A stretch of 64,000 nucleotides of DNA from Candidatus Liptonbacteria bacterium. Its GTDB lineage: Bacteria; Patescibacteriota; Minisyncoccia; UBA6257; JACOXY01. Every line of letters starts with the position of its first letter. Position 1 is the stretch's first letter. The notes under the pieces are model-generated. The model made no database searches, was not told the origin of the DNA, and saw only the letters and a program-made list of their open reading frames with translations. The stretch covers positions 7,234 to 71,233 of the forward strand of contig JACOXY010000014.1 in NCBI GenBank assembly GCA_016182095.1, written 5' to 3'. Shown here one piece after another: positions 1-64,000 of this stretch. The translations under genes and the position numbers were made by a program.

Positions 1-164
1 AATTTAGCGTCCAAAATATTATTGGCATGAAAGGCCAATTGCGGATGATGCTCTATAGGGCCAGATTTGTAGTAATATATTTTTTTGCCTCGGGACATGA
101 TTCCAGTGTTATTTATATAATCATAAAGCTAAAGAAGGGCGCTTTCAATAAGACAACAGCGAGC

Positions 165-1253
165 TTATTGCTCGCTGTAATTTTCGTAGGTTTCCATTGA
201 GTATAGGAAATTTGGCAATATTTTGTTAAAGTAATCTTCCTGCAAAAACTGAAACAAATCTTCCGGCTCGTAAAATAACCTTGAGACAGTGTTGAATTTC
301 TTGATAAAGGGACTTGCTTCCGCGGGGTGGACCACAAAAACATCTTTGGTGCCCAAATAGGCCAGAAGCCGTTCGTCGGTAACTCCGGGAGACGCCAAAA
401 CTCTGGGAAAATAAACAATATTTTTGTCGCTCTGTGCCAACTGCCACTTCATATCTCGGCGCACTGTTTGTTCATGCTCTGCGGATTCAATAATAAATCC
501 TTTAATTTTCAGCTTTTCTTCTCCGGCCGCAGTGCCCATGTCAACAGTCAGGGGATTAAAAACGACAAAATATTTGTTTAGCTCATTAATAAATTTCAGA
601 ATCTTTATTTGATCCTCCTTGCTGCGCAAATGGGTAATAGGCATGGACACATAAACTTTTTCAACCTCCGGATAAAAAACCAGGTTAAAAAGCGTGGAGA
701 GCGGCTGTCCCGAAGTAATGACGTAATGCGGCTTTCTGAAAATCCTAGCCACCAGTTTCGTGTCATTTACTTCAACATTCTGCCACAAGAGAATGTCTTT
801 GGATGTCAGATTCTGATATTTCCACTGATCTCTCTTGCCAATGCGCCCAAAAATTTCCGTACTGCCATCAATAAAGGTTACATACATATCCGGCTTAAGA
901 TCGGGAAAGTAGGCGGGGTCAAAAGCAATATCATAACCGACATTGTAGTAGAAGTCGGCGTGAGCGTTTATAATCAGCACATCGTTTTCCGCAAGCTCTT
1001 TCTTTAAATTAGAACCCTCTGGCCCGATGATTAGATCGTAAGCGTCGGCTTTGAGAGCGGTTAGAAGGTCTTCGTGGGCGTTATTGACATTTTTCGGCGA
1101 AAGATAAACGCCTATCTTCTCGGCTCGCTCGAAAAGCATTTTACCCAAATTATAAAGCTTAACTTTCTTTTTGTGTTTTTTGGCAAATTGCACAAAGGAT
1201 CTAAGATATTCTGATCTCCCCGATCCCGATATGCCAGTCGCGAAAACCAGCAT
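165..1253 (-). CDS. P-loop NTPase (nucleotide-kinase-like N-terminus, possible nucleoside deoxyribosyltransferase-like C-terminal domain)
   Basis: N-terminal GISGSGRS P-loop; C-terminal KVYVSMPITH...VFNP motif; near tmk. Confidence 0.5.
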   Translation of the reverse strand: MLVFATGISGSGRSEYLRSFVQFAKKHKKKVKLYNLGKMLFERAEKIGVYLSPKNVNNAHEDLLTALKADAYDLIIGPEGSNLKKELAENDVLIINAHADFYYNVGYDIAFDPAYFPDLKPDMYVTFIDGSTEIFGRIGKRDQWKYQNLTSKDILLWQNVEVNDTKLVARIFRKPHYVITSGQPLSTLFNLVFYPEVEKVYVSMPITHLRSKEDQIKILKFINELNKYFVVFNPLTVDMGTAAGEEKLKIKGFIIESAEHEQTVRRDMKWQLAQSDKNIVYFPRVLASPGVTDERLLAYLGTKDVFVVHPAEASPFIKKFNTVSRLFYEPEDLFQFLQEDYFNKILPNFLYSMETYENYSEQ

Positions 1254-1331
1254 TTATTTACCTCATTTATGTATTTTCTACTAAAACAATCGCATAAAAA
1301 AAATAAAAAAACAAGCGCGCTTTGTGGCGCG

Positions 1332-1652
1332 CTAATTAGAGTATTTTGAATTCAGATCTTGAAGCATTTCTCGCCATCTGTCATCCGTGCCGCCCACGAT
1401 TTCCGCAGTCTTAAGAGGATAGAAAAAAGTCATGATATAGGGGCCGTCATCCGTAAGCGTCAATCTGAATGCGGCGCCCACATCAAACCTGCGGCAAAAG
1501 TCCTTGATAAATTGCTTACTCTGCAGCACCTTATCAGAAGATTCCCATTCGGAATAAGGAATAAATGTGAGGAGGGTTCTGAATTTAGCGGTGAAATCGG
1601 CAAGTTCTTTAAAGGATTCGCCGAAGCGCCCGATTAGTTCTCCTTGCTTCAT
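1332..1652 (-). CDS. hypothetical protein
   Basis: 106-aa ORF with GAGGAGG SD upstream, co-oriented with neighbours. Confidence 0.6.
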   Translation of the reverse strand: MKQGELIGRFGESFKELADFTAKFRTLLTFIPYSEWESSDKVLQSKQFIKDFCRRFDVGAAFRLTLTDDGPYIMTFFYPLKTAEIVGGTDDRWREMLQDLNSKYSN

Positions 1653-1694
1653 TGGACCTCCTCGCCCCCTGGCTTTCCTGAAACTATTGCTATT

Positions 1695-2381
1695 TTACCA
1701 CAAATTGAGTTTAAAGCAAATGGTATTAAAGACTTCATCTAAAGACTCGCTAGCATCAATTGCATAAAGCGTCCTGTAAAAATCCTTATTTTTCAGAAGC
1801 TTTTTGTAGGCCGCCCTAGTTTTTTTTATCTTGGACAGAGTTTCATAGATGTCTGTCTGTTTGCCGGATAATTTGAGCCGCTCGACCGCAGTTTGCGGGT
1901 CAAGGTCAAAGTATAAAATAATGTCCGGCCGCAAATAGACATCTTCCAAAATTTGCTTTTGGCGCTTTCGCAGGGTTTCTTCGGAAATATCCTTGGTGGC
2001 TCCGTAGGCAAAAGTGCTCATTTCATACCTGTCCTGCAATACTGTTGCGCCCCTGGCTATTTTAGGGATAACGGTATGAATAAGATTTTCGCGCCTGTCG
2101 GCCATATAAATTGACTGACGCTCCAGTTCGGTAAGTTCCTTGCCATCTTCAAGCTTTTCAATAACCCCGGGTATGAGCTTTCTGTTTTTGGCCTCCTTTA
2201 TAAGCTCGGGCGATATTTCACGTTTTTCTACAATCCTCCTTATGATTTTGCCGTAAGGGCTTGCCTTGGTCGGCTCATGGTTAAAAAAGGCCCGCCCTCC
2301 CTTGGAGTTAATCCTGTCTGCCAACATTTTCATCTGCGTAGTTTTTCCGGTACATGTTATGCCCTCGGCAACTATGAACAT
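1695..2381 (-). CDS. tmk: thymidylate kinase
   Basis: FIVAEGITCTGKTTQ P-loop, HEPT, ADR, LQDRY, PD..LYFDLDP motifs. Confidence 0.93.
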   Translation of the reverse strand: MFIVAEGITCTGKTTQMKMLADRINSKGGRAFFNHEPTKASPYGKIIRRIVEKREISPELIKEAKNRKLIPGVIEKLEDGKELTELERQSIYMADRRENLIHTVIPKIARGATVLQDRYEMSTFAYGATKDISEETLRKRQKQILEDVYLRPDIILYFDLDPQTAVERLKLSGKQTDIYETLSKIKKTRAAYKKLLKNKDFYRTLYAIDASESLDEVFNTICFKLNLW

Positions 2382-2431
2382 AAAAATATAGTACCATATT
2401 GGGTACTATATTTTATAATGCAAAGTTTATT

Positions 2432-2860
2432 TTATTGCCCCTCGATTGTTATTCCCATTGATCTCGCCGTGCCTTCAATGATTTTTTCTGCCGCTTCAAT
2501 ATCGTGAGCATTTAAATCAACCATTTTTTTCTCTGCAATTTCACGCACTTGCGCCTTCGTTACCTTTCCTACTTTCGTCTTCAGGGGGTCGGCGGAACCC
2601 TTATCCAGACCGGCCGCTTTTTTTAAAAGCGCTGAAGCTGGCGGAGTTTTAAGCTTAAAAGTAAAACTCCTGTCTTCATATATGGTAATAACCGCGGGCA
2701 CCACGTCCCCCGTCATTTCTTTTGTGGAATCGTTAAATTGCTTACAGAAGTCCTGTATGTTTATGCCATGGGGCCCGAGCGCCGTTCCCACGGGAGGGGC
2801 CGGGTTCGCTTTTCCGGCCTCTAATTGCAATTTTAAAGTTGTTTTGATTTTCTTGGCCAT
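2432..2860 (-). CDS. rplK: 50S ribosomal protein L11
   Basis: [25 protein letters not shown]. Confidence 0.99.
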
Positions 2861-2986
2861 CCCTCACTCAAGAAGGGGTATTATTTTGCCTTCTTGTTAT
2901 TCTTAGTAATCCGTTACTAATCTTTTGGGTTATATTACCACCCCAGGGGGCATTAGGGCAAGAGCTTGCCCCTTCTTGAGTGAGGG
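2861..2986. mobile_element. CCCTCACT-family TIR mini-element abutting the rplK start codon
   Basis: Perfect 20-bp inverted repeat ATCCCTCACTCAAGAAGGGG at 2859-2878 / 2969-2988. Confidence 0.75.
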
Positions 2987-3061
2987 ATAAATCCAATCAT
3001 GCAAACAAATTTATGTATTTGGTTTACTTTTTGTAGTTCCGATATGAAGCGGAAACAAAAA

Positions 3062-3619
3062 CTATATTTTTTTCACCTGCAGTGAATCAATCTCCACCGC
3101 CGTATCTCTGCCGAAAATCGGCACCATAACCTTGACCTTGCCCTTCTCCTCATCTACTTCCGCAATCTTGCCATCATAATCCTTAAAGGGGCCGTCGGTA
3201 ATCTTTACCATCTCCCCCACGCGCAATTCAACGGTCATCTTGGGCTCACCTTCTCCCATCTGACCTAAAAGAAAATCAACTTCTTCCTTAGAAAGCGGGG
3301 TGGGCACGGTTGAGTCGGCGCCAACGAATCCAGTAACGCGCGGGGTATTTCGTACTATATACCATGATTCTTCGGTCAAAATCATGTCCACCAAAACATA
3401 TCCTGGATAAATTTTCTCCTCAATAGTCTGACGCTTGCCGTTTTTAATCCTTATCTTTTTTTCTTTTGGAACCAAGACATTGAAAATTTTGTCCCCGGCC
3501 TCAAGCGATTCTATTCTTTGCGTTAAGTAGCGAACGACGGCATCTTCGTATCCGGCGTAGGTGTGAATTGCGTACCAATGCCTATTTTTGGTTGTTTTTA
3601 CTTCTTGTTGGTCTTTCAT
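3062..3619 (-). CDS. nusG: transcription antitermination factor NusG
   Basis: WYAIHTYAGYE, YPGYVLV, RNTPRVTGFVG, KOW domain. Confidence 0.98.
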   Translation of the reverse strand: MKDQQEVKTTKNRHWYAIHTYAGYEDAVVRYLTQRIESLEAGDKIFNVLVPKEKKIRIKNGKRQTIEEKIYPGYVLVDMILTEESWYIVRNTPRVTGFVGADSTVPTPLSKEEVDFLLGQMGEGEPKMTVELRVGEMVKITDGPFKDYDGKIAEVDEEKGKVKVMVPIFGRDTAVEIDSLQVKKI

Positions 3620-3624
3620 GGCAC

Positions 3625-3750
3625 ATAATGCGAAATTTGCAAATTTATTATGCCTATAGCCTGTCGGCTCGGCCGATTAAGGCGAATACCGCGAAAATTG
3701 ATTCTGAACTTTCGCACCATTCGCATACGGTTTTAGTTGTTTCGCATTAT
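3625..3750. repeat. intergenic hairpin built of GCGAA/TTCGC short repeats
   Basis: ATAATGCGAAA 3625-3635 / TTTCGCATTAT 3740-3750 with internal GCGAA(A/T) copies. Confidence 0.6.
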
Positions 3751-3767
3751 ATATATAATTTTGAAAA

Positions 3768-4079
3768 CTATTGCATTGGCTCTGCCGGAGGAACTGTTGT
3801 TACGTCCACATCTCCGGTTGCGCCCACTCCCCCGACTTCAAAATTCGGTAAATTAGCTGATTCAAGCGGCGCGGCATTTGTTGGGTTATTGTCGCCCTGG
3901 ACTATCATTTTCACCCCTTCTAAAAACAAAAAATCAAATACACCCAGAAATGAGGCAAGGGCGACCGAAATAACAATAACAATGCCGGTTAAACGCATCG
4001 TCTCTTCTCTTGTGGGCCAATTAACGCGCATTAATTCCTTGCGGGATTCCTGCAGGAATAATTTGATTTTGTGAAACAT
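3768..4079 (-). CDS. secE: preprotein translocase SecE with low-complexity C-terminal extension
   Basis: ELMRVNWPTREE motif plus one TM helix; directly upstream of nusG. Confidence 0.93.
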   Translation of the reverse strand: MFHKIKLFLQESRKELMRVNWPTREETMRLTGIVIVISVALASFLGVFDFLFLEGVKMIVQGDNNPTNAAPLESANLPNFEVGGVGATGDVDVTTVPPAEPMQ

Positions 4080-4160
4080 GCTAAATTTATTTTCCGCCTT
4101 AGGCGGATCAGCTTTGGCTGAAAATTGATTAATCGATAAAATTTAACTATAAATTCTTGC

Positions 4161-4197
4161 ACCCCGTTAGATGGCGGCTCCGCCTATCTAACGGGGT
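4161..4197. repeat. CCCCGTTAGA-family short palindrome
   Basis: ACCCCGTTAGAT...ATCTAACGGGGT; same arm as 29783-29896. Confidence 0.7.
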
Positions 4198-4386
4198 AAG
4201 GTTTTGTAACTGCAATTTGTTCGCGTCTACGCTCCAAATTTTAGACAAAGCCCTTAAAAAAGAGCGGAGCGCCCTTATTTGTTACATGATACCAGAAAAT
4301 CCCAAAAAAGCAACTCCCCTTCCCCCGAAGACTGCCCAACTAAAGTCCTTGAACATAAGTTAATTATACCACATTAACATTAAAAT

Positions 4387-7300
4387 CTAAATATCTAAAT
4401 TTTTGACCCCAGCGGCGTGAGTTTGGATAAATTGTTTTCTGGGCTCAACTTCGTCGCCCATTAAAATATCAAAAAGTTTATCGGCGTCTTCGGCATCTTT
4501 TACGGTTACAACCAGCATTTTGCGGGTAGCGGGATTCATGGTGGTATCCCAAAGCTGATCCGGATTCATCTCGCCCAAACCTTTATATCGCTGAACATTA
4601 ACCGCAACTCGCCTATCCCCCGCCGCCTCTTCAGCGTCCGCTTTCTCCGCTTCTTTTAATTCATGCTTTCCGGCTCGCGCTTTGCCAAATTTCACGATGA
4701 TCGCTTCTTTTTCGTTTTCATTATATGCATACTGAACCTCTTTGCCTGATTGAATTCTAAAAAGCGGCGGCTGGGCTATGTAAAGATAGCCGCCATGAAT
4801 AACCTGCGGAAAATAACGATAGAAAAGGGTGAGTAGCAGGGTGCGAATGTGCGCCCCATCAACGTCGGCATCGGTCATAATAACAATCTTGTGGTAACGA
4901 ATTTTTTCTATATTAAAGTCCTGGGCGATGGCGGTCCCCAGAGCCATCACCAGCGCGCGGATTTCTTTATTGGCAAGCATTTTATCTATGCGCGATTTTT
5001 CTACATTCAAAATTTTCCCGCGCAAAGGAAGTATTGCCTGCGTGCGCCGATCGCGGCCCATTTTTCCGCTATTGTGCACAAACACGCCAGAAGCCAATGC
5101 GAAATTATGAGTTTTAGGAACTTCAAGGTCATAAACATCAACTTTTTCATTAAGCCAAAGGATTTCTTTAATTTTGTGGTTATGACGCTCTACTGCTTCA
5201 ACTAAATTTCTTGCGTCGCTTCCAAAAAATCTTTTAACAATAGTTTCGGCGCGTAGCAAGTTTTTGTCATTAGTTGCTTTTCTTAGATTCTCATACTCAC
5301 TAAAGTCAATTTCGCCTTTAGTTTCGTAGATACCGCGCAAAGCTTGCAGGGCTTTCTGCTTATAGGTTTCGTTATAAGCAAGTTTTCTCCTTAAACGAAA
5401 TTCGGGCGTCCATTGATCTTTGGTTTTGCCGCTGCGCCATTTTTTAAGCTTCTCATCATTCCATTGTATTTTAGCGAATTCGGAGTAAGCAAGACGTTTT
5501 TCTGGATGGTTTTCAAAATAAGCTCGCGTGCGATTCGCTTGATCGCGCCGATTTTTTTCTTCTGACCAATATTCTTTTTGCGCTCTGCTTAAAATGCTCG
5601 CGCTCTGTGCCCGATAGGCCGCATTATTGTGATAAAAATCCAAAAATTTATCAGTCATAAATTGCTTATAATCTTTGTCTTGCCACTGTTTTTGGGCACG
5701 CTCACTTAGCATCTTTCTCATTTGTGGAGTAGACATGCTGGCTCTAATTTTATTCCTGTATTCAGGTGTCTGCCTTATTAGACGAAGTTTTTCTAAAACT
5801 TGAGGGGATCGCAAAAAAATATCCGCCATTTTACGATGCAGGCCTAAATGATCTTCGCTTGAAAGTCGTGTAATATTTTCCGGGTTATTGTTTAGTTTAT
5901 TGAAATCTATATGGTGTCTGTGCGCGCCAATGCTTTTTTCGTAAATATTATTTTTCAGATTATAGTCGTCAGATAGCATGTGGGTAAAAATCCATTTCTG
6001 GTTCTGCGAATTAAAAACCATTTCGTATCCGTCAATTGTAATGCGACCGCCAATTTTGGATATTTTTTTGTATAACGGCATTAGCGAGTCTTGCGATAAA
6101 AGATCCCTAGCTTTTTTATAAGAACCATTAAGAAGCATGAATTCGTGGTCTGGCGTACAAATAATTTCCTCGCCATTATCAAGCACAACTTTAACAACTT
6201 CTGTATTCTTTTTAGTAATCCTAGGATAAACTATTTTCTGTATTGCAACTGCCCCATCTTTATCAATGGTGTAGCAATAGTTTTGTATGCCTTTTTTATC
6301 CTCATGGACCAAATCCTTAAAAGACAAATTGCGTCCATCAGCCAGTGAAACTTTTGTGTTGCCCGAAAAACATCCTCCGGCTGAATCGCCTTCCACTATA
6401 AACAATTCCGATTCGGCCGGGTCTCGCGATGAGCAATCGGCTAATTTCCCTGGCAAGGTTAAGCCCTCAAGAATTCCTTTTCGCAAAACGGTGTCTTTCG
6501 CGGCCTTAGCGGCTTTGCGAGCTTTAGCCGCAAGCAAACACTTTTCAACCATTCTCCGCGCGTCAGCCGGATGTTTCTCTAAAAATTCTTTCAAAGACTC
6601 GCTTACCACCGATTCAACAACCGTTCTCGCCTCCGGAGTCCCAAGGCGGGCTTTGGTTTGCCCTTCAAATTGCGGTTGGGAAAGTTTAACGGAAATGACC
6701 GCCACCAAACCTTCGCGCACGTCATCGCCCGTCAAATTGTCGTCTTTTTCCTTTAAGTAACCCTCGGTTCGCGCGTAAGAATTGATGGCGCGGCTCAAAG
6801 CCGATTTAAACCCGGTTGAGTGCATGCCGCCATCGGAAGTATAGATGTTGTTGGCAAAACTTAACTCTTTTGATTCAATATCCTCGGTATAAGTAAAAGC
6901 TACTTCTACTTCTATGTTATTTTCGCTTTTTTGGATGTAAAAAGGATCGTCCTGCAGAACTTTCGCGGCAGGAGTAAGGTGCCGCAAAAACGAAAGCAGT
7001 CCGCCGTCAAATTTAAGGGCGTAATATTTTGGCGCGTCAGTCCTTAAATCCCAAAAGTCAATTCTAACTCCCTTTGTTAAAAACGCCTGCTGGCGCAAGT
7101 GGTCCAAAATATACTTCCAATCAAATTTAATCTCTCCGCCACCGGTTGAAAAAATCTCCGGGTCTGGCTCAAAAATAACTTTAGTGCCAATTTGATCGCA
7201 TTTACCGACCCTCTTCACGACTTTCTTCGCCTTGCCTCGTTCATATTCTTGCTCATAAAGATAGCCATCCCGACAAACTTCGGCTTTAAGATAAATTGAG

Positions 7301-7716
7301 AGCGCGTTAACCACAGAAACCCCAACGCCATGCAAACCACCGGAAACTTTATAAGAATCACCGCCAAATTTGCCCCCGGCGTGAAGCGTGGTCATAACTG
7401 TTTCCAGGGCGGATTTTTTCGTCTGCTTATGAATATCAACCGGGATGCCGCGCCCATTATCGGTAACCGCCACCCTATTCCCCGGCAAAAGCTCAACTTT
7501 GATAGCAGTGGCATACCCAGCCATCGCCTCATCAATAGAATTATCAACCACTTCCCAAATCAGGTGGTGCAAGCCGGCGCTGTCGGTTGTGCCAATATAC
7601 ATCCCGGGGCGCTTTCTTACCGGCTCAAGACCCTCCAAAACATAGATGTCCTTTGCTTCATAGCTCGCGTGCTTTGACGCGTCTGGAGTTTTTTTAGTTT
7701 CTTTTACTTTTGCCAT
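4387..7716 (-). CDS. gyrB: DNA gyrase subunit B containing an intein
   Basis: EPVRKRPGMYIG, GGLHGVG, EGDSAGG, PLRGKILN, MTDADVDG, QRYKGLGEM. Confidence 0.98.
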   Translation of the reverse strand: MAKVKETKKTPDASKHASYEAKDIYVLEGLEPVRKRPGMYIGTTDSAGLHHLIWEVVDNSIDEAMAGYATAIKVELLPGNRVAVTDNGRGIPVDIHKQTKKSALETVMTTLHAGGKFGGDSYKVSGGLHGVGVSVVNALSIYLKAEVCRDGYLYEQEYERGKAKKVVKRVGKCDQIGTKVIFEPDPEIFSTGGGEIKFDWKYILDHLRQQAFLTKGVRIDFWDLRTDAPKYYALKFDGGLLSFLRHLTPAAKVLQDDPFYIQKSENNIEVEVAFTYTEDIESKELSFANNIYTSDGGMHSTGFKSALSRAINSYARTEGYLKEKDDNLTGDDVREGLVAVISVKLSQPQFEGQTKARLGTPEARTVVESVVSESLKEFLEKHPADARRMVEKCLLAAKARKAAKAAKDTVLRKGILEGLTLPGKLADCSSRDPAESELFIVEGDSAGGCFSGNTKVSLADGRNLSFKDLVHEDKKGIQNYCYTIDKDGAVAIQKIVYPRITKKNTEVVKVVLDNGEEIICTPDHEFMLLNGSYKKARDLLSQDSLMPLYKKISKIGGRITIDGYEMVFNSQNQKWIFTHMLSDDYNLKNNIYEKSIGAHRHHIDFNKLNNNPENITRLSSEDHLGLHRKMADIFLRSPQVLEKLRLIRQTPEYRNKIRASMSTPQMRKMLSERAQKQWQDKDYKQFMTDKFLDFYHNNAAYRAQSASILSRAQKEYWSEEKNRRDQANRTRAYFENHPEKRLAYSEFAKIQWNDEKLKKWRSGKTKDQWTPEFRLRRKLAYNETYKQKALQALRGIYETKGEIDFSEYENLRKATNDKNLLRAETIVKRFFGSDARNLVEAVERHNHKIKEILWLNEKVDVYDLEVPKTHNFALASGVFVHNSGKMGRDRRTQAILPLRGKILNVEKSRIDKMLANKEIRALVMALGTAIAQDFNIEKIRYHKIVIMTDADVDGAHIRTLLLTLFYRYFPQVIHGGYLYIAQPPLFRIQSGKEVQYAYNENEKEAIIVKFGKARAGKHELKEAEKADAEEAAGDRRVAVNVQRYKGLGEMNPDQLWDTTMNPATRKMLVVTVKDAEDADKLFDILMGDEVEPRKQFIQTHAAGVKNLDI
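5071..6372 (-). mobile_element. intein (434 aa) with HNH-type endonuclease motif in the GyrB TOPRIM domain
   Basis: EGDSAGG|CFSGNT start, CTPDHEF block B, HHIDFNKLNNNPEN HNH motif, VYDLEV..THNF..GVFVHN|S end. Confidence 0.95.
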
Positions 7717-7909
7717 TTTTAAATGAAGAGCGTAGCGATGAATCTACAAAAATGAGCACCCCGCTCTAATTTTGCTATCACCATATCTTAAAATTCAGTT
7801 GGAACTATTTATATGATATTTGGTGCGACCTGCGCGTGCCGAATAGGCACATCCCGCTAATGGGCGAAGCGGGTCGCCATGGCATATTCCGCAAAATTAG
7901 AGCGGGGTA
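7717..7909 (-). mobile_element. CCCCGC-family TIR element with conserved tail at the gyrB start; ATGGC duplicated
   Basis: 18-bp IR 7758-7775 / 7891-7908; GCCAT at 7712-7716 and 7910-7914; tail shared with the parB and rpsR copies. Confidence 0.7.
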
Positions 7910-8026
7910 GCCATCTCAACAAAATAATGCTCCCCCCAGGAGCTAGATTTTCTTAATATTTTATACTTACAGTTTAGCATAAAACGAGTCTAAAAACAAC
8001 AGAAATTGGACTTAAAAAGCAACGCT

Positions 8027-8172
8027 ACCCCGCACTAAATTCCGCACATTATTTGCTCTAAACTGCTTTTATTATCGTCACGGAAACCGCCTCAACTCCG
8101 GGTAGTGAATTGAATGAGTTTCGGCTTTGGCAAGCGCTCTTTGTTCGCTAACATAGAGAATTAGCGCGGGGT
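8027..8172. repeat. CCCCGC-family hairpin element
   Basis: ACCCCGCACTAAATT ... AATTAGCGCGGGGT imperfect inverted repeat. Confidence 0.55.
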
Positions 8173-8242
8173 TCTGTTGCTTGTAGCTTTTCGAACTGCG
8201 CGCTTCGCGCTTGTTCTTAAAGACAAGCAACGAAAAAGAGGG

Positions 8243-8704
8243 CTATTTGCCCTCTCCATAATACGTGAAAACCAAGTTCGCGAGCCTCACAATAGCTTCT
8301 TCAAAAGTGGGCGCGCCACAGCAAAGGCGATGATCAACGCTGGGCTGACCGTCAGGAAATATCTTTCTCATTTCTTCCGCTTGCCCGGGGTAAGCAGTAA
8401 ACTCCTTTTCATAGTCGTTGACCTTGATCAATGGCCCGCACTCCAGCCAAACACGAGTTTCGGTATTTTTCGCCTCATCGTCATCAACTTCTTTAGTCAA
8501 GGGATTTACCTTGACCGCATCCCAGTCAAGGTACACATTAAAAGCGCTTCCCAAAATTCCATCATCAAAAATCGGGTGCTCCTCCAAAAATCTGCACGAT
8601 TCGTAGAAATCGGTAAATCTTTCTTGCGGTTCACCAGAAATAAAATCTCCAAGCATTTCTCTCGGCGACTTGCCACCAGGAAGTTTTCCAAAGCCAACAG
8701 CCAT
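8243..8704 (-). CDS. hypothetical protein
   Basis: 153-aa ORF with globular composition and AAGGTAGG upstream. Confidence 0.6.
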   Translation of the reverse strand: MAVGFGKLPGGKSPREMLGDFISGEPQERFTDFYESCRFLEEHPIFDDGILGSAFNVYLDWDAVKVNPLTKEVDDDEAKNTETRVWLECGPLIKVNDYEKEFTAYPGQAEEMRKIFPDGQPSVDHRLCCGAPTFEEAIVRLANLVFTYYGEGK

Positions 8705-8771
8705 TACAACCTACCTTTCTGTAAGAGTAGCTGATATTCTTATAGCAAAGTGAGTAAAAATTAGCAAATTT

Positions 8772-8812
8772 GACTTATGGGACTAATAGGACTTATAAGT
8801 CTTATAAGACCA
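8772..8812. repeat. 9-nt periodic repeats upstream of the four-helix-bundle gene
   Basis: GGACTAATA / GGACTTATA / AGTCTTATA units. Confidence 0.7.
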
Positions 8813-8821
8813 ATAAAACAT

Positions 8822-9370
8822 ATGTCTTATAAAGATTTAAAATCCTACCAGCAAGCGACAATAGTTTATGACTTTACTTTTGAATTCTGCAATCGTTACA
8901 TTGATAAAAGATCGCGCACTCACGATCAAATGGTGCAAGCCGCGCGCTCCGGGAAGCAAAACACAGTAGAAGGTTCCAGCGAAAAAACATCAGAAAAAAG
9001 CGAGCTGAAATTAATCGGGATAGCGCGTGGCTCATTGCAAAAACTTTTGGAAGATTATGAGGATTACTTAAGACAAAATGGGTTAAAACAATGGGGGAAA
9101 GACGGTCGGCGAGCAATTGAAATTAGAAATTTGTCTTATATGTTAAATAGGTCTTATTTGACCTATGAGTCTTATATTGGGAATCAAGAAGCCGCGGCTA
9201 ATGTAGCGATTTGCTTAATCCACCAGACAAACTATTTATTGGATCGCCAGATTAAAACATTAGAAAATGAATTTGTCTTGCGCGGCGGCTACAATGAAAA
9301 TCTCACAAGAAAACGCAACGAAGAGAAGAAAAGGGATATAATACAAAATTTTTGGAGAAAACAGCAATAA
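8822..9370 (+). CDS. four-helix-bundle protein (23S rRNA intervening-sequence protein-like, with suffix domain)
   Basis: YKDLKSYQ, DQMVQAARSGKQN.VEG, ARGSL..LLEDYEDYL, ANVAICLIHQTNYLLDRQ; start taken at 8822 because upstream codons are repeat-derived. Confidence 0.85.
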   Translation: MSYKDLKSYQQATIVYDFTFEFCNRYIDKRSRTHDQMVQAARSGKQNTVEGSSEKTSEKSELKLIGIARGSLQKLLEDYEDYLRQNGLKQWGKDGRRAIEIRNLSYMLNRSYLTYESYIGNQEAAANVAICLIHQTNYLLDRQIKTLENEFVLRGGYNENLTRKRNEEKKRDIIQNFWRKQQ

Positions 9371-9395
9371 AAAATACGGTTCGCAAACCGCATTT

Positions 9396-9442
9396 TATAA
9401 GTCCCATGGGGCCTATTGGACTAATAAGTCTTATAGGACTTA
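9396..9442. repeat. 9-nt periodic repeats downstream of the four-helix-bundle gene
   Basis: ATAAGTCCCATGGGGCCTATTGGACTAATAAGTCTTATAGGACTTA; partly complementary to 8772-8812. Confidence 0.7.
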
Positions 9443-9811
9443 TCTTCCAAGTGTCGCCCTGATCTTTGCCACCACCTCATTCAAATTCAGCGTCGCTTTT
9501 ACCAAATAATACGCCGGTTCATATTTAATTACATCCGCCATCACCTTGTCATCAGGAATTTGATTGGTTAAAACCACTATCGGAACTTTTTTACCCAACG
9601 GATCAGCCCGAAGTTTTTCCATAACTTTAATGCCGCTCATCTTTGGCATTAGAAGGTCTAAAAGTATCATATCCGGCTTTTGGCTTAAGGCAGCAGTAAG
9701 GCCCTCTTCGCCATCTTTCGCCTCAAGGACTTCAAATCCTTCGTTTAATAATGTGTCCACTAACGCGGCGCGTAGCGGAGTTTCGTCTTCAACAATAAGA
9801 ATTTTTGCCAT
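9440..9811 (-). CDS. single-domain response regulator
   Basis: KILIVEDE, PDMILLDLLMP.M.G, IVVLTN, YLVK. Confidence 0.93.
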   Translation of the reverse strand: MAKILIVEDETPLRAALVDTLLNEGFEVLEAKDGEEGLTAALSQKPDMILLDLLMPKMSGIKVMEKLRADPLGKKVPIVVLTNQIPDDKVMADVIKYEPAYYLVKATLNLNEVVAKIRATLGR

Positions 9812-9934
9812 CCCTCACTCAAGAAAGAGCATTATCCGCCCTCTCTTTTTTTAATTAATTTATCAACTTAATATTACTCGACTAAAAACATTTTATTCTA
9901 GAGACAGAAACCCAAACTCTTTCTTGAGTGAGGG
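9812..9934. mobile_element. CCCTCACT-family TIR mini-element between the kinase stop and the regulator start
   Basis: Perfect 20-bp IR ATCCCTCACTCAAGAAAGAG at 9810-9829 / 9917-9936. Confidence 0.75.
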
Positions 9935-9935
9935 A

Positions 9936-11198
9936 TTATAGCTCTGCTGTAGTTGCGATGACCTTTGTACCCGCTCTGGGCTTCATGCCCGTCAGTGGTA
10001 TTGTAACATAAAAAGCAGTGCCTCGCTCGTCCGTAGCTTCACGCGAAGGAGAGCCATGCCCACCCACAGACTCAAACCAAATTTTCCCGCCGGCCGCTTC
10101 CAGGGTTGCCTTAACAATATATAATCCCAAACCGTTGCCTTCAATCTCATTGCTTTTAACATTGTCTGCCCGAAACATTTTGGTAAAAATTTGCGATTTT
10201 TGATCTTCCGGTATTCCATAGCCGGTATCCGTTACTTTAATAAGCGCGTTCTCGCCATCCTTAATAATACTCAAGCTTATGCTGCCTCCCTCCGGGGTAT
10301 ACTTAATGGCATTTGATAATAAATTCTGAAAAACTATCCAGACTATTTTGGAATCGGCATTTATGGAAACCAGAGTTTCGTCATAGCGCTTTTCCAGTTT
10401 CAGTTTTTTCTCCATGAGCTTTCCTGCGAGCTCACCCAAAACGCCCTCGGCGATTCCCGCTAAACTCACTGGCTCCGGGTTAATTGAAAAAGTTCCCATT
10501 TCAACCCGTGAAACATTCAGTAGGGCGTTTACCAAATTTATGACTCTTTTTATGCTGTAGCCAATCTCATTTAAATACTGTATCTGCTTGTGGTTTAGCT
10601 CTCCCACTCTACCCGAAAGAAGCATCTGCGCGTACCAATTGATAACGGAAAGCGGGGTGTTCAACTGATGCGAAACCAAGGACACAAACTCACCGCGCAC
10701 CCTATCCGACTCCTTCCTTAGGGTAATATCCTGATGCAAGGAGCCATAAAACAATATCTCCCCGCCCTTGGACTTAATCGGAAAAACAGAAAGATTGGTT
10801 TCATATTCAGTGCCATCTTTGCGGCGATTAATAATTTCTTCCGTCGTCAAAGACTCGCCGTTCTTCAAGGAGTCCCACATTTTTTTATAGGCGAGTTGGG
10901 GAGTTTTGGAACTGCGCAGAAGGCGGGGGTTCTTGCCCTTGATATCAATCAAACTATAGCCGGTAACCCTTTCCCAGGTAGGATTTACATAAATAATATT
11001 GCCATCCAAATCAGTGATGAGAATTGCCTCCGTTGAGGCATCCACAATGGATTGAAAAATGTGCACCTCGCCGCTAACCGCCCTTGGGTCCGCTTTTAAC
11101 TCACTTAACTCCGCGGAGATTTTTTCTTTTTCGGCAAGCGCGCTCTCTAAGGCGGCTTTAAGTTTTTCTACTTCTTGGTTTGATGAAAATCCTAACAT
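9936..11198 (-). CDS. cytoplasmic PAS-domain sensor histidine kinase
   Basis: PAS (YVNP.WE..TGYS), H-box VSHQLNTPL, NLLSNAIKYT, DTGYGI, GNGLGL. Confidence 0.93.
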   Translation of the reverse strand: MLGFSSNQEVEKLKAALESALAEKEKISAELSELKADPRAVSGEVHIFQSIVDASTEAILITDLDGNIIYVNPTWERVTGYSLIDIKGKNPRLLRSSKTPQLAYKKMWDSLKNGESLTTEEIINRRKDGTEYETNLSVFPIKSKGGEILFYGSLHQDITLRKESDRVRGEFVSLVSHQLNTPLSVINWYAQMLLSGRVGELNHKQIQYLNEIGYSIKRVINLVNALLNVSRVEMGTFSINPEPVSLAGIAEGVLGELAGKLMEKKLKLEKRYDETLVSINADSKIVWIVFQNLLSNAIKYTPEGGSISLSIIKDGENALIKVTDTGYGIPEDQKSQIFTKMFRADNVKSNEIEGNGLGLYIVKATLEAAGGKIWFESVGGHGSPSREATDERGTAFYVTIPLTGMKPRAGTKVIATTAEL

Positions 11199-11477
11199 TT
11201 ATTAATTGTAACAAAAAAGAGGGTTTTAATCCTCTTTATTCTGGTCGCGGTTTGCAATTTTTGCACGGCCGGTAACCGCAGGCAATCGCATCATCCCAAT
11301 TATGGAAAAATACCCTGTTTTCTTTTTTCATTCTCATGCCAGACTTACAACTAAGTAGCCCAAAAATTTTTCCGGGTGCCCAGCCAGCGTATTTCCCTTT
11401 TTTCTGCTTAATATAAATCCATCGGGCGTTAAAATTCTATAAGCCATCAAATCCCCCCCCCTTTTTTTTTCCTTACT

Positions 11478-11660
11478 TTATTTTTCAGCACAGCTTACGG
11501 GAAGCGCCCCCTGAAGCTTGCGCGCTTCTTTGCGCACCGATTCTTCAGTTGGGTTAGCAAGGCGGCGCAGCCACATATCATCTAAAATCTCTTCCGGACA
11601 ATCGGGGAATTCTTCTTTCATGATACGGGCTATCTCGTTTCTTTCCATTTTCTTCTCCAC
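11478..11660 (-). CDS. small hypothetical protein
   Basis: 60-aa charged ORF; weak support. Confidence 0.4.
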   Translation of the reverse strand: MEKKMERNEIARIMKEEFPDCPEEILDDMWLRRLANPTEESVRKEARKLQGALPVSCAEK

Positions 11661-11744
11661 CTAAAAACGCTAAACCCAAAATATCACACCTAACCCAAAA
11701 ATACAATCATTTGTACTGGTTCATATGATATAGGCCACAATCAG

Positions 11745-12015
11745 AAACAGCCCTGCTTTTGTACGCAAACACGCGTCACATTTCCCAGCGAGAAATGCGC
11801 GCTTGCCCTCGGACTCGCTCGCCATGCCACTTTATCTAAGCAGAATGTCTCGGAGACAGATTTAGCTTGGTTTCCGCAGGAATAAATCTGCCGAGAGCCC
11901 AAGCCCCCGACTTTCCGCCGGAGAAAGGAGAGGGGCGGTTCTGCGTGATAAAGCGGCATGGCACCAGTGCCCGCTCGTCCTCCGCACAGTTTGCTTAACA
12001 AAAGCAGGGCTGTTT
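11745..12015 (-). ncRNA. putative ~270-nt structured ncRNA of unknown class
   Basis: 18-bp terminal helix, 16-bp inner helix, branched hairpins; mismatches resolve as G-U only on the minus strand. Confidence 0.6.
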
Positions 12016-12051
12016 TTTAGCTGGTCTCTATGTATCTGAACCCGGAAATAA

Positions 12052-12420
12052 TTAAGCAACCTCCCACGGAAATGCGACCCAATCGTTCTTTTTCTCTTTT
12101 AGCCAGATACTGGGAACAAACTGGCTTTGTTTGTGATAATAGAGCGTGGCAATAAAATAACCTTGATCGGCGAAGTTTTTCAGAGTTTTCCCGGTATCGG
12201 CGATGTCGTCAACTATTAAAGTAGATTTCCCGCCTGGTGTTGCGACAAGCGGCAGGTCCAGCGCATGAGAAAGAGAAACCGCGATGGGTAATCCACCGCG
12301 CGCCGGACCCCACACGCTGTCAAATTTTACTCCGCTCTTTTTTATGAGATTTGCCAATTTTTTCGCATCTTCTCCAAATTCCGACCAGGAGTATAGTTCT
12401 TTTTTATTATTTGTAGTCAT
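12052..12420 (-). CDS. type I phosphoribosyltransferase (xanthine-guanine PRT-like)
   Basis: GPARGGL, LIVDDIADTGKT PRPP motif, WVAFPWE. Confidence 0.9.
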   Translation of the reverse strand: MTTNNKKELYSWSEFGEDAKKLANLIKKSGVKFDSVWGPARGGLPIAVSLSHALDLPLVATPGGKSTLIVDDIADTGKTLKNFADQGYFIATLYYHKQSQFVPSIWLKEKKNDWVAFPWEVA

Positions 12421-12885
12421 ACCAATTGGGAGCTTCAGTAGGGTCTGACCCTACTATTGCTGACGATAGTGTAACAACCTTCACATGTAGAAAAGTATAA
12501 ACTTTTTCCGCGTTGATTTCCAGGTAGTGAAAATACGAGCATTTCTTTCTATCAATGCCCACCTGATAATATCCCAGTTATATTTTATTAATGGCGTTAC
12601 CATATTTTTTCCTAAAACTTCACTCGCATTTCTACTACCTGGTTTCCAGCCAGTATTTCCCAATCATCTTATGTCGTATTTTCTTATATCCCTAATTCGC
12701 ACGAATTAGGGATATAATGATTATGAATATATTGTCGTGCAATTTTCTGGTTATTGATTGAGAGAGCGCGATAATTGTAACCGAAAAATTCTGGGGTTAT
12801 TTTCCTTGTCTGGGCTTTGACTTCGTGTTTTAAAGAGCTATAGTAATGGGTAGTTATCTGACAAAAAGCCAAAAAGAGAGTAAAT

Positions 12886-15108
12886 ATGAGCTTCGAGCGG
12901 CTTACCAGAGAACAGCATCTGCAGATATACCGTGAGATGTACCGCCCCCGTAAAGTTGATGAGGCGATCCGCAATGAGATATTGAGACCGGACGGAAACA
13001 TACCCCTCGCGCTCTTAAGCATCGGACAGGAAGCGGTGGCGGTTGGAGTGTCTTTTGATCTCGTATCCGGAAGAGACGCGCTCTTTTTCGGACACCGCGA
13101 CAAAGGGGCATTATTGCACATGGGTATCACCGCCCTGGAAGATATTTCTAACCACATGGGTAAAGCCAGTTCTCCTATGCGTGGCCGCGACAATAATATC
13201 CACTATGCATTCTGGGGAAAGAATGAAGAGGGTTGCGAGCGTTACGTTGGAAAATTCACCAGCCACATGGGTGCGGGATGGCCCACGGCCGCGGGCGTTG
13301 CCAAGGGCTGGCTCTATGACTACCTGGAACTTTCTCCGGAGGAGCAGGCAAAAACAGTTGTGCCCTTTGTGCTTTGCATGTGCGGAGACGGCGCTTCCCG
13401 TCAGGGAATCGTCCATGAAGTAATGAATACAGCGGCGCTCTACAATCTGCCGATGGGATTTGTATTTGTGAATAACGGTATTGCAACACAAACCCCGATT
13501 AACGAGCAGGTAGCGTCACCGCATCTCTACACATTAGGCAACGGATATCATATCGCGACTGATTTTGTCTCAAGCGGCAATAATGTCATTGATGTATATG
13601 ACGCAGCCGCTCCGCTCATTGCGCGAGCGCGGCGTTTAGCGGCCAAAAAAGAATTTTTAGAAGAAAACAGATTAGAACGGGCGCCATTCCTTCTGGAGTG
13701 CCGCACGTTCCGCATGACGGGACACAATGAAAAACAACTGGCAGATTGTGTAGATCTCTATGAATATGCTAAATGGCGCGCGCAAGATCCACTCACGATG
13801 TACCGAAGTATCCTTTTGAATTATCCGAGGGTGGAAGCGCTTCTCAACATTAAAAGCAGGGATCATATTGAGATTTTTAATTGTACAGAGAAGGAATTTA
13901 CCGTCGAAGAACTTGATCGCATCGAGCAGGAAGTGCGCGAAGAAGTAGAAGTGGCGTATCAGGCCGCGAAAGCGATGCCAGAGCCGCAACCCGATAAATC
14001 GCTCCTGCAAATCTATCCGTCCGAAATCGTTTTCCCCAAAACCCGCGCTGTCGAACCGTTCAATGCAAAGACCTTGCACGATCGGGTCGGCAAAGAAAAA
14101 CGATGGCTCAATGGAAATAGAGCAATGCGTAAAGTCGTGGTTGACCTCATGAAGGAATACCCCAAGATTCTGCTTTTTGGAGAAGATGTTGGCGGTCGCA
14201 AGATTGAAGGCGAACTGCGCGGCGGAGGCGTTTATAACATCTCCCATGACGCGCTCCTTGATCCCACAATCGGTCCCAAGCGGGTCTTTAACACCTCACT
14301 TGCGGAAAACTCTATCATCGGCCTCATGATCGGACTCTCGCTCACGGGAAAACTACCGTTTGCGGAAATACAATATCTGCCGTTTCTTTCGGTGGCATTA
14401 AGTGGTGCCATTGATTATCTGCCAAGTTGGTTCTGGACGGCCGGAGTTCCAATTCATGCTGTACTTCGTCTCCCGTGCGGAGGCGGACACCAGTCAGGAG
14501 AATTTCACAGTTCTATGCGCCTTGAGCCCGTTCTATATCACACGCCGGGACTGAAGTTGCTCACGCCTTCCACCCCGAATGATATCATGGGACTTATGAA
14601 GAGCGCCGCGAAAGACGACTCTCCTATTATGTTTTTTGAGAATCTCTGGGGATTCTCGGAAGTATACGGGGAAATAAGCGGCAACGAGGTCCCCATCGGA
14701 CCGGCGGCACTTAGGCAAGAAGGGAAAGATATTACGATAATCGCCTGGGGCGCAAAGACATGGTTTGACGCCGTGCTTCCGGCAGTGAAAAAACTGGAAG
14801 AAAACGGTCTAAGCGCTGAGCTCATTGACCTACGGACGCTCCGCCCGTTGGACATGGAACTTATGGTCGCTTCAGCCCGCAAGACACACCGCGTGCTCAT
14901 TGTCCACGAAGACATTTGCGACGGTGGCATCGGCCAGTCAATCGCCTATAAGATCAATCTCGAAGCATCCCAAGAAATGCTGTGCGCTCCCTTGGTTGTC
15001 GCTTCGGAATACTGCCCATCACCTCAACACAGAAATCTGGAAAATTGGTTTTTGCCCTCAACTGAAAAAGTGATGCGGGCGATAAATGATCGTATGGAGT
15101 GGAGATAG
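12886..15108 (+). CDS. 2-oxoacid dehydrogenase E1, fused alpha/beta subunits
   Basis: IGQEA, GDGA...NN TPP motif, RMTGH, FGEDV, RVFNTSLAE, ELIDLRTLRPLD. Confidence 0.9.
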   Translation: MSFERLTREQHLQIYREMYRPRKVDEAIRNEILRPDGNIPLALLSIGQEAVAVGVSFDLVSGRDALFFGHRDKGALLHMGITALEDISNHMGKASSPMRGRDNNIHYAFWGKNEEGCERYVGKFTSHMGAGWPTAAGVAKGWLYDYLELSPEEQAKTVVPFVLCMCGDGASRQGIVHEVMNTAALYNLPMGFVFVNNGIATQTPINEQVASPHLYTLGNGYHIATDFVSSGNNVIDVYDAAAPLIARARRLAAKKEFLEENRLERAPFLLECRTFRMTGHNEKQLADCVDLYEYAKWRAQDPLTMYRSILLNYPRVEALLNIKSRDHIEIFNCTEKEFTVEELDRIEQEVREEVEVAYQAAKAMPEPQPDKSLLQIYPSEIVFPKTRAVEPFNAKTLHDRVGKEKRWLNGNRAMRKVVVDLMKEYPKILLFGEDVGGRKIEGELRGGGVYNISHDALLDPTIGPKRVFNTSLAENSIIGLMIGLSLTGKLPFAEIQYLPFLSVALSGAIDYLPSWFWTAGVPIHAVLRLPCGGGHQSGEFHSSMRLEPVLYHTPGLKLLTPSTPNDIMGLMKSAAKDDSPIMFFENLWGFSEVYGEISGNEVPIGPAALRQEGKDITIIAWGAKTWFDAVLPAVKKLEENGLSAELIDLRTLRPLDMELMVASARKTHRVLIVHEDICDGGIGQSIAYKINLEASQEMLCAPLVVASEYCPSPQHRNLENWFLPSTEKVMRAINDRMEWR

Positions 15109-15112
15109 ACAG

Positions 15113-16606
15113 ATGAGAAAAGCGATAAAAGCCAAAACTGGTGGGTATGATATAAAACAGATCATCGTAACCTGGTTAAAAAAAGAGGGGGATATGATAA
15201 GCGCCAAAGAAATACTGGCTTCTTTTGAAACTGATAAGGCGCTGGTTGATCTGGAATCTCCCTGCGCGGGAAAATTGTTAGAAATCATACCGGGCAATGT
15301 TCCACGAGAACCTGACGACAAAAATGATGAGTACCTATTCGAAATTCCCGCTGATCTGCCAACGGGAAACTGGGATCCTATTCTCGGCTATATTGAAGAT
15401 GGAGTGGCTGATACGGATACAGCGCAAGCTTCCGTTCCGGTTGCAAAAAACGAGTCTCCGGTTCAAGAGCCGCAAAACTTAGAACCAGTTTCCGTGCCTC
15501 ACCCAAAACAGGAGGAGCCATACATTCCTCCACCAGTAACCGCAGAAAAGATTAGCCCGTCATTGGACTTCGTAAAAGCGGGGCCAATGGTCCGGAGATT
15601 AGCAAAAGAAAAAGACGTTGACCTTTCTCTCATTCCTCCGACCGGGCCGCATGGAACAGTTTCTGAAGCTGATCTCAATAAATACCTTGCGAATATTATT
15701 CCGTCGCCGGTTCAGAAACCGGAATCACCGCCGGCCGATACGAAAAAAACGGAAAAGAAGGAACCGAGCGCGGCACCCAGCGAAGAATTTGAAATAGTTC
15801 CGCTCACCCCTAAGCGTGTAGTAATCGGAAAGCACATGACACTTTCCGAGGAATGCATCCCCCATGCTCACACAAGTGTTTCTTTGGATATGAGGAAAGT
15901 TCTTAAAGCAACAAAAGTGTTCGCGGACTGGAATGGGCTTACCGATATAGTCAGCTCCCTGGATGTGCGAAAGGATCAAAAGACAAAATTGTCTATGCCC
16001 TGGGAAGAACGTACCGATGTGATCAGCGTTGAAAATAAAAAGATTTATCTCCGGCCGGAAATTATTGTGATAGAGGGAATTATCAGGGCACTGGAACTCA
16101 ATAAATGGAAAGTCTTGAATTCGTGCGTTGAATGCGAACATTTTGACTTTAAAGGAATTAAAAAATTCCTGGATATAAATCTGGGGATTGCCTACGCGAG
16201 TCACGATGGACTTGAGGTTCCTGTGCTGGAAAGAATGCAGGGCGTCGGTTATAAAACTATCGCCGAAAGAACGGCCGGTCTCTACCAGCGAATGCGGACC
16301 AACAAAGCAACTCTCAAAGAACGGATGGGACAAAACAAAACATTCACCTTTAATAACGTAGGGGCGCTGGGAGCAGATGATGGAGCATCAATCATCCCTC
16401 ACGGCACAAGCGCAATCTGTTCCTTGCATCGTGCAGACCTAAATCTCGATGGACATTCTCGCGGGTTTGCCAATCTGAATCTGGCGTTTGACCACCGCTT
16501 GTTCGACGGCAGAGAAGCGGTCGGATTTTTACTGGCGGTACTGGAGTTTGTTGAAGGAGTTGACATTGTCTCGCATATCATACACCAGTTTGATAAATTT
16601 CCGTAA
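15113..16606 (+). CDS. 2-oxoacid dehydrogenase E2 (dihydrolipoamide acyltransferase)
   Basis: Lipoyl motif ETDKALV, subunit-binding P.VRRLAKE..VDL...TGP.G, catalytic DHRLFDG. Confidence 0.9.
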   Translation: MRKAIKAKTGGYDIKQIIVTWLKKEGDMISAKEILASFETDKALVDLESPCAGKLLEIIPGNVPREPDDKNDEYLFEIPADLPTGNWDPILGYIEDGVADTDTAQASVPVAKNESPVQEPQNLEPVSVPHPKQEEPYIPPPVTAEKISPSLDFVKAGPMVRRLAKEKDVDLSLIPPTGPHGTVSEADLNKYLANIIPSPVQKPESPPADTKKTEKKEPSAAPSEEFEIVPLTPKRVVIGKHMTLSEECIPHAHTSVSLDMRKVLKATKVFADWNGLTDIVSSLDVRKDQKTKLSMPWEERTDVISVENKKIYLRPEIIVIEGIIRALELNKWKVLNSCVECEHFDFKGIKKFLDINLGIAYASHDGLEVPVLERMQGVGYKTIAERTAGLYQRMRTNKATLKERMGQNKTFTFNNVGALGADDGASIIPHGTSAICSLHRADLNLDGHSRGFANLNLAFDHRLFDGREAVGFLLAVLEFVEGVDIVSHIIHQFDKFP

Positions 16607-16607
16607 G

Positions 16608-16646
16608 AAAAAGCCACCGCGCAATCAGCGGTGGCATTTTATTTTT
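16608..16646. terminator. bidirectional intrinsic terminator
   Basis: GCCACCGC/GCGGTGGC stem with A- and T-tracts between convergent genes. Confidence 0.7.
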
Positions 16647-16682
16647 CAAAAAATTCTGAGGTCATTTGCGCAATATTCATCA

Positions 16683-17357
16683 TTAGGGAAGATACTGCGG
16701 GGCCAGTTCAATTAAGTTCTGAATGTAAAAATCTACGCAAGCATTGCCGCCTTCTCTCGCCGCCGAAGTGAGCTCGTATTCCCGGATGCCGCAGGGATAA
16801 ACCAATCTTAAAATCCAATCTTCCGGAGAAACATTAATGTTCATGCCAAAAGAAGTAACCTTCCTGCTAACACCCACTCCCATTGACGCTATTTTTCGAG
16901 GCGAAGAATCTCCCATGACCCAAAGGCCGCGATACTTGGTTTTCTCTTTTTGGTCAGTCCGCAATTCATCGGGCAATTTGTCTGCATAAATGCGGGCCCT
17001 GGTCAAAGTTCTTTTAGCAAGAGACTGCGCAGACCTAAAGAAGCGAGAGGCACAGGATAAATCTTTAAGCTTAAATATAAAATAACATCCTAAAATTCCC
17101 GGCCCATGTACCGCAAGCGACCCTCCGCGGCTGGTCTTAACAATCGGGATGCCGTTCTGTGTGAGCCAATATGGCGAATAATATCTAAGATGCGCGAGCT
17201 GTAAGCCACTGCTTCGCGCTCCCAAAGAAATCGTAGTGGGGTGCTCGGCAAAAATAATAGTATCGGCAATTTCATCAAGCTTCCTTTTATCCACTAACCC
17301 ATTTTGAATTTCTAAAAACTCCCTAAAATCCAGAAACCCCAGATTTTTAAAATCCAA
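16683..17357 (-). CDS. lipB: lipoyl(octanoyl) transferase
   Basis: EHP..SLG, RGG....HGPG, RGLWV, RKIASMG, G.NINV, PCG motifs. Confidence 0.85.
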   Translation of the reverse strand: MDFKNLGFLDFREFLEIQNGLVDKRKLDEIADTIIFAEHPTTISLGARSSGLQLAHLRYYSPYWLTQNGIPIVKTSRGGSLAVHGPGILGCYFIFKLKDLSCASRFFRSAQSLAKRTLTRARIYADKLPDELRTDQKEKTKYRGLWVMGDSSPRKIASMGVGVSRKVTSFGMNINVSPEDWILRLVYPCGIREYELTSAAREGGNACVDFYIQNLIELAPQYLP

Positions 17358-17425
17358 GGTTTGCTCCCATAGATTAAACTACCAATACTCTACGCTATGG
17401 AAAAATTAAAAACAAACGTCTTTAC

Positions 17426-17734
17426 ATGGCATATTTTAGACAATGGAAAGGACTGGGCAAAAATTGTAATATCCGTAAATACAAATATAAAAATGCCGTG
17501 ATTTACAAAGCTCGGAAAACTCTTGGGCTACCACGACACGCGCCATACGACAAAATTCTTGTGTCAGCGGCAGGAGATACGCTTCCAGAAGAACTTTTAA
17601 ACCAGTTGAGAGGGGGCGGGGTTATGGTAATCCCAATAAATAATTCAATACAAAAAATCAAAAGAGTCGCGCAAGGAAAATATAAAATAAAAACATTATG
17701 TGGATTTGCCTTCGTGCCGCTTATAAAGCCATAG
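17426..17734 (+). pseudogene. pcm: C-terminal fragment of protein-L-isoaspartate O-methyltransferase
   Basis: APYDKILVSAA...P.ELL.QL..GG.MVIP...FVPL present; N-terminal SAM-binding motif absent. Confidence 0.7.
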
Positions 17735-17764
17735 CGTGGGTCTGTTTAATTACTGCACTATTTC

Positions 17765-18388
17765 CTAATCCTTTAAGTACTTTTCTCTACTGTATGCTTC
17801 CAGGAAAATTGGGGAGATTGGAATGCCGTTTTGCTTAAAGTACAATCCCATATCAACCTCACTCTCTGGCCCTACATCAAATTCCTCCATTGTCTTCCTC
17901 ACCATATTTTTGTCTGTTAATGGTTTTCCTGTTATTTCTTGCAACGCGTGAAGCCATTCCTCTAAATATATAACGGCGATTTGTTCTTGAAGTTCTATTG
18001 GCAGAACGCGCTCTTGTTGCGGAACAGAGTCTGCAAAAATAATCATAGATAGGTTGATGCGGCCGCCTTGGGAGCTAGAGTTTGCTGAAATCTGAAAAGC
18101 ATAATCCCCAATCTTATCTAATGGCACTTTTTTTGCCAGCAAAAAGCTACGGGCGGGAGTTATCTCCCATCCAACTTTTTCTGCTTCAGCCGAATTCATA
18201 AAGTGTGTAATTGCTTCGGTATATTTACCTTCTTTTATTAGCGCTTCGCCATTATGTATGTACTCCTTAAACGCACCGATTAATTCGGCGCTTAATTCAG
18301 GTCTACCGCGTTCATGATCCGAAGCTTCTCCTTGGGGCATTTTTGGATTTTCCTGACTATTTTTCATTATGATAAATTGGTCATCCAA
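17765..18388 (-). CDS. hypothetical protein
   Basis: ~200-aa ORF containing LEEWLHALQ (zincin-like variant). Confidence 0.6.
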   Translation of the reverse strand: MDDQFIIMKNSQENPKMPQGEASDHERGRPELSAELIGAFKEYIHNGEALIKEGKYTEAITHFMNSAEAEKVGWEITPARSFLLAKKVPLDKIGDYAFQISANSSSQGGRINLSMIIFADSVPQQERVLPIELQEQIAVIYLEEWLHALQEITGKPLTDKNMVRKTMEEFDVGPESEVDMGLYFKQNGIPISPIFLEAYSREKYLKD

Positions 18389-18450
18389 TACTAAATATTC
18401 CTAGAAGAATCTGTTTGAAGATGCCTATCCTGTGATTGCCGAAGGATTCA

Positions 18451-18783
18451 TTACTCCAAATCTTTTCTCGCAGCATACGCAAAATGAGAAAGATATTGAT
18501 CTACCGATTCCAATGAACTGCCGTATTCCTTACCACCCGTTATGGCGTCACAAAATATTTCTCGCGCTCTGGCAATCTCTCTTTTTCTAGCCCCAAGCCA
18601 GCGGGGGTCTTCTAGGGTTAAATCATAGAGTTCAAGCGCGCGCTCTATGGCGTGCTTAAATTGCTCATCGTCTTTCCCCCGCCACCGCAGGGCTCTATAC
18701 ACCTCACTGCCAATATTCCCAAATTGTTCGGCCAGTGTGAGCCCACGCCACTTTCCATCTGCAAGCTCTTTGTGATGCGTCAT
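18451..18783 (-). CDS. conserved-looking helical hypothetical protein
   Basis: L.EQ.GNIGSEV.RA...REIARARE; overlaps the upstream stop codon. Confidence 0.7.
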   Translation of the reverse strand: MTHHKELADGKWRGLTLAEQFGNIGSEVYRALRWRGKDDEQFKHAIERALELYDLTLEDPRWLGARKREIARAREIFCDAITGGKEYGSSLESVDQYLSHFAYAARKDLE

Positions 18784-19139
18784 ATCTTAATTAAACCATT
18801 AACAACGGCTGCAACTTTACTTCTCGCCTCCTCGCTCTCAATTTTTCTGGAACGGTTGCCGTGCGCTGGTTTTATGTTGACCATAGAATCAAATTCTAGC
18901 CATTCTTCCGTCGGTTTCCCTGGATAGATATTCAAACCCCAGGTATCCTTACGCTTGGATCCTTCACGCTCCATAAGCAAAGACTCTGCTTCCGCGTGTA
19001 GCTCCGCGCCGATTGCCATGATTTTCTGCTCTACATCAACTACAATCTTTGCCATATCGCCAAATGTAGACTCCGCGAAACGCAGTAGCTCATCTTTCCC
19101 AATGGGTTCTTTTATGATTTTAATGTCTGGGCTGTACAT
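18780..19139 (-). CDS. DUF5674-like protein
   Basis: K.VVDV....A.G.ELHA..E..L...GS....WG.N.YP...EFDS..NI.P..NRS. Confidence 0.75.
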   Translation of the reverse strand: MYSPDIKIIKEPIGKDELLRFAESTFGDMAKIVVDVEQKIMAIGAELHAEAESLLMEREGSKRKDTWGLNIYPGKPTEEWLEFDSMVNIKPAHGNRSRKIESEEARSKVAAVVNGLIKI

Positions 19140-19458
19140 AAATTATTTTAACACGAAACTCCTCTTAGACTGACCGTTTTCTTGCGGTGAGGGTTGGCGG
19201 AACTTTGAACCGATAGTATCCTGCAAAACCGTTAATTTCGCTCGTATAGATAAAATTATGCGTGAATTACGTATAATTTACAAGGAGAATCCGGTCTATT
19301 TTGATGTTCCGGCTTTTGTACAGAAGATCTACTAAATGATGCTACTTTTCTTTGGCGGCAAATTCTCGCTCTTTGAATTTAGAAAAAGAAAAGACGCCGC
19401 GCACTCTTCACAAATTTCGTGAAGTGGGTGCGCGGCGCGGTGATGACAATCTGTCTTC

Positions 19459-20328
19459 CTACACCGATTCGTAAGTATACGACAGATTGTGTTGCTGTAG
19501 GGTGTGAAGTACCGCCTCGATGGCAACCCCTTCTCGGTGTTCGTGGTCGAAACCGAATGACCAACGGATAGCCAACGAGACGAACTGGACGGCGCGGTCG
19601 AGAGCAGTGGGGAAACTTTCTCCCCTCATCATGCTCCCGAGAAAAACGCTGGTGAACGTATCTCCCGTGCCAGGGTACGATACGGGCACCTTCTCGTTCT
19701 TCACTCGCCAGAAGCGATTGCTCTGTGCGTCGAGACCGATGACCGAGGATTGTCCGGTTTCTCGGACTGGAACGCTCGTCACCACGATGTAGTTCGGACC
19801 CTTGGTCGAGAGTTCCCTCATCCATCGCTTGATCTCGTCGAGACTGACTTCCTCGCGGTAGGCTTCACCGACGAGAAGCGCTAGTTCCGTCAGGTTCGGA
19901 GTGACCACGTTTGCTTTCGCCACGAGCCTCCCCATTCCTTCGACCATCTCCGGCCCCATGGTCTGGTAGAGCTGGCCATCATCTGCGAGCACCGGATCCA
20001 CGACGACAAGCTGCCCCTCGCCACGGAAGTCGTCGATGAATCTAGAGACGATATCGACCTGTCGGGGTGAGCCGAGAAAGCCACTGTAGATCGCCTCGAA
20101 TCTTGCCCCGACTGTTTTCCAGTGTGCGACAATTCTTTCCATCTCATCAGTCAGATCCAGAAAACTGAATCCTATGAATCCGCCCGTGTGAGTGGAAAGA
20201 ATCGCAGTTGGTAAAGGACAGACCTGGATCCCCATTGAGGAAAGCGTCGGGATCACGATCGTGAGCGACGCCTTTCCGAATCCGGAGAGATCGTGGATTG
20301 CTGCCACTCTTCGAATCATGTTCTGCAT
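19459..20328 (-). CDS. pdxK: pyridoxal/pyridoxamine kinase
   Basis: DLSGFGK.SL, LPTAILSTHTGG, YSGFLGS, VDPV, TPNLTE, GTGD; GC-rich relative to flanks. Confidence 0.9.
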   Translation of the reverse strand: MQNMIRRVAAIHDLSGFGKASLTIVIPTLSSMGIQVCPLPTAILSTHTGGFIGFSFLDLTDEMERIVAHWKTVGARFEAIYSGFLGSPRQVDIVSRFIDDFRGEGQLVVVDPVLADDGQLYQTMGPEMVEGMGRLVAKANVVTPNLTELALLVGEAYREEVSLDEIKRWMRELSTKGPNYIVVTSVPVRETGQSSVIGLDAQSNRFWRVKNEKVPVSYPGTGDTFTSVFLGSMMRGESFPTALDRAVQFVSLAIRWSFGFDHEHREGVAIEAVLHTLQQHNLSYTYESV

Positions 20329-20874
20329 CGTTTCCTCCCTTCTTTTTTGTACAAAAGCTATATACTACGCTAACAAAATTCTGGGAAATTATCAATAGCA
20401 TAACAAACAAAAAAACAGCGTTACTTAGCTGCTTCAAAAAAATTGATGAAAAAATTTCTTTTGCCATTCATTGACAAATCCTTTTCCTTTTCGCCAAAAA
20501 TCCCATACAAATTAGCCGCCGAGCGAGCTACTCCGTGCGTCCGCACGGACGCTCTAGGAAGCGAGGCGGGCAACACGCATTTGCAATTTCCTTTCTGGCG
20601 GTGACGATGTCCACAACTTTGAACCGAAAATGTGGCTCAAATTCAGAAGCGTTGATAAGATTGTACGGGATTTAAGGCGAATCTACAAAGAAAATCCTGG
20701 CTTATTTGATATTCCTACTTTTGCTGAAAAACAATATTAGCCACTCGTCCTACTTCTTTGTCGGAGAGCTTTGAACCCTCAAGACGCGTAGATGCTCCGG
20801 CAGAAGCTATGAGAGTAGCGCGTCGAAGTTCGGCCAGACGTTCTGTCGAAATACCAGAATGCTTTTTATTATGC

Positions 20875-21402
20875 TTAATTTTGTTCATGTCCATAAAAGA
20901 TTCTGACTAGAATTGGTAAATCTCCTTTCGTTTTCTCCCCTTGAGCGATCTTTTCAAATAAGGCTTTAGGTGAGAGCCAGAAATATTCGGTAAAGTCGTC
21001 TTTGTTGTAATCAGGTGCTTCGTCCATTTTTATCTCGTAGACCTTCATAAAGGCGGAGACGCCATCTTTTTGAGGAGTCAGATGGCCGAGTAAACGCACT
21101 TGGGCTTTATCAGTATCAATGTTTAGTTCCTCTTGTGTTTCTCGTTTAAGAGTCTGCTCGTAAGTTTCGCCATTTTCCACATGGCCACCCATACTCATAT
21201 CCAAACAAAGCGGAAAAATTCTTTTATTTGCTGCTCGCCTTGGTATCCAAATTTCACCCTTAGAATTTACGACAAACGCATTCACTACCCGAAAATTGGA
21301 AAGATGTTCAGCATATACTTCTGACCGTTTTTTCTTGCCAATGACCTGATCGTTCTCATCAACCAAGTCGAGATACTCGTCTGTTGTTGGGGTTGTGTTC
21401 AT
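20875..21402 (-). CDS. NUDIX hydrolase (IPP-isomerase-like)
   Basis: GGHVENGETYEQTLKRETQEEL Nudix box. Confidence 0.88.
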   Translation of the reverse strand: MNTTPTTDEYLDLVDENDQVIGKKKRSEVYAEHLSNFRVVNAFVVNSKGEIWIPRRAANKRIFPLCLDMSMGGHVENGETYEQTLKRETQEELNIDTDKAQVRLLGHLTPQKDGVSAFMKVYEIKMDEAPDYNKDDFTEYFWLSPKALFEKIAQGEKTKGDLPILVRIFYGHEQN

Positions 21403-21672
21403 AAAGTTCGAATCCCTTCAGGGTTCTTACATTTTATCACTTTTTGGTTTTAAAATGTACTGCAAAATAAGAGAATTTTTACTGCTACTTTTCAAAACTA
21501 CTGGCGGCCCGAGCCAGAGATTATTATAACCGTATTTTCGGATAGAGAATATATGACGAATCTCTATTCTAAGTTTTGTATTTTAACAGGACTAATCAGG
21601 CAAGAAGCTCTAAGAGCACTTATCTAAATAATATACTGCTCCTATAAATCCTCAAAAGGGCGGAGATAGAAA

Positions 21673-22119
21673 TTAGCGAACTATATTTTGGTAATAATTG
21701 TTTTCTGTGGCGTCTTGCTCTTGGATTTGGCCCTCATATTCTCCATTACAGTAAGGACTACTTGCCCACTCTGATAAACGGCAATCAATTTTAGTTGTAT
21801 TTTTAGAGCCATAATTACCTTGATTTTCCAGTAAACCACCGAAGAATATCCATAATACAAACAGTCCCAACAAAATTCCAAAAGCTAATTTCACCCACTC
21901 TTTTGTCTCTGTTAGATTCTCTTTCGTTTGATTTGAACCTCCTTTCATGTTTTCTAAAGTATTTTTTAGAGCCAATTTTATCAATTCCTTTTCTTCTGTG
22001 CTGACTTCATTATTTCTAACTCTCTTTTCTTGTTCCATGCACTCCCTACAATTCACAGAAAAGCCAAGATATTGATTGGTTCCACATTTGGGGCATTTTT
22101 TCTCCGGAATTTCTTTCAT
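21673..22119 (-). CDS. hypothetical membrane protein with N-terminal zinc ribbon
   Basis: CPKC...CREC and one TM segment. Confidence 0.6.
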   Translation of the reverse strand: MKEIPEKKCPKCGTNQYLGFSVNCRECMEQEKRVRNNEVSTEEKELIKLALKNTLENMKGGSNQTKENLTETKEWVKLAFGILLGLFVLWIFFGGLLENQGNYGSKNTTKIDCRLSEWASSPYCNGEYEGQIQEQDATENNYYQNIVR

Positions 22120-22125
22120 GGTAGT

Positions 22126-22851
22126 TTACCTCTTATAATCTGCGTGCCAGCTGACATTTTTAATTATAACGGTTTCCAAGTCAAAATTAATTTTTGTCTC
22201 AGTGTGTTGGTCTAATCCATACGATTCATTAATACAGTTAAATTGTACTGTAGCGACCATGCCCTCATCGTCGGTCTCTTTTTCTGAGTTTTTAAAACTA
22301 TTCCACTCTCTTTTTAATTCTTCTAATGCGCTTGGATAAATACTTTCACATTTTAAATCAGGATTTACAGAATCGGCAACGAGTATTGGCTTTTCAATTT
22401 TCTTGTTATTGATTGTTGTTATTGCTGGTCTAAACGCTATTCCCTTTCCAATATTTTTTAATTTTAGTTCTTTTTTACTCTTCTCACCCACAAAGCAAAA
22501 TATAAGATTTGGGAGGTATGAGAGACGGTTGGCCGCATGAATTTCTAAATGAACTCTTCTTATTTCACCAACGCAGAAGAATAAAACGCCAACGATTCCA
22601 AAAAATCCAGAAATTATCCAGTATTGCCATCCATGCCAAGAAAAAAGTAAAAAGTAAATAGTCGCCATGCCCGAAAGGGCACCAAGAAGATAAAATTTTC
22701 CAGATAGATCCTCTTTAAAAAGGTATGCATCAATATTCTTGTAACGGTTTAAATATTTTTTAATTTTGTGCCGCGTCAAAATTGCCAAAACAATAAGTGT
22801 TAGCAGAAGTACCCAGATTAAGAAATCTATATTTAAAATAAGCTTATTCAT
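22126..22851 (-). CDS. hypothetical membrane protein
   Basis: Three hydrophobic segments followed by a soluble domain. Confidence 0.6.
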   Translation of the reverse strand: MNKLILNIDFLIWVLLLTLIVLAILTRHKIKKYLNRYKNIDAYLFKEDLSGKFYLLGALSGMATIYFLLFSWHGWQYWIISGFFGIVGVLFFCVGEIRRVHLEIHAANRLSYLPNLIFCFVGEKSKKELKLKNIGKGIAFRPAITTINNKKIEKPILVADSVNPDLKCESIYPSALEELKREWNSFKNSEKETDDEGMVATVQFNCINESYGLDQHTETKINFDLETVIIKNVSWHADYKR

Positions 22852-22870
22852 GCAGTTGCTCTTCCATGTT

Positions 22871-23086
22871 TCAACTAAAAATCCATCCCATAAAATACGC
22901 CCAAATAATTGCGGCTACAAGCAAAACAGCCCACCTATAAATTTTGGAAAATACTGCCTTTATAAACTTTCGCACAAAAGAAATAATCCAAATTATTGGC
23001 TCTATAATAAAGCGAAAAACAATGTTTAGTATAATATCCGAGAAGTCCATTGCCATAAATTTACCCCACAAGCACAAGAGTTGCAA
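22871..23086 (-). CDS. small hypothetical membrane protein
   Basis: Hydrophobic ORF co-oriented with 22126-22851; start probably at a downstream ATG. Confidence 0.45.
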   Translation of the reverse strand: MQLLCLWGKFMAMDFSDIILNIVFRFIIEPIIWIISFVRKFIKAVFSKIYRWAVLLVAAIIWAYFMGWIFS

Positions 23087-23102
23087 TTAGTTATCCACAG
23101 AC

Positions 23103-23161
23103 TTTCGGTTTGCTTTCGGGTCTATTTGCTATAATTATAATATACCGAAAGTAAACCGAAA
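23103..23161 (+). promoter_or_regulatory. putative operator/promoter of the LexA-MTase gene
   Basis: TTTCGGTTTGCTTTCGG / CCGAAAGTAAACCGAAA inverted repeat bracketing TG-n-TATAAT. Confidence 0.65.
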
Positions 23162-23166
23162 ATAGA

Positions 23167-24501
23167 ATGATTACACAAAAGAAAAAAGAAATATTAGATT
23201 TCGTAAAAAGTTATTCTAAAAAGAGAGGGTATTCTCCTACCATTCCTGAAATCGCAACAAAAATTGGACGGGCTTTTGGAACCATTCACGAACATCTTCG
23301 GGGGCTAGAGGAAGATGGCTTTATCCAACTTAACAAAAATCAACGCCGAGGAATAGCGATTCTTGAGTCAACCCCGATGATTAAAATTCCACTACTTGGC
23401 ACCATAGCCGCCGGCTCACCTTTAACACTCTTTGATGTGCCACAAGAAACAATCGCTGTTCCAAAAAGCAAGGTTCACTCATCTTCGGAAGTATATGCGC
23501 TTCGTGTTGTTGGGAACAGCATGATTGATGAAAATATAAATGATGGAGATATTGTTTTAGTGCACCACCAAAAAACTGCAGAAAACGGGCAGAAGGTTGT
23601 CGCGCTTATTGACAACCACGAAGCAACGCTAAAGAAATTCTACAAGGAGAGGGGGCAAATCCGCTTACAGCCAGCAAACAAAAATATGGAGCCGCTTATT
23701 TTTAGAAATGGCCGAGATGTTTCTATACAGGGAGTAATCATTGATGTTATAAGAGAAGAAACACCGGCATCTATTTCTTTGCCAGAAGTAAAAACAGAAA
23801 TTAAACAATATAAAAAACTGCCACTTAATCAAATTATTCACGGAGATGCCGTGGAGGGGTTAAAGAAACTACCAGACGACTCTATTGATTTAGTAGTCAC
23901 CGATCCCCCATATGGAATCAGTAGAGAGCTTAATTGCAAAGGTCAAAGATTGGGAACAACGGCAAAACTGAATTTTAATTTTGGTGAGTGGGATACCTTT
24001 AATAAAGATTGGTTTGAGATTGCGTTGAAAAAAACTAGAGGCTGGATGATGACCTTTTGTGCAAAAAAAGACGTAGGCTTTTTTATTGATGGTTTAGAAA
24101 AAAATGGATTTATTGCAATTGACGTGTTGGTTTGGCAGAAACCCGACCCCATTCCTCTAAACGCGAAATCCAGATTTCTTAATGCATGGGAGGCGGTAGT
24201 GATAGGCAAAAAGCCAGGCGCCATTTGGAATAGCAAATATGAACACAACATCATTAAAGTTCAGGCCCCCAAAGGGAAGAGCAGGATTCATCCCACACAG
24301 AAACCTGTTGAACTTATAAAAAAATTAATCAATTTAACCACCAAAGAGGGTGATGTTGTATTAGACCCGTTTATGGGTAGTGGAACAACAGCCGTAGCCT
24401 GTTTAGAAACGAAAAGAAACTACGTTGGTTTTGAAATATCAGAGGAGTATAGGAACCAATCCCTAAAAAGAATAAAAGCACTGCCAAAAGAGTTATTTTA
24501 A
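23167..24501 (+). CDS. lexA: LexA repressor fused to a beta-class amino DNA methyltransferase
   Basis: wHTH (YSPT..EIA), IAAG cleavage site, GNSM and TLKK catalytic motifs; then TDPPY, HPTQKP, LDPFMGSGTT. Confidence 0.9.
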   Translation: MITQKKKEILDFVKSYSKKRGYSPTIPEIATKIGRAFGTIHEHLRGLEEDGFIQLNKNQRRGIAILESTPMIKIPLLGTIAAGSPLTLFDVPQETIAVPKSKVHSSSEVYALRVVGNSMIDENINDGDIVLVHHQKTAENGQKVVALIDNHEATLKKFYKERGQIRLQPANKNMEPLIFRNGRDVSIQGVIIDVIREETPASISLPEVKTEIKQYKKLPLNQIIHGDAVEGLKKLPDDSIDLVVTDPPYGISRELNCKGQRLGTTAKLNFNFGEWDTFNKDWFEIALKKTRGWMMTFCAKKDVGFFIDGLEKNGFIAIDVLVWQKPDPIPLNAKSRFLNAWEAVVIGKKPGAIWNSKYEHNIIKVQAPKGKSRIHPTQKPVELIKKLINLTTKEGDVVLDPFMGSGTTAVACLETKRNYVGFEISEEYRNQSLKRIKALPKELF

Positions 24502-25493
24502 TTCTCTGGATACACAAGCATTGCTTTAATGCTGCGCAAATCCTTTAAATTAAGAGAGGTTTGTTTCCGACGAATCTCTTTTTTTAGCGACAAGAATCTT
24601 CTCCTTTTTTCGCGTAACTTTTTTCTGAGAAGTTTAACTACTTTCTTGGCATCAGCACTGTATATTTTTTTGACTAGGAATTCATTTTTATCAACACTGG
24701 CAAGTATTATGCTTTTATCTACAAGGTACTTATTCAAAACTTCGTTTGAAATATCTTGGAAGCTCCACGTGAATCCCTTTGCAACTTTATATTCGTACAT
24801 GTTGCCATGATTATCTTCCGCATCATGCTTCGCTTGTTCCGACTGAACTTTATGGTTTAGTTTCAGCGCTACTAAAACCTCCCAAAATTTATTACTTGTA
24901 AGAATTCCTTTTGTTCCGGTTGCTGTTTCAATTTTGCTAGCAATTTTAATAATGCGCGTAATCCAAGATAAGTAATGCCCATTATAATTTTTGATAGTTT
25001 GTCTCGTGAGATTCAGGTTATTTTCAATTTGCCTGGAGCTCACGTTGATCATTTTCCTGCTATTTCTTATTTTTTTAGTTGCTTGTGCTAGATAATCTGA
25101 CATGACTTGCCCGGGCACTTCGTAATACCAATCAAATTTCGGGAAAGAAACATTAACGTCTTGTATGTGCGCGAAAATAACAGCTTCGGCGTTACTAAGT
25201 TTAGTTATGGTGGTATTGGAAAAGTCGTTAAAAGTCCATGAATGATTAGAGCTACTCTCTTTGTAGTGCTTATATTCAAACTCACCCCCTGCTGAATTTT
25301 TGGCATCACGTGAGCCAGAGTGGCCGGGAATAAGAGTGTGGTCTAGAGCGTCTGCAATAAGCACCTCAAATATTTTACTGTTCGTAATAATATCGGTAAC
25401 ACCAAAAGTTTTATAAAAATCAAACTGGATCTGCTTTAACTGCTCAATAAAATCATTTATACTATTAGTATTCATCGATGAAAAGAATAACAC
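24498..25493 (-). CDS. putative restriction endonuclease with two tandem homologous PD-(D/E)xK domains
   Basis: ITNSKIFEVL..DA....EYK..SWTFND repeated as LTSNKFWEVL..DA....EYK..TWSFQD; lies between two MTases. Confidence 0.65.
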   Translation of the reverse strand: MLFFSSMNTNSINDFIEQLKQIQFDFYKTFGVTDIITNSKIFEVLIADALDHTLIPGHSGSRDAKNSAGGEFEYKHYKESSSNHSWTFNDFSNTTITKLSNAEAVIFAHIQDVNVSFPKFDWYYEVPGQVMSDYLAQATKKIRNSRKMINVSSRQIENNLNLTRQTIKNYNGHYLSWITRIIKIASKIETATGTKGILTSNKFWEVLVALKLNHKVQSEQAKHDAEDNHGNMYEYKVAKGFTWSFQDISNEVLNKYLVDKSIILASVDKNEFLVKKIYSADAKKVVKLLRKKLREKRRRFLSLKKEIRRKQTSLNLKDLRSIKAMLVYPEN

Positions 25494-26317
25494 TAAAAAG
25501 AAAATTTAGCACTGCGGCAGAAAGCTCCTTGATCTTCGGGGACGCTTTAAATATTTTGCGATCTATTCCAAGTCACTCCATTGACCACTGCATAACTGAC
25601 CCCCCGTATAATATTTCCGGATACGACTATAAAAAAAAGATTGGATGGCTCCAATCAAATAGCGCCTGGGTAGAGGAGAAAAACTTTTCAAAGATTGATG
25701 CTCGGTGGGATAAGTTTTCTGATAACGATTATCTAGCTTTTACCAAAAGCTGGATCTCTGAAGTAGCCAGAGTTCTCAAGCCAAATGGGAACATTATAAT
25801 TTTTGGTTCGTATCACAATATTTATCAAATCGGCTCTATTCTACAGGATATTGATCGTAAGCTAATTAACTCTGTTGTATGGTATAAACGAAACGCATTT
25901 CCAAATGTAACACAAAGGATGCTTTGTGAGAGCACAGAGCATATAATTTGGGCTGTAAATGAAACCAAAAAAAATGCCAAGAACTGGACATTTAATTATA
26001 AAGCACTTAAAGAACTAAACGGCGGAGTACAAATGAGAAATATGTGGGATATACCATCAACTCCGGTTTCCGAAAAAAGGCACGGCAAGCATCCTTCTCA
26101 AAAACCGATTGAACTCATAAGCCGCCTTGTTCTTGGCGGGACCAACAAGAAAGATATTATCATTGATCCATTTATGGGTAGCGGCACTCTTCCGGTTGTG
26201 GCGCTAGTAAACGAAAGAGGATTTGTAGGAATTGACAACGATAAACAATACTGCAACCTGGCGCTAAAAAGAGTAGTGGATACTAGAAATCATCCAAAAC
26301 AAAACAAGGTTACTTAG
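25478..26317 (+). CDS. beta-class amino DNA methyltransferase
   Basis: ITDPPYN, HPSQKP, IDPFMGSGT. Confidence 0.92.
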   Translation: MKRITLKRKFSTAAESSLIFGDALNILRSIPSHSIDHCITDPPYNISGYDYKKKIGWLQSNSAWVEEKNFSKIDARWDKFSDNDYLAFTKSWISEVARVLKPNGNIIIFGSYHNIYQIGSILQDIDRKLINSVVWYKRNAFPNVTQRMLCESTEHIIWAVNETKKNAKNWTFNYKALKELNGGVQMRNMWDIPSTPVSEKRHGKHPSQKPIELISRLVLGGTNKKDIIIDPFMGSGTLPVVALVNERGFVGIDNDKQYCNLALKRVVDTRNHPKQNKVT

Positions 26318-26600
26318 AATTTTGAGCAAAAAAGCAATAATCGGTTCGAACTCGCCGCCAAATTCATAAAATCCATAAAACAAGCCGAAATTATCGCTTT
26401 GCAAGAAAATCCCGAGCAGAGTCGGGATTTTCTAAAAAAGATTGGTTCGAACTTCCGTTTGAGCGGGCGGGAATTGTTTTGCGACTTCAAAAATCCCTTT
26501 CAAATCCTATGCGAGCGGCGCGTCTCGCGCCGCGAGCTTGCCTCTTCAAATTTGCATTTTCCCAATTGGCGTCGCGTAATAAATCAAAGATTTACACGCG
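26318..26600 (+). pseudogene. probable C-terminal remnant of a site-specific recombinase next to tRNA-Ser
   Basis: FLKKIGSNF.L....L..DFKNPF...FPNWRR resembles tails of CPR large serine recombinases; no catalytic domain. Confidence 0.4.
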
Positions 26601-26635
26601 ACAGCAATGTAAAATTTGCAAAGCAAATTTGTACG

Positions 26636-26725
26636 TGGCGGAGGCGGAAGGATTCGAACCTTCGATACCCTTGCGGGTATAACAGTTTTCAAGACTGTTT
26701 GTTTCAACCACTCACACACGCCTCC
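26636..26725 (-). tRNA. tRNA-Ser(TGA)
   Basis: GGAGGCG/CGCCTCC acceptor, ACAGT-CT TGA AA-ACTGT, long variable arm, GTTCGAATC, encoded CCA. Confidence 0.95.
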
Positions 26726-26885
26726 AGAAACTACAAAGCTTTATACAGTTTTTCTACCTCATAGTCAATCTTTCCTGGATTTATTTTTTCTTTTATTATC
26801 ATGCATGTATCTTATCACTAAAATATTAAATTGGGTAACTTTCTGGGTGCGTGATTTTTTCCTATTTTTGCCGTAAGATAAGCAC

Positions 26886-27272
26886 ATGGAGATCCAAAAG
26901 AAAAAGACAAAACTAAATCGCGGTATGTTCAAGCGCGCCATTTTCATCTTTGCGGGACTTTTGCTTTCAGCCTTTATACTAAATGCGATTATGTTAACTG
27001 CTGGATATAAAACCGGCTTTTTTCATCGTTGGGCAGAAGAACAATATTTTGGGAGAGTCACAGAAATCAGCGAGAATGGTTTTCTAATTGTAGACGAAAA
27101 AAATAATGAAAAGCCGGTTTTAATTAAAAAAGACACGCGGATTAGAATGGGGAGAGAATTCGCCACCAAGGAAGACCTGCTTGTAAATAATTATGTGATT
27201 GTAGTTGGGTCGCAAAATAATCAGGGACAAGTTGAAGCTAGAGTTATCCGCATTTTTAACGATAGCCGATAA
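26886..27272 (+). CDS. membrane-anchored beta-barrel (DUF5666-like) protein
   Basis: N-terminal TM; G.VTEI....F..., DL.....V.V.G......EA..IRIF. Confidence 0.55.
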   Translation: MEIQKKKTKLNRGMFKRAIFIFAGLLLSAFILNAIMLTAGYKTGFFHRWAEEQYFGRVTEISENGFLIVDEKNNEKPVLIKKDTRIRMGREFATKEDLLVNNYVIVVGSQNNQGQVEARVIRIFNDSR

Positions 27273-27867
27273 AACAGTGAATTGGAAAAGTAAAAAAGCC
27301 TTGAGATATCTGCCGGGACTAATACTGCCATTGCTTTTTGTCGGTTTTACCGTATATTTTTTTGTCTTCTCAACCCCAGAACGCATAATTGAGATGGTCG
27401 GGGTAAACAACGCCTACATGCTCATCTTTGTGCTTGCTTTTTTGGGCGGCCTTACGACATTCAGCGGACTTCCATATCACTTGCTACTCATTACATTAGC
27501 CACCGGTGGCTTGAAGCCATCTCTGCTCGGAATATCGGCGGCTGCCGGCGTTATGCTTGGAGATTCCACGTCTTATTATGTTGGCTATCATGGCGGCGCT
27601 ATCGCTCCACAAGGCATACAAAAATTTTTTAAGCAGGCCTATTTTTTTAGCTCTCGGCACCAGATAATGCTGCCGCTCTTTTGTTTGGCATATGGTTCAT
27701 TAGTGCCGTTTTCCAACGACTTTATCACTATTTCTGCCGGTATAGCACGATACCCTTTTTGGCGAGTGATGATACCGCTTGGAATAGGTAATTTGATCTT
27801 TAATATTTCATTAGCATATTTTTCACCGAATGCTTACAATTTTTTATTCAATACAATTTTTAACTAA
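27205..27867 (+). CDS. DedA/VTT-like membrane protein
   Basis: G.MLGD..SYYVG, PFSND......AG....PFWR; true start likely near 27278. Confidence 0.7.
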   Translation: MGRKIIRDKLKLELSAFLTIADKTVNWKSKKALRYLPGLILPLLFVGFTVYFFVFSTPERIIEMVGVNNAYMLIFVLAFLGGLTTFSGLPYHLLLITLATGGLKPSLLGISAAAGVMLGDSTSYYVGYHGGAIAPQGIQKFFKQAYFFSSRHQIMLPLFCLAYGSLVPFSNDFITISAGIARYPFWRVMIPLGIGNLIFNISLAYFSPNAYNFLFNTIFN

Positions 27868-27905
27868 TTTTTAATTTATAATTTTTGGTTTATAATAGAA
27901 TTATG

Positions 27906-28044
27906 CCCAGTAATACAACTTACAGTATACTTGGCAAATTGTAACAAATCATTAGTAATGAACTTGAATAAATATTTATCAACTGATAAAGCTAGTTGAT
28001 TTTTATTTTTTAATAAAAATCACGCTGTAAGTTGATATACTAGG
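27906..28044 (+). mobile_element. CCCAGT-family TIR element with TATG duplication at the start codon
   Basis: Arms 27906-27925 / 28025-28044; TATG at 27902-27905 and 28045-28048; homologous to 63280-63417. Confidence 0.8.
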
Positions 28045-28045
28045 T

Positions 28046-28816
28046 ATGGCGCCTATAGAAAAGGAGGGTTATTGGACTCCATTAGAAAAACAGGTTAGAG
28101 ACTATATATTCCTGCCAATTACTTGGCCATTTAAGTTTATTCCGCATGCGGCCAACATTTTGACGATGATCGGATTCGGCATACTTTTTTATGCCATTTA
28201 CGATTTCTATATATATGAAAGCTATTCCCGCCAGATTTGGCTTTTAACCGCCGCCTGGCTCACGGATTTATTTGATGGACCGATAGCCAGAAACAACAAT
28301 GATGTAACCGCCTTCGGCACAGCCGCCGACCATATCCGCGACTACTTCATAAGTTTCTGGATGCTCACCCTCGCCTTCTTTATAACGGCAGATTCTCCGC
28401 AGTTTTGGCCGGTTTACTGGATTCTTGTTTTTACGATCTTGGGGCTTTTGGGCGTCATAGCGGGCACGTTGCTCTTCCAGAAAGAAAAACGCGGCGAGCG
28501 GCCATGGGGCGGATATCTGGATTTTTTCCGGGAATTTTTATTGAAAGATCTGGTCACGTCGGTAACGGCAAGAATACACACGGTAATCATGGCAATCGGC
28601 GGAGTTTTCTATATCGCGGGTGCCGCCTTGGGAGATGTTTACGCGAAAACAGGGGTGGTTATATTGATAATACAGCTTTTTGTTTTGGGCTTTTATAACC
28701 ACGAAATCCATGAGGCGCGCTACGAAGACAGGGCGCATAAAATAAGAAATATTCTCCAGGAAAAAATCCGCGAGTTGGAAGAAAAACTTAAAAAACACGT
28801 AAAAGTTGACGGCTAA
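28046..28816 (+). CDS. CDP-alcohol phosphatidyltransferase family protein
   Basis: ANILT, DLFDGPIAR...FG..AD...D signature. Confidence 0.88.
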   Translation: MAPIEKEGYWTPLEKQVRDYIFLPITWPFKFIPHAANILTMIGFGILFYAIYDFYIYESYSRQIWLLTAAWLTDLFDGPIARNNNDVTAFGTAADHIRDYFISFWMLTLAFFITADSPQFWPVYWILVFTILGLLGVIAGTLLFQKEKRGERPWGGYLDFFREFLLKDLVTSVTARIHTVIMAIGGVFYIAGAALGDVYAKTGVVILIIQLFVLGFYNHEIHEARYEDRAHKIRNILQEKIRELEEKLKKHVKVDG

Positions 28817-28834
28817 AATAAGATTCCGCGCGCT

Positions 28835-29782
28835 CTATATCTTCACTCTTTCTATCGGTATTGGCGGATATCTTTCAGGATCAATAGTTCTTGAAAAACA
28901 AACCCGGCCTGCGTCATGAGACCAGTTTTCACTATAGCCGTAGGGATTATAGACGGGCTGTGCAATGGCAGCGTCTTTTAGATCGCTCCCAACGTTAAAA
29001 ACAGCGCAAAGCTCAAACGAATAATTGCCGGTTTTTACGTATTCATAAATGTTTCCGGTTTGAGGATCTTTCGGCGGGACAAATCCAGAAATATCATCAC
29101 GCAAAGCATCCAGAGAGTCGGGCAGAGCTCTTTTAGTTTGCCAATAATTCACTAACTGCGATTGCAAAATCTGGAGATCGTTTACGCGCCTATCGTCAAA
29201 TTTTTGCAGGCGCGCCGATTGCGGAGAGCCGGCAATATAAAATCCCGTTACCACAAAAGCTAAAACTACTAAAATCACCGCGGAGATAAAAACCCTCATC
29301 GTGGGATCTTTGATTGCCATCGTTTCTTTTTTAAGGTTCCAGTTATAATAAACGAAAACTGCGACAGCTATCGCGAAAACCGTTAGAACTTTAAGAATAA
29401 ACCTCACGGTAATTTCTCCGTTTAAGAATGTGTAGATTAAAGAAACCAAATCCCCCACTATCACGAGAGCAGCCAGAGATAGTGTAAAGTAAATGAGCCA
29501 CTTCCTAACCTTTAGCTCGCGCTTTTGGGGATTCTCCACCACATCTTTTTGCGTGCGGTAAGAGAGCCAGGCATAAACCGGAAAAACAACCACCAAAATA
29601 GATAGCGGCCATTTCAAGCTGTCTTTCGCGTAGCGGCCGTACTCATAAGCCAGCGGATCGGGAAAGTAAATATTAATTAACTGAAAAATCAGCGACCCCA
29701 ATGCCACAACGGTTACGTATAGGCCCATTATTGAAAGAAGGTGAAAAAACACGTCTTTCGGCCCAGTTTTTGAATGATTCAT
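28835..29782 (-). CDS. DUF5671-like membrane protein with pilin-like C-terminus
   Basis: KDVF.HLL, RKWLIY.TL, FL.GE.T.RF.LK, GSP..AR...D..R..DL, LP.SL..L, DPQTG..YEY, FELCA.F. Confidence 0.75.
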   Translation of the reverse strand: MNHSKTGPKDVFFHLLSIMGLYVTVVALGSLIFQLINIYFPDPLAYEYGRYAKDSLKWPLSILVVVFPVYAWLSYRTQKDVVENPQKRELKVRKWLIYFTLSLAALVIVGDLVSLIYTFLNGEITVRFILKVLTVFAIAVAVFVYYNWNLKKETMAIKDPTMRVFISAVILVVLAFVVTGFYIAGSPQSARLQKFDDRRVNDLQILQSQLVNYWQTKRALPDSLDALRDDISGFVPPKDPQTGNIYEYVKTGNYSFELCAVFNVGSDLKDAAIAQPVYNPYGYSENWSHDAGRVCFSRTIDPERYPPIPIERVKI

Positions 29783-29896
29783 CCCGTTAGAGATAGGAGG
29801 CGCAACGCCTCCGTAATTTGTTTGCGACTATTTGAAATCAGGTTATTTGAAATATTTTTGCATCCCATTAAATATAGTTTGGTTATTTCTAACGGG
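29783..29896 (-). mobile_element. CCCGTTAGA-family TIR element with ATGAAT duplication at the start codon
   Basis: CCCGTTAGA...TCTAACGGG; ATTCAT at 29777-29782 and 29897-29902. Confidence 0.8.
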
Positions 29897-30202
29897 ATTC
29901 ATAATAAAATTATCATAGCATTAATTATGCGGCTTCCGCAACATATCTGGAGCTAGCGCATCATAAAACCAAAAGAAAAATAACAAGAGCGGCAAGGGAT
30001 AAAATCAGCCAGCCAAGGGTTATGAGCAGTAAATAAACCGCTTGTTTTCAAATGTGGTCAATTTTGGAAAAAGTGCGAACCCACTACGAGCAGAACCCTG
30101 ACAAAACCTAACCGCTCGGGCGGCGCGGAATTCCCCCCTTGAACCCCCCTTCCGCGCCGCCCTCGCGGGAAGTTCGTTTTTGCCCGCTTCGCGGGCACGC
30201 CG

Positions 30203-30601
30203 CTATTTCTTCGGGAAAAGATACTCAACCGCCACTCTCAACATCAAGTAAATCTGTGTTATTGTAGCAGTCACCAACAAACGGAAACTCCATTCTTCAA
30301 GAACAAATCCAAGCCATCCTGTTGCTTGAAGAAAAGCAAACGCGAAAATTATAAACGATTCGATACCGAGAAACCAGAGCAAGACCTTAAGCGTCAATTT
30401 CTTCAACTTAATATCTTGCTCAAGATCTACATTCTTTAGTTTTTCTCTCTTTGCTAATTCCTCTTTAATTCTAACCGGCTTTTGTTCAGAATACGAAAAT
30501 TCACTAGACGACTTTAATAGTTCCGCAACAGATTCAAAAGAAAGTGCTGGAGTTTCTTGCACTTCGGGCTCGTTTTTTGTCTTTTCTTTTTTATCAGTCA
30601 T
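30203..30601 (-). CDS. two-TM hypothetical protein
   Basis: Soluble N-terminus plus two C-terminal TM helices; 4 nt downstream of the peptidase gene. Confidence 0.7.
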   Translation of the reverse strand: MTDKKEKTKNEPEVQETPALSFESVAELLKSSSEFSYSEQKPVRIKEELAKREKLKNVDLEQDIKLKKLTLKVLLWFLGIESFIIFAFAFLQATGWLGFVLEEWSFRLLVTATITQIYLMLRVAVEYLFPKK

Positions 30602-30605
30602 ATCG

Positions 30606-31133
30606 TTAGTTAACGAGCCCCAACCTGCTCAACCTGATACTCATTGCCTCGACCGAAACATTGAAGACTTCTGCACAATCTTCGACATCTCTTAATTTTT
30701 CCCACGCTTTCTTAACGAGCTCCGCTGGCATAATTAAAGACGCCGCAAAGTTATTTGCTTCGGTTTCTAGTTTTGTTGAAGTGGCTTCATCTCTCCGATA
30801 AAGCATTCCCGCTCTATCGAGAACATTCTCTTCGTCAACGAAAAACTCTTTCTTTATTTCCTCTTGATGCAAAAAATAGTGTCCAAGTTCGTGAGCAATG
30901 GTAAAGTATTGTCTGGTAGGCGATTTTGTATTGTTAATGAGAATAGAAAAATTATTTTCTTCCTGGAAAAATCCAATAACCCCCGATACTTTATCGGGCA
31001 ACTTGCCTGTCCGGAATATTTTCAAATCACTTTTATCCTTCTGAATATTTTCATAGGGAAAAGGCGAAAGCCCCTCGGGGTTATACTTTTTTGAAATTTC
31101 TTCAGCGTAATTACAAATTTCCTGTATAGTCAT
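30606..31133 (-). CDS. ImmA/IrrE family metallo-endopeptidase
   Basis: RQYFTIAHELGHYFLH, E.EANNFAASLIMP, FNVS..AM.IRL. Confidence 0.92.
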   Translation of the reverse strand: MTIQEICNYAEEISKKYNPEGLSPFPYENIQKDKSDLKIFRTGKLPDKVSGVIGFFQEENNFSILINNTKSPTRQYFTIAHELGHYFLHQEEIKKEFFVDEENVLDRAGMLYRRDEATSTKLETEANNFAASLIMPAELVKKAWEKLRDVEDCAEVFNVSVEAMSIRLSRLGLVN

Positions 31134-31140
31134 ATTGTTG

Positions 31141-31857
31141 CTATTTGATTTTACGCTTTATTATTTCGACCAAGTTCTCTGGTTTGACTAGAAATGTCTT
31201 GAACTCATCAAAATTTTTATCAGTAATACCAATTTGAAACTCGATACCTCCTCGGTGCTGATGGCTTCTCATGGGGTGTTTTTTGACTTCTTTATCTGAA
31301 AGAACCCAATAATAAATTTTGTCTATCCACACACCAACGAAAACAAAAACATCTACAATATCCAGTTTAAGCTGTTGAAAATTCATCCAATATGGCTCAT
31401 CGGACTCAAAACTTAATGCTTTGGTTTCTAATCCGCCTCTAATTTTTGTGTTGATTGCTCGTGATGCTTTTACTTCAATCTTGATTATTTTACTTCCGTT
31501 TTCAAGATAGAGATCGTAGTCGCCGGAATACTTTTTATCAATCTGTTTTGATGGTTTCTTAAACCCTGAATCCACATCTATCAAATGCTGTTGCGCCCAA
31601 ATTTCACCAAAAACACGAGGTGAAATGTTGTAAAGATTTAGATATGGGTTCGCATTAACATACGCATCTCTTAATGCCTCATATTCTTTGAAAGTGATGA
31701 CTTTCTTATCAAGCAAATACATTAAACGATACTCGTACTCATTAAAGGGATAAATAGATTTTAGCCCGCTCAAATGGGCCAAAAGAATTTTTCGATCTTC
31801 TTGCGGTAATTCTTTGACCCACGCTTCAAGTTTTTTATCTAAATTTTTCTTATCCAT
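31141..31857 (-). CDS. putative type II restriction endonuclease
   Basis: YDL...KIEVKASR PD-(D/E)xK motif, NFQQLK; directly downstream of an MTase. Confidence 0.7.
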   Translation of the reverse strand: MDKKNLDKKLEAWVKELPQEDRKILLAHLSGLKSIYPFNEYEYRLMYLLDKKVITFKEYEALRDAYVNANPYLNLYNISPRVFGEIWAQQHLIDVDSGFKKPSKQIDKKYSGDYDLYLENGSKIIKIEVKASRAINTKIRGGLETKALSFESDEPYWMNFQQLKLDIVDVFVFVGVWIDKIYYWVLSDKEVKKHPMRSHQHRGGIEFQIGITDKNFDEFKTFLVKPENLVEIIKRKIK

Positions 31858-31860
31858 AGA

Positions 31861-32805
31861 TTAAACTAAATCAAGAAGCGTTGGCGCGCCCAACAATTCT
31901 TCATCTTTTACTAAAATTTGGCCGTCTTTTAGAACTTTTAGCCGCCCCCACCCCATCTCGCCTGTGCGCCGGTGGTGAAGTAAACGTGCAGCCATAATCT
32001 TACAATAATTCGGATTTATATCCATTGTGTAGCATTTTCTTTTGCTCAACTCTGCCTGCAATAAGGTTGAACCGGAATGACCAAAAAAATCTACAACAAG
32101 ATCGTCAGTTTTGCTACTGGCCTCGATTATCCGTTTCGCGGATTTTAGAGGTTTCTGTGCAAAACACCCCTCAATATTCTCATGCATCAAATAAAAAACT
32201 TGTTGAATGTCATGCCAAACATTACCCGCGCGAATTGTTAGCGATTTACTCCTTTCAAAATTTTCAGTCATTTTTCCGTTCACTTTTTTGTAATATCCTT
32301 TTGTCTTTTTAGGTATATCTGTATATTCAGCCTGGACATCAAAAGCTGGCTCTCCCTTTATGTAGTAAAGCAGTTCTTGACGAATAGCCATCCAGTTTTT
32401 TTGTGTTCCATACCCTCTTTGATTTCTCATGGTAATAAAGCTCCGAATCTTCACCGGCTTATTCCTCATCATAAGAATAAAATCGGGCAATGGTTGTAAA
32501 CCACTCCTAACATCTGCCCCAAGCCAAACATAAAATGAAGAATTGTTATGAAGTATGTCTAGTGTATTATCAACCCACTTTTCGCTCCAATTCATATATT
32601 GATCTAGTGGCAAATTTCCGAATTCGTCGTTGATGTCCACATTGTAAGGCGGGTCTTGCACCGCTAACACGGCTTTTTCTTTTTCCATCAATTTTTCAAC
32701 ATCTTCTTTTTTGGAAACATCAAGACAACCAACGCGATGACCGCTAACTGGGTCTTCCCAAATCATTCCGTATTCAAAATTTGGCAAGCTGTTAGTTTTT
32801 GCCAT
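31861..32805 (-). CDS. beta-class amino DNA methyltransferase
   Basis: QDPPYN, AQKP, VDFFGHSGSTL; start taken at the ATG overlapping the controller gene. Confidence 0.9.
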   Translation of the reverse strand: MAKTNSLPNFEYGMIWEDPVSGHRVGCLDVSKKEDVEKLMEKEKAVLAVQDPPYNVDINDEFGNLPLDQYMNWSEKWVDNTLDILHNNSSFYVWLGADVRSGLQPLPDFILMMRNKPVKIRSFITMRNQRGYGTQKNWMAIRQELLYYIKGEPAFDVQAEYTDIPKKTKGYYKKVNGKMTENFERSKSLTIRAGNVWHDIQQVFYLMHENIEGCFAQKPLKSAKRIIEASSKTDDLVVDFFGHSGSTLLQAELSKRKCYTMDINPNYCKIMAARLLHHRRTGEMGWGRLKVLKDGQILVKDEELLGAPTLLDLV

Positions 32806-33013
32806 TGTTGAAAAATTCTTTTGGGCTAATTTCGAGTGCATGGGCTAATTTTTGGATATTTTTTAAGGCCGGATTTCTTATTCCTCGCTCAATGCCACTT
32901 ATGTAGGTTCGATGTAGTCCAGTAATTTTTGATAATTGACCTTGCGAAATTGCTCGTTTTTCTCTCAATTCTCGCAACCGCTTGCCAAATTTTGATAATT
33001 CTTGATTCTTCAT
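32792..33013 (-). CDS. XRE HTH regulator (R-M controller protein-like)
   Basis: FG.RLRELR....SQ..L....GLHRTYISGIERG.RNP.L.NI. Confidence 0.88.
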   Translation of the reverse strand: MKNQELSKFGKRLRELREKRAISQGQLSKITGLHRTYISGIERGIRNPALKNIQKLAHALEISPKEFFNNGKN

Positions 33014-33278
33014 ACATAAACACGATATCCACTTGAAATCATTTTATCATTGTGAATAAGATAAGTATATAGTAGAATATAAGTCACTAGGGAGTATAAT
33101 GATGTTGCGCGCGCACTGGGAGGGTGGGGCAAGCGCAACTCCAACTTTTCTAGCGGCGCGCCCGCGAAGCGGGCAAAAACGAACTTCCCGCGAGGGCGGC
33201 GCGGAAGGGGGGTTTAAGGGGGGAATTCCGCGCCGCCCGAGCGGTTAGGTTTCGTCAGGGTTCTGACTTTTTCAAATG

Positions 33279-33349
33279 TGGACCTAGCGAGAATCGAACT
33301 CGCGCCTTCTGCATGCCATGCAGATATTCTACCACTGAATTATAGGCCC
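33279..33349 (-). tRNA. tRNA-Ala(GGC)
   Basis: GGGCCTA/TAGGTCC acceptor with G3-U70, TCTGC-AT GGC AT-GCAGA, GTTCGATTC. Confidence 0.92.
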
Positions 33350-33419
33350 GCTTGAACTTTATAACATTTTCATTGTAATCTTGCAACAAAAATGTTATAA
33401 AGTTAATCTTAAATAAGGG

Positions 33420-33494
33420 GCCCTCGTAGTTCAATGGACAGAACAATTCCGTCCTAAGGAAAAAATGGGAGTTCGATTCTCTCCGAGGGCACCA
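33420..33494 (+). tRNA. tRNA-Arg(CCT)
   Basis: GCCCTCG/CGAGGGC acceptor, TTCC-GT CCT AA-GGAA, GTTCGATTC, CCA. Confidence 0.92.
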
Positions 33495-33498
33495 CGTA

Positions 33499-33699
33499 GG
33501 AAATTGACTGAAACTAACGCGCCGCACTCGTCCCGAATAAAGCGGTGGGGTGGCTGAGCCCGGTTGAAGGCGCCACACTCGAAATGTGGTATGCTCGAAA
33601 GGGCATCGTGAGTTCAAATCTCACCCCCACCGCTTTGCGCGGGATAAAAAATGCGGTTGGGGAGAAATCCCCTCGGAGGTTCTAATCCTCCACCCTCCG
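33499..33699 (+). pseudogene. decayed tRNA-Ser(CGA) split at the anticodon by a 118-nt insert
   Basis: 5' half ends CCGCA-CTCG (33530); 3' half AAA-TGCGG, variable arm, GGAGG-TTCTAAT-CCTCC, ACCCTCCG (33649-33699). Confidence 0.6.
33544..33632 (+). tRNA. tRNA-Ser(CGA)
   Basis: GGTGGGG/CCCCACC acceptor, CCACA-CT CGA AA-TGTGG, long variable arm, GTTCAAATC. Confidence 0.93.
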
Positions 33700-33806
33700 C
33701 AAATGTTTTTTGCTATATTTTTTGGTACCGCAAGATAGAAAAAATAACAATTGAGAAAAATTTGGCGGGAATTAGTTATAAGTGATATAATGAACATATA
33801 AGTATT

Positions 33807-34196
33807 ATGAATTGGAATCCCACAATTTATCTTCTCTGGCTGACCATTAAATACTTAATCGTTGCTTCCGCGATTGCCTACGGCTTTTTGTGGCTGATAT
33901 TCAGATTTTACGTGAAAGAATATGAAATGGATGCTAAAAGCCAAATAATGATTTCTTTCAAAACCTTCGGAACTTTCATATTGATAAACTTCGTTTTTCT
34001 TCTTTGGCTACCGCCGATATCTACGAGCATATTGCCTCCGTTTTTCCTAAGCATTGGAGCGTCTTTATTTGTAGCGCACAGGCTTCTTATTAAGGCAGGA
34101 ATGGAAAAGAAAGAAACTTGGCGTGTTGCCATGCCATGGTTTGCTGCCATGTTAGCTTTCTCGCTGATTTTTATGTCTGTCGAGGGGATTATTTAA
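33807..34196 (+). CDS. hypothetical 4-TM membrane protein
   Basis: Hydrophobic ORF with TG-n-TATAAT just upstream. Confidence 0.65.
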   Translation: MNWNPTIYLLWLTIKYLIVASAIAYGFLWLIFRFYVKEYEMDAKSQIMISFKTFGTFILINFVFLLWLPPISTSILPPFFLSIGASLFVAHRLLIKAGMEKKETWRVAMPWFAAMLAFSLIFMSVEGII

Positions 34197-34220
34197 AACA
34201 AACAAATTAAAATAAAAAAT

Positions 34221-34751
34221 ATGGGAATAATACCGAGAAGAAAAATGCCATCCGGCACAAAAGTTAAGCGGCTGACTCTTTATCCCAGAGAGAAGTATTC
34301 GTTCGAGAAACCTGAAGAGGCCCCAGAGACATTCGAAAAACCGCCAGAAAAACCAAGGGGGGAATGGCGATGGGTCCCCACAAGAGAAAAGCCAGAAATG
34401 AAAGCTCCGGAGAAATTGCCATATTTTAGGGACCTCCCGCCAAAATACGAGGAACCGACGCCTCCGCCGCCCGCTCCTAAAGAAGGCATGAGCGACGCTA
34501 AATTGTTTGCCGTCTGGGCATTCATTATCGCCATAGCTATAATTATTGCGTCTATAATCGGCAGTACCGATGAGAACTGGGACTGGGGTGGCGGAGGAGG
34601 CGGAGGCGGGCTGAACTGCCCGGCTACATGTGATAGCACTGTCGGGGTTACCGTAGACGAGCGCTGCCCTTGCCCATCTCCTTGTTTTCGTTCTTTCAAA
34701 TCAACAAACCCTCCGGGAGTAAGCGGAAATTATAAACAATGTTATAGATAA
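34221..34751 (+). CDS. hypothetical single-pass membrane protein
   Basis: Pro/Glu/Lys-rich N-terminus, TM, Gly9 linker, 6-Cys C-terminal module. Confidence 0.65.
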   Translation: MGIIPRRKMPSGTKVKRLTLYPREKYSFEKPEEAPETFEKPPEKPRGEWRWVPTREKPEMKAPEKLPYFRDLPPKYEEPTPPPPAPKEGMSDAKLFAVWAFIIAIAIIIASIIGSTDENWDWGGGGGGGGLNCPATCDSTVGVTVDERCPCPSPCFRSFKSTNPPGVSGNYKQCYR

Positions 34752-34758
34752 TTAAAAA

Positions 34759-35292
34759 ATGAGAAAAACACTTACCATAATTATTATTTCCATCATTCTC
34801 GTCTTGGCGGGATATCTGACTTACCGATACTTCTTTTATACTTGTTGCGCCCTGCCGCCTAAATCCATACCAACCGCCTCAAGTGATTTGAGATTAAACG
34901 ACCCCGGCCTGTTGTATGCCAAGCGGGCCTTTATCGGTCTTTGCCGTACAAAATCCGGCGACGGAGGCAGCTGCCATTACAATACTTATTTATATGCCTC
35001 CGGGAAACTGACCATGGAATCGGGGGAGCTCGCCATAACACCCGACGGCGAAAAATCTACCGCTTATCCGGCTGTTGAAAAACAACTGGATAAAGTACTG
35101 ATGGACAGGATAATAAAGCAGATCAGAGATTCAGGAGTCATGACCAAGCCGTGCGACGCGGAATTGGTAATGGATTACTTCGTCAATTATTTTTTATTTC
35201 TGGACGGCATAAAAAAAGAAGCTAAGTTCCCCGGCTGTGAAGCGGAATTCAATGCAATAGATAAATTAATTGATACGGCCGCGGATAAATAA
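34759..35292 (+). CDS. hypothetical exported protein
   Basis: N-terminal TM/signal and paired cysteines. Confidence 0.65.
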   Translation: MRKTLTIIIISIILVLAGYLTYRYFFYTCCALPPKSIPTASSDLRLNDPGLLYAKRAFIGLCRTKSGDGGSCHYNTYLYASGKLTMESGELAITPDGEKSTAYPAVEKQLDKVLMDRIIKQIRDSGVMTKPCDAELVMDYFVNYFLFLDGIKKEAKFPGCEAEFNAIDKLIDTAADK

Positions 35293-35438
35293 CTATGAAA
35301 AGATTTTATCTCATTTTAAAAATTCTACTCATTCTAGCGATTTTAATCGCATTGGCCTATTTAGTAACTCCCACGGACAGCGAAATTATTTTAAAAAGGC
35401 CATGGCTTCAATAAATAATAAAGGGCTTTTTATTTACA

Positions 35439-36131
35439 ATGGAAAATGCGGGAGAAAATAAAGAAAAAATCAGTGAGTTGGCGCACAGGTGGGAGACGCG
35501 GCTTCAGGAAAAGCTTGATGAGGCATTAAGCGACCCAAGCGTCGACAAGAAAAAAATTGAAGACACATTGTGGGAATATGGAATTTTGGAGCGGATAGAT
35601 CCGCGAGACAGTGAAGAGCGTGAGGCGAGAAAAGAAAATAGCAGTGACCTATGGGACGGGGGGCGAGATAACCCCGAGCTATACTGGCGCTTGCTTTATT
35701 CGCTTGGCTTAATTCACGAGTCTATTAAAAGAAATTATTCGCTTGTCGGCGGATTGGCTGTGGGCGCGTTAACGGGCATTGTGTATTTACACGCGAAAGC
35801 TCAAGAGAGAATATATAAAGAATTTTTCCCTGGTTCTAAAAACGCGTATGTTGATCTTAATAATGATTTAATTGAGAAAGCAAAAGATGAGTTGCATAAG
35901 CGCGGCGTGGCCAACCCGCAGCTTATTTCCTGGGGCTCCGAGGGCGTTTGGAAAGGAATCCCCGTTACTGTAGAAAGATATGCCAGCGATGGCACCGTAG
36001 TATTTCATGCCAATAACATATCCGACCATATGAAAATTTATGATCTTAGCGATCGGGGTAGTGTACTGCCAAGCAGTGTAAATCCCGAAGATTTTACCTT
36101 ACCCCTTAAGCGTCCTAAACAGAAAAAATAG
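35439..36131 (+). CDS. hypothetical protein
   Basis: 230-aa ORF. Confidence 0.6.
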   Translation: MENAGENKEKISELAHRWETRLQEKLDEALSDPSVDKKKIEDTLWEYGILERIDPRDSEEREARKENSSDLWDGGRDNPELYWRLLYSLGLIHESIKRNYSLVGGLAVGALTGIVYLHAKAQERIYKEFFPGSKNAYVDLNNDLIEKAKDELHKRGVANPQLISWGSEGVWKGIPVTVERYASDGTVVFHANNISDHMKIYDLSDRGSVLPSSVNPEDFTLPLKRPKQKK

Positions 36132-36149
36132 AAATATTTCTCATTTATC

Positions 36150-36581
36150 ATGGAAAACAAAAGCGAGGAATGGAAAGGTGGCGGGAAAGAGGAGTGGCCA
36201 GAGGAGCTTGAGCATTTTTTCAAATATAGCAAGATATTGCCAGAAGATGTACCAAGAGAACTTCTTGAGTTTCCTTCTGATTTAATTATAGAAACAATGC
36301 ATAATCTCTTTAATTTATCGCGCGAGCAAAGCGCGGATGAACTGCGAAACTACATGGCTTACATAGTAGAAAAAGAGCAGTCACTTACGGCTTCAGGCAA
36401 AAACGCGGAAAACGATTTTGATGCTTACAAACTCCGGCAGACAAAAAAGCTTTATGAATATATGCTTGCCTTTGTAGAAAAGTATGGCTGGGAAAAAAGT
36501 TTCGGGCTGGTAAGAAATCTTGAGGAAATCAATCCGAAACACTTACTGCTTAAAGAATTTTACGATAAACAGAAAAAATGA
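36150..36581 (+). CDS. hypothetical protein
   Basis: 143-aa ORF. Confidence 0.6.
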   Translation: MENKSEEWKGGGKEEWPEELEHFFKYSKILPEDVPRELLEFPSDLIIETMHNLFNLSREQSADELRNYMAYIVEKEQSLTASGKNAENDFDAYKLRQTKKLYEYMLAFVEKYGWEKSFGLVRNLEEINPKHLLLKEFYDKQKK

Positions 36582-36666
36582 AAAGTCCTTTTACTACTTG
36601 ACACAAATAATAGCCCTTGCTACCCTTCTAGTAGATTTATTCCCAACTTTTTAGGAGACGGAAGAG

Positions 36667-37365
36667 ATGAGAAATGTTCAAAGCGGAAAAACGATCCCGG
36701 CATTTCCGAATTCATTCCCATACAACGAGCTTTTGCTTAGCGGCAAGCTTTCGGCAAAAACACGCACATGGCGCTGGGGACACACAGGATTGACGCTACT
36801 CTACACATCAACAAGCACCGCTCGCGAAGTCGCTTCGGCGCATGGCCTTAATCCAAAAGGTACTCCTCGTGGCGTTCTTGTCGGCGTAGGAGAGCTCGTG
36901 CCAGTTCGAAAGCTTACTTATGCGGAAGCAAAGCGGATTGAAAGAGAGTTCGACAACAATACTGGAACAGTCAGTATCGGCGCCGGAGCTTGGCGATACA
37001 AGTTCAAAAACCTCAAGCGTTTCAAGAAACCCGTTCCATTCAAGCCACCGCAGGGAGCCGTCAGACTTTTCAACGTTCCAGTTACGGTTGTTGCAAGAGC
37101 TCTTAAAGAGGTTGGAGTTTCTACTTCAAATTTAGGGGGTCCCCAATATAGGAAGTTACCAATAGTCACAAAAACATGGAGGAAAACCGACCCGCCCAAA
37201 AAACAAGGAAAGGTCGTAAAGTTGCGCTATAGGGACTCTTTTGGCGGGGTTCGTCAGGGCAACTTTTACTGGGATAATACCGAACAAACATGGATTGAGT
37301 GTGATGACCCGGAAGGAATTGCCTTATATGAAGACGATGGATATATAGTGTTGGGCTGGCAATAG
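36667..37365 (+). CDS. ASCH/PUA-like domain protein
   Basis: PY.ELLLSG...KTRTW...G..LLY.S, PRG.LVG..EL, KRF..PVP; TTGACA promoter and AGGAG upstream. Confidence 0.6.
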   Translation: MRNVQSGKTIPAFPNSFPYNELLLSGKLSAKTRTWRWGHTGLTLLYTSTSTAREVASAHGLNPKGTPRGVLVGVGELVPVRKLTYAEAKRIEREFDNNTGTVSIGAGAWRYKFKNLKRFKKPVPFKPPQGAVRLFNVPVTVVARALKEVGVSTSNLGGPQYRKLPIVTKTWRKTDPPKKQGKVVKLRYRDSFGGVRQGNFYWDNTEQTWIECDDPEGIALYEDDGYIVLGWQ

Positions 37366-37438
37366 TAATTTCACATTAATAGCGGCTAATAGTATCGGGC
37401 CGCTTTTTGATTTTTTTATAATTTGCTATACTAATCTC

Positions 37439-38536
37439 ATGCTAAAAGACAACTCCCCTGTTATAAAAATAGTTAAAAAAACCCTGCCGGCGGTAATTTC
37501 AATTATTATTTCCAAAGATGCCAAAGAGGTTCAAAAAGAGTTGGATCAGAATTTGTCGCAGGTGCCGATCATGAATCCCGACCAGACAAAAATACCGAAA
37601 GAAGCCATAGACGCAAACGGCATGGTAAAAATTGGAGGCGGATCCGGTTTTGTTGTAAATGAGAATGGCACTATTTTAACCAATAAGCACGTCATAGCCG
37701 ACCCCAAGGCGGAATACGCAATCTTTACATCTAACGGAGAAAAATATGAGGCCGAGGTACTGGCGCGCGATCCGATAAACGACGTTGCAATTTTAAAAAT
37801 TAAGCCACAAAAACCTCTGCCAGTACTCTTGCTCGGCGATTCAACCAGGGTGGAACTTGGGCAATCCGTGCTCGCATTTGGAAACGCCTTGGGAATATTC
37901 AGGAATACGGTGTCATCAGGTATAGTTTCGGGCCTTTCCCGCTCTATAGCCGCGCAGGCCGACCCAACGGCCCCGCCGCAAGAAATGAGAGGCCTAATAC
38001 AGACAGACGCCGCAATTAACCCGGGAAACTCCGGCGGGCCGCTAGTTGATATTTTCGGGAAAGCAATCGGCATCAACGCGGCGCTTTTATTCGGCGCGCA
38101 AAATATCGGGTTCGCGATCCCCATAAATCACGCGAAGCGAGATCTGGAGGATTTGTGGCATTACGGCCATATCAAAAGGCCACTCTTGGGCATAAGTTAT
38201 GTGACGGTTGATGAAAATCTAAAAGCAAAAATGAATTTACCGGTTGATTACGGGGCGCTCGTGACCGGAGAAATGCATGAGCATAAAAATATTCTGGAAC
38301 ATGACCCAACACACCGCGCCTGCGCGAGAAGCGGCATAGTAATGGATAGCCCCGCCCACAAAGCCGGCATCAGAGAGAAGGATATAATATTGGAATGCAA
38401 CGGCGAGAAACTCGGGGTGGAAAAAACAATCCAGGATTTTCTTGAGGACCTTAAAGTTGGAGACACTTTGGCGCTCAAAGTTATGCGGGGAAATAAAGAA
38501 TTCAACGCCAAGGTACTTTTAGCAGAAAGAAAATGA
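37439..38536 (+). CDS. htrA: HtrA/DegP-like serine protease with PDZ domain
   Basis: GSGF, TNKHV, D.AILK, QTDAAINPGNSGGPL, SPA.KAG. Confidence 0.93.
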   Translation: MLKDNSPVIKIVKKTLPAVISIIISKDAKEVQKELDQNLSQVPIMNPDQTKIPKEAIDANGMVKIGGGSGFVVNENGTILTNKHVIADPKAEYAIFTSNGEKYEAEVLARDPINDVAILKIKPQKPLPVLLLGDSTRVELGQSVLAFGNALGIFRNTVSSGIVSGLSRSIAAQADPTAPPQEMRGLIQTDAAINPGNSGGPLVDIFGKAIGINAALLFGAQNIGFAIPINHAKRDLEDLWHYGHIKRPLLGISYVTVDENLKAKMNLPVDYGALVTGEMHEHKNILEHDPTHRACARSGIVMDSPAHKAGIREKDIILECNGEKLGVEKTIQDFLEDLKVGDTLALKVMRGNKEFNAKVLLAERK

Positions 38537-38561
38537 TTTATATAACTCAATACTGAATCCG

Positions 38562-39157
38562 TATCCTATATCTGTCCGATTGGACAAATCGGATTAAGAC
38601 GAAAAAGAAAAGGGCGCCAACAATGGGCGCTTTTTCTGACCCTACCCACACACCAAATTCCGAATACTATCCCTCGTGGCTTGATTATTTTGCCGCGGAA
38701 GGGTTCCGCACTTCGTAACAAAAATGCTCCGACCTTTGTCGGAGCGGAGCGCTTCACTTGCCATCGTCGAAAAATCGTCTAAGGTTGGCGGTATTACGCT
38801 TAAGAGAGTAAAGCGCTCCTCGAATCTTTTCCGGTCCTTTGCGAAGAATTTCACCGCCAAAGCCACTTTTTGCTAAATCCCTTTCGTATTTAGAAAGTTC
38901 CTCCAAACACATGTTAATTCCGTTATCTAATTCATTTATTTCCTGCAGAGCTTCGCACACCAACTCGCCGACCTTTTTGCTATTCATTATCCTCTCGGCA
39001 CCATTGAAAACAAGCTAAAAAGAACATATCATGAAATTGCGTAAAGCACAACTTCTAACGAATTACAGGCGGTGTGCGAAAGTACAAATAAAACACAGAG
39101 ATTACAGTTCGTATTTTAGTCTTAATCCGATTTGTCCAATCGGATAGATGTAGGATA
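38562..39157. mobile_element. 39-bp inverted-repeat-bounded cassette between htrA and relA
   Basis: 38562-38600 pairs with 39119-39157 (two mismatches, both G-U on the + strand). Confidence 0.7.
38754..38987 (-). CDS. small hypothetical protein inside the inverted-repeat cassette
   Basis: 77-aa helical ORF with GAGGA SD. Confidence 0.55.
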   Translation of the reverse strand: MNSKKVGELVCEALQEINELDNGINMCLEELSKYERDLAKSGFGGEILRKGPEKIRGALYSLKRNTANLRRFFDDGK

Positions 39158-39185
39158 GTAAATTCGTAATTCATCATAGAAATTC

Positions 39186-40880
39186 ATGACAGTAAAAGAA
39201 TCAATCAAAAAAAATCCAGATGGAATTATAGCCAGAGCTTACGCTTTCGCGGAGAAATCGCATAAAGGCCAAAGCCGCAAAAACGGAGAAGCCTACTTTA
39301 ACCACGCGCTTGCGGCTGCCAATAATGTCGCGTCTTGGAACCTTGACGACGAGAGCGTGGCGGCGGCTCTTTTACACGACGTAGTGGAAGACACCGACGT
39401 AACACTGGAAAAACTTAAAAGGGAGTTCGGCGAAGAAATCGCCTTTCTTGTGGATGGCGTGACAAAAATCGGCAAAATTAGATATCGGGGCATTGAAAAC
39501 CAGGTTGAAAATCTGCGTAAAATGCTTCTGGCATTAAGCGAGGACATCAGAGTAATAATCATAAAACTCGGAGATAGACTGCATAACATGAAAACTTTAT
39601 CTTCCGTGCCGCGCGAGAAGCAAAGAAGAATCGCCCTGGAAACAATGGAGATATACTCGCCCATCGCCTATCGGCTTGGGATGCAGCACTTGTCCGGAGA
39701 ACTGGAAGATCTGGCGTTCCCATATATATATCCGCAAGAATATACCTGGTTAAAAAAAGAAGTTAAAGACGCCTATGAAAAAAGAGCTAAATACCTGGAA
39801 AGAGTAAAGAAAGCTCTTCTCCAGGAATTACAAAAAAATAAATTGCATCCGTTATTTATAGATTTTCGCGCCAAGCGATACGCCAGTCTCTACAAAAAAC
39901 TTCTGCGCTACGACATGGATATAAACAAAATCTACGACCTGGTAGCGTTAAGGGTAATTATGGAAAATGTTTCCGAGTGCTATGCCGCACTGGGGATAGT
40001 TCACAACCTGTGGCCACCTGTTCCGGGAAGGATTAAGGATTACATAGCCATGCCCAAACCCAACGGATACCGAAGTCTGCACACCACCATTATTTGCCTT
40101 GATGAAGTTATAACCGAAATTCAGATTAAAACCAAAGAAATGCACGAGGAGGCGGAGAATGGAATTGCCGCTCATTGGCTCTATGAACAGACCAAAGGAA
40201 CCGGAAAAAATATGCAAAAAAGGTCAATTTCTCCCGATAAGAAAGAATTACAATGGGTAGAGCAGTTAAGAAATTGGCAAAAAGAATTTTCTAATCCCGA
40301 AGAATTTTTGGATTCCCTGAAGATTGATTTCTTTAGAGACAGAATATTCGTCATTACGCCGCGCGGAGAAGTTCGCGACCTGCCAGTTGGAGCAACTCCG
40401 ATTGATTTTGCCTATCAAATACATAGCGATGTCGGCAATTCCTGTTCCGGAGCTAAGGTGAACGGCAAAATCGTGACGCTTGACCATCAACTGCAATCGG
40501 GTAATGTAGTTGAGATTATAACTCAAAAAAATAAAAAACCGTCCTCGTCATGGTTAAATTTTGTAAAAACAGCCGGCGCCAGAAATAAGATCAAATCGGC
40601 GCTTAAGGGAAGCGACTCGCTTGCCGCGCCCACCAAATTAGCCAGAATAGAATTCAAGATTACAGCTGAAGATAAATTGGGATTATTGAAGGACGTAACA
40701 ACAATAATATCCAGAGCGCACGTTAATATAGTTTCGGTAAACACCGGTGGACAGGGCGCCTCCAAGTTCCATGTATTAAAAATACTCTGTGACGGCATAA
40801 ATAAAGACAAGGCGGAAAAACTCGCGATAAAATTAAAGAGCGTAAAAGAAATTAAAGAACTAAGCTACAAGTTTATTTGA
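39186..40880 (+). CDS. relA: RelA/SpoT (p)ppGpp synthetase/hydrolase
   Basis: LLHDVVED, DRLHNM, KDYIA.PK.NGY.SLHT, GIAAHW.Y, TGS and ACT domains. Confidence 0.95.
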   Translation: MTVKESIKKNPDGIIARAYAFAEKSHKGQSRKNGEAYFNHALAAANNVASWNLDDESVAAALLHDVVEDTDVTLEKLKREFGEEIAFLVDGVTKIGKIRYRGIENQVENLRKMLLALSEDIRVIIIKLGDRLHNMKTLSSVPREKQRRIALETMEIYSPIAYRLGMQHLSGELEDLAFPYIYPQEYTWLKKEVKDAYEKRAKYLERVKKALLQELQKNKLHPLFIDFRAKRYASLYKKLLRYDMDINKIYDLVALRVIMENVSECYAALGIVHNLWPPVPGRIKDYIAMPKPNGYRSLHTTIICLDEVITEIQIKTKEMHEEAENGIAAHWLYEQTKGTGKNMQKRSISPDKKELQWVEQLRNWQKEFSNPEEFLDSLKIDFFRDRIFVITPRGEVRDLPVGATPIDFAYQIHSDVGNSCSGAKVNGKIVTLDHQLQSGNVVEIITQKNKKPSSSWLNFVKTAGARNKIKSALKGSDSLAAPTKLARIEFKITAEDKLGLLKDVTTIISRAHVNIVSVNTGGQGASKFHVLKILCDGINKDKAEKLAIKLKSVKEIKELSYKFI

Positions 40881-40890
40881 TCAGCATACT

Positions 40891-42015
40891 CTAAATTACA
40901 AAATCGTCTGAATAGCCCTCATCCATGTCATCGCCGCCTTCAGCGCCATTTTTTGCAAGTTTAAGCGCTATTCCCTTTAACTCCTCGGGAGAATAAAAGT
41001 CAATCATAATTTTGCCGCTTCCCCCGCTCTTTTTTATAGTAACCGGAGCGCCGAAAAACAGTTCTAATTGCTCTTTCAAATCAATGATTTCTGGGTCTTC
41101 ATAATCATCCATTTCATAAGGTGCGCTACCCGCTTCTTCCTTCATTTTAGCTACTTGTTTGATCTTATTCCGCAGTTCACGGACGCTTAAATTACTTTTC
41201 AAAATCTCGTCAAACAGTTTTTCTTGGTCACGGGGACTTGAAACCATAAGCAACATTCTTCCCTGACTCTCGTTAAGTTTGCCTTGCGTTAAAGCTTCCT
41301 GGACAACCGTGGGCAAACTTAGAAGCCGCATGGTATTAGCGATGCTTTCTCTGCTTTTGCCAAGCCGCGTGGCTATTTCCCTCTGTGTAAGCCGAAATTC
41401 ATCCTGGAGACGGGAAAATGCTCGAGCCGCCTCAATTGGATTTAAATCCTCGCGCTGGAGGTTCTCAATAATGGCCATCTCCAATTGTTCTTTTGGTGGT
41501 GATGGCTTCCTTATTATTACCGGCACCCTTTCTAAGCCGGCAATTTCGGCGGCGCGTAATCTTCGTTCACCGGCAATAAGCTGATAAGAAACATCTTGGC
41601 CAGACTCTGTTTCGTGCTCAACTTTAGAGACCAAAAGCGGCTGGAGAACCCCGAACTCCGCGATGGAGCGGGCTAGGTCATGAAGGGCTTCCGGATCAAA
41701 ATTCCGGCGCGGCTGTTCAGGATTGGGAGTAATTTTTGCTGTCTCAATGTGAAAAACAGGGCTTACCTCTAAATCCCTGGCCTTGCCGATAGATTTTCCC
41801 ATGCCTGACTCGTAAGCCGGCTTCATATGGCCACCCACAAAAGGATCGCGGCTAGGAATCTCCGGAGGGGTGAGGCGCGTATTTTCTTGCTGTAAATTCA
41901 TGGATGCAAAATCAGTTGAATTATTTAAATTCATTTCTTGAGGCGCCCGCCCCTCATTCTTCAGATTGTCTGGAGAGTGGGGGGGTATTAATGATTCAAG
42001 ACCGCGACCGAGCAT
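40891..42015 (-). CDS. parB: ParB/Spo0J partitioning protein
   Basis: MLGRGLESL, PNP.QPR, LIAGERRLRAA, ENLQREDLNP; start taken at ATG 42015. Confidence 0.95.
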   Translation of the reverse strand: MLGRGLESLIPPHSPDNLKNEGRAPQEMNLNNSTDFASMNLQQENTRLTPPEIPSRDPFVGGHMKPAYESGMGKSIGKARDLEVSPVFHIETAKITPNPEQPRRNFDPEALHDLARSIAEFGVLQPLLVSKVEHETESGQDVSYQLIAGERRLRAAEIAGLERVPVIIRKPSPPKEQLEMAIIENLQREDLNPIEAARAFSRLQDEFRLTQREIATRLGKSRESIANTMRLLSLPTVVQEALTQGKLNESQGRMLLMVSSPRDQEKLFDEILKSNLSVRELRNKIKQVAKMKEEAGSAPYEMDDYEDPEIIDLKEQLELFFGAPVTIKKSGGSGKIMIDFYSPEELKGIALKLAKNGAEGGDDMDEGYSDDFVI

Positions 42016-42159
42016 GCCATTTTTACCCAAGAGCGAAGCGATTGGCCGTAAAACCAAGCACCCCGCCCTCTAAGCAATTGATTAATAAAAAATATTTGAT
42101 TTAAATTTTAAACTAAATCCCGCAACACCTCAACAGTCTATGCGCATAGAGGGCGGGGT
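42016..42159 (-). mobile_element. CCCCGC-family TIR element with tail abutting the parB ATG
   Basis: IR 42060-42072 / 42147-42159; tail nearly identical to 46152-46196. Confidence 0.7.
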
Positions 42160-42178
42160 TAATTTGTTCGGCCAAGCC

Positions 42179-42982
42179 TCACAAATTAAAGTTCCCAAAT
42201 TGGGGCGACATTTGGAATTGATCTTCCTGTCTTATAATTTCTTTCGCGAGCTTGTTATAGGCATAGGCGCCTACTGAATTTGGAGCGTGTAATATAACCG
42301 GCTTTGCGAAACTTGGGGCTTCCGCCAAAGCTATGGACTTGGGTATTTCGGTATTGTAAACGTGATGCGGGAAATGCCTCCTTAGCTCCCTGCCAACCTC
42401 CCTGGATAATCGTTCGCGCTTATCATACATCGTAAGCACCGCTCCTGCAACCATGAGCGGATGGCGCAGATTGTCCCTTACTAAATTTATGGTGTGTAAA
42501 AGCTGGCCCAGTCCTTCCAGACTATAATACTCAGCCTGCACCGGGATCAAGACCTCGTCAGCCGCTATAAGACCATTTACGGTAAGCAGACTTAAAGACG
42601 GCGGCAAGTCTATTAAAATATAGTCGTAATTGTGTCTTATGCCAGTAATAAATTTTCGCAAACAGTGTTCTCTCTCCGGCATCTCAACTAATTCAATAAG
42701 AGCGCCTGCAAGATGAGGCCCAGCTGGGACATACGACAAGCCATAAAGCGCGGAGTTCTTGATTAGAGCGTGCGGTTCGCTAATGCCAAAAATACCATGA
42801 TAAATGGTGTGCTCCTCTCCCATCACATTGTGCCCTAATGCAGAACTCGCATTCCCCTGCGGATCAAAATCAATGACTAATGTGGAACGCCCGTGAGACG
42901 CAAGATAGCCGCCCAAATTTACGGCACTAGTGGTTTTTCCAACTCCCCCCTTAGCGTTACAAATTGCTATAACTCTGGCCAT
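42179..42982 (-). CDS. parA: ParA/Soj ATPase
   Basis: NAKGGVGKTT, DFDPQGNAS, ID.PPSL, PVQAEYYSLEG, LAEAPS. Confidence 0.96.
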   Translation of the reverse strand: MARVIAICNAKGGVGKTTSAVNLGGYLASHGRSTLVIDFDPQGNASSALGHNVMGEEHTIYHGIFGISEPHALIKNSALYGLSYVPAGPHLAGALIELVEMPEREHCLRKFITGIRHNYDYILIDLPPSLSLLTVNGLIAADEVLIPVQAEYYSLEGLGQLLHTINLVRDNLRHPLMVAGAVLTMYDKRERLSREVGRELRRHFPHHVYNTEIPKSIALAEAPSFAKPVILHAPNSVGAYAYNKLAKEIIRQEDQFQMSPQFGNFNL

Positions 42983-43269
42983 CCCTCACTCTTCAAGCAT
43001 TGATTCTCTCAACCGACGCTTGAGAGAGTAGAAACCTTTAGCAAAACGCTTAAGTTGCTTCTCGCGATTAAGCGCATCTGTTTTAGACCTATAACTTTCA
43101 AAATATATTAATGTCATTGGAAGCAGATGTTTAGTAGATTGAACCAGCCTTTTACTATGTTTTACTAATCTTTCTCTAAGATTTGGCGCAAAGCCTATAT
43201 AGAAACTTTTATCCTTCTTTGATTGTAATACATAAACATAAAACATAGTATATGCTTGAAGAGTGAGGG
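42983..43269 (-). mobile_element. CCCTCACT-family TIR element carrying a GIY-YIG gene, abutting the parA ATG
   Basis: Perfect IR CCCTCACTCTTCAAGCAT at 42983-43000 / 43252-43269. Confidence 0.8.
42986..43246 (-). CDS. stand-alone GIY-YIG nuclease (86 aa)
   Basis: FYVYVLQS....FYIG...NL..RL..H, L.YFE.Y....DA..RE..LK; stop codon lies inside the TIR. Confidence 0.9.
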   Translation of the reverse strand: MFYVYVLQSKKDKSFYIGFAPNLRERLVKHSKRLVQSTKHLLPMTLIYFESYRSKTDALNREKQLKRFAKGFYSLKRRLRESMLEE

Positions 43270-43319
43270 ACGATATCTTCACTTTAACTTAAAATCGTGG
43301 TAATATCAATGAGAAAAAT

Positions 43320-43405
43320 GCTTGGGTGGCGAAACGGCAACCGCGATGGACTCAAAATCCATTGATCGCAAGATCTTGAGGGTTCGATTCCCTCCCCAAG
43401 CACCA
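43320..43405 (+). tRNA. tRNA-Leu(CAA)
   Basis: GCTTGGG/CCCAAGC acceptor, ATGGA-CT CAA AA-TCCAT, variable arm, GTTCGATTC, CCA. Confidence 0.93.
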
Positions 43406-43611
43406 CAAAGGAAATTGCAAACTATTAAAGAAAAATTTTAATCATTTGATTTAAGAGTGAAAAATGGCCTGAAATAGGGCTATTTTGTTATTTTCGCACA
43501 AACCTTGACTTTTCATACTAAATATGCTAAACTATCAGCAGTCGTGGAATTGTAAATCCATGTCTCATTCGTGAGGGAATCACGATAACCAGTATCTTGA
43601 GGAGGTTAATC

Positions 43612-44007
43612 ATGCAGGAACTCGGAACGGGTGTTCTGAACTGGGACATCGACGAGCGGTGTTCCGATCGCTACGGACAGGTTTTTCTTCTTTCCTCGCC
43701 TGACAGTGAGGAACGAGTCAAGCTCGTCCAAGTGAAGGGTGGCGTGCGCGGGCGGCTTATGGCCATCGTCAAGGAGACGAGGCAGTCCCGCCACATCGGC
43801 GACCTTTTCCACGGTGTGTTTCCCAAGACCCCGAAAGTGGGCCAGAAGATCACGCTGGGCGAAGGAACGCTGTTCTTCCGAAACTACAACGCGGTCGGTG
43901 TTCAGCCGGACGACGGTCGAGACACACTGTGGCTCGACATCAACGGGCTCTACAAAGCCCATGAGCAGACCGTCACTCTCTACTTCGAGGAGCTTCCGGC
44001 CAACTGA
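43612..44007 (+). CDS. hypothetical protein (GC-rich, likely acquired)
   Basis: GAGGAGG SD before ATG 43612, upstream TTGACT...TAAACT promoter, downstream hairpin terminator. Confidence 0.7.
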   Translation: MQELGTGVLNWDIDERCSDRYGQVFLLSSPDSEERVKLVQVKGGVRGRLMAIVKETRQSRHIGDLFHGVFPKTPKVGQKITLGEGTLFFRNYNAVGVQPDDGRDTLWLDINGLYKAHEQTVTLYFEELPAN

Positions 44008-44283
44008 CGGGCGACCACAATGTCGCCTTGTCACAACGCGCCATGTCTTTGGACATCTGGCGCGTTTTACTTTTTAATAATTTGAAAGAACAAAGAATTT
44101 GCCGCTAAACCCCGCACCAGAATAAATTCGGTACGGGGCAGGGGAAAAACTTGCTTGTCCGCCGTAGCTCAAAGAGCGTAGGCGGAAAATTGTCATCCGC
44201 CCCGCCGTGGCGGGGCGAAATGCGTTCGAACTAATTCAAGTATTCTGCACCACATAGACTCGTCAAGGCGAAGTCGGGCGCGA

Positions 44284-44333
44284 CAAAATCCTGTGGCCGC
44301 AAGGTCGTGAGGGTTCAAGTCCCTCCCCGCCCA
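44284..44333 (+). pseudogene. 3' half of a second tRNA-Leu(CAA)
   Basis: CAA AA TCCTG, GCC-GCAA-GGT variable arm, GAGGG-TTCAAGT-CCCTC, CCCGCCC-A; no matching 5' half seen. Confidence 0.65.
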
Positions 44334-44404
44334 CAAAATATAAGTTAGAGCTACCGGTTGTTGCTCTTGTTTTATTTTAATCTTCTATTATATTTTAAAT
44401 AGCA

Positions 44405-44719
44405 TTGGGATTGGAGACATTAGTGCTCATCGCGAAAATTCTTTTCGGGCTTTTGGCACTCGCGCTTATCGTTGGTGTTCTCTGCGCCTTTAGATTGATA
44501 TCGGTCAATCAATCGCCAAGGACTCTAAAAATACTGGCGCGCGCTTACTTTCATGCGACGCTTGTGGGCATGCTACTCCATATATTTAATCCTTTAAGCG
44601 GGGATTTTGGAACTGTGACAATTGTATTTACGGGATGCTCGCTTGTGCTTTCCACATTTTTTGCTCTTAAGCATACAGTCTTGGAATACCGCGCTAACAA
44701 TAAAAAGAACGGCTCATAA
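44405..44719 (+). CDS. hypothetical membrane protein
   Basis: Three hydrophobic segments, TTG start. Confidence 0.5.
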   Translation: MGLETLVLIAKILFGLLALALIVGVLCAFRLISVNQSPRTLKILARAYFHATLVGMLLHIFNPLSGDFGTVTIVFTGCSLVLSTFFALKHTVLEYRANNKKNGS

Positions 44720-44730
44720 GCCGTCATTTT

Positions 44731-45246
44731 TTATTTAGTTCCTAGAGAAAGAGCAGTTATGGCAGTATCTTTGAAACTGCGGCCTGTATAAATTAGCTTT
44801 TCTTTTTTAATAGTACCAAGAAAACCCGTGACGGCCGATGGGTAAGTCGGATCAGTTACTCTGCACCACTCTATTCCCCCATTGTCTTGCCACTCGGACA
44901 TAACATTGCCCAATCCATAAACATCGCCGCCTTTCCAATACATAACTTCTGGAAATTCCATGTGCTTGATGTGCCCGATAAGAAAGTAGCGCAAGAATGC
45001 CAGGTAGCGATATTGAGACAGCTTATTAAGAAGTGTTTTAGTAAACCGATTCGTAAGTATAACTCCCGTAGAGTATGCCGCGAAGATTAAAGATAGGGCT
45101 TGCAAATAAGGATTGCTAAAAAACGCGCTTGTCGGCGCAGAAATCATCCCGTAAGCACCGGTAATAAAATAAGCAATTAAGCCAAAAGTAAGAAAAACCA
45201 AAACTCCGATTTTAACATTCCCCCAAACATGGCGCGCCAAACCCAC
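44731..45246 (-). CDS. DUF502-like membrane protein
   Basis: Two TM helices then V..PT.P...TGF motif and final LS.G. Confidence 0.5.
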   Translation of the reverse strand: MGLARHVWGNVKIGVLVFLTFGLIAYFITGAYGMISAPTSAFFSNPYLQALSLIFAAYSTGVILTNRFTKTLLNKLSQYRYLAFLRYFLIGHIKHMEFPEVMYWKGGDVYGLGNVMSEWQDNGGIEWCRVTDPTYPSAVTGFLGTIKKEKLIYTGRSFKDTAITALSLGTK

Positions 45247-45282
45247 TTCACAACTCCAGAATATATAAATAAGCTACTTAAA

Positions 45283-45849
45283 TTATACCGCATTTCCCCT
45301 GCCAACGCCCTCGCCCAAAGGAATCTCTTTGGCCTTGGGTTGATTAAGCAATTTAAGCGATAGATAAGCGCTAAAAAACGCGGAGGCCACTCCTCCAGCT
45401 ATATCAAGCGGCCAATGAACACCGACAAAAATCCTGCCCAAGGCAACAAAAAATGCCGCCCCGAAAAGCCAATAGCCAACTTTTTTGTTGAATAAATAGA
45501 CCGCGAAAGCCAGGGTAAAGTAAAAAATAACATGTCCGGACGGGAAAGACCCAGAATTCTCATGAGCAATAAGCGGCTCAAAATTTAAAGCGAGAAAGGG
45601 GCGCGGGCTTGCATAAACATATCTAAAAGTAGCAAGTATTACTCCGGAGATAACAAGCGCCAAAAGGAGAAAAGTAAAAAAAGAAAGTTTTTGCTTTGTT
45701 GACTTGTTTTTAAATCCGAAAACGGCAACCGACACAAGTATCGCGTAGCCCAAGTACTTCGCAAAAAAAATGCCCATCCAATCCAGCGGCCAGTAAAGTC
45801 CGGCAAATTGGTGAATGAGATTGAAGAGATAGAGATTCATATAGTCCAC
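45283..45849 (-). CDS. PAP2 family phosphatase (undecaprenyl-diphosphatase-like)
   Basis: PRPF, SFPSGH, GRIFVGVHWPLD. Confidence 0.92.
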   Translation of the reverse strand: MDYMNLYLFNLIHQFAGLYWPLDWMGIFFAKYLGYAILVSVAVFGFKNKSTKQKLSFFTFLLLALVISGVILATFRYVYASPRPFLALNFEPLIAHENSGSFPSGHVIFYFTLAFAVYLFNKKVGYWLFGAAFFVALGRIFVGVHWPLDIAGGVASAFFSAYLSLKLLNQPKAKEIPLGEGVGRGNAV

Positions 45850-45938
45850 GAATTTACGAATTTAGCGAATATACTAATCTTGGCAAACGCCACAAAGTGC
45901 TCAATTCATATATTAGCAAAATTCGTAAATTCGTGGAG

Positions 45939-46151
45939 TTATCTACGGACAAACGGGAGCAATCCAAGAAATCTCGCCCGTTTAATCGCCTCCGCGAGTC
46001 TCCTTTGGTGCTTTGCGCAAGTTCCTGTATGCATGGGATCAATGATTTTCGCCTGGCCCGAAGTAAACTTCCTCAAAAAATCAGAGTCCTTATAATCTAT
46101 TTCCTGCAAGTTTTGCGAACAAAAGTAACATTGAAAGTAACATTGGCGCAT
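45939..46151 (-). CDS. rpsR: 30S ribosomal protein S18
   Basis: CYFC, IDYKD, TGTCAKHQR.LA.AIKRARFLGLLPF; start taken at ATG 46151. Confidence 0.97.
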   Translation of the reverse strand: MRQCYFQCYFCSQNLQEIDYKDSDFLRKFTSGQAKIIDPMHTGTCAKHQRRLAEAIKRARFLGLLPFVRR

Positions 46152-46295
46152 GCCGTTTTTGCCCAAGAGCAAAGCGATTGGATGCAAAACCGAGCACCCC
46201 GCTCTCTAAGCATATAAATAATGGTTAAAATTTAATTTATAATTTGATTATTTTTAGACACGAAACCTTATAATTCCAGCACATAGAGAGCGGGG
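46152..46295 (-). mobile_element. CCCCGC-family TIR element with tail abutting the rpsR ATG
   Basis: IR 46197-46208 / 46284-46295 plus shared tail. Confidence 0.7.
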
Positions 46296-46306
46296 CTTCC
46301 TTTCAT

Positions 46307-46765
46307 TCAGAAAGGAAGGTCTTCCGCTTTTATATCATTCCCCTCATCTATATCAATGGTCGGCAAATCTGCGGCTGCGTCCTCTTTGCCGCCTGCCGCA
46401 CCCACCCCCTGTTTCCCGCCTTGAGCACCGGCGTTCGCGGCCCTCGGTCCAAATTGAATTCTTTCGGCCACTATCTCCGTTGTTTTCATGTTTTGTCCCT
46501 CTTTATTCTGCCAGCTTCTGGTTTGAAGTCGGCCCTCAACCATAGCAAGCGCGCCCTTGGTCAAAAATTGGCTCACAGTTTCAGCTTGCCTCCCCCAGAC
46601 AACAACATTGTGGAATTCAACGCTTTCCTGCCTAGCCCCAGCTTTATCGGTCCAGGTTCTGTTGGTAGCCAACCCAAAACTGGCAACCGATTGGCCGCTG
46701 GGAATACTCCTTAATTCCGGATCGCGAGTTAAGCGGCCTATTAAAAATACTTTATTGAGATTCAT
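46307..46765 (-). CDS. ssb: single-stranded DNA-binding protein
   Basis: NKVFLIGRLTRDPELR, EGRLQTRSW, C-terminal DLPF. Confidence 0.98.
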   Translation of the reverse strand: MNLNKVFLIGRLTRDPELRSIPSGQSVASFGLATNRTWTDKAGARQESVEFHNVVVWGRQAETVSQFLTKGALAMVEGRLQTRSWQNKEGQNMKTTEIVAERIQFGPRAANAGAQGGKQGVGAAGGKEDAAADLPTIDIDEGNDIKAEDLPF

Positions 46766-46775
46766 GACAAGATAA

Positions 46776-46866
46776 AACGAATGTTACTAATATTGTAACG
46801 AATGATACGAATGGAACAAAAACACCTTATTCGTTGCATTCGTTCTAAAATTCGTATCATTCGAAT
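46776..46866. repeat. intergenic hairpin of ACGAAT/ATTCGT short repeats
   Basis: CGAATGATACGAAT / ATTCGTATCATTCG; similar array at 45847-45935. Confidence 0.65.
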
Positions 46867-46872
46867 TATACA

Positions 46873-47313
46873 TTATTTAAGTATTTCTTCAAGCTTCTTC
46901 TCCAATAGTTCGTTGCTTATGGCCTCGCCACTTTCTCTGCGAGGCTCTTTTCTTTCGGTAGTTATTTCTCTCTTCGGCCTTTCGGTTCTTGGCTTAAGAT
47001 CTCTCGGGCCTCGCATCCCCCTATCAACTCTCTGTTTAATGGGAGGGGTTATTATCAAGAATCTTAAGACGCCATTTAAAACCTCAAGTTCGCGGTTAAT
47101 GGCGCTCACTTTATCAGGAGCCATTTCAAACACAAGGTATGTAAAAACTCCGGCTGTTTGTTTTTTAATCTGATAAGCGAGCTTAAATCTCGCAAGAGCG
47201 TTCTCGTGAAGCGCCGAAGCTCCATTATTTTTTAGCAAATTTAAAACTTCCGGGTAAATCTCCTCCGTTTGAAGCATTAAACTTAGTTCGTATTGTTTCT
47301 CGCTTTCTGACAT
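46873..47313 (-). CDS. rpsF: 30S ribosomal protein S6
   Basis: YEL..., LAY.IKK....., VLRFLII; rpsF-ssb-rpsR order. Confidence 0.92.
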   Translation of the reverse strand: MSESEKQYELSLMLQTEEIYPEVLNLLKNNGASALHENALARFKLAYQIKKQTAGVFTYLVFEMAPDKVSAINRELEVLNGVLRFLIITPPIKQRVDRGMRGPRDLKPRTERPKREITTERKEPRRESGEAISNELLEKKLEEILK

Positions 47314-47472
47314 TGATTAAGATAATATAGCAAAGTAAAAATAAATGCAAGATTTGCTGAAAAGCCATTATTTTATGGAGTTTTTTCTGGGACACATTGC
47401 TTTATTATTTAAAGTGTGGTATAATAAAAACACATCGAAGGTAGCACCGCTCGGAAGAGAAAGGGGAGCGAC

Positions 47473-47676
47473 ATGGAAAATGGTAAGAGGAACGGATCCA
47501 TATTATTCGGCGTAATGCTGGGTATGCTGTGCGCGGAAGTAGCTTCGGCGGCTCCACAGCCGTGGGCGGCAGCCGGCGCCGTTTTCACTGTCTTGTGCAT
47601 TATGATAGCTGTGGACAGTATGATCCTGAATGCCCGCGACCATATCTGCGACAAGATAGAGAAGATGAGAAAGTAG
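47473..47676 (+). CDS. small membrane protein
   Basis: GGGGAG SD, two hydrophobic segments, downstream GGGCACTC/GAGTGCCC terminator. Confidence 0.55.
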   Translation: MENGKRNGSILFGVMLGMLCAEVASAAPQPWAAAGAVFTVLCIMIAVDSMILNARDHICDKIEKMRK

Positions 47677-47734
47677 GCGAGCCAGAAAGGGGCACTCAAC
47701 CGAGTGCCCTCATATTTTTCTTTCCAGCATCCTT

Positions 47735-50700
47735 TTACGCGGAAACCGAGGCTTCGCCTTCTTCATCCTCTGTCACAAGCAGATCTTCTTCGGTTACATT
47801 CAACCCCGTTCCAGCAGGTATCAACCGGCCGATAATGACGTTTTCTTTCAATCCTCTTAACTTATCAACCTTGCCCTCCGAAGAAGCCGCGACTAGCACT
47901 CTCGCTGTTTCCATAAACGAGGCGGCCGAAAGGAAGCTTTCGGTTGAAAGAGCTACTTTAGAAACACCCATTAAGAGCTGTTTCGCGCGCGCCGGCGTCT
48001 TCCCTAACCGCTTCATGGCGCGGTTAACTTCCAAAAACTTGGATTTTTCAAGAACATCTCCGAGTATAAATTCAGTGTCTCCAGAATCCACAACCCTTAC
48101 CCTTGAGAAGAGCTGGCGAATTATAACTTCAATGTGCTTGTTGTTGATTGAAACACCTTCGGAAACATAGATTCTTTGAACCTCGCTTATAATATACCTT
48201 TCAACCGCGCTTCTGTCTTTGTAGGCATAAAGTTCCTGTAAATCCACGTGACCTTCCGAGAGCTGATCGCCTTTCTTAACTGAATCTCCGGCCTTAACAT
48301 AAACTTCCGCCAAGCGGCTAACCTGATATTCAACTGCCCTGCCCTTTTTCCCCGCAAGTTTTACCTTTATAGTCTTCACCATCCCCTTCTCTTCCACGTC
48401 TAAAATTTCTCCATCATCTTCGGCAAGTAGCGCCTTGCCCTTGGGAATCCTTAACTCAAAAAGCTCCTCAACCCTAGGCAATCCGCTTGTGATATCGGCT
48501 CCGGCAACGCCGCCAGTATGGAAAGTCCTCATAGTGAGCTGAGTACCGGGCTCGCCTATTGACTGGGCGGCCACGACGCCAACACTTTCTCCGATTTTTA
48601 TGGGGTGATTGGATCCGAGATCAAGCCCATAACACTTGGCGCATATACCATACAAAGTTTTGCAAGTTATGGGCGATCTTACTTTAACGGACGCGAGATC
48701 GGATTCTTGAATATCCACGCTTGAGGCGTGATCAATAATTTCTCCGGCTTTTACCGCGGTTTTGCCCCTGCCGCCGTGAACCTTAATATCCTCCAGGGCA
48801 ACACGCGAGAATACTCTTCCAGCAAACGCGTGCCCGAATAGCTCTCCATCTTCCCTGAAAATTGAAACTCCTTCCTTAGTTTTGCAATCTTCCTCTTTAA
48901 TAATTAAATCCTGTGAAACGTCAACGAGCCGCCTTGTCAAATAGCCAGCTTGCGCCGTTTTAAGAGCGGTATCGGTTGTCCCCTTCCTTGCTCCGTGAGT
49001 TGAAATAAAGTACTCCAAAACACTTAAGCCCTCTTTAAGGGAAGACTTGATGGGCAGTTCAATAATCTCGCCCTTTGGATTTGCCATCAATCCCCTCATA
49101 CCCATCATCTGGCTGGGCTGGGCCCATGAACCGCGAGATCCGGAATCAATAATGGAATAAATCGGGTTTTCGACTTTAAGTTCAAGGGGCACGAGTTTCG
49201 CGACCTCCTTCCCGGTTCTCATCCAAACATCAATAACCCTGGCTTTGCGCTCGGCTTCGGTCAGGAATCCTTCGCTGTACTGCTCTTTTATCATTTCCAC
49301 CTCTTGCTCCGCTTTTTTAATCAATTCATATTTAGCCACGGGGATAATCATATCCGCCGCCGACCAAGTAATACCCGATTTGGTGGCAAATTCAAAACCA
49401 ATATCTTTAAGCTTATCAATTAAAAGCCGACCCTCTTCAATGCCATAGCGATTTACAACATTGCCAACCAATTTAGAAAGACTGTTTTTATTCTGGGTTT
49501 CGTTAATAAACTCATATGCTTCCGGCAACACGCTGTTGAATATGAGCCTTCCGCAGGTGCTAATTATTGTGCCATGCATATTTTTCGGATCTTTGACTGT
49601 AATCGGCTCGTTTATCATGATCGCGCCCGATTCATACGCGGCCAGGGCCTCAATCTCGCCACTCATGGCTTTTTTTGGTTCACCCTGAAGCAGGGACGTC
49701 AAATAATAAATGCCGAGCACAATATCTTTATCCGGTTTCGCAATCGGATCGCCGGTAGCCGGCTTCAAGATATTGCGGCTAGCGAGCATTAGTTCTTCCG
49801 CTTCCTTTTGAGCGTATTTTGAAAGCGGCAGGTGAACCGCCATCTGGTCGCCGTCAAAGTCAGCGTTAAAAGCCGTGCAAACCAAAGCGGGAACTTGGAT
49901 GGCCAGGCCCTCAATAAGAATCGGCTTAAAAGCCTGGATGCTTAAGCGATGCAAAGTAGGCGCCCTGTTTAAAAGCACCGTTTTGTTGGCAATTACCTCT
50001 TCTAAAATCGCCCAAACTTCCGGTGGGGCCTGTTCTATCAAACGATTTGCGTTTTTAATAGTGTAAACGAAACCATCCCGGATAAGACGGCTTATCACGA
50101 ACGGCTTGAAAAGTTCCAGGGCCATTTTTTTCGGCAAGCCGCATTCGTCAATTTTAAGCCGCGGACCGATAACGATAACCGATCTCCCGGAATAATCAAC
50201 GCGCTTGCCAAGCAGATTCTGCCTAAAGCGGCCCTGTTTGCCCTTCAGATAATCGGCGATTGATCGAAGCGGCCTCTTTTGCGCGGAGAGTTGTTGAGAT
50301 CCTATTCTCGAAGAATTATCAATGAGCGCGTCCACCGCCTCCTGTAACATTCTCTTTTCATTCACAACAATCACTTCGGGGGCCTTCAACTCCAGAAGCT
50401 TCTTCAGCCGATTATTTCTGTTTATAACACGCCGGTACAAATCATTGAGGTCAGAGGTGGCGTATCTACCTCCGTCTAAGGGCACCATTGGGCGAAGATC
50501 GGGCGGAATAACCGGCAAGGTTTTCAAAACCATCCATTCGGGGCGAATATTATTTTTATGCATTGAGCGCATGAGCTTTAGCCGCCTCATCGCCTTTCTT
50601 TTTTGCGTCGCTTCCTTGATTTCATCCACTTCCTTTTCAATTCGAATATACTCTTTCTTTAAATCAAGATTTTCAAGAATTTGACGCACCGCTTCGGCTC

Positions 50701-51310
50701 CAGAACTGGCTTTAAAAACATCGGCAAACTTTTTGGCCAGGGTGTAGTATTCGCTTTCAGAAATAATTCTGCCTACGTGGATATTTTCGAGCGCCTCTCT
50801 GGTTTTTTCGGCGGCGGCCTTGAGCTGGCTTGCCTCTTTTTTGGTATCCAGAACTTTTTGCCTTACCTGAAGTTCGCGATCAATTTCCTCCAAAACCCGC
50901 TTTTTATTTTCCTCGTTAACTGCGGTGATAATGAAAGCCGAGTAGTAAATAACCTTCTCCAGCTTCTGTGGAGACACGTTAAGAGCCAGACCAAGCCGCG
51001 AGGGAACGCTTCGTAAAAACCAGATGTGACAAACCGGCGCGGCTAAGGTTATGTGTCCCATTCTTTCCCGCCTTACTATTGCTCTCGTGACCTCCACTCC
51101 GCATTTGTCGCAAATAACCCCCTTATACCTAACCCGCTTGTACTTTCCGCAATAGCACTCCCAATCTTTGATCGGGCCGAATATCCTTTCGGAAAAAAGC
51201 CCGTCTTTTTCAGGACGCTGGGTACGATAATTGATAGTCTCCGGCTTTATGACTTCTCCATATGACCAGCTAAGTACTTCTTCCGGCGAAGCTAGTTTTA
51301 GTTTTAGTTT
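47735..51310 (-). CDS. rpoC: RNA polymerase beta' subunit (start codon unresolved)
   Basis: Frame open from 51310 (KLASPEE..SWS.GEV.KPETINYRT, CYCGKY); NADFDGDQM, SIGEPGTQLTMRTFH, GLKENVI.G. Confidence 0.97.
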   Translation of the reverse strand, partial: KLKLKLASPEEVLSWSYGEVIKPETINYRTQRPEKDGLFSERIFGPIKDWECYCGKYKRVRYKGVICDKCGVEVTRAIVRRERMGHITLAAPVCHIWFLRSVPSRLGLALNVSPQKLEKVIYYSAFIITAVNEENKKRVLEEIDRELQVRQKVLDTKKEASQLKAAAEKTREALENIHVGRIISESEYYTLAKKFADVFKASSGAEAVRQILENLDLKKEYIRIEKEVDEIKEATQKRKAMRRLKLMRSMHKNNIRPEWMVLKTLPVIPPDLRPMVPLDGGRYATSDLNDLYRRVINRNNRLKKLLELKAPEVIVVNEKRMLQEAVDALIDNSSRIGSQQLSAQKRPLRSIADYLKGKQGRFRQNLLGKRVDYSGRSVIVIGPRLKIDECGLPKKMALELFKPFVISRLIRDGFVYTIKNANRLIEQAPPEVWAILEEVIANKTVLLNRAPTLHRLSIQAFKPILIEGLAIQVPALVCTAFNADFDGDQMAVHLPLSKYAQKEAEELMLASRNILKPATGDPIAKPDKDIVLGIYYLTSLLQGEPKKAMSGEIEALAAYESGAIMINEPITVKDPKNMHGTIISTCGRLIFNSVLPEAYEFINETQNKNSLSKLVGNVVNRYGIEEGRLLIDKLKDIGFEFATKSGITWSAADMIIPVAKYELIKKAEQEVEMIKEQYSEGFLTEAERKARVIDVWMRTGKEVAKLVPLELKVENPIYSIIDSGSRGSWAQPSQMMGMRGLMANPKGEIIELPIKSSLKEGLSVLEYFISTHGARKGTTDTALKTAQAGYLTRRLVDVSQDLIIKEEDCKTKEGVSIFREDGELFGHAFAGRVFSRVALEDIKVHGGRGKTAVKAGEIIDHASSVDIQESDLASVKVRSPITCKTLYGICAKCYGLDLGSNHPIKIGESVGVVAAQSIGEPGTQLTMRTFHTGGVAGADITSGLPRVEELFELRIPKGKALLAEDDGEILDVEEKGMVKTIKVKLAGKKGRAVEYQVSRLAEVYVKAGDSVKKGDQLSEGHVDLQELYAYKDRSAVERYIISEVQRIYVSEGVSINNKHIEVIIRQLFSRVRVVDSGDTEFILGDVLEKSKFLEVNRAMKRLGKTPARAKQLLMGVSKVALSTESFLSAASFMETARVLVAASSEGKVDKLRGLKENVIIGRLIPAGTGLNVTEEDLLVTEDEEGEASVSA

Positions 51311-51314
51311 TTAC

Positions 51315-51342
51315 TATACCCCATACCCTATGCCCCATACCC
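51315..51342. repeat. 4 x 7-nt tandem repeat at the rpoB/rpoC junction
   Basis: TATACCC CATACCC TATGCCC CATACCC. Confidence 0.8.
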
Positions 51343-51348
51343 TTTTCA

Positions 51349-54300
51349 TTATTTCTGTCTATCTTGTTTTATCGCCTGACCTTGATCGTCCAATAACTCC
51401 ACGCCCAATCCCAGCGCCTTTAACTCATTGGTTAAAACACTAAAGGTCGCGGGGACATTAGGCGCTTTTATCGGCTCATCCCGTATAATTGATTCAAAAG
51501 CCGATGAACGACCCGCAATGTCGTCTGATTTAATGGTCAGCATTTCCTGAAGCGTGTAAGCCGCGCCGTAACCTTCAAGAGCCCAGACTTCCATCTCTCC
51601 AAATCTCTGGCCACCGAACTGCGCCTTGCCTCCCAATGGCTGCTGTGTAACCAGTGAATATGGGCCGATTGATCTCATGTGAATCTTGTCCTCCACCAAG
51701 TGGTTAAGTTTCATGATATAGATATAACCAACCATAACCTCCTTATCAAAAGACCTGCCGACTCTGCCGTCATAAAGCTTTACCTTGCCGCTTTCGGGAA
51801 GATTAGCGGCCCGCAGTTCCGCCCTTATTTCTTCTTCGGAGGCCCCGGATAAAGCCGGGGTTACCGCCCGGAAACCATTCACGTGGGCCGCCCAACCTAA
51901 ATGGGTTTCCAAAATCTGCCCGATATTCATGCGAGACGTAACGCCCAAAGGATTTAGTATAATGTCAACCGTGGTGCCATCCTCAAGATATGGCATATCT
52001 TCCACCGGCCGAATTTGCGAGATAACGCCCTTGTTGCCATGGCGGCCGGCGAGTTTGTCGCCAGCTCTCACATTTCGTAATTGCGCTATCTCAACCTGGA
52101 TTCTTTTTATAACCCCGGGCTCAAGCCTATCTCCTCTCTCGCGTGAAAAAATTTTAACACCCACAATACGTCCGTATTTCCCATGCGGCAAGGTTAATGA
52201 GGTATCCTTGACATCACGAGCTTTTTCACCGAATATGGCCCGCAATAATCTTTCCTCCGACGTAAGTTCGGTCTCTCCCTTGGGAGATATTTTCCCCACG
52301 AGAATATCCCCCGATCTCACCTCGGCGCCGACCCTCACAATCCCCTCCTCGTCAAGATTTTTTAGCTTTTCCTCTGAAACATTTGAAATGTCGGGGGTAA
52401 TTATCTCCGGACCAAGTTTGGTGTCGCGAACATCGCAGTAAAAATCTTCTATGTAGATTGAAGAAAATCTATCCCCCTGAACTACGCGCTCCGAAAGAAT
52501 AATGGCATCTTCAAAATTGGCGCCCTCCCAAGAAGCAAAAGCAACCAAAAGATTTTGGCCCAAACCCAAAACGCCGTTTACCGTGCCGGGGCCGTCAACC
52601 AGAGTTTCCCCCTTCTTAACGACACTCCCTTTAGTAAGCAATAATCTCTGCGAAATAGAGGTGCCTTGATTGGATCGCTTAAAATTAAGCAGTTCGTAGG
52701 TTTTGGTGCCTAATTTTTTATACTTTAGAGTAAGTCCCGTTGCGTCAGCTTTAACGATTTCGCCATTATCTTCGGCCTTAATAAGGTAGCCCGAATCATG
52801 GGCGGCTTTTTCCTCAACGCCAGTGCCCACATAGGGAACTTGCGGCTTAACGGCAATTACTGCCTGTCTCTGCATGTTTGAGCCCATTAGGGCGCGGTTT
52901 GCGTCATCATGCCTTAAAAATGGGATTAAAGATGTTGAGACGCTAATAAATTGCTCCGGAGAAATATCCATAAAATCAACCTCTTCCTTTGGGCACGTGC
53001 CCGGCGCGCCCTTAATTCTTGCCTCAATGGAATCCTCAACAATTTTCTTGCCATCCAATTTAATACCGCCATGGGCAATTTTATATTTTTCCTCTTCCAG
53101 GGCATCCAGCCAAACCACTTCGTTCGTCACTACGCCGTTCTTTACTTTTACATACGGGGTTTCCAAAAAACCATAGGGGCTAATTCTGGCATATCCGGCT
53201 ATATAATTTATGAGCCCGATATTGGCACCCTCCGGGGTTTGAATCGGACAGATGCGGCCGTAATGCGATGTGTGGACATCGCGCACTTCAAATCCGGCTC
53301 TTTCGCGAGTCAGCCCGCCGGGGCCCATCGCGGAAAGACGCCTCTTATGCTCAATCTCAGACAAGGGATTTACCTGATCCATGAACTGTGAAAGCTGGGA
53401 TGACGCAAAAAACTCCTTAACTGTGGCCATTAGAGGCCTCACATTCAAAAGAGCGCCTGGGGCGAAACTTTCTTCCGCGATAGTGGACATTCTGTCCTGC
53501 ACAACCCTACGAAGGCGCGCGAAGCCAACCCTCATCTTGTTTTGCAAGAGTTCGCCAACGGCGCGAACGCGCCTGTTGCCAAGGTGGTCTATGTCATCCG
53601 GTTCCGCCATTGGATCATTATTAAGACGGATAAGTTCTTTAACTATCAAGACCAAATCATCAAATCTCAAAAGCCGCGAGTCAGATTTAATCTGTAATCT
53701 CTGATTCATTTTAAATCTTCCAACCATTGAAAGGTCATAGCGGTCAAACCTCTTAAACATGGCGTCAATTAAAGATTTGGCGTTTTCCGGCGTAGCCAAG
53801 TCGCCGGGCCTTAAACGTTTGTAGATTTCCAGATAAGATTCGTCAAAATTTTTGGCCGCGTCTTTTTTCAAGGTTGCCTGAAGATGTTTTATCGGCCCAA
53901 CATCAATATCTTTGAAAAGTTCGGTAAACGCGCTTCCCTCTTCATATTTTTTGCCTTCCATGGAAGCGAAGGCGCGAAGCAAATCTGTTATGGGAACTTT
54001 GCGACGGCGATCAATTTTAACCCCAATAAGCCCGTCCGGATCAGTTTCCAATTCAAGCCAAGCTCCCCGGTTAGGAATTACTTTAGCGCCAAAAAGCTTT
54101 TTGCCTCTGTAAACAACGGCCGTAAAATAAACTCCGGGAGATCTTATGAGCTGTGAGATAACAACTCTCTCAACCCCATTTATAATAAAAGTCCCCCTCG
54201 CGGTCATGAGGGGCACATCTCCGATGTAAACATCTTGGGTCTTATCTTTTTTGCTTTTCAGATTCACTAAGCGCAAGGTGGCCCTAAGTGCCGCTTCAAA

Positions 54301-54534
54301 AGTCAATCCTTTCTCAATTGACTGGACTTCATTATATTTTGGTTCATCAAAGCGGAATTCGTCAAAATGGAGTTCGTACTCTTTGCCGGTATAATCCTTA
54401 ATCGGAGACACCTCTCCAAACAGCTCTTTCAAGCCATCACCCAAAAACCAGCGATATGACTGTGTTTGAATTTCTGACAAATCTGGCTGGGGCGTTAGAG
54501 CTCCTACACCATGAGAAAAGTATTTTATAGTCAT
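51349..54534 (-). CDS. rpoB: RNA polymerase beta subunit
   Basis: GTFIING.ERV, HYGRICP, DDANRALMGSNMQRQA, GDKLAGRHGNKGV, GGQRFGEME. Confidence 0.99.
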   Translation of the reverse strand: MTIKYFSHGVGALTPQPDLSEIQTQSYRWFLGDGLKELFGEVSPIKDYTGKEYELHFDEFRFDEPKYNEVQSIEKGLTFEAALRATLRLVNLKSKKDKTQDVYIGDVPLMTARGTFIINGVERVVISQLIRSPGVYFTAVVYRGKKLFGAKVIPNRGAWLELETDPDGLIGVKIDRRRKVPITDLLRAFASMEGKKYEEGSAFTELFKDIDVGPIKHLQATLKKDAAKNFDESYLEIYKRLRPGDLATPENAKSLIDAMFKRFDRYDLSMVGRFKMNQRLQIKSDSRLLRFDDLVLIVKELIRLNNDPMAEPDDIDHLGNRRVRAVGELLQNKMRVGFARLRRVVQDRMSTIAEESFAPGALLNVRPLMATVKEFFASSQLSQFMDQVNPLSEIEHKRRLSAMGPGGLTRERAGFEVRDVHTSHYGRICPIQTPEGANIGLINYIAGYARISPYGFLETPYVKVKNGVVTNEVVWLDALEEEKYKIAHGGIKLDGKKIVEDSIEARIKGAPGTCPKEEVDFMDISPEQFISVSTSLIPFLRHDDANRALMGSNMQRQAVIAVKPQVPYVGTGVEEKAAHDSGYLIKAEDNGEIVKADATGLTLKYKKLGTKTYELLNFKRSNQGTSISQRLLLTKGSVVKKGETLVDGPGTVNGVLGLGQNLLVAFASWEGANFEDAIILSERVVQGDRFSSIYIEDFYCDVRDTKLGPEIITPDISNVSEEKLKNLDEEGIVRVGAEVRSGDILVGKISPKGETELTSEERLLRAIFGEKARDVKDTSLTLPHGKYGRIVGVKIFSRERGDRLEPGVIKRIQVEIAQLRNVRAGDKLAGRHGNKGVISQIRPVEDMPYLEDGTTVDIILNPLGVTSRMNIGQILETHLGWAAHVNGFRAVTPALSGASEEEIRAELRAANLPESGKVKLYDGRVGRSFDKEVMVGYIYIMKLNHLVEDKIHMRSIGPYSLVTQQPLGGKAQFGGQRFGEMEVWALEGYGAAYTLQEMLTIKSDDIAGRSSAFESIIRDEPIKAPNVPATFSVLTNELKALGLGVELLDDQGQAIKQDRQK

Positions 54535-54706
54535 ATCTTCTTTGAGTTTATGATCCTAAAGACTCATAATTCACAATGCCAATATAAATTATTGGTATTG
54601 TTATCCCTACTTCTAAAAAACGCGAACAAAAACACGCCGCAACTCGTGCTTTTTAATAAATTATCCTGTAATTATTTATTTAACACAAATTCTCTTTAAA
54701 TGCAAG

Positions 54707-54830
54707 CCCAGTAACACTACTTCAGTGTTACCCGACATATAAGCAAACTAATTGTCATAAAACAATGTCAAAATGCCAAACTAATAATTTATGCTTCGGA
54801 AATAAATTATGCTGAAGTAGTGTTACTGGG
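54707..54830. mobile_element. CCCAGT-family TIR element with CAAG duplication upstream of rpoB
   Basis: Perfect 19-bp IR 54707-54725 / 54812-54830; CAAG at 54703-54706 and 54831-54834. Confidence 0.8.
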
Positions 54831-54859
54831 CAAGTCTTTGTAATATAATGCTTTCGCAC

Positions 54860-55796
54860 TTACCTTAAATACAATGCCCTGTTTAAACTGTGCTCCTCCA
54901 GATCCTTGCTGAAAATGGTTTTCCCGGTTTTCGGGTCGGAAAGATAAAACCAATAAGAACTTTGCTGCGGATTAATAGCAGCTCTTATCGCTTCAAGACC
55001 GGGGTTTGCGATGGGCGTAGGCGGCAAGCCTTTATTGATATAAGTATTATATGGTGAGTCTATTTTTAAGTCAAGTGGGGTAATCGGGTGGCATGGCATG
55101 GGCACAACATAACATATTGTAGCATCTACCTGCAATGGCCAGCCGGATTTGATTCTTTTTTGGAGTATCCCGGAAACAATGCGCCTCTCTTTAAAATCGG
55201 TAAGTTCTTTTTCCAATAGTGAAGCTAAAATAATGGTTTTGTAGGCATTGGAATTCTTTGTGTCGGAAATAAGATTATTTTTTGCCCCCAAGCCCAAGAG
55301 GCCGCTTACTTTTTCGTCAAAATTATCCAAAAATTTTTGAACCACGTCCTTGGGCTCGGAATCTATATGAAATTTATAGGTATCCGGGAAAAGAAAGCCC
55401 TCCAAATCTTCCCGATATTCCGTGAGTTCGTTCGGCGAGATAACCCCGCTATCCGATAAGATTTTGTCTATTTCTTTGAGCGTGGCCCCTTCGGGAACGA
55501 GAACCTCCACCTCATCAACGCCTCCTTTTACTAAAACGCGAACCAGCCCATAGGCGGAATAACTGGCTCTTAATTTATAAAGTCCCGGTTTCTTTTTGAA
55601 GAACATCGGCTATGTCGCTTACCCCAAAACCGCGTTTTATTAAAACAGTCTTTTCTTCAATACTACCTATATCTGCCGGCATCATTCCGTAAATTAAATA
55701 TATAAAAAAAACCGCGAACACCGACGCGCCCCAAATTATGTAGGAGGATTTTTTTCGCTCATTCAAAATGTCGCTTGTTGTTTTTGTTGAAATCAT
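54860..55796 (-). pseudogene. mltG: endolytic transglycosylase MltG, split by a frameshift or deletion near 55590
   Basis: TM + I.RG.....IA..L in one frame; KPG.Y, EGFLFPDTY, ASLLEKE, LQVDAT, SPYNTY...GLPPTPIANPG in another. Confidence 0.8.
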
Positions 55797-55801
55797 TTTA
55801 T

Positions 55802-55961
55802 AGACCTTTTGTACAATTCCTTTTCTACTGCAATTTCCATATTTTGGCTACGGCTTTGTAAAAATTTCTTGAAATATATTCTGTATATTCCTTCAAAATT
55901 TTTACTTCGCCTCGCTCAAGATCTGAAAATTTCGTTACGAAAAGAATTGTACAAAAGGTCT
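55802..55961. repeat. intergenic hairpin element between rodA and mltG
   Basis: AGACCTTTTGTACAATTC / GAATTGTACAAAAGGTCT. Confidence 0.7.
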
Positions 55962-55971
55962 TTCTATATTA

Positions 55972-57033
55972 TCAAGAAATGCGTCCGGCTATGCCATATG
56001 CGAGCCCCAAAAGAAAAAAACTGGTTATTAAATTAGAACCGCCGTAGCTGAAAAAAGTGAGGGGCACGCCTATAACCGGCAAGAGTCCGATTGTTGAGCC
56101 GATATTAATAGCAAAGTGAAGACCGAAGACCGTGGCGGTCCCTAGTGAGACAAATTTGCTGAAATTATCTTCGGTTCTTAGGCCAATTTTTAGGATTATA
56201 AGAATTAAATACACAAAAATCAACATAAAAACAAGCGCGGCCGCGAGCCCCCATTCCTCAATAAAGGCGGCAAAAATAAAATCGGAGTATGATTCGGGCA
56301 AAAATCCCAGCTGAACTTGGGTGCCCTGGCCGTATCCCTTGCCAAAAAATCCAGCCGAGCCAATGGCGATTTTAGATTGGATAACGCTGAAATTTACCCC
56401 CAGGGGGTCAAGCTCGGGGTTAAAAAGCCCCATTATCCTATTTTTCTGGTAATCGGCTAAAAAATTATTCCAGGCGAGGAATCCAAAAAATGCGGCAATG
56501 AGTATAAAAAGGGCGAGGTGTTTTATCTTAAGGCCAGAGATCAGAAGAAAGCCAAGCCAGATTGAAGCCAGAATTATAGCTGAACCAAGATCGGGCTCCA
56601 AAATAACAAGCCCCGCCGGAATAATCATTAAAACTGCCGAGAGCAAAATAGTTCTCACACTCGCTATCTTCGCGTGATACTTGGAGAAAAAATAGGCAAG
56701 GATAATTATCAAACCAGCTTTGGCGAATTCCGATGTTTGAAATTGAAGGGGGCCGAGCACAAGCCACGCTCGACTGCCGCGAATTGTAGGAGCAAAAAAA
56801 TAAGTAGCTATTAAAAGCGCGACTGAAATGCAATAAATACCATATACAAACCATGGATAAGCCGCGTACGGACGCGTATCAAAATAATGAAAAAAAACAA
56901 TAACTCCAATACCCAAAATAATCCAAGCAACTTGTCCCATGAAAAAATTACCGGGAACGCTTGAAAGCGTCACAAGACTCAAAAAAAGAAGCAGAAGGGC
57001 CGGTATTAAAAGAGAGCGCTGGAGAGAAGTCAC
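55972..57033 (-). CDS. rodA: rod shape-determining protein RodA (SEDS family)
   Basis: GSRAW, QTSEFAK, EPDLG, QS.IAIGS.G..GKG, FLPE..SDFIF, GVPL.F.SYGGS; start taken at GTG 57033. Confidence 0.9.
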   Translation of the reverse strand: MTSLQRSLLIPALLLLFLSLVTLSSVPGNFFMGQVAWIILGIGVIVFFHYFDTRPYAAYPWFVYGIYCISVALLIATYFFAPTIRGSRAWLVLGPLQFQTSEFAKAGLIIILAYFFSKYHAKIASVRTILLSAVLMIIPAGLVILEPDLGSAIILASIWLGFLLISGLKIKHLALFILIAAFFGFLAWNNFLADYQKNRIMGLFNPELDPLGVNFSVIQSKIAIGSAGFFGKGYGQGTQVQLGFLPESYSDFIFAAFIEEWGLAAALVFMLIFVYLILIILKIGLRTEDNFSKFVSLGTATVFGLHFAINIGSTIGLLPVIGVPLTFFSYGGSNLITSFFLLGLAYGIAGRIS

Positions 57034-57151
57034 AGAAATAAATAAAAAATCAAAATGCAAAAATCAAAATTGATGAAGCTTGAAAAATTACTTTGCAATT
57101 TTTCAAGCAACCGGAATTTTTATTTTTGATATCTAATTTTTGATATTGCTT

Positions 57152-57916
57152 TTACTGTCTTACTGCCTCATAAAACAGCCGCGTCTTAGTTAAATCAACA
57201 TTCGGCGCGGCCGAGATCGGATATTCTATCTGAAAAAATCTTTCTTCAAACGCTTTGACGTCGCGGACTTGGGTCTTGGATACTCCCAGAAGCGTGCCGT
57301 TTATGCTATAAAACAAGGCTCCGATATCAACCTGCGTAAAAAGCAGTGTTTCCTCGTTTTTTATATTTCCACGGATAAAAATTTCACCGCTTTTTACATC
57401 ACTATTTACTTGTCTGAAAGTAAAGTTTGGTTTCCTGAATTTATTAACTGACTCCCAGACTGGATCCCCTAATGTGATTTTAGGCGAACCAATCACCACG
57501 CTCCCAGCGCCATCCAACTGCTTAACAATATATTTTTCCTTGTCACCGGGATAAATAAAAGTTTCGTCTTTAAAAGTTTTGATGATATTTCCGCTTGCGC
57601 CATAAACGTCAAGCTGGTAAGGCAGTTTTAGCGCGCCAAAGCGAGTATTTGGGTTTTCAAGTTTCACCAAAATAACGGGGTCCTGCGCCAAAAAAGAAGT
57701 CCGAAGAACAACCTCAATCGGCTTTAGGCTTTTTATTTCACAAGACATGCAAGAAGCGCCACCGCAGTCCACTCCCGCCTCATCTTGATTTTGCTTTCCG
57801 TCAAAGCAGGTCGGCTCCGGTTTCAAAATAAAATAGGGAGCATAAATTATCGCAAAAAAGAAAGTGGTGTAAAAAATGCCATAAAGAAATTGTTTGCCGA
57901 TGCGCCTTGGTTCCAT
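57152..57916 (-). CDS. hypothetical membrane-anchored protein
   Basis: TM, PTCFDGKQNQDE.GVDCGG.C module, two Ig-like segments. Confidence 0.75.
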   Translation of the reverse strand: MEPRRIGKQFLYGIFYTTFFFAIIYAPYFILKPEPTCFDGKQNQDEAGVDCGGASCMSCEIKSLKPIEVVLRTSFLAQDPVILVKLENPNTRFGALKLPYQLDVYGASGNIIKTFKDETFIYPGDKEKYIVKQLDGAGSVVIGSPKITLGDPVWESVNKFRKPNFTFRQVNSDVKSGEIFIRGNIKNEETLLFTQVDIGALFYSINGTLLGVSKTQVRDVKAFEERFFQIEYPISAAPNVDLTKTRLFYEAVRQ

Positions 57917-57955
57917 AAATTCATCATATAAAATCTTTTTTCTCTCGCGCTCTCC

Positions 57956-58116
57956 GCAATATATAAATTATCCTTGCTTCTCCTAAAAAATGAATAAGAA
58001 AATGCCGAACTCAACCTGGTTTTGCTAAAGCAAAACTGCGGGATTCAAACAGCGGCATTTTCTTATTTTTTACTCGAAGCTTCGGTAATTTATATATCTT
58101 GCTACGCGATGCTTAT
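57956..58116. repeat. left arm of a 161-bp inverted repeat
   Basis: Near-perfect reverse complement of 59478-59638; contains an internal AATAAGAAAATGCCG/CGGCATTTTCTTATT hairpin. Confidence 0.92.
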
Positions 58117-58173
58117 TCAAAAAGATTTTATGCTCTTACATATATTAAGATAATAGCAGAAAAAATAAAATAG

Positions 58174-58201
58174 AAAAAGCCCCGCCAACTTGTGACGAGG
58201 C
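58174..58201 (-). terminator. intrinsic terminator of the putative long ncRNA
   Basis: Minus strand GCCTCGTCA-CAAGT-TGGCGGGGC followed by TTTTT. Confidence 0.7.
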
Positions 58202-59093
58202 GGCCCCGCGCAGTTTATCAATGCCCGGGGTGGTGGCTGGGGGTGCCGTAGCACCTAGGGCCTGCCACCTCGGTCAGAGACTGGATCCTTGAAGCGCGTC
58301 CCCTTGTGGGGCCGCCTTCAAGTTGTGAGCCACTGGCTCACAAACAAGCGCGATCCAATCTCCTGGAAAATTTTAAGAACTCGCGGAGGGAGATGTCGGC
58401 CTATCCCGTGGCTCGGTTGCCGGCTGGTCGGGCCAGGCAGAACGGCAGCTTGCGCTGCGGCCTTGTTTCCGTCGTTGCCCAGCGCCCATTCCCCGACAGT
58501 TTACCGGACATCTCCTCCCGCGAAATCTGGGCTCGCAGCTTCGCACAATTGACAACTGACACTTAACAATTGACTTGTGCAGACAAGCGCAAATTTCGTG
58601 GGATAAGTTTATTTTATTTCCTGAGCCTGTCGAAGGAATACAATACTGTAGTGCTTCGACTACGCTCAGCAACTAAATTTTCACCCCCCCAAGTAAATGT
58701 TTTTCACTATCTGCCTTTCCTGAAATATCTTACTTGAATGAAACGATTGACTGAAAAACACTTACTTGGTACATTACAGCTACGCCCAGAACTTCGTCGG
58801 GCCCGCGCGCACGACATACGGTGCGTTAGCCGGCCACCTCTGGACGTAGGACTTGCGGCGACCTCGAGATCACCGCGCACCAATGAAAAGAACTTGCGAA
58901 GCTCGGAAGAACAACTTCCGTCGTCTTACGGTTCGGAAACCCCGAACGCTGCAGCGGTAACAGCTCCCACGGCCAGCGCCAAGCACCAGCATCCGAGCTC
59001 CCGGCGAATATTGGAGGTGTGCTGCCCGGACCAGCACACCCCCGCTGCTTTAGCCAATCTCCAGGAAGTGTCTCGGGCCTCCCAAGATTGGAT
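58174..59093 (-). ncRNA. putative long structured ncRNA (two GC-rich domains, ~58190-58545 and ~58775-59093)
   Basis: Dense nested helices, c(UACG)g and c(GCAA)g tetraloops and G-U pairs on the minus strand; no credible ORF; promoter and terminator present. Confidence 0.65.
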
Positions 59094-59099
59094 TTCAAC

Positions 59100-59128
59100 A
59101 TTATAGCATACTATCCAGAATAATGCAA
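59100..59128 (-). promoter_or_regulatory. sigma70 promoter
   Basis: TTGCAT-N17-TATAAT with extended TG. Confidence 0.75.
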
Positions 59129-59173
59129 GTAGTCAAAAAAACAGCGTGAAATAAGGGTTTTATAAGCAAGTGA

Positions 59174-59385
59174 GAAGCCCAACTTTGTGACATCCGATGT
59201 CCAGAAACAAAAGACATTAATATTCGGGACATCGGAAGTCAATGCAAAGTCCAACTTTGCGACATCCGATATCTAAAGATGTGGCTGCGGAAAGAAGCCC
59301 AACTTTGTGACTTCCGATGTCCAGAAACAAAAAACTTCAACCCTTCGACTTCGCTCAGGGCAGGCATTTAGGACTTCGGATGTAA
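59174..59385. repeat. cluster of GACWTCCGATGTCC REP-like palindromes
   Basis: 39-nt direct repeat at 59174-59212 and 59294-59332, degenerate copy ~59250, inverted copies ~59227 and ~59371. Confidence 0.75.
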
Positions 59386-59477
59386 GGGGTTATCCTACTA
59401 TATACTGCCCCACTTGGCGCCAAAAAGCCACACGAGGGGTAAGACCTAATATTTGGAAAATGGCGCAACATTTTTTT

Positions 59478-59638
59478 ATGAGCATCACACAGCAATATCT
59501 ATAAATTATCGAAGCTTCGAGTAAAAAATAAGAAAATGCCGCTGTCTGAATCCCGCAGTTTTGCTTTAGCAAAACCAGGTTGAGTTCGGCATTTTCTTAT
59601 TCATTTTTTAGGAGAAGCAAGGATAATTTATATATTGC
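59478..59638. repeat. right arm of a 161-bp inverted repeat
   Basis: Reverse complement of 57956-58116. Confidence 0.92.
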
Positions 59639-59669
59639 AGGGGGCGCGAAGAAAAAAACGTTGTGCCAT

Positions 59670-61550
59670 TTATTCAACAGCCAACCCTAACGCCTTTTTT
59701 CTCCTCTCTTCATTCTCGTCCAAAACCCTTTTCCTTATACGCACATTTTTAGGAGTCACCTCCACCAACTCATCATCCCCGATGTATTCCAGCGCAGCTT
59801 CCAGATCCATGGTCCTTGGAGTATTAAAGTGTTCATCCAACCCTTGATTTTTTGAACGCATGTTGGAGAGTTCTTTTTCCTTGCAAACATTTAATCTGAT
59901 GTCTTCCTCGCGCGCATTCTCTCCCACTACCTGGCCCTTGTACACCTCCACTCCGGGACCAAAAAATAAAACTCCCCTGTCTTGAACATTTAGTAGTCCG
60001 TACATTTTAGTAACGCCCGTTTCATGCGCTACGAGTGAACCGCGCTCTTTATCTTTCCAATCTTTATAATCCTCCGCAAACTTATCAAAAAGAGAGTTCA
60101 TAATTCCCATGCCTTTGGTATCGGTTAAAAATTCACTTCTGTATCCGAAAAGCCCCCTCGTAGGAATAAAAAATTCTAAGAAAGTAGTGCCTAAAACAGA
60201 TTTGCTTTGCAAATCTGTTCGGCCGGACAATCCTTCAGATTGTCTTAGGCCATCCACTTTCATATTCTGCATAATTCCATGCCTTCCGCCTAATTTTTGA
60301 ATTACAACCCCGGAATAAATCTCCGGAACTTCTATAAAAACTTTTTCATATGGAGCCATAAGCTTTCCGTCAATTTCTTTTAAAATCACCTGCGGTCGCG
60401 AAACTTGAAACTCATATCCTTCCCTGCGCAACCGCTCAATTAAGATCGCGAGATGCAACTCGCCCCTCCCGGACACTATCCAACCACCTACACCATTTGC
60501 CTCATCTAACACCTGTAAAGCCATATCGGTTTCAAGCTCCCGAAATAATCGCTCGCGAATTTGGCGTGAAGTTGTAAACTGCCCCTCTCTCCCCGCAAAA
60601 GGAGAATCGTTGGCACTGAAGGTCATTTTTACCGTCGGCTCCTCTATATCCAAGAGCGGCAAAGCCACGGGATTATTTGCGTCCGCTATGGTTTCGCCAA
60701 TATTTATATCCGGGATTCCAGAAATTGCCACAATATCTCCAGCTAAAATTTCCTTCGCATCCACGCGGCCCAAACCTTCAAAAGTCATGACTGATGTAGG
60801 ACGGTATTTTTTTACTTCGCCACTTCTATTTATATGAGCCACCTCAACTCCGGCTTTGAGAATGCCATTATAAATTTTCCCGGTCGCGATTCTACCTTTA
60901 AAACTATCTCCCGATACGGTTGTAACCAAAATTTGAAGCGGTTTATTAACATCTCCTGTTGGCGCCGGCACGTGGGTTAAGATTGTTTCAAATAGTGGCG
61001 TCACATCTTGCATTTTAGAAACATCCGCTTCCAAGCCAGCCAAGCCCTGCTTTCCTACCGTATAAATAACTGGGAAATCCAAGAGCTCGCTGGGCGCGCC
61101 GAGCTCAACAAACAAATCAAATGTTTTATCAAGCGCAAATGGCGGCCGGGCATCCGGTTTATCAATTTTATTTATCACCACGATGATTTTAAGATTCATC
61201 GCGAGGGCTTTTTTCAAAACAAATCTGGTCTGCGGCATGGGACCCTCTTTGGCATCAACCAAAAGGAGAGCGGCATCCGCCATGTTTAAAACACGCTCCA
61301 CCTCTCCTCCGAAATCAGCGTGGCCCGGCGTATCAATTATGTTAATTTTTACACCACTCCATACCACGCTCGCGTTTTTACTAAAAATCGTAATACCACG
61401 CTCGCGTTCAAGTTCGTTGGAGTCCATGATAAGCCCCGCCGCTTCGGTTTCTTTTCCAATTTTAGTTTTTGATTGCCTTAAGAGCGCATCAACCAGTGTA
61501 GTTTTCCCATGGTCAACGTGCGCTATGATAGCGATGTTTCTGATGTTCAT
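59670..61550 (-). CDS. typA: translational GTPase TypA/BipA
   Basis: NIAIIAHVDHGKTTLVD, DTPGHADFGGEVER, GRGELHL, RGL.GYR, ELVEVTP; start taken at ATG 61550. Confidence 0.97.
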   Translation of the reverse strand: MNIRNIAIIAHVDHGKTTLVDALLRQSKTKIGKETEAAGLIMDSNELERERGITIFSKNASVVWSGVKINIIDTPGHADFGGEVERVLNMADAALLLVDAKEGPMPQTRFVLKKALAMNLKIIVVINKIDKPDARPPFALDKTFDLFVELGAPSELLDFPVIYTVGKQGLAGLEADVSKMQDVTPLFETILTHVPAPTGDVNKPLQILVTTVSGDSFKGRIATGKIYNGILKAGVEVAHINRSGEVKKYRPTSVMTFEGLGRVDAKEILAGDIVAISGIPDINIGETIADANNPVALPLLDIEEPTVKMTFSANDSPFAGREGQFTTSRQIRERLFRELETDMALQVLDEANGVGGWIVSGRGELHLAILIERLRREGYEFQVSRPQVILKEIDGKLMAPYEKVFIEVPEIYSGVVIQKLGGRHGIMQNMKVDGLRQSEGLSGRTDLQSKSVLGTTFLEFFIPTRGLFGYRSEFLTDTKGMGIMNSLFDKFAEDYKDWKDKERGSLVAHETGVTKMYGLLNVQDRGVLFFGPGVEVYKGQVVGENAREEDIRLNVCKEKELSNMRSKNQGLDEHFNTPRTMDLEAALEYIGDDELVEVTPKNVRIRKRVLDENEERRKKALGLAVE

Positions 61551-61561
61551 AATTAAAACTA

Positions 61562-61615
61562 TTTCCTGAACTTGTCGAAGGAATACAATATTGTAACCCT
61601 TCGATAAACTCGGGG
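61562..61615. repeat. CTGA..TGTCGAAG / CTTCGA..CTCAG REP-like palindrome
   Basis: Shares arms and the AATACAATA(C/T)TGTA loop with 58617-58672. Confidence 0.7.
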
Positions 61616-61745
61616 TATAAAGTTTCTTCGCTCTGCTTAGCATTACCAACGCGAGCGAATGCGGATAATTCTATCACACTTAAAAGAGCTTGACAAGTAA
61701 TATATGACGTGTTAAACTTGGCACAGCAAGAAAGGAGGGTTCAGA

Positions 61746-61984
61746 TGGTTGAACTTATTTACCGCAAAAATAAGGAAGAAGAGACTATGCTGAAAAGTGA
61801 AGCATGGAAGATACAGGTGCGGCAGAATGAAATAATAATGCTAATTGATCTGACTATGACTAACTCACTACTTGCACTGCACGCAACCACAGCAGAGGAG
61901 CGGGAGGATAACATTGCAAGCATTAGAAAACTCCACACGGAGTTCACAGAGAATCAGAGAAAACTTCTCGCCCTTTCTGGCTGA
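61746..61984 (+). CDS. small helical hypothetical protein
   Basis: TTGACA promoter, AAGGAGG SD, AGGCAACC/GGTTGCCT terminator downstream. Confidence 0.6.
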
Positions 61985-62057
61985 TCCGGCCAAAAAAAAG
62001 AAGCGTTAAGTTCCCCAAGGCAACCCCGCAAAGGTTGCCTTTTTAGGGAGTGTGAGT

Positions 62058-63278
62058 CTAATGGGCAATTTTCACAACCCGAACTTTCTGAATCTGGTGG
62101 CCAGACACTTCTTCCACTTGAAATTTAAGCCCATTTAACTCAAAAGCTTCGCCAAGTTCCGGGGCGTGATTAAGTTTTTCCGTAAGAAATCCGTGTAATG
62201 TTTTCTTGGACTTGATCTCGGTATTGAAAAAATGGTTAATAGAGGCGATTTTTGTCTGGCCATGAGCAATAATCTCATCTTTGCTCACGCGCTTGATAAT
62301 CTCGGGCACAATATCTTTTTCGTCAATAATTTCTCCGACCAATTCCTCCAATACGTCTTCAAGGCCAACCACGCCCACAATATTGCCATACTCACTAACT
62401 ACAACCGCTAAATGCAAACGCTTCTCCTGAAAATCGTGTATGAGATCATCCGCAAGCCGGGTATCGGGAACAAAGAATGCCTCTTTGGCGTAACTCAAAA
62501 CTTTTTTATCAAACTCATCGCTCGCGAGGGCGCGCAAAAGATCTCTCTGGTGGACGATGCCCACGATATTATCTTTATTTCCCTGATACACTGGGAGGCG
62601 CGAATGCTTGGCGTTTTTAATAAATTCAGCGGCATCTTTTATGGTAACCCCGCCGTCCAAAAAAGTAACAAAGGGCCGCGGAGTCATCATGTCTCCGGCG
62701 GTAATGTCATTCAATTTAAATACGCGCTCAATCATGGCGGCTTCGCCGGCCCGGATCACGCCCTCTTTCACGCCCGCCTGGGTTAAGAGCGCGATTTCTT
62801 CTTCGGAGGTCGTAAATGGCGAGGCACCGCTCGTAAACGGCTTTGAAATAATTTCTAAAATTACGACCAGTGGAGAAATAAGAATAGTAAGCCAAGAAAG
62901 TGGAACCGCGGCTAACGGAAAAATAACAGGGCTCCAGCGCTCACCGATATTTTTAGGAAGAATCTCGGCAAGAGTAATCATAAAAAATGTCAGTATCGCC
63001 GAAAAAATCCCGATGCCTAAATCAGAAAAAAGCTCCGCGGCAAGCGTTCCCATGAAAATACTCCCCACAGTACTTATAGTCGAAGAAAGCACCACAAGCG
63101 TCGCGATGGTTTTTAACGGCTTTTCGCGCAATTCCAATGCCTTTCGCACCCCAAATTTACCTTGCGCAACATAGACACGCGCCTTAGAAATGGGGTAAGA
63201 AAATAGCGCCGCCTCAATCAAAGAAAGCGTCCCGCCTATTGTTATTAATCCTAAAGCCAAAATGACTAAAGCTGCCAT
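62058..63278 (-). CDS. hemolysin/CNNM family CBS-domain protein (DUF21-CBS-CorC)
   Basis: EAALFS, EILPK, MTPR, HSRLPVY, EYG...GVV.LEDVLEELVGEI.DE; start taken at ATG 63278. Confidence 0.92.
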   Translation of the reverse strand: MAALVILALGLITIGGTLSLIEAALFSYPISKARVYVAQGKFGVRKALELREKPLKTIATLVVLSSTISTVGSIFMGTLAAELFSDLGIGIFSAILTFFMITLAEILPKNIGERWSPVIFPLAAVPLSWLTILISPLVVILEIISKPFTSGASPFTTSEEEIALLTQAGVKEGVIRAGEAAMIERVFKLNDITAGDMMTPRPFVTFLDGGVTIKDAAEFIKNAKHSRLPVYQGNKDNIVGIVHQRDLLRALASDEFDKKVLSYAKEAFFVPDTRLADDLIHDFQEKRLHLAVVVSEYGNIVGVVGLEDVLEELVGEIIDEKDIVPEIIKRVSKDEIIAHGQTKIASINHFFNTEIKSKKTLHGFLTEKLNHAPELGEAFELNGLKFQVEEVSGHQIQKVRVVKIAH

Positions 63279-63279
63279 A

Positions 63280-63417
63280 CCCGGTATATCAACTTTCAGC
63301 ATGATTTATTTTTGCAAAATAAATCATTAAATCTGGTGGTTGATAATATTTATGATAATTTAATTTATTTTAAACTTTTTCGCATTTTGCCAAAAAACTG
63401 AAAGTTGTATTACTGGG
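63280..63417 (-). mobile_element. CCCAGT-family TIR element with TATG duplication at the start codon
   Basis: Arms 63280-63299 / 63398-63417; CATA at 63276-63279 and 63418-63421. Confidence 0.8.
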
Positions 63418-63651
63418 CATAGTTTTAGCATACGGAAATTATGGGAAAATAACAAAGCTACGCACCAGAACAAGTTCGGTGCGTTACTTCACTTCGTTTA
63501 GCTTTCTCTCACAAATTAAAAAAGTTTGTTCTACTTTATCAAGTTCTTCGGAACTGAAGGCGCTACGGTGCCGGCCCCTAACCCACTGCGGTTGGGGGTT
63601 TTTTATTTTAAACAAAAATCCGCCTCTCGGCGAAATTTTTCTGCTCTTCTT

Positions 63652-63762
63652 TGTGCTGGCGTACCCTACTTTCCCAGTGATAGTATCATCAGGCTTAGAC
63701 GCTTTCACTTCTCTGTTCGGAATGGGAAGAGGTGGTGCACATCCAAGTAAAACACCAGCACA
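63652..63762 (-). rRNA. rrf: 5S rRNA
   Basis: Minus strand CACCTCTTCCCATTCCGAACAGAGAAGTGAAA, GGGAAAGTAGG; paired termini TGTGCTGG/CCAGCACA. Confidence 0.93.
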
Positions 63763-63837
63763 AAAAAGACCAGATTAAATTTTAATATAGAAATTAGCAG
63801 ATATATGCCTTCCTTAGGAAGGGCACAGTCAGCATTG

Positions 63838-64000
63838 GGATGGTCGGCACCCATTAGTACCCTTTGGCTCGGCACTCTCTACACAAATATCGCGAAACAT
63901 TGGAAGCTCAAAATTATGCCGGAGCTCGCGGCGCGACGACGAAAGTGTACTCGAAGAGTACATTGAGGAGGAGCAACAAAGAGATCATCTAATTTTGAGT
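63838..64000 (-). rRNA. rrl: 3' end of 23S rRNA (partial), apparently with an intervening sequence
   Basis: GAGCCAAAGGGTACTAA...GACC terminal motif just upstream of 5S; sequence beyond ~63875 does not follow the 23S consensus. Confidence 0.6.

Follow-up and report, generated by a model that had tools for sequence, protein, structure and literature searches.

Short hairpin elements on the start codons of a Patescibacteria-type bacterium and a GIY-YIG nuclease gene that probably mobilises them

Described systems and the elements of the window

The closest published system is Ssn/NTS, in which a GIY-YIG nuclease of 94 residues is flanked by hairpins and for which the authors raise an origin as a mobile element (Chenal et al. 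2025, PMC11893778). It shares with the elements described here a single-domain GIY-YIG protein of ∼90 residues encoded between inverted repeats, together with gene-less repeats amplified in the genome. Each NTS, however, is a hairpin of its own, whereas here the two ends of the element pair with each other, and target duplication, empty sites and start-codon targeting are not reported in the available part of that paper. Insertion sequences (IS) and MITEs such as the Correia elements, as far as they are treated in the available part of PMC10969869, also have terminal inverted repeats (TIRs), short duplications, gene-less derivatives and sites upstream of genes, and are possible RNase III substrates; in the present case, by contrast, the parent is ∼280 bp long, a GIY-YIG protein replaces the DDE or HUH transposase, and insertion is flush on start codons. 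Neither 'start codon' nor 'GIY-YIG' occurs in that review. The REPIN/RAYT and TIRtron/TIRYT systems likewise have a single enzyme gene enclosed by inverted repeats, alongside repeat families that lack a gene, but their enzyme, in the available part of PMC3733652, is an HUH tyrosine transposase, in contrast to the GIY-YIG protein, duplications and start-codon targeting seen here. No published description of GIY-YIG start-codon cassettes was found in a literature search that mostly covered sources outside subscription journals, and the supplement of PMC11893778 may list homologues from Patescibacteria.

The DNA analysed here, a stretch of 64,000 nucleotides (the window), comes from an ultra-small, Patescibacteria-type bacterium. 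An initial annotation had described at least nine hairpin elements ending flush against start codons, nine of them by name, with arms that differ between copies and interiors of mostly unrelated AT-rich DNA. Six of these sites are flush on the ATG; at gyrB, parB and rpsR (family D) a conserved tail of 42–45 nt separates the arm from the ATG. The arms do not vary freely from copy to copy and sort into four families, A to D (Table 1). Those of family A (rplK, response regulator and parA) are 18 bp long and perfectly complementary, those of B (CDP-alcohol transferase and CNNM) are complementary at 16 of 20 positions, and those of C (DUF5671) at 12 of 20. Nor are the interiors mostly unrelated: 14 of 25 short A copies have a partner 89–97% identical in this region, the A subfamilies being 87–97% identical inside, the interior of the response regulator element is 87–91% identical to copies on contigs C10 and C12, and that of the gyrB element is 49% GC. 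The flanking duplications listed earlier are all present, as is the 287-bp length given for the parA copy, and the parB and rpsR elements have no flanking duplication.

Table 1. Elements of the window and long forms that carry a GIY-YIG gene. The names rplK, response regulator, parA, parB, rpsR, CDP-alcohol transferase, DUF5671 and CNNM are Pfam-confirmed; gyrB is named from its translation alone, outside the Pfam scan. A slash within a sequence marks the junction.
Feature	Position	Strand	Description
rplK element	2861–2986	−	family A short, flush on ATG (2860); without in-element ORF ending near the ATG
Minimal family C hairpin	4163–4195	.	33 bp, intergenic; strand not assigned
gyrB element	7717–7914	−	family D; arms 7759–7907; 42-nt tail, ATG at 7716; ATGGC repeat 7712 / 7910–7914
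Response regulator element	9812–9934	−	family A short, in TAA/T...ATG junction; AT duplication 9810/9935
CDP-alcohol phosphatidyltransferase element	27906–28044	+	family B short; TATG duplication 27902–27905 / 28045–28048 on start
DUF5671 element	29783–29896	−	family C short; ATGAA(T) duplication on start (ATGAAT 29777/29897)
parB element	42016–42158	−	family D; arms 42061–42158; 45-nt tail, ATG at 42015
parA element	42983–43269	−	family A full-length, flush on ATG; left flank G/T, not A/T
GIY-YIG nuclease ORF in parA element	42986–43246	−	intact, 86 aa, single-domain; TGA in 3' arm
rpsR element	46152–46295	−	family D; arms 46197–46295; 45-nt tail, ATG at 46151
mltG-rpoB element	54707–54830	+	family B short; CAAG duplication; off start codon; tenth copy, absent from the initial annotation
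CNNM element	63280–63417	−	family B short; TATG duplication (63276/63418) on start
Long forms, family A	window, C2:11564, L031–33, L044		with GIY-YIG gene
Long form, family B	L183		with GIY-YIG gene
Long forms, family C	L101, L137, L296, L307, L311		with GIY-YIG gene
Long form, family D	C5:19485		with GIY-YIG gene

The rplK element is covered end to end by Logan contigs from four DNA runs, which may derive from the source sample; among the contigs listed, the DUF5671, parB, parA and rpsR elements are each spanned in at least two runs. Because separate runs span these five copies, they are not assembly artefacts. No joint that skips an element appears among those listed from the four DNA runs, the contigs of which drop rare variants.

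Start-codon enrichment and mobility

Across the genome, start codons are occupied by 26 of 39 copies of family A and by 9 of 12 of family B, where intergenic AT sites would give ∼3%. The A set consists of 33 copies, 21 of them flush against a null of 3.0% (p = 3e-24, the copies not being independent), and six further ones; two hairpins shorter than 30 bp (C3:37966 and C23:20985–21008) and two variant-arm elements (C1:2670 and C16:15077) were left out of the count. Where an ATG follows an A copy it is a real start in 21 of 23 cases, compared with 17% (p = 1e-14, with the same non-independence of copies). A de novo scan of the genome for CCC..GGG hairpins found 82 arm pairs, a number that includes nested and redundant ones, and 28 of them are flush with an ATG that opens at least 60 codons; in three block-shuffled genomes it found 6, 1 and 2 pairs, none of them flush; in the background, 187 of 15,706 GGG ends (1.2%) are flush. 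The A junctions are heterogeneous, with ATGAAT in four of 21 and a position directly behind a stop, as TAA/T, in six. Four of the hairpin elements lie within one ribosomal-protein operon of this genome.

Congeners that are 75–93% identical have single-ATG empty sites for family B, with a 4-bp duplication (three of three sites tested), and for family C, with an ATGAA duplication (three of three sites, empty in both congeners). These base-level comparisons cover B and C; for A or D junctions the host genome of the window is without a congener, and the pairs G001/G003 (∼74%), G057/G463 (75%) and G028/G480 (72%) are too distant. Family B also duplicates non-ATG targets (CACG three times, TATA twice and CTTG, and in the window CAAG). 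The duplications of family C contain the ATG and are 4–6 bp long, with a fixed T in addition; its left flanks read ATG-NN-T in 36 of 68 cases and end in T in 66 of 68.

Insertion sites are lineage-specific. The cassette at greA has a 94% identical copy at a different start in genome G030 and a 76% identical copy in G056, a copy at least 96% identical to the DUF5671 element occurs in DNA run X1 between different flanking sequences, apparently on the start of a different gene, and three A cassettes that are almost identical each lie on a different gene start, in records titled Patescibacteria, Wolfebacteria and Saccharibacteria. In two family relatives the insertion at rpoA is the same but has lost one or other of its arms, and the hairpin has therefore not been kept at this site. 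In 20 stretches of genome G060 a single B copy was found and no A- or C-type copy; a viral scan gave two weak matches and no phage vector. A related cassette lies inside the 23S rRNA of genus g71, where four loci are filled, five have only a short hairpin and three have no match, and a further pattern search gave one match among 12 genomes. The short g71 allele was considered as an empty site and rejected, since it keeps the stem.

The hairpins are thus short DNA elements that are real and mobile at the DNA level. Like MITEs they have TIRs, to which family D adds a 3' tail, they occur as dispersed, similar non-coding copies (the A subfamilies), and in congeners they show target duplications with empty sites for B and C. 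The suggestion in the initial annotation that mobile elements exploit start codons as a safe harbour is borne out by the empty single-ATG alleles of families B and C in congeners and by an enrichment at starts far above intergenic chance.

The GIY-YIG gene and candidate mobilising enzymes

The remark that no transposase is present in the window is formally true, yet it overlooked the intact ORF of the parA copy, which matches Pfam PF01541 (E = 6e-13) and whose TGA lies 3 nt upstream of the parA ATG. No NCBIfam family scores above its cut-off for this protein. Its AlphaFold model (pLDDT 91) has an Slx1/UPF0213/HIGLE-like fold according to Foldseek, in which the top match is 6seh (E = 5e-3), 1zg2 and 7wme are also found, and none reaches E = 1e-3 or better; 1zg2 is also the sole PDB sequence match (E = 8.5e-4). 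To our knowledge, Slx1, HIGLE and UPF0213 (BH0048), its best structural relatives, are host repair or uncharacterised proteins that are not known inside mobile cassettes.

A GIY-YIG gene of 80–90 residues is found in the long forms of all four families, in every one seen, and a transposase in none. The short forms are MITE-like derivatives of these full-length cassettes, formed by internal deletions; the A copy at C18:87090 holds a deleted nuclease remnant. Cassette and host gene share their boundaries, in that the nuclease ORF of the long B copy starts at the duplicated ATG and the nuclease stop of the long C copies is the TGA of the host ATGA. In three pairs the pN/pS of the nuclease is 0.22, 0.23 and 0.37. 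The fetched loci encode 73 distinct GIY-YIG proteins, of which 28 are bracketed by CC..GG arms (ten flush on an ATG, 18 not) and 45 lack such arms. In the protein tree, nucleases with A arms form a clade of their own (support 93/92), as do most of those with C arms (96/99). Grouping by arm type breaks down for two C-arm proteins and for those with D arms, and many nodes of the tree are open.

These observations bear on whether the elements are ordinary MITEs, moved in trans by a DDE enzyme or by the resident Y1/RAYT-like HUH enzyme, with the GIY-YIG protein a passenger and a YATG/ATGA target together with selection giving the start bias. TIRs with a 4-bp duplication are the classic anatomy of DDE elements, and family B also inserts away from ATG. 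The genome contains a Y1 (IS200/RAYT-like) transposase gene (C18:85055, PF01797), which could act in trans, and the nuclease could be cargo, as other genes (an ArsR-like gene, tRNA genes and a membrane ORF) also sit between CCC..GGG arms. Against this, the Y1 gene has different arms of its own, nuclease clades track arm type for A and most of C, ORF ends form part of the arms, and the long forms carry no transposase. The one DDE family searched, PF01609, is absent from the genome, so that no DDE transposase of this family lies between the same TIRs, as in a known IS; nor does an HUH tyrosine transposase lie between the same repeats, as in REPIN/RAYT or TIRtron systems. A de novo IS search of 128 arm pairs 0.7–3 kb apart, inspected by eye, gave the Y1 gene as the only transposase candidate. 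Among 107 right arms from the fetched loci, all but three are paired, and for none is there a partner 330–1500 bp upstream, so that no kilobase-sized parent is seen. We therefore regard mobilisation by a conventional transposase as rather unlikely.

A system like Ssn would explain the cassettes differently: the nuclease would be a single-strand DNase specific for hairpins, serving to restrict or steer incoming DNA, and the repeats would spread as a by-product of nick-triggered recombination, with no true transposition. This activity is shown for the 94-residue GIY-YIG protein with flanking hairpins, whose IS-like layout is remarked upon in the available part of PMC11893778, and size and fold class are the same here. 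Such an origin is nevertheless improbable: the arms pair across the gene, target duplications come with clean empty sites, and the copies target starts and do not cluster. The flanking NTS/SRM hairpin motif is all but absent, a search of 893 kb, made without the paper's degenerate SRM pattern, giving one NTS match at up to four substitutions and no dRS3.

We favour the reading that the hairpins are probably MITE-like copies of start-codon cassettes of ∼270–300 bp that leave the ATG intact at their 3' end and whose one gene, the GIY-YIG nuclease, is likely the mobiliser. The nuclease would nick the base of the extruded hairpin and an AT-rich target with a stagger of ∼4 nt, and host gap repair and ligation would complete insertion, host repair being needed because the nuclease has no integrase domain. 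We know of no strand-transfer activity for an 86-residue nuclease by itself. The start-codon bias likely reflects a YATG/ATGA target preference together with the survival of insertions that spare the gene, and the cassette would borrow host expression by using the host ATG or ATGA as its own start or stop. More tentatively, and with some doubt, the cassettes may be a new class of autonomous transposon of ∼280 bp, with the Slx1-like GIY-YIG protein as sole protein and transposase, assisted by host repair, which targets start codons by design, begins its own ORF at the host ATG or ends it in the host ATGA, and relies on translational coupling to maintain the expression of essential genes (rpoA, rpsD, groEL, gyrB, secY) on ribosomes without anti-Shine-Dalgarno pairing. 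An element of ∼280 bp would be smaller than any IS family known to us. If the nuclease is the mobiliser, it would represent a new enzyme class for bacterial transposition, and an 86-residue protein with a simple target would be a directly testable tool. Of 121 genomes belonging to the order, 41 contain the C-arm-plus-ATG motif, so that in many Patescibacteria the elements shape both 5' ends and the annotation of gene starts.

Translation from a buried start codon

The earlier proposal that the 3' arm covers the ribosome-binding region holds in one respect: the start is predicted to be buried in the hairpin, with an unpaired probability of 0.06 compared with 0.48 in controls, which makes the puzzle of translation a real one. 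The 16S rRNA end, however, lacks CCUCC, the anti-Shine-Dalgarno sequence, so there is no Shine-Dalgarno pairing for the hairpin to block; on the same ground the G-rich arm was dismissed as a Shine-Dalgarno sequence. How ribosomes without this pairing initiate in essential operons, at an ATG enclosed in a stem of 18 bp, is a testable question.

Of the A copies that are flush, 19 of 21 contain an ORF that ends 3 nt upstream of the ATG, compared with six of 12 others; in the response regulator element it is the mini-ORF MLFLE. Exceptions exist: no ORF precedes the ATG at rplK, and the mini-ORF is shifted in three copies, that at secY among them. Common descent alone may account for the conservation. 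The favoured explanation is that coupling from the mini-ORF in the 3' arm would rescue translation: reading of the nuclease ORF or of its remnant mini-ORF (MLLLE-stop) would melt this arm, and ribosomes would then likely re-initiate on the host gene. Promoters in the loop or RNase III would assist, and splicing would be unnecessary.

The RNA-level alternative raised in the initial annotation, in which the start becomes accessible only once the hairpin has been excised or cut, for instance by RNase III, either for regulation or with intron-like neutrality, would also account for an ATG buried by perfect 18-bp stems in such an organism. RNase III is encoded in the genome, the enzyme cuts Correia elements according to the available part of PMC10969869, and one related cassette lies in 23S rRNA. 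We nonetheless consider this highly improbable, as the sites are lineage-specific, the arms erode at rpoA in two relatives, and excision is unnecessary with a duplicated ATG; an Rfam scan of the window gave tRNAs and 5S only, with no match for the elements. Cutting by RNase III could be a side effect compatible with the MITE-like reading.

Some copies could also contribute coding sequence. The 3' part of the CNNM element offers an in-frame ATG 24 nt upstream, which would give an extension of eight residues. In four A copies the in-frame translation resembles a prepilin-type leader (..KGEGG), which recalls the Rickettsia palindromic elements as described in the available part of PMC10969869, whereas most copies here lie outside coding sequence, on the start codon. 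One of these four leaders passes Pfam N_methyl, and in a Pfam scan of six proteins two have relevant pilin matches.

Arm families and their placement at start codons

The target duplications quoted in the initial annotation are all present where it placed them, but its nine start-codon sites belong to four arm families, one of which stands off from the ATG, and the annotation had overlooked a GIY-YIG nuclease gene in the parA copy. Family A (arms CCCTCAC..GTGAGGG) occupies rplK, the response regulator and parA; family B (CCCAGTAATAC..GATATACTGGG) the CDP-alcohol transferase and CNNM genes; family C (CCCGTTAGA..TCTAACGGG) the DUF5671 gene; and family D (CCCCGC..GCGGGG) gyrB, parB and rpsR. In families A and C the arm abuts the ATG and in family B it stops one base short, whereas in family D a tail of 42-52 nt intervenes (8 genome copies). 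Five elements are spanned by contigs from four DNA runs. Close to the 5' end of rpsR, a duplication of 12 nt is likely to be an assembly error or a rare variant.

The host genome (893 kb, 97.5% complete) yields 82 CCC..GGG arm pairs in a de novo scan, 28 of them flush on an ATG that opens at least 60 codons; shuffled genomes gave 6, 1 and 2 pairs, none flush, and the background flush rate is 1.2%. Family A is flush in 21 of 33 copies, where intergenic AT sites would predict 3.0%; this test used crude gene calls (875 ORFs), and its p-values are too strong because the copies are related to each other. Of 23 family A copies followed by an ATG, 21 lie at real starts (against 17%), and six added copies bring the total on start codons to 26 of 39; for family B it is 9 of 12. 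Judged by their translations, the host genes include rpoA, rpsD, rpsI, rplT, groEL, ftsK and secY. Six family A copies sit immediately 3' of an upstream stop codon, as TAA|T, the placement that former TAATG overlaps would give.

Coordinates of elements and neighbouring features (bare numbers, window; C, contig of the host genome, the window lying on C18; L, fetched locus)
Feature	Location	Remarks
Full-length family A element at parA	42983-43269 (-)	287 bp
Additional family B copy	54707-54830	Away from any start
Apparent large in-frame insertion in gyrB (1109 aa)	5070-6350	Ends ..FVHN|S; presumably intein-like; contigs of DNA runs join 5064 to 6373
Gene for 197-aa protein	8766-9441	Flanked by long imperfect palindromes; weak four-helix-bundle (23S rRNA IVP) match, below cut-off
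AT-rich inverted repeats like those at 8766-9441	38536-39183; 45845-45937; 55802-55961; 57042-57144	Similar repeats upstream of rplK in several relatives
Inverted repeat pair, 212 nt (87%)	57936-58147; 59447-59658	Encloses 1.3 kb
Repeat pair, 115 nt (97%)	30091-30205; 33151-33265	Encloses methyltransferase-like block
12-nt duplication, rpsR	46122-46133	QCYF twice; missing in contigs of all four runs
tpiA	C13:74977-75325	Apparent in-frame peptide insertions from inverted repeat
Nested or stacked elements	C5:1223-1485; C16:12288-12530; C23:20985-21193; L155; L163	Inner copy at C5 duplicates 4-6 bp of outer copy
Family A copy with deleted nuclease gene	C18:87090	Both ends of the gene retained
In-frame prepilin-type leaders (four family A copies)	C2:6575-6698; C2:7915-8032; C22:2892-2981; C14:5532-5669	End ..KGEGG ahead of hydrophobic stretch
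tRNA genes inside A-, C- and related arms	C16:40406; C10:104506; C5:6473; C18:91150; C1:2670	Some adjoin partial tRNA duplicates
Other CCC..GGG arm pairs	C1:32665-33027; C18:77644-78012	Enclose ArsR-like HTH gene, small membrane-protein ORF
16S rRNA gene	C3:40004-42342	2339 nt, with insertions; 5S and 23S end lie on another contig, in the window

Empty sites and spread among relatives

Mobility onto start codons, one part of the earlier reading, is borne out by the enrichment and by empty sites for families B and C. Clean family B empty sites are seen at gltX and a second gene (G060 against its congener G034, 89-93% identical), with another at a third gene (G445 against G036, 75%); the duplication is 4 bp, and CACG, TATA and CTTG targets are also used. 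Both congeners lack the three family C insertions of G481 (at greA, ftsA and a third gene), which duplicate ATGAA and have one additional T at the left end. That at greA is a full cassette, of which a 94% identical copy lies on a different gene's start in G030. Among 68 family C copies, for which the search imposed the right-hand ATG, the left flank reads ATG-NN-T in 36 and ends in T in 66. Among 121 genomes from the order, 41 contain a 12-mer of C arm plus ATG; control matches were few.

A 20-mer of the family A arm has 54 matches in the host genome and a single one across 400 others from the class, and weaker patterns recover copies in family relatives. No family A element precedes rplK in the 29 relatives examined, 15 of 28 of which have a nusG-rplK gap of at most 31 nt, and the relatives compared gave no base-level empty site for families A and D. 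Three near-identical family A cassettes, each at the start of a different gene, come from records assigned to different taxa. Family A interiors fall into subfamilies with 87-97% identity within each.

The nuclease gene and the mobilisation of the elements

The parA copy holds an intact gene for an 86-aa GIY-YIG protein, with the stop codon inside the 3' arm; in a second 287-bp family A copy the gene is broken, and one family D copy in the host genome has an intact one. In other genomes, genes of this kind are found in a long B copy (L183) and in long C copies (L101, L137, L296, L307, L311). A motif with Tyr, Gly, Arg and His fixed retrieved 73 distinct GIY-YIG proteins from the fetched loci. 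CC..GG arms bracket 28 of these proteins and end on an ATG in 10; all 28 have the Glu of the DA..RE motif, which the search left unforced. In the protein tree the A-arm proteins form one clade and most C-arm proteins another; D-arm proteins are not grouped. Three pairs gave uncorrected pN/pS values of 0.22-0.37. The predicted structure of the parA-copy protein (pLDDT 91) resembles Slx1, UPF0213 and HIGLE, every match having E above 1e-3.

We conclude that the elements are a TIR element with its MITEs, the mobility of which is probably driven by the nuclease and completed by the host: the nuclease would nick the DNA, a target would be chosen, and host repair would follow. Nuclease and start codon are interlocked in the long forms: in L183 the nuclease ORF begins at the duplicated ATG, in all five long C copies that are flush it is closed by the TGA within the host ATGA, and the ORF of the parA copy ends 3 nt upstream of the ATG. 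The competing explanation, that another enzyme moves the elements and the nuclease is cargo, draws on a Y1 transposase in the host genome, though one with different arms, and on other cargo between similar arms. A PF01609 transposase was not found in the host genome, and the exclusion of DDE families covers PF01609 alone. Should the nuclease turn out to be the transposase, the elements would be categorically new, a case that we regard as possible rather than probable.

Measured against the available parts of PMC10969869 and PMC3733652, the elements have the characters of MITEs and, on the features tested, differ from DDE insertion sequences and from RAYT/TIRYT. The closest known system, as far as the accessible text of PMC11893778 describes it, is Ssn/NTS, whose mobility is there a hypothesis of its authors only. 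Our search of the literature, at the level of article text, found no published description of such elements.

A GIY-YIG cassette with CCC..GGG arms also lies within the 23S rRNA gene in 4 of 12 genomes of genus g71 (L197-L205), and five others retain a short hairpin alone at that site. Other small GIY-YIG genes, without such arms, have a partial tRNA gene on one side and a whole one on the other (L129, L132, L133).

Translation behind a hairpin

The full-length 16S rRNA has no CCUCC anti-Shine-Dalgarno at its 3' end, and Shine-Dalgarno-independent initiation is favoured by unstructured starts, according to the available portion of PMC5397173. Folding predicts that only 6% of the -15..+3 region is unpaired in 16 short A copies, against 48% in 58 control genes, rising to 31% if transcription begins in the loop. 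In 19 of 21 flush A copies, against 6 of 12 non-flush ones, the element contains an ORF, mostly MLLLE, whose end lies 3 nt upstream of the ATG. We therefore favour translational coupling, though not as a general mechanism, since the rplK element has no such ORF and of five later flush copies, judged by eye, two have it and three have it shifted. Promoters in the loop might offer another route, to which -10-like boxes in most interiors point weakly, the DNA being AT-rich; cleavage by RNase III, which the host encodes, is a further possible one. The rpoA insertion is common to the family: G003 has the left arm alone, G001 a right-arm remnant in an in-frame fusion, and G002 is empty. This pattern fits a tolerated burden that is eroding rather than a maintained processing device.

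Leader peptides that are cleaved off may offer the elements a second safe place to insert; of the four proteins with KGEGG leaders, one passes Pfam N_methyl.

Follow-up and report, generated by a model that had tools for sequence, protein, structure and literature searches.

A modular locus downstream of typA in groundwater Patescibacteria, predicted to encode a large non-coding RNA

The locus and its predicted transcript

The window is a 64-kb stretch of DNA from the genome, here G000, of a groundwater bacterium belonging to the Patescibacteria. The region between typA and a gene for a hypothetical protein is organized as listed below, in window coordinates.

59670–61649, minus strand: upstream flanking gene typA/bipA, identified in the domain scan of neighbouring genes; synteny marker.
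59474–59662, minus strand: right 'inverted repeat', the element of 57932–58120 again, in opposite orientation (repeat-family search).
59173–59390, no strand: dispersed repeats of the GACATCCGATGTC and CTTCGAC..CTCAG types, clustered 5' of the promoter (repeat scan).
59100–59128, minus strand: sigma-70-type promoter, TTGCAT-17-TATAAT with extended TG; near-consensus, kept in G003 and G001.
58174–59093, minus strand: predicted non-coding transcript of about 920 nt (possibly 49 nt more), bounded by promoter and terminator and analysed by folding.
58174–58201, minus strand: intrinsic terminator-like hairpin with U-tract (hairpin scan).
57932–58120, plus strand: left 'inverted repeat', copy of a long palindromic dispersed element of about 190 nt (repeat-family search).
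57152–57916, minus strand: downstream flanking gene for a 254-aa CPR hypothetical protein with hydrophobic N-terminus (ORF list); synteny marker.

Six neighbouring genes were scanned, including typA, rodA, mltG and a CNNM gene; the 254-aa protein has no Pfam match. Syntenic arrays are found in two of the three other family genomes, G003 (about 1.3 kb) and G001 (about 1.57 kb, on two contigs), the size range being 1.3–1.6 kb.

The minus-strand promoter which the original prediction placed at 59128–59100, extended TG included, was found there, as were the hairpin and U-tract of the terminator at 58201–58174. The -35 box agrees with TTGACA at 3 of 6 positions only, and for this reason the promoter is absent from the list of a consensus scanner. 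In G003, 25 of the 29 promoter nucleotides are the same as in G000, and TTGACA-18-TATAAT is found at the equivalent place in G001. The G003 array ends in a GC hairpin with a 9-nt loop, followed by a run of nine U; the 3' end in G001 is less clear. Judged from these signals, the locus is probably transcribed.

Overlapping ORFs of up to 122 aa qualify the earlier opinion that the region contains no credible ORF, but none is conserved across the three species. No covariance model of Rfam 15 matched the locus at gathering score, the best E-value (0.45) reflecting miRNA-type noise on repeats, and the homologous arrays gave no match beyond E=0.72. The library includes OLE, ROOL, GOLLD, HEARO, ribozymes, introns and riboswitches. 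The unit had been proposed as a non-coding RNA of an unrecognised class, and the predicted RNA is indeed outside all catalogued families. In the accessible literature, main texts only, no description of the RNA or of the flanking repeat was found. The locus likely corresponds to a chromosomal non-coding RNA gene, with no conserved protein.

Individual RNA classes were evaluated in addition. The genome's RNase P RNA is located on contig C13 (E=5e-15, below cut-off) and its tmRNA on contig C6. For SRP RNA, RF01854 has no match in G000 and RF00169 none in four of four family genomes, from which the SRP_SPB domain is also absent. 6S RNA was discarded, as RF00013 does not match in G000 and the flanking repeat, although rod-shaped, is multi-copy and patchily distributed. 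The two reverse transcriptases of the genome are encoded on other contigs, in layouts like those of DGRs, and a retron, DRT or DGR RNA was rejected; a CRISPR or TIGR array was rejected for the absence of regular repeats in the transcript and of cas or tas genes among the six neighbours scanned. No gene matching the array domains was found in the genome. A search for antisense targets in the own genome gave 7, 18 and 5 13-mer matches against 6.9, 9.2 (maximum 25) and 4.7 in shuffles, with no clear excess, and the best phage BLAST match, at E=0.3, is not significant.

Flanking repeats and modules of the array

The 161-bp inverted repeats described around the unit were recovered, with 152 of 161 positions identical in the best register and 133 of 135 in the core; the similarity reaches 212 nt at 87% identity. 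They belong to an intergenic element of about 150–190 nt, a long imperfect palindrome of patchy distribution with unrelated neighbours, found in 32 of 151 genomes of the order at 1–14 copies each. Covariation in the element is strong (16 of 33 pairs), its asymmetric inner motif, GAACTCAAC...GGGATTCA, is near-invariant, and its ends grade into variable stem extensions. Six loci were compared with Rfam and gave no match, and no transposase was found in 38 ORFs neighbouring its copies. Contigs assembled from public runs break at the flanking repeats. The original prediction regarded the RNA as cargo of an inverted-repeat cassette; this was abandoned, because the arms are dispersed and are found on neither side of the RNA in G001 and G003, where the RNA position is fixed. 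A composite transposon or other repeat-bounded cassette was likewise rejected, since the repeats do not travel with the RNA and no recombinase is present among the six neighbours scanned. It is highly probable that the flanking repeats are two independent copies of the dispersed element, with no required role in the RNA. A repeat cluster like that at 59173–59390 is found in G003, downstream of the array.

The elements recognized along the transcript, all on the minus strand except the strandless site at 58769–58770, are listed from 5' to 3'.

59054–59091: 5' hairpin CCAAUCU.../...GGAGAUUGG (fold), its 3' arm repeated at 58355–58368.
59013–59043: module M2, hairpin GGGGUG...CACACCUCC, in second place in each of the three arrays (alignment A4).
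58898–59001: multibranch domain with closing stem GGAGCUCGGA/UCCGAGCUUC (fold).
58884–58895: boxA-like tail 1 (AAGUUCUUUUCA), directly 3' of the closing stem; putative NusB binding site, from sequence.
58780–58876: two GC-rich hairpins, GCGGUGAUC/GGUCGCCGC and CUACGUCCAGA/UCUGGGCGUAG (fold).
58769–58770: site of 49 additional letters in contigs assembled from four of four public runs.
58689–58769: module M6, an AT-rich hairpin of 18 bp (CCRAG...CUYGG) whose loop, UUCAnnCAAGUnAGAUA, is conserved (alignment A2); the best-conserved module.
58621–58670: REP-like palindrome (CUGAG..GUCGAAG), with many matches across the genome.
58516–58603: alternative stem CCCACGAAAUUUG/CAGAUUUCGCGGG, rival for the 5' arm of M7, found 5' of four of five M7 copies.
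58381–58523: module M7, closing stem UUCGCGGGAG/CUCC(C)GCGA round a folded interior (alignment A3 and folds).
58371–58382: boxA-like tail 2 (GAGUUCUUAAAA), from sequence.
58277–58362: three-way domain with closing stem GAGAUUGGAUC/GAUCCAGUCUC (fold).
58206–58272: 3' hairpins, one of them (58242–58255) with a C(UACG)G tetraloop (fold).

Compared with dinucleotide shuffles, the domains 58770–59095 and 58170–58560 fold with z=-2.95 and z=-4.62, respectively; their GC content is 60–61%, against 43% for the genome. Every helix originally listed is present in the sequence, and TTCC(A/T)GGAGATTGG, reported from both domains, occurs twice in the window against an expectation of 0.04. The division into two domains of about 320–360 nt did not survive the comparison, only short words being common to the two GC-rich domains: the conserved units are modules of 30–150 nt, one of which lies inside the supposed low-GC linker. 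This low-GC middle holds the best-conserved module and repeats dispersed genome-wide, both absent from the earlier description.

The arrays contain uninterrupted stems of 12–24 bp. The sense strand is the better folder in 35 of 45 windows; it is also richer in G and U, so that better folding is favoured by composition itself. All 6 tetraloops of UNCG/GNRA type belong to the sense strand, the antisense strand having none. The claim that helix mismatches resolve as G-U on the minus strand is only moderately borne out: counted strand-symmetrically in the three arrays, spurious stems included, they comprise 26 G-U and 13 A-C (p=0.053), where composition alone predicts 0.53–0.55.

The four public runs, which are DNA only and come from one groundwater study, all carry the 49 additional letters, and the window may therefore lack part of the RNA. 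Contigs of related organisms from the same runs cover or join modules; one, from runs X2 and X4, spans 58899–58994 with 9 differences, and at least three further variants can be recognized. A GC-rich hairpin is located 5' of M6 in G001 and G003 as well. The REP-like palindrome, dispersed in this genome, is an insertion outside the predicted conserved RNA, and the loop of the alternative stem contains dispersed CAATTGA-type 7-mers (58546–58574). The M7 closing stem (UUCGCGGGAG/CUCCCGCG), followed by a boxA-like GUUCUU tail, is common to the arrays, which include one or two M7 units each; the interior in G000 is unrelated to those of the other four copies.

Each array contains two or three copies of a stem with GUUCUU tail. 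The pattern RGUUCUU, chosen after it had been seen, has 8 occurrences on the sense strand and none on the antisense strand, against an expectation of 0.76 and with none of 1000 shuffles reaching 8; no tail is more than 6 nt away from the end of a helix. By inspection the tails match about 8–9 of the 11 positions of GYTCTTTAANA, the E. coli boxA consensus (PMC5725501). They are also similar to the B. subtilis consensus AUGAUCUUUGAAA, located 3' of a hairpin and bound by NusB (PMC13753749). The 16S-leader boxA candidate of G000 and G003, GTACTTCGAAAA, is unlike the GUUCUU tails; a nearer match, CCGCGGCTCTTTTTAA, in the 23S leader of G000 is not obviously retained in G001 or G002. The nusB gene is present in four of four family genomes, where it adjoins rnc, and rnc in five of five genomes tested. 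The Rho_N domain was found in none of five genomes searched, and with it the classic reason for antitermination falls away.

Conservation in related genomes

The structured non-coding unit predicted on the minus strand recurs, with the same promoter and modules, in G001 and G003. The order shared with G000 is typA, an optional gene, promoter, array and the gene for the 254-aa protein, the RNA keeping position and orientation. Identity at four-fold synonymous sites of typA is 30–31% between G000 and either of the others and 48% between G001 and G003; synonymous sites are at or close to saturation. M6 is 63–77% identical between species. The promoter, the succession of modules and the closing stems persist in all three, whereas the interiors and the number of modules differ. 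Apparently, 0.9–1.6 kb of folded sequence has been kept under purifying selection. The known range of the RNA is three species, two of which belong to one genus.

Compensatory changes affect 2 of 22 pairs in M6 (48 of 500 shuffles as high) and 3 of 35 in M8, a module of G001 and G003 only; in M2, both sides changed in 3 of 14 pairs (22 of 500). In the alternative stem 96% of cells are paired and 1 of 13 pairs is compensatory (280 of 500). Because only three species are available, two in one genus, no covariation test is significant, and covariation in the predicted RNA modules is suggestive.

Searches of 151 genomes of the order with model R1, built on M6, matched G000, G001 and G003, a weak match in G045 (E=0.014) being taken as chance; model R2, built on M7, detected its five training copies only. 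M6 and M7 are restricted to one locus in each genome. In the GTDB collection no contigs other than those of G001 and G003 matched the M6 pattern, and a BLAST search of 60 relatives with the whole unit revealed mostly dispersed repeats, plus M6 in G003. Four weak matches were obtained with the 5' domain in 400 genomes of the order, and the two inspected were chance matches in coding sequence; the single weak R2 match in 150 genomes of the class lies inside a coding region. Among the matches listed in a metagenome pattern scan (at least 80 loci), inspection of match flanks indicated that the module is absent. Viral scans returned 0 matches, single chance matches, or 51 loci, where R1 reached E=0.85 at best.

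In G002, which represents a third genus and is 95% complete in 90 contigs, neither flanking gene adjoins an array and neither R1 nor R2 has a match, though nusB and rnc are present. In G002 and G004 the 254-aa-type gene is located behind a 5S rRNA-like sequence, with no array. Locus L053 of G004, which has one tail-like word, was discarded as a small-ORF region with no module in common.

Interpretation and likeness to known systems

The preferred reading, to which a probability of about 0.45 is assigned, is that of a non-coding RNA gene in which a single precursor of about 0.9–1.6 kb would be made from the minus-strand promoter, its boxA-like tails would load NusB-S10, and RNase III would cut the long stems, freeing the modules as separate RNAs. 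Among its parts, binding of the GUUCUU tails by NusB, suggested by their similarity to boxA, has even odds; release by RNase III of small RNAs acting in trans falls slightly short of that. The locus might moreover represent an undescribed class of CPR 'cassette' RNA genes, in which a constant frame holds interchangeable folded RNA cargo behind one promoter; this is rather doubtful. Competing stem, closing stem and GUUCUU tail would then form the frame, for processing and protein loading, and lineages would add, duplicate and swap cargo modules, in an RNA-level counterpart of the gene-cassette array.

It is unlikely that the RNA works whole, as a scaffold or decoy for several copies of one protein (NusB-S10 via the tails, for example), similar to a CsrB-like sponge or a large ornate RNA. 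The two or three stem and tail copies of each array would suit such a role, the conserved alternative stem could expose or hide a tail by branch migration, and the folds of G000 and G003 contain 5'-3' pairings over long distances. However, these pairings are not common to the species, module number and interiors vary by species, and the sites are only two or three, which is few for a sponge RNA. OLE, ROOL and GOLLD have a covarying whole-molecule architecture (PMC12286853), unlike the arrays described here. Less probable still is a nest of palindromic DNA elements, a MITE/REP mosaic whose ends would be the closing stems and whose transcript would be incidental. The locus does accumulate repeats (both 'inverted repeat' arms, the REP-like palindrome, the 7-mers and the GACATCCGATGTC clusters), a recent internal duplication of 111 nt is seen in G003, and short arms are repeated in both orientations; against this, M6 and M7 occupy only one locus per genome, the promoter is kept despite saturated synonymous sites, and tetraloops and tails are confined to the sense strand.

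Fixed linkage to a downstream gene on the same strand in three species, together with segments of G000 and G003 which could pair with the 5' arm of the terminator, would be compatible with a very long leader or attenuator of the hypothetical-rodA-mltG genes. This is improbable: the terminator lies 150–600 nt upstream of the gene and is separated from it in G000 and G003 by dispersed repeats, the candidate antiterminators are non-homologous across species, and G002 and G004 have the gene without the array. Finally, GGAG or GGGGG words 5' of a few short ORFs could mark coding sequences for small peptides, with SD-like GGAGG sites sequestered in stems in the manner of type I toxin mRNAs, but no ORF is conserved in the three species, the 16S rRNA 3' end of G000 and G003 has no anti-SD, and the SD signal in G000 is slight (40 of 629 upstream regions contain GGAG, compared with 34 for controls), which makes it very improbable.

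The host bacteria have genomes near 1 Mb, and three species still keep 0.9–1.6 kb of non-coding sequence at one site. In the family, SRP, the Rho domain and the anti-Shine-Dalgarno were not found, nor was 6S RNA in G000. If expressed and processed, the RNA would be one of the rare regulatory RNA systems in Patescibacteria, its frame of closing stem and tail being directly testable, and NusB would have a role beyond rRNA in a cell with no detectable Rho. The flanking repeat is itself a widespread, covarying CPR element.

That repeat resembles MITE, ERIC and RU sequences as a patchy intergenic palindrome of about 150–190 nt in 1–14 copies, and differs from them in its strong covariation, its asymmetric motif and the lack of a transposase among the 38 ORFs. 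The array shares with OLE, ROOL and GOLLD (PMC12286853) the character of large, helix-rich, protein-free genes of unassigned function; it differs in having no Rfam match, no demonstrable covariation over the whole molecule, a range of three species, and interiors and module number that are not conserved. Like CRISPR and TIGR guide arrays, it combines a constant frame with variable inserts in one predicted precursor, and boxA has been reported 5' of CRISPR operons (PMC13753749). The inserts here are, however, self-folding domains of 80–150 nt rather than short spacers, with no excess of matches in their own genome and no significant phage match. RNase III processes rRNA precursors. The leaders and spacers of rRNA operons have in common with the array a long untranslated transcript (here predicted), a sigma-70 promoter, strong in rRNA operons, long closing stems round folded domains and candidate boxA-like words directly 3' of helices (boxA as described in PMC5725501 and PMC13753749). 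In contrast, the domains enclosed here are neither rRNA nor tRNA, each predicted transcript carries several tails, unlike the 16S-leader motif of the family, and the array is restricted to one family.

Organization of the locus and its modules

The array, a predicted transcript of ~920 nt on the minus strand (58174 to 59093), lies between typA and a gene for a 254-aa hypothetical protein with look-alikes in Minisyncoccota and related CPR groups, in a source genome (G000) of 893 kb and 23 contigs. The promoter and terminator named in the original prediction were found in place, as was every helix listed for its two domains; the promoter is absent from the output of a consensus scanner, because its -35 element matches at only 3/6 positions. 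The features discussed below are:

59128-59100, minus strand: promoter TTGCAT-17-TATAAT
59013-59043, minus strand: module M2, a GGGGUG/CACACCUCC hairpin, close to the 5' end in 3/3 arrays
58689-58769, minus strand: module M6, an AT-rich hairpin of 18-24 bp with a conserved loop
58381-58523, minus strand: module M7, closing stem UUCGCGGGAG/CUCCCGCG, one copy in G000, two in each of the related species G001 and G003
58201-58174, minus strand: terminator-like hairpin
57932-58120 (plus) and 59474-59662 (minus), with extracted loci L254-L282: flanking repeat, a palindrome of ~190 nt that is dispersed in the order

The two GC-rich domains (60-61% GC vs 43% for the genome) have fold z-scores of -2.95 and -4.62; whole-array z-scores, obtained from 12 shuffles only and inflated by mixed composition, were set aside. 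A 14-mer is common to both domains (2 occurrences vs 0.04 expected). The domains, initially proposed as possible separate RNAs, share only short words, and the conserved units are small modules. The folded interiors of the five M7 copies are unrelated to one another, and a stem competing for the M7 5' arm sits before 4 of them. Two further modules are common to G001 and G003.

Fold strength favors the sense strand over the antisense in 35/45 windows, and special tetraloops number 6 vs 0. The predicted resolution of helix mismatches as G-U on the minus strand holds in direction (26 G-U, 13 A-C), but at p=0.053. On the sense strand the word RGUUCUU stands 3' of a helix in 8 cases, and the antisense has none (0.76 expected, 8 reached in 0/1000 shuffles); the test is not independent, since the pattern was picked post hoc. 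No ORF is conserved among the three arrays.

Forty-nine letters, carried by contigs of 4/4 public runs, are missing from the window between 58769 and 58770, at the base of the M6 hairpin, by assembly deletion or strain difference.

Conservation and range

The family of the source genome includes three other species (G001, G002, G003), and the array is known from three species. In G001 and G003 a non-coding array lies between typA and the hypothetical gene, oriented as in G000; that of G001 is broken across two contigs and preceded, between typA and its promoter, by one additional gene (L060:2529-3547), presumably a diiron oxygenase. No array was found at either flanking gene in G002 or in the out-of-family genome G004. 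In the slot before the hypothetical gene, G002 (L047:1-480) has duplicated 5S rRNA-like 3' ends in place of an array, plus a small ORF whose SD-like site is strong.

The G003 promoter is identical to that of G000 at 25/29 positions, the G001 promoter reads TTGACA-18-TATAAT, and M6, within the low-GC 'linker', retains 63-77% identity. Because these are kept while identity between G000 and G001/G003 is only 30-31% at typA four-fold sites and 44-47% for the hypothetical protein, promoter and modules appear to be under purifying selection. A count of compensatory changes in these counterparts gave such pairs in each module aligned (M6 2/22, M2 3/14, competing stem 1/13, and 3/35 in M8, a module of G001 and G003 only), none significant with 2-4 related sequences. 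Since two extra 16S genes of G003 (L230, L231; contigs C31, C69) have archaeal-like 5' ends, contamination of its bin is possible; this does not affect the array contig, which is syntenic.

Among 151 order genomes, the M6 model scores strongly in G000, G001 and G003 only, and the M7 model detects only its own five training copies; in 150 class genomes the latter gave nothing beyond one weak match, in a coding region. The exact M6 pattern, searched over the GTDB collection, occurs on G001 and G003 contigs only. In metagenomes, a pattern scan brought up chance matches, with the module in none of the 80 loci listed. Contigs of related organisms from runs X2 and X4 span M7 with a shorter interior or span the multibranch domain at the 5' end, and others connect modules over gaps; further members of the RNA therefore exist in that groundwater.

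The flanking inverted repeats

The 161-bp inverted repeat of the original prediction was recovered with 152/161 identity, and the near identity of its arms suggests, from sequence, recent copying or gene conversion. Folded as DNA, the arm alone gives a long hairpin (z=-6.1); BLAST found the arm in 16/250 other order genomes. A model built from ten copies shows strong covariation (16/33 pairs changed on both sides). The inner motif GAACTCAAC...GGGATTCA hardly varies between copies, and the apical hairpin is exchanged freely. The model detects the repeat in 32/151 genomes, at 1-14 copies each, with up to 17 candidates scored per genome. The 38 ORFs scanned near repeat copies are housekeeping genes or of unknown kind and have no relation to one another; none encodes a transposase, and no mobilising enzyme was found for the repeat. 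It is not adjacent to the array in G001, whose single copy is on another contig, or in G003, and a third, partial copy lies on contig C1 of G000. Since the repeat is widespread and not beside the array in these relatives, the RNA in G000 is flanked by two copies of a dispersed element and is not, as had been proposed, the cargo of an inverted-repeat cassette. Other dispersed repeats are also gathered at the locus. A literature search, supplements aside, found no description of the RNA or of the repeat, which is apparently undescribed.

Possible function and relation to known RNAs

The favored reading, at a probability of roughly 45%, is a logic like that of rRNA operons: the strong promoter would yield one long untranslated RNA, Nus factors would load during synthesis through the boxA-like tails (GUUCUU words 3' of helices), and RNase III would then cut in long stems, releasing module RNAs. 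It is favored because nusB adjoins rnc in 4 family genomes and the tails resemble boxA of E. coli (GYTCTTTAANA; PMC5725501) and of B. subtilis (AUGAUCUUUGAAA after a small hairpin, with NusB binding shown; PMC13753749). Two results weigh against this: a search for a Rho domain came up empty in 5/5 genomes, and the 16S leaders of G000 (L222:256-267) and G003 (L232:3323-3334) have in common, after a hairpin, GTACTTCGAAAA, a candidate family-specific boxA, which counts against the tails in that role.

The RNA might instead act whole, as scaffold or decoy, which we consider unlikely; that the locus is a nest of palindromic DNA is rather improbable, and a leader of the downstream genes still more so. 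A peptide-coding RNA has very little probability, being weakened by the lack of an anti-SD in the 16S rRNA of G000 and G003 and by the low SD signal of G000 genes. The anti-SD absence was read at the 16S 3' end (L229:4020-4050 and L236:1480-1510, respectively); a loss of this kind is reported for many Parcubacteria (PMC9297842).

Several observations were made elsewhere in these genomes. In G004, small ORFs with GGAGGTGA sites abound at L053:500-2500, together with hairpins and GTTCTTT words, and the region may be another boxA-rich long transcript. The 16S, 23S and 5S genes of G000 are unlinked, and its 16S gene has an insertion near the 5' end (contig C3, 39400-39850) with an open frame whose product resembles a four-helix bundle. 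ARAGORN, run on the whole genome, did not list tRNA-Met, -Asp and -Tyr under those names; it gave tRNA-Ile(TAT) twice and several anticodons in duplicate, which may reflect tRNAs that are interrupted or miscalled. Two DGR-like loci of G000 (L145, L149) contain an RT, an Avd-like ORF and a template-like repeat; RTs occur in 4/4 family genomes.

No Rfam family matched anywhere in the locus. RNase P RNA, tmRNA and SRP RNA, whose hallmarks the original prediction had not found, were rejected as identities of the array, as were 6S RNA, retron or DGR RNA, and CRISPR- or TIGR-type arrays. The array is a real modular non-coding RNA gene, family-restricted and outside Rfam, and is probably transcribed. 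While differing from OLE, ROOL and GOLLD (PMC12286853) in having no fixed whole-molecule architecture, it resembles them in size and helix density.
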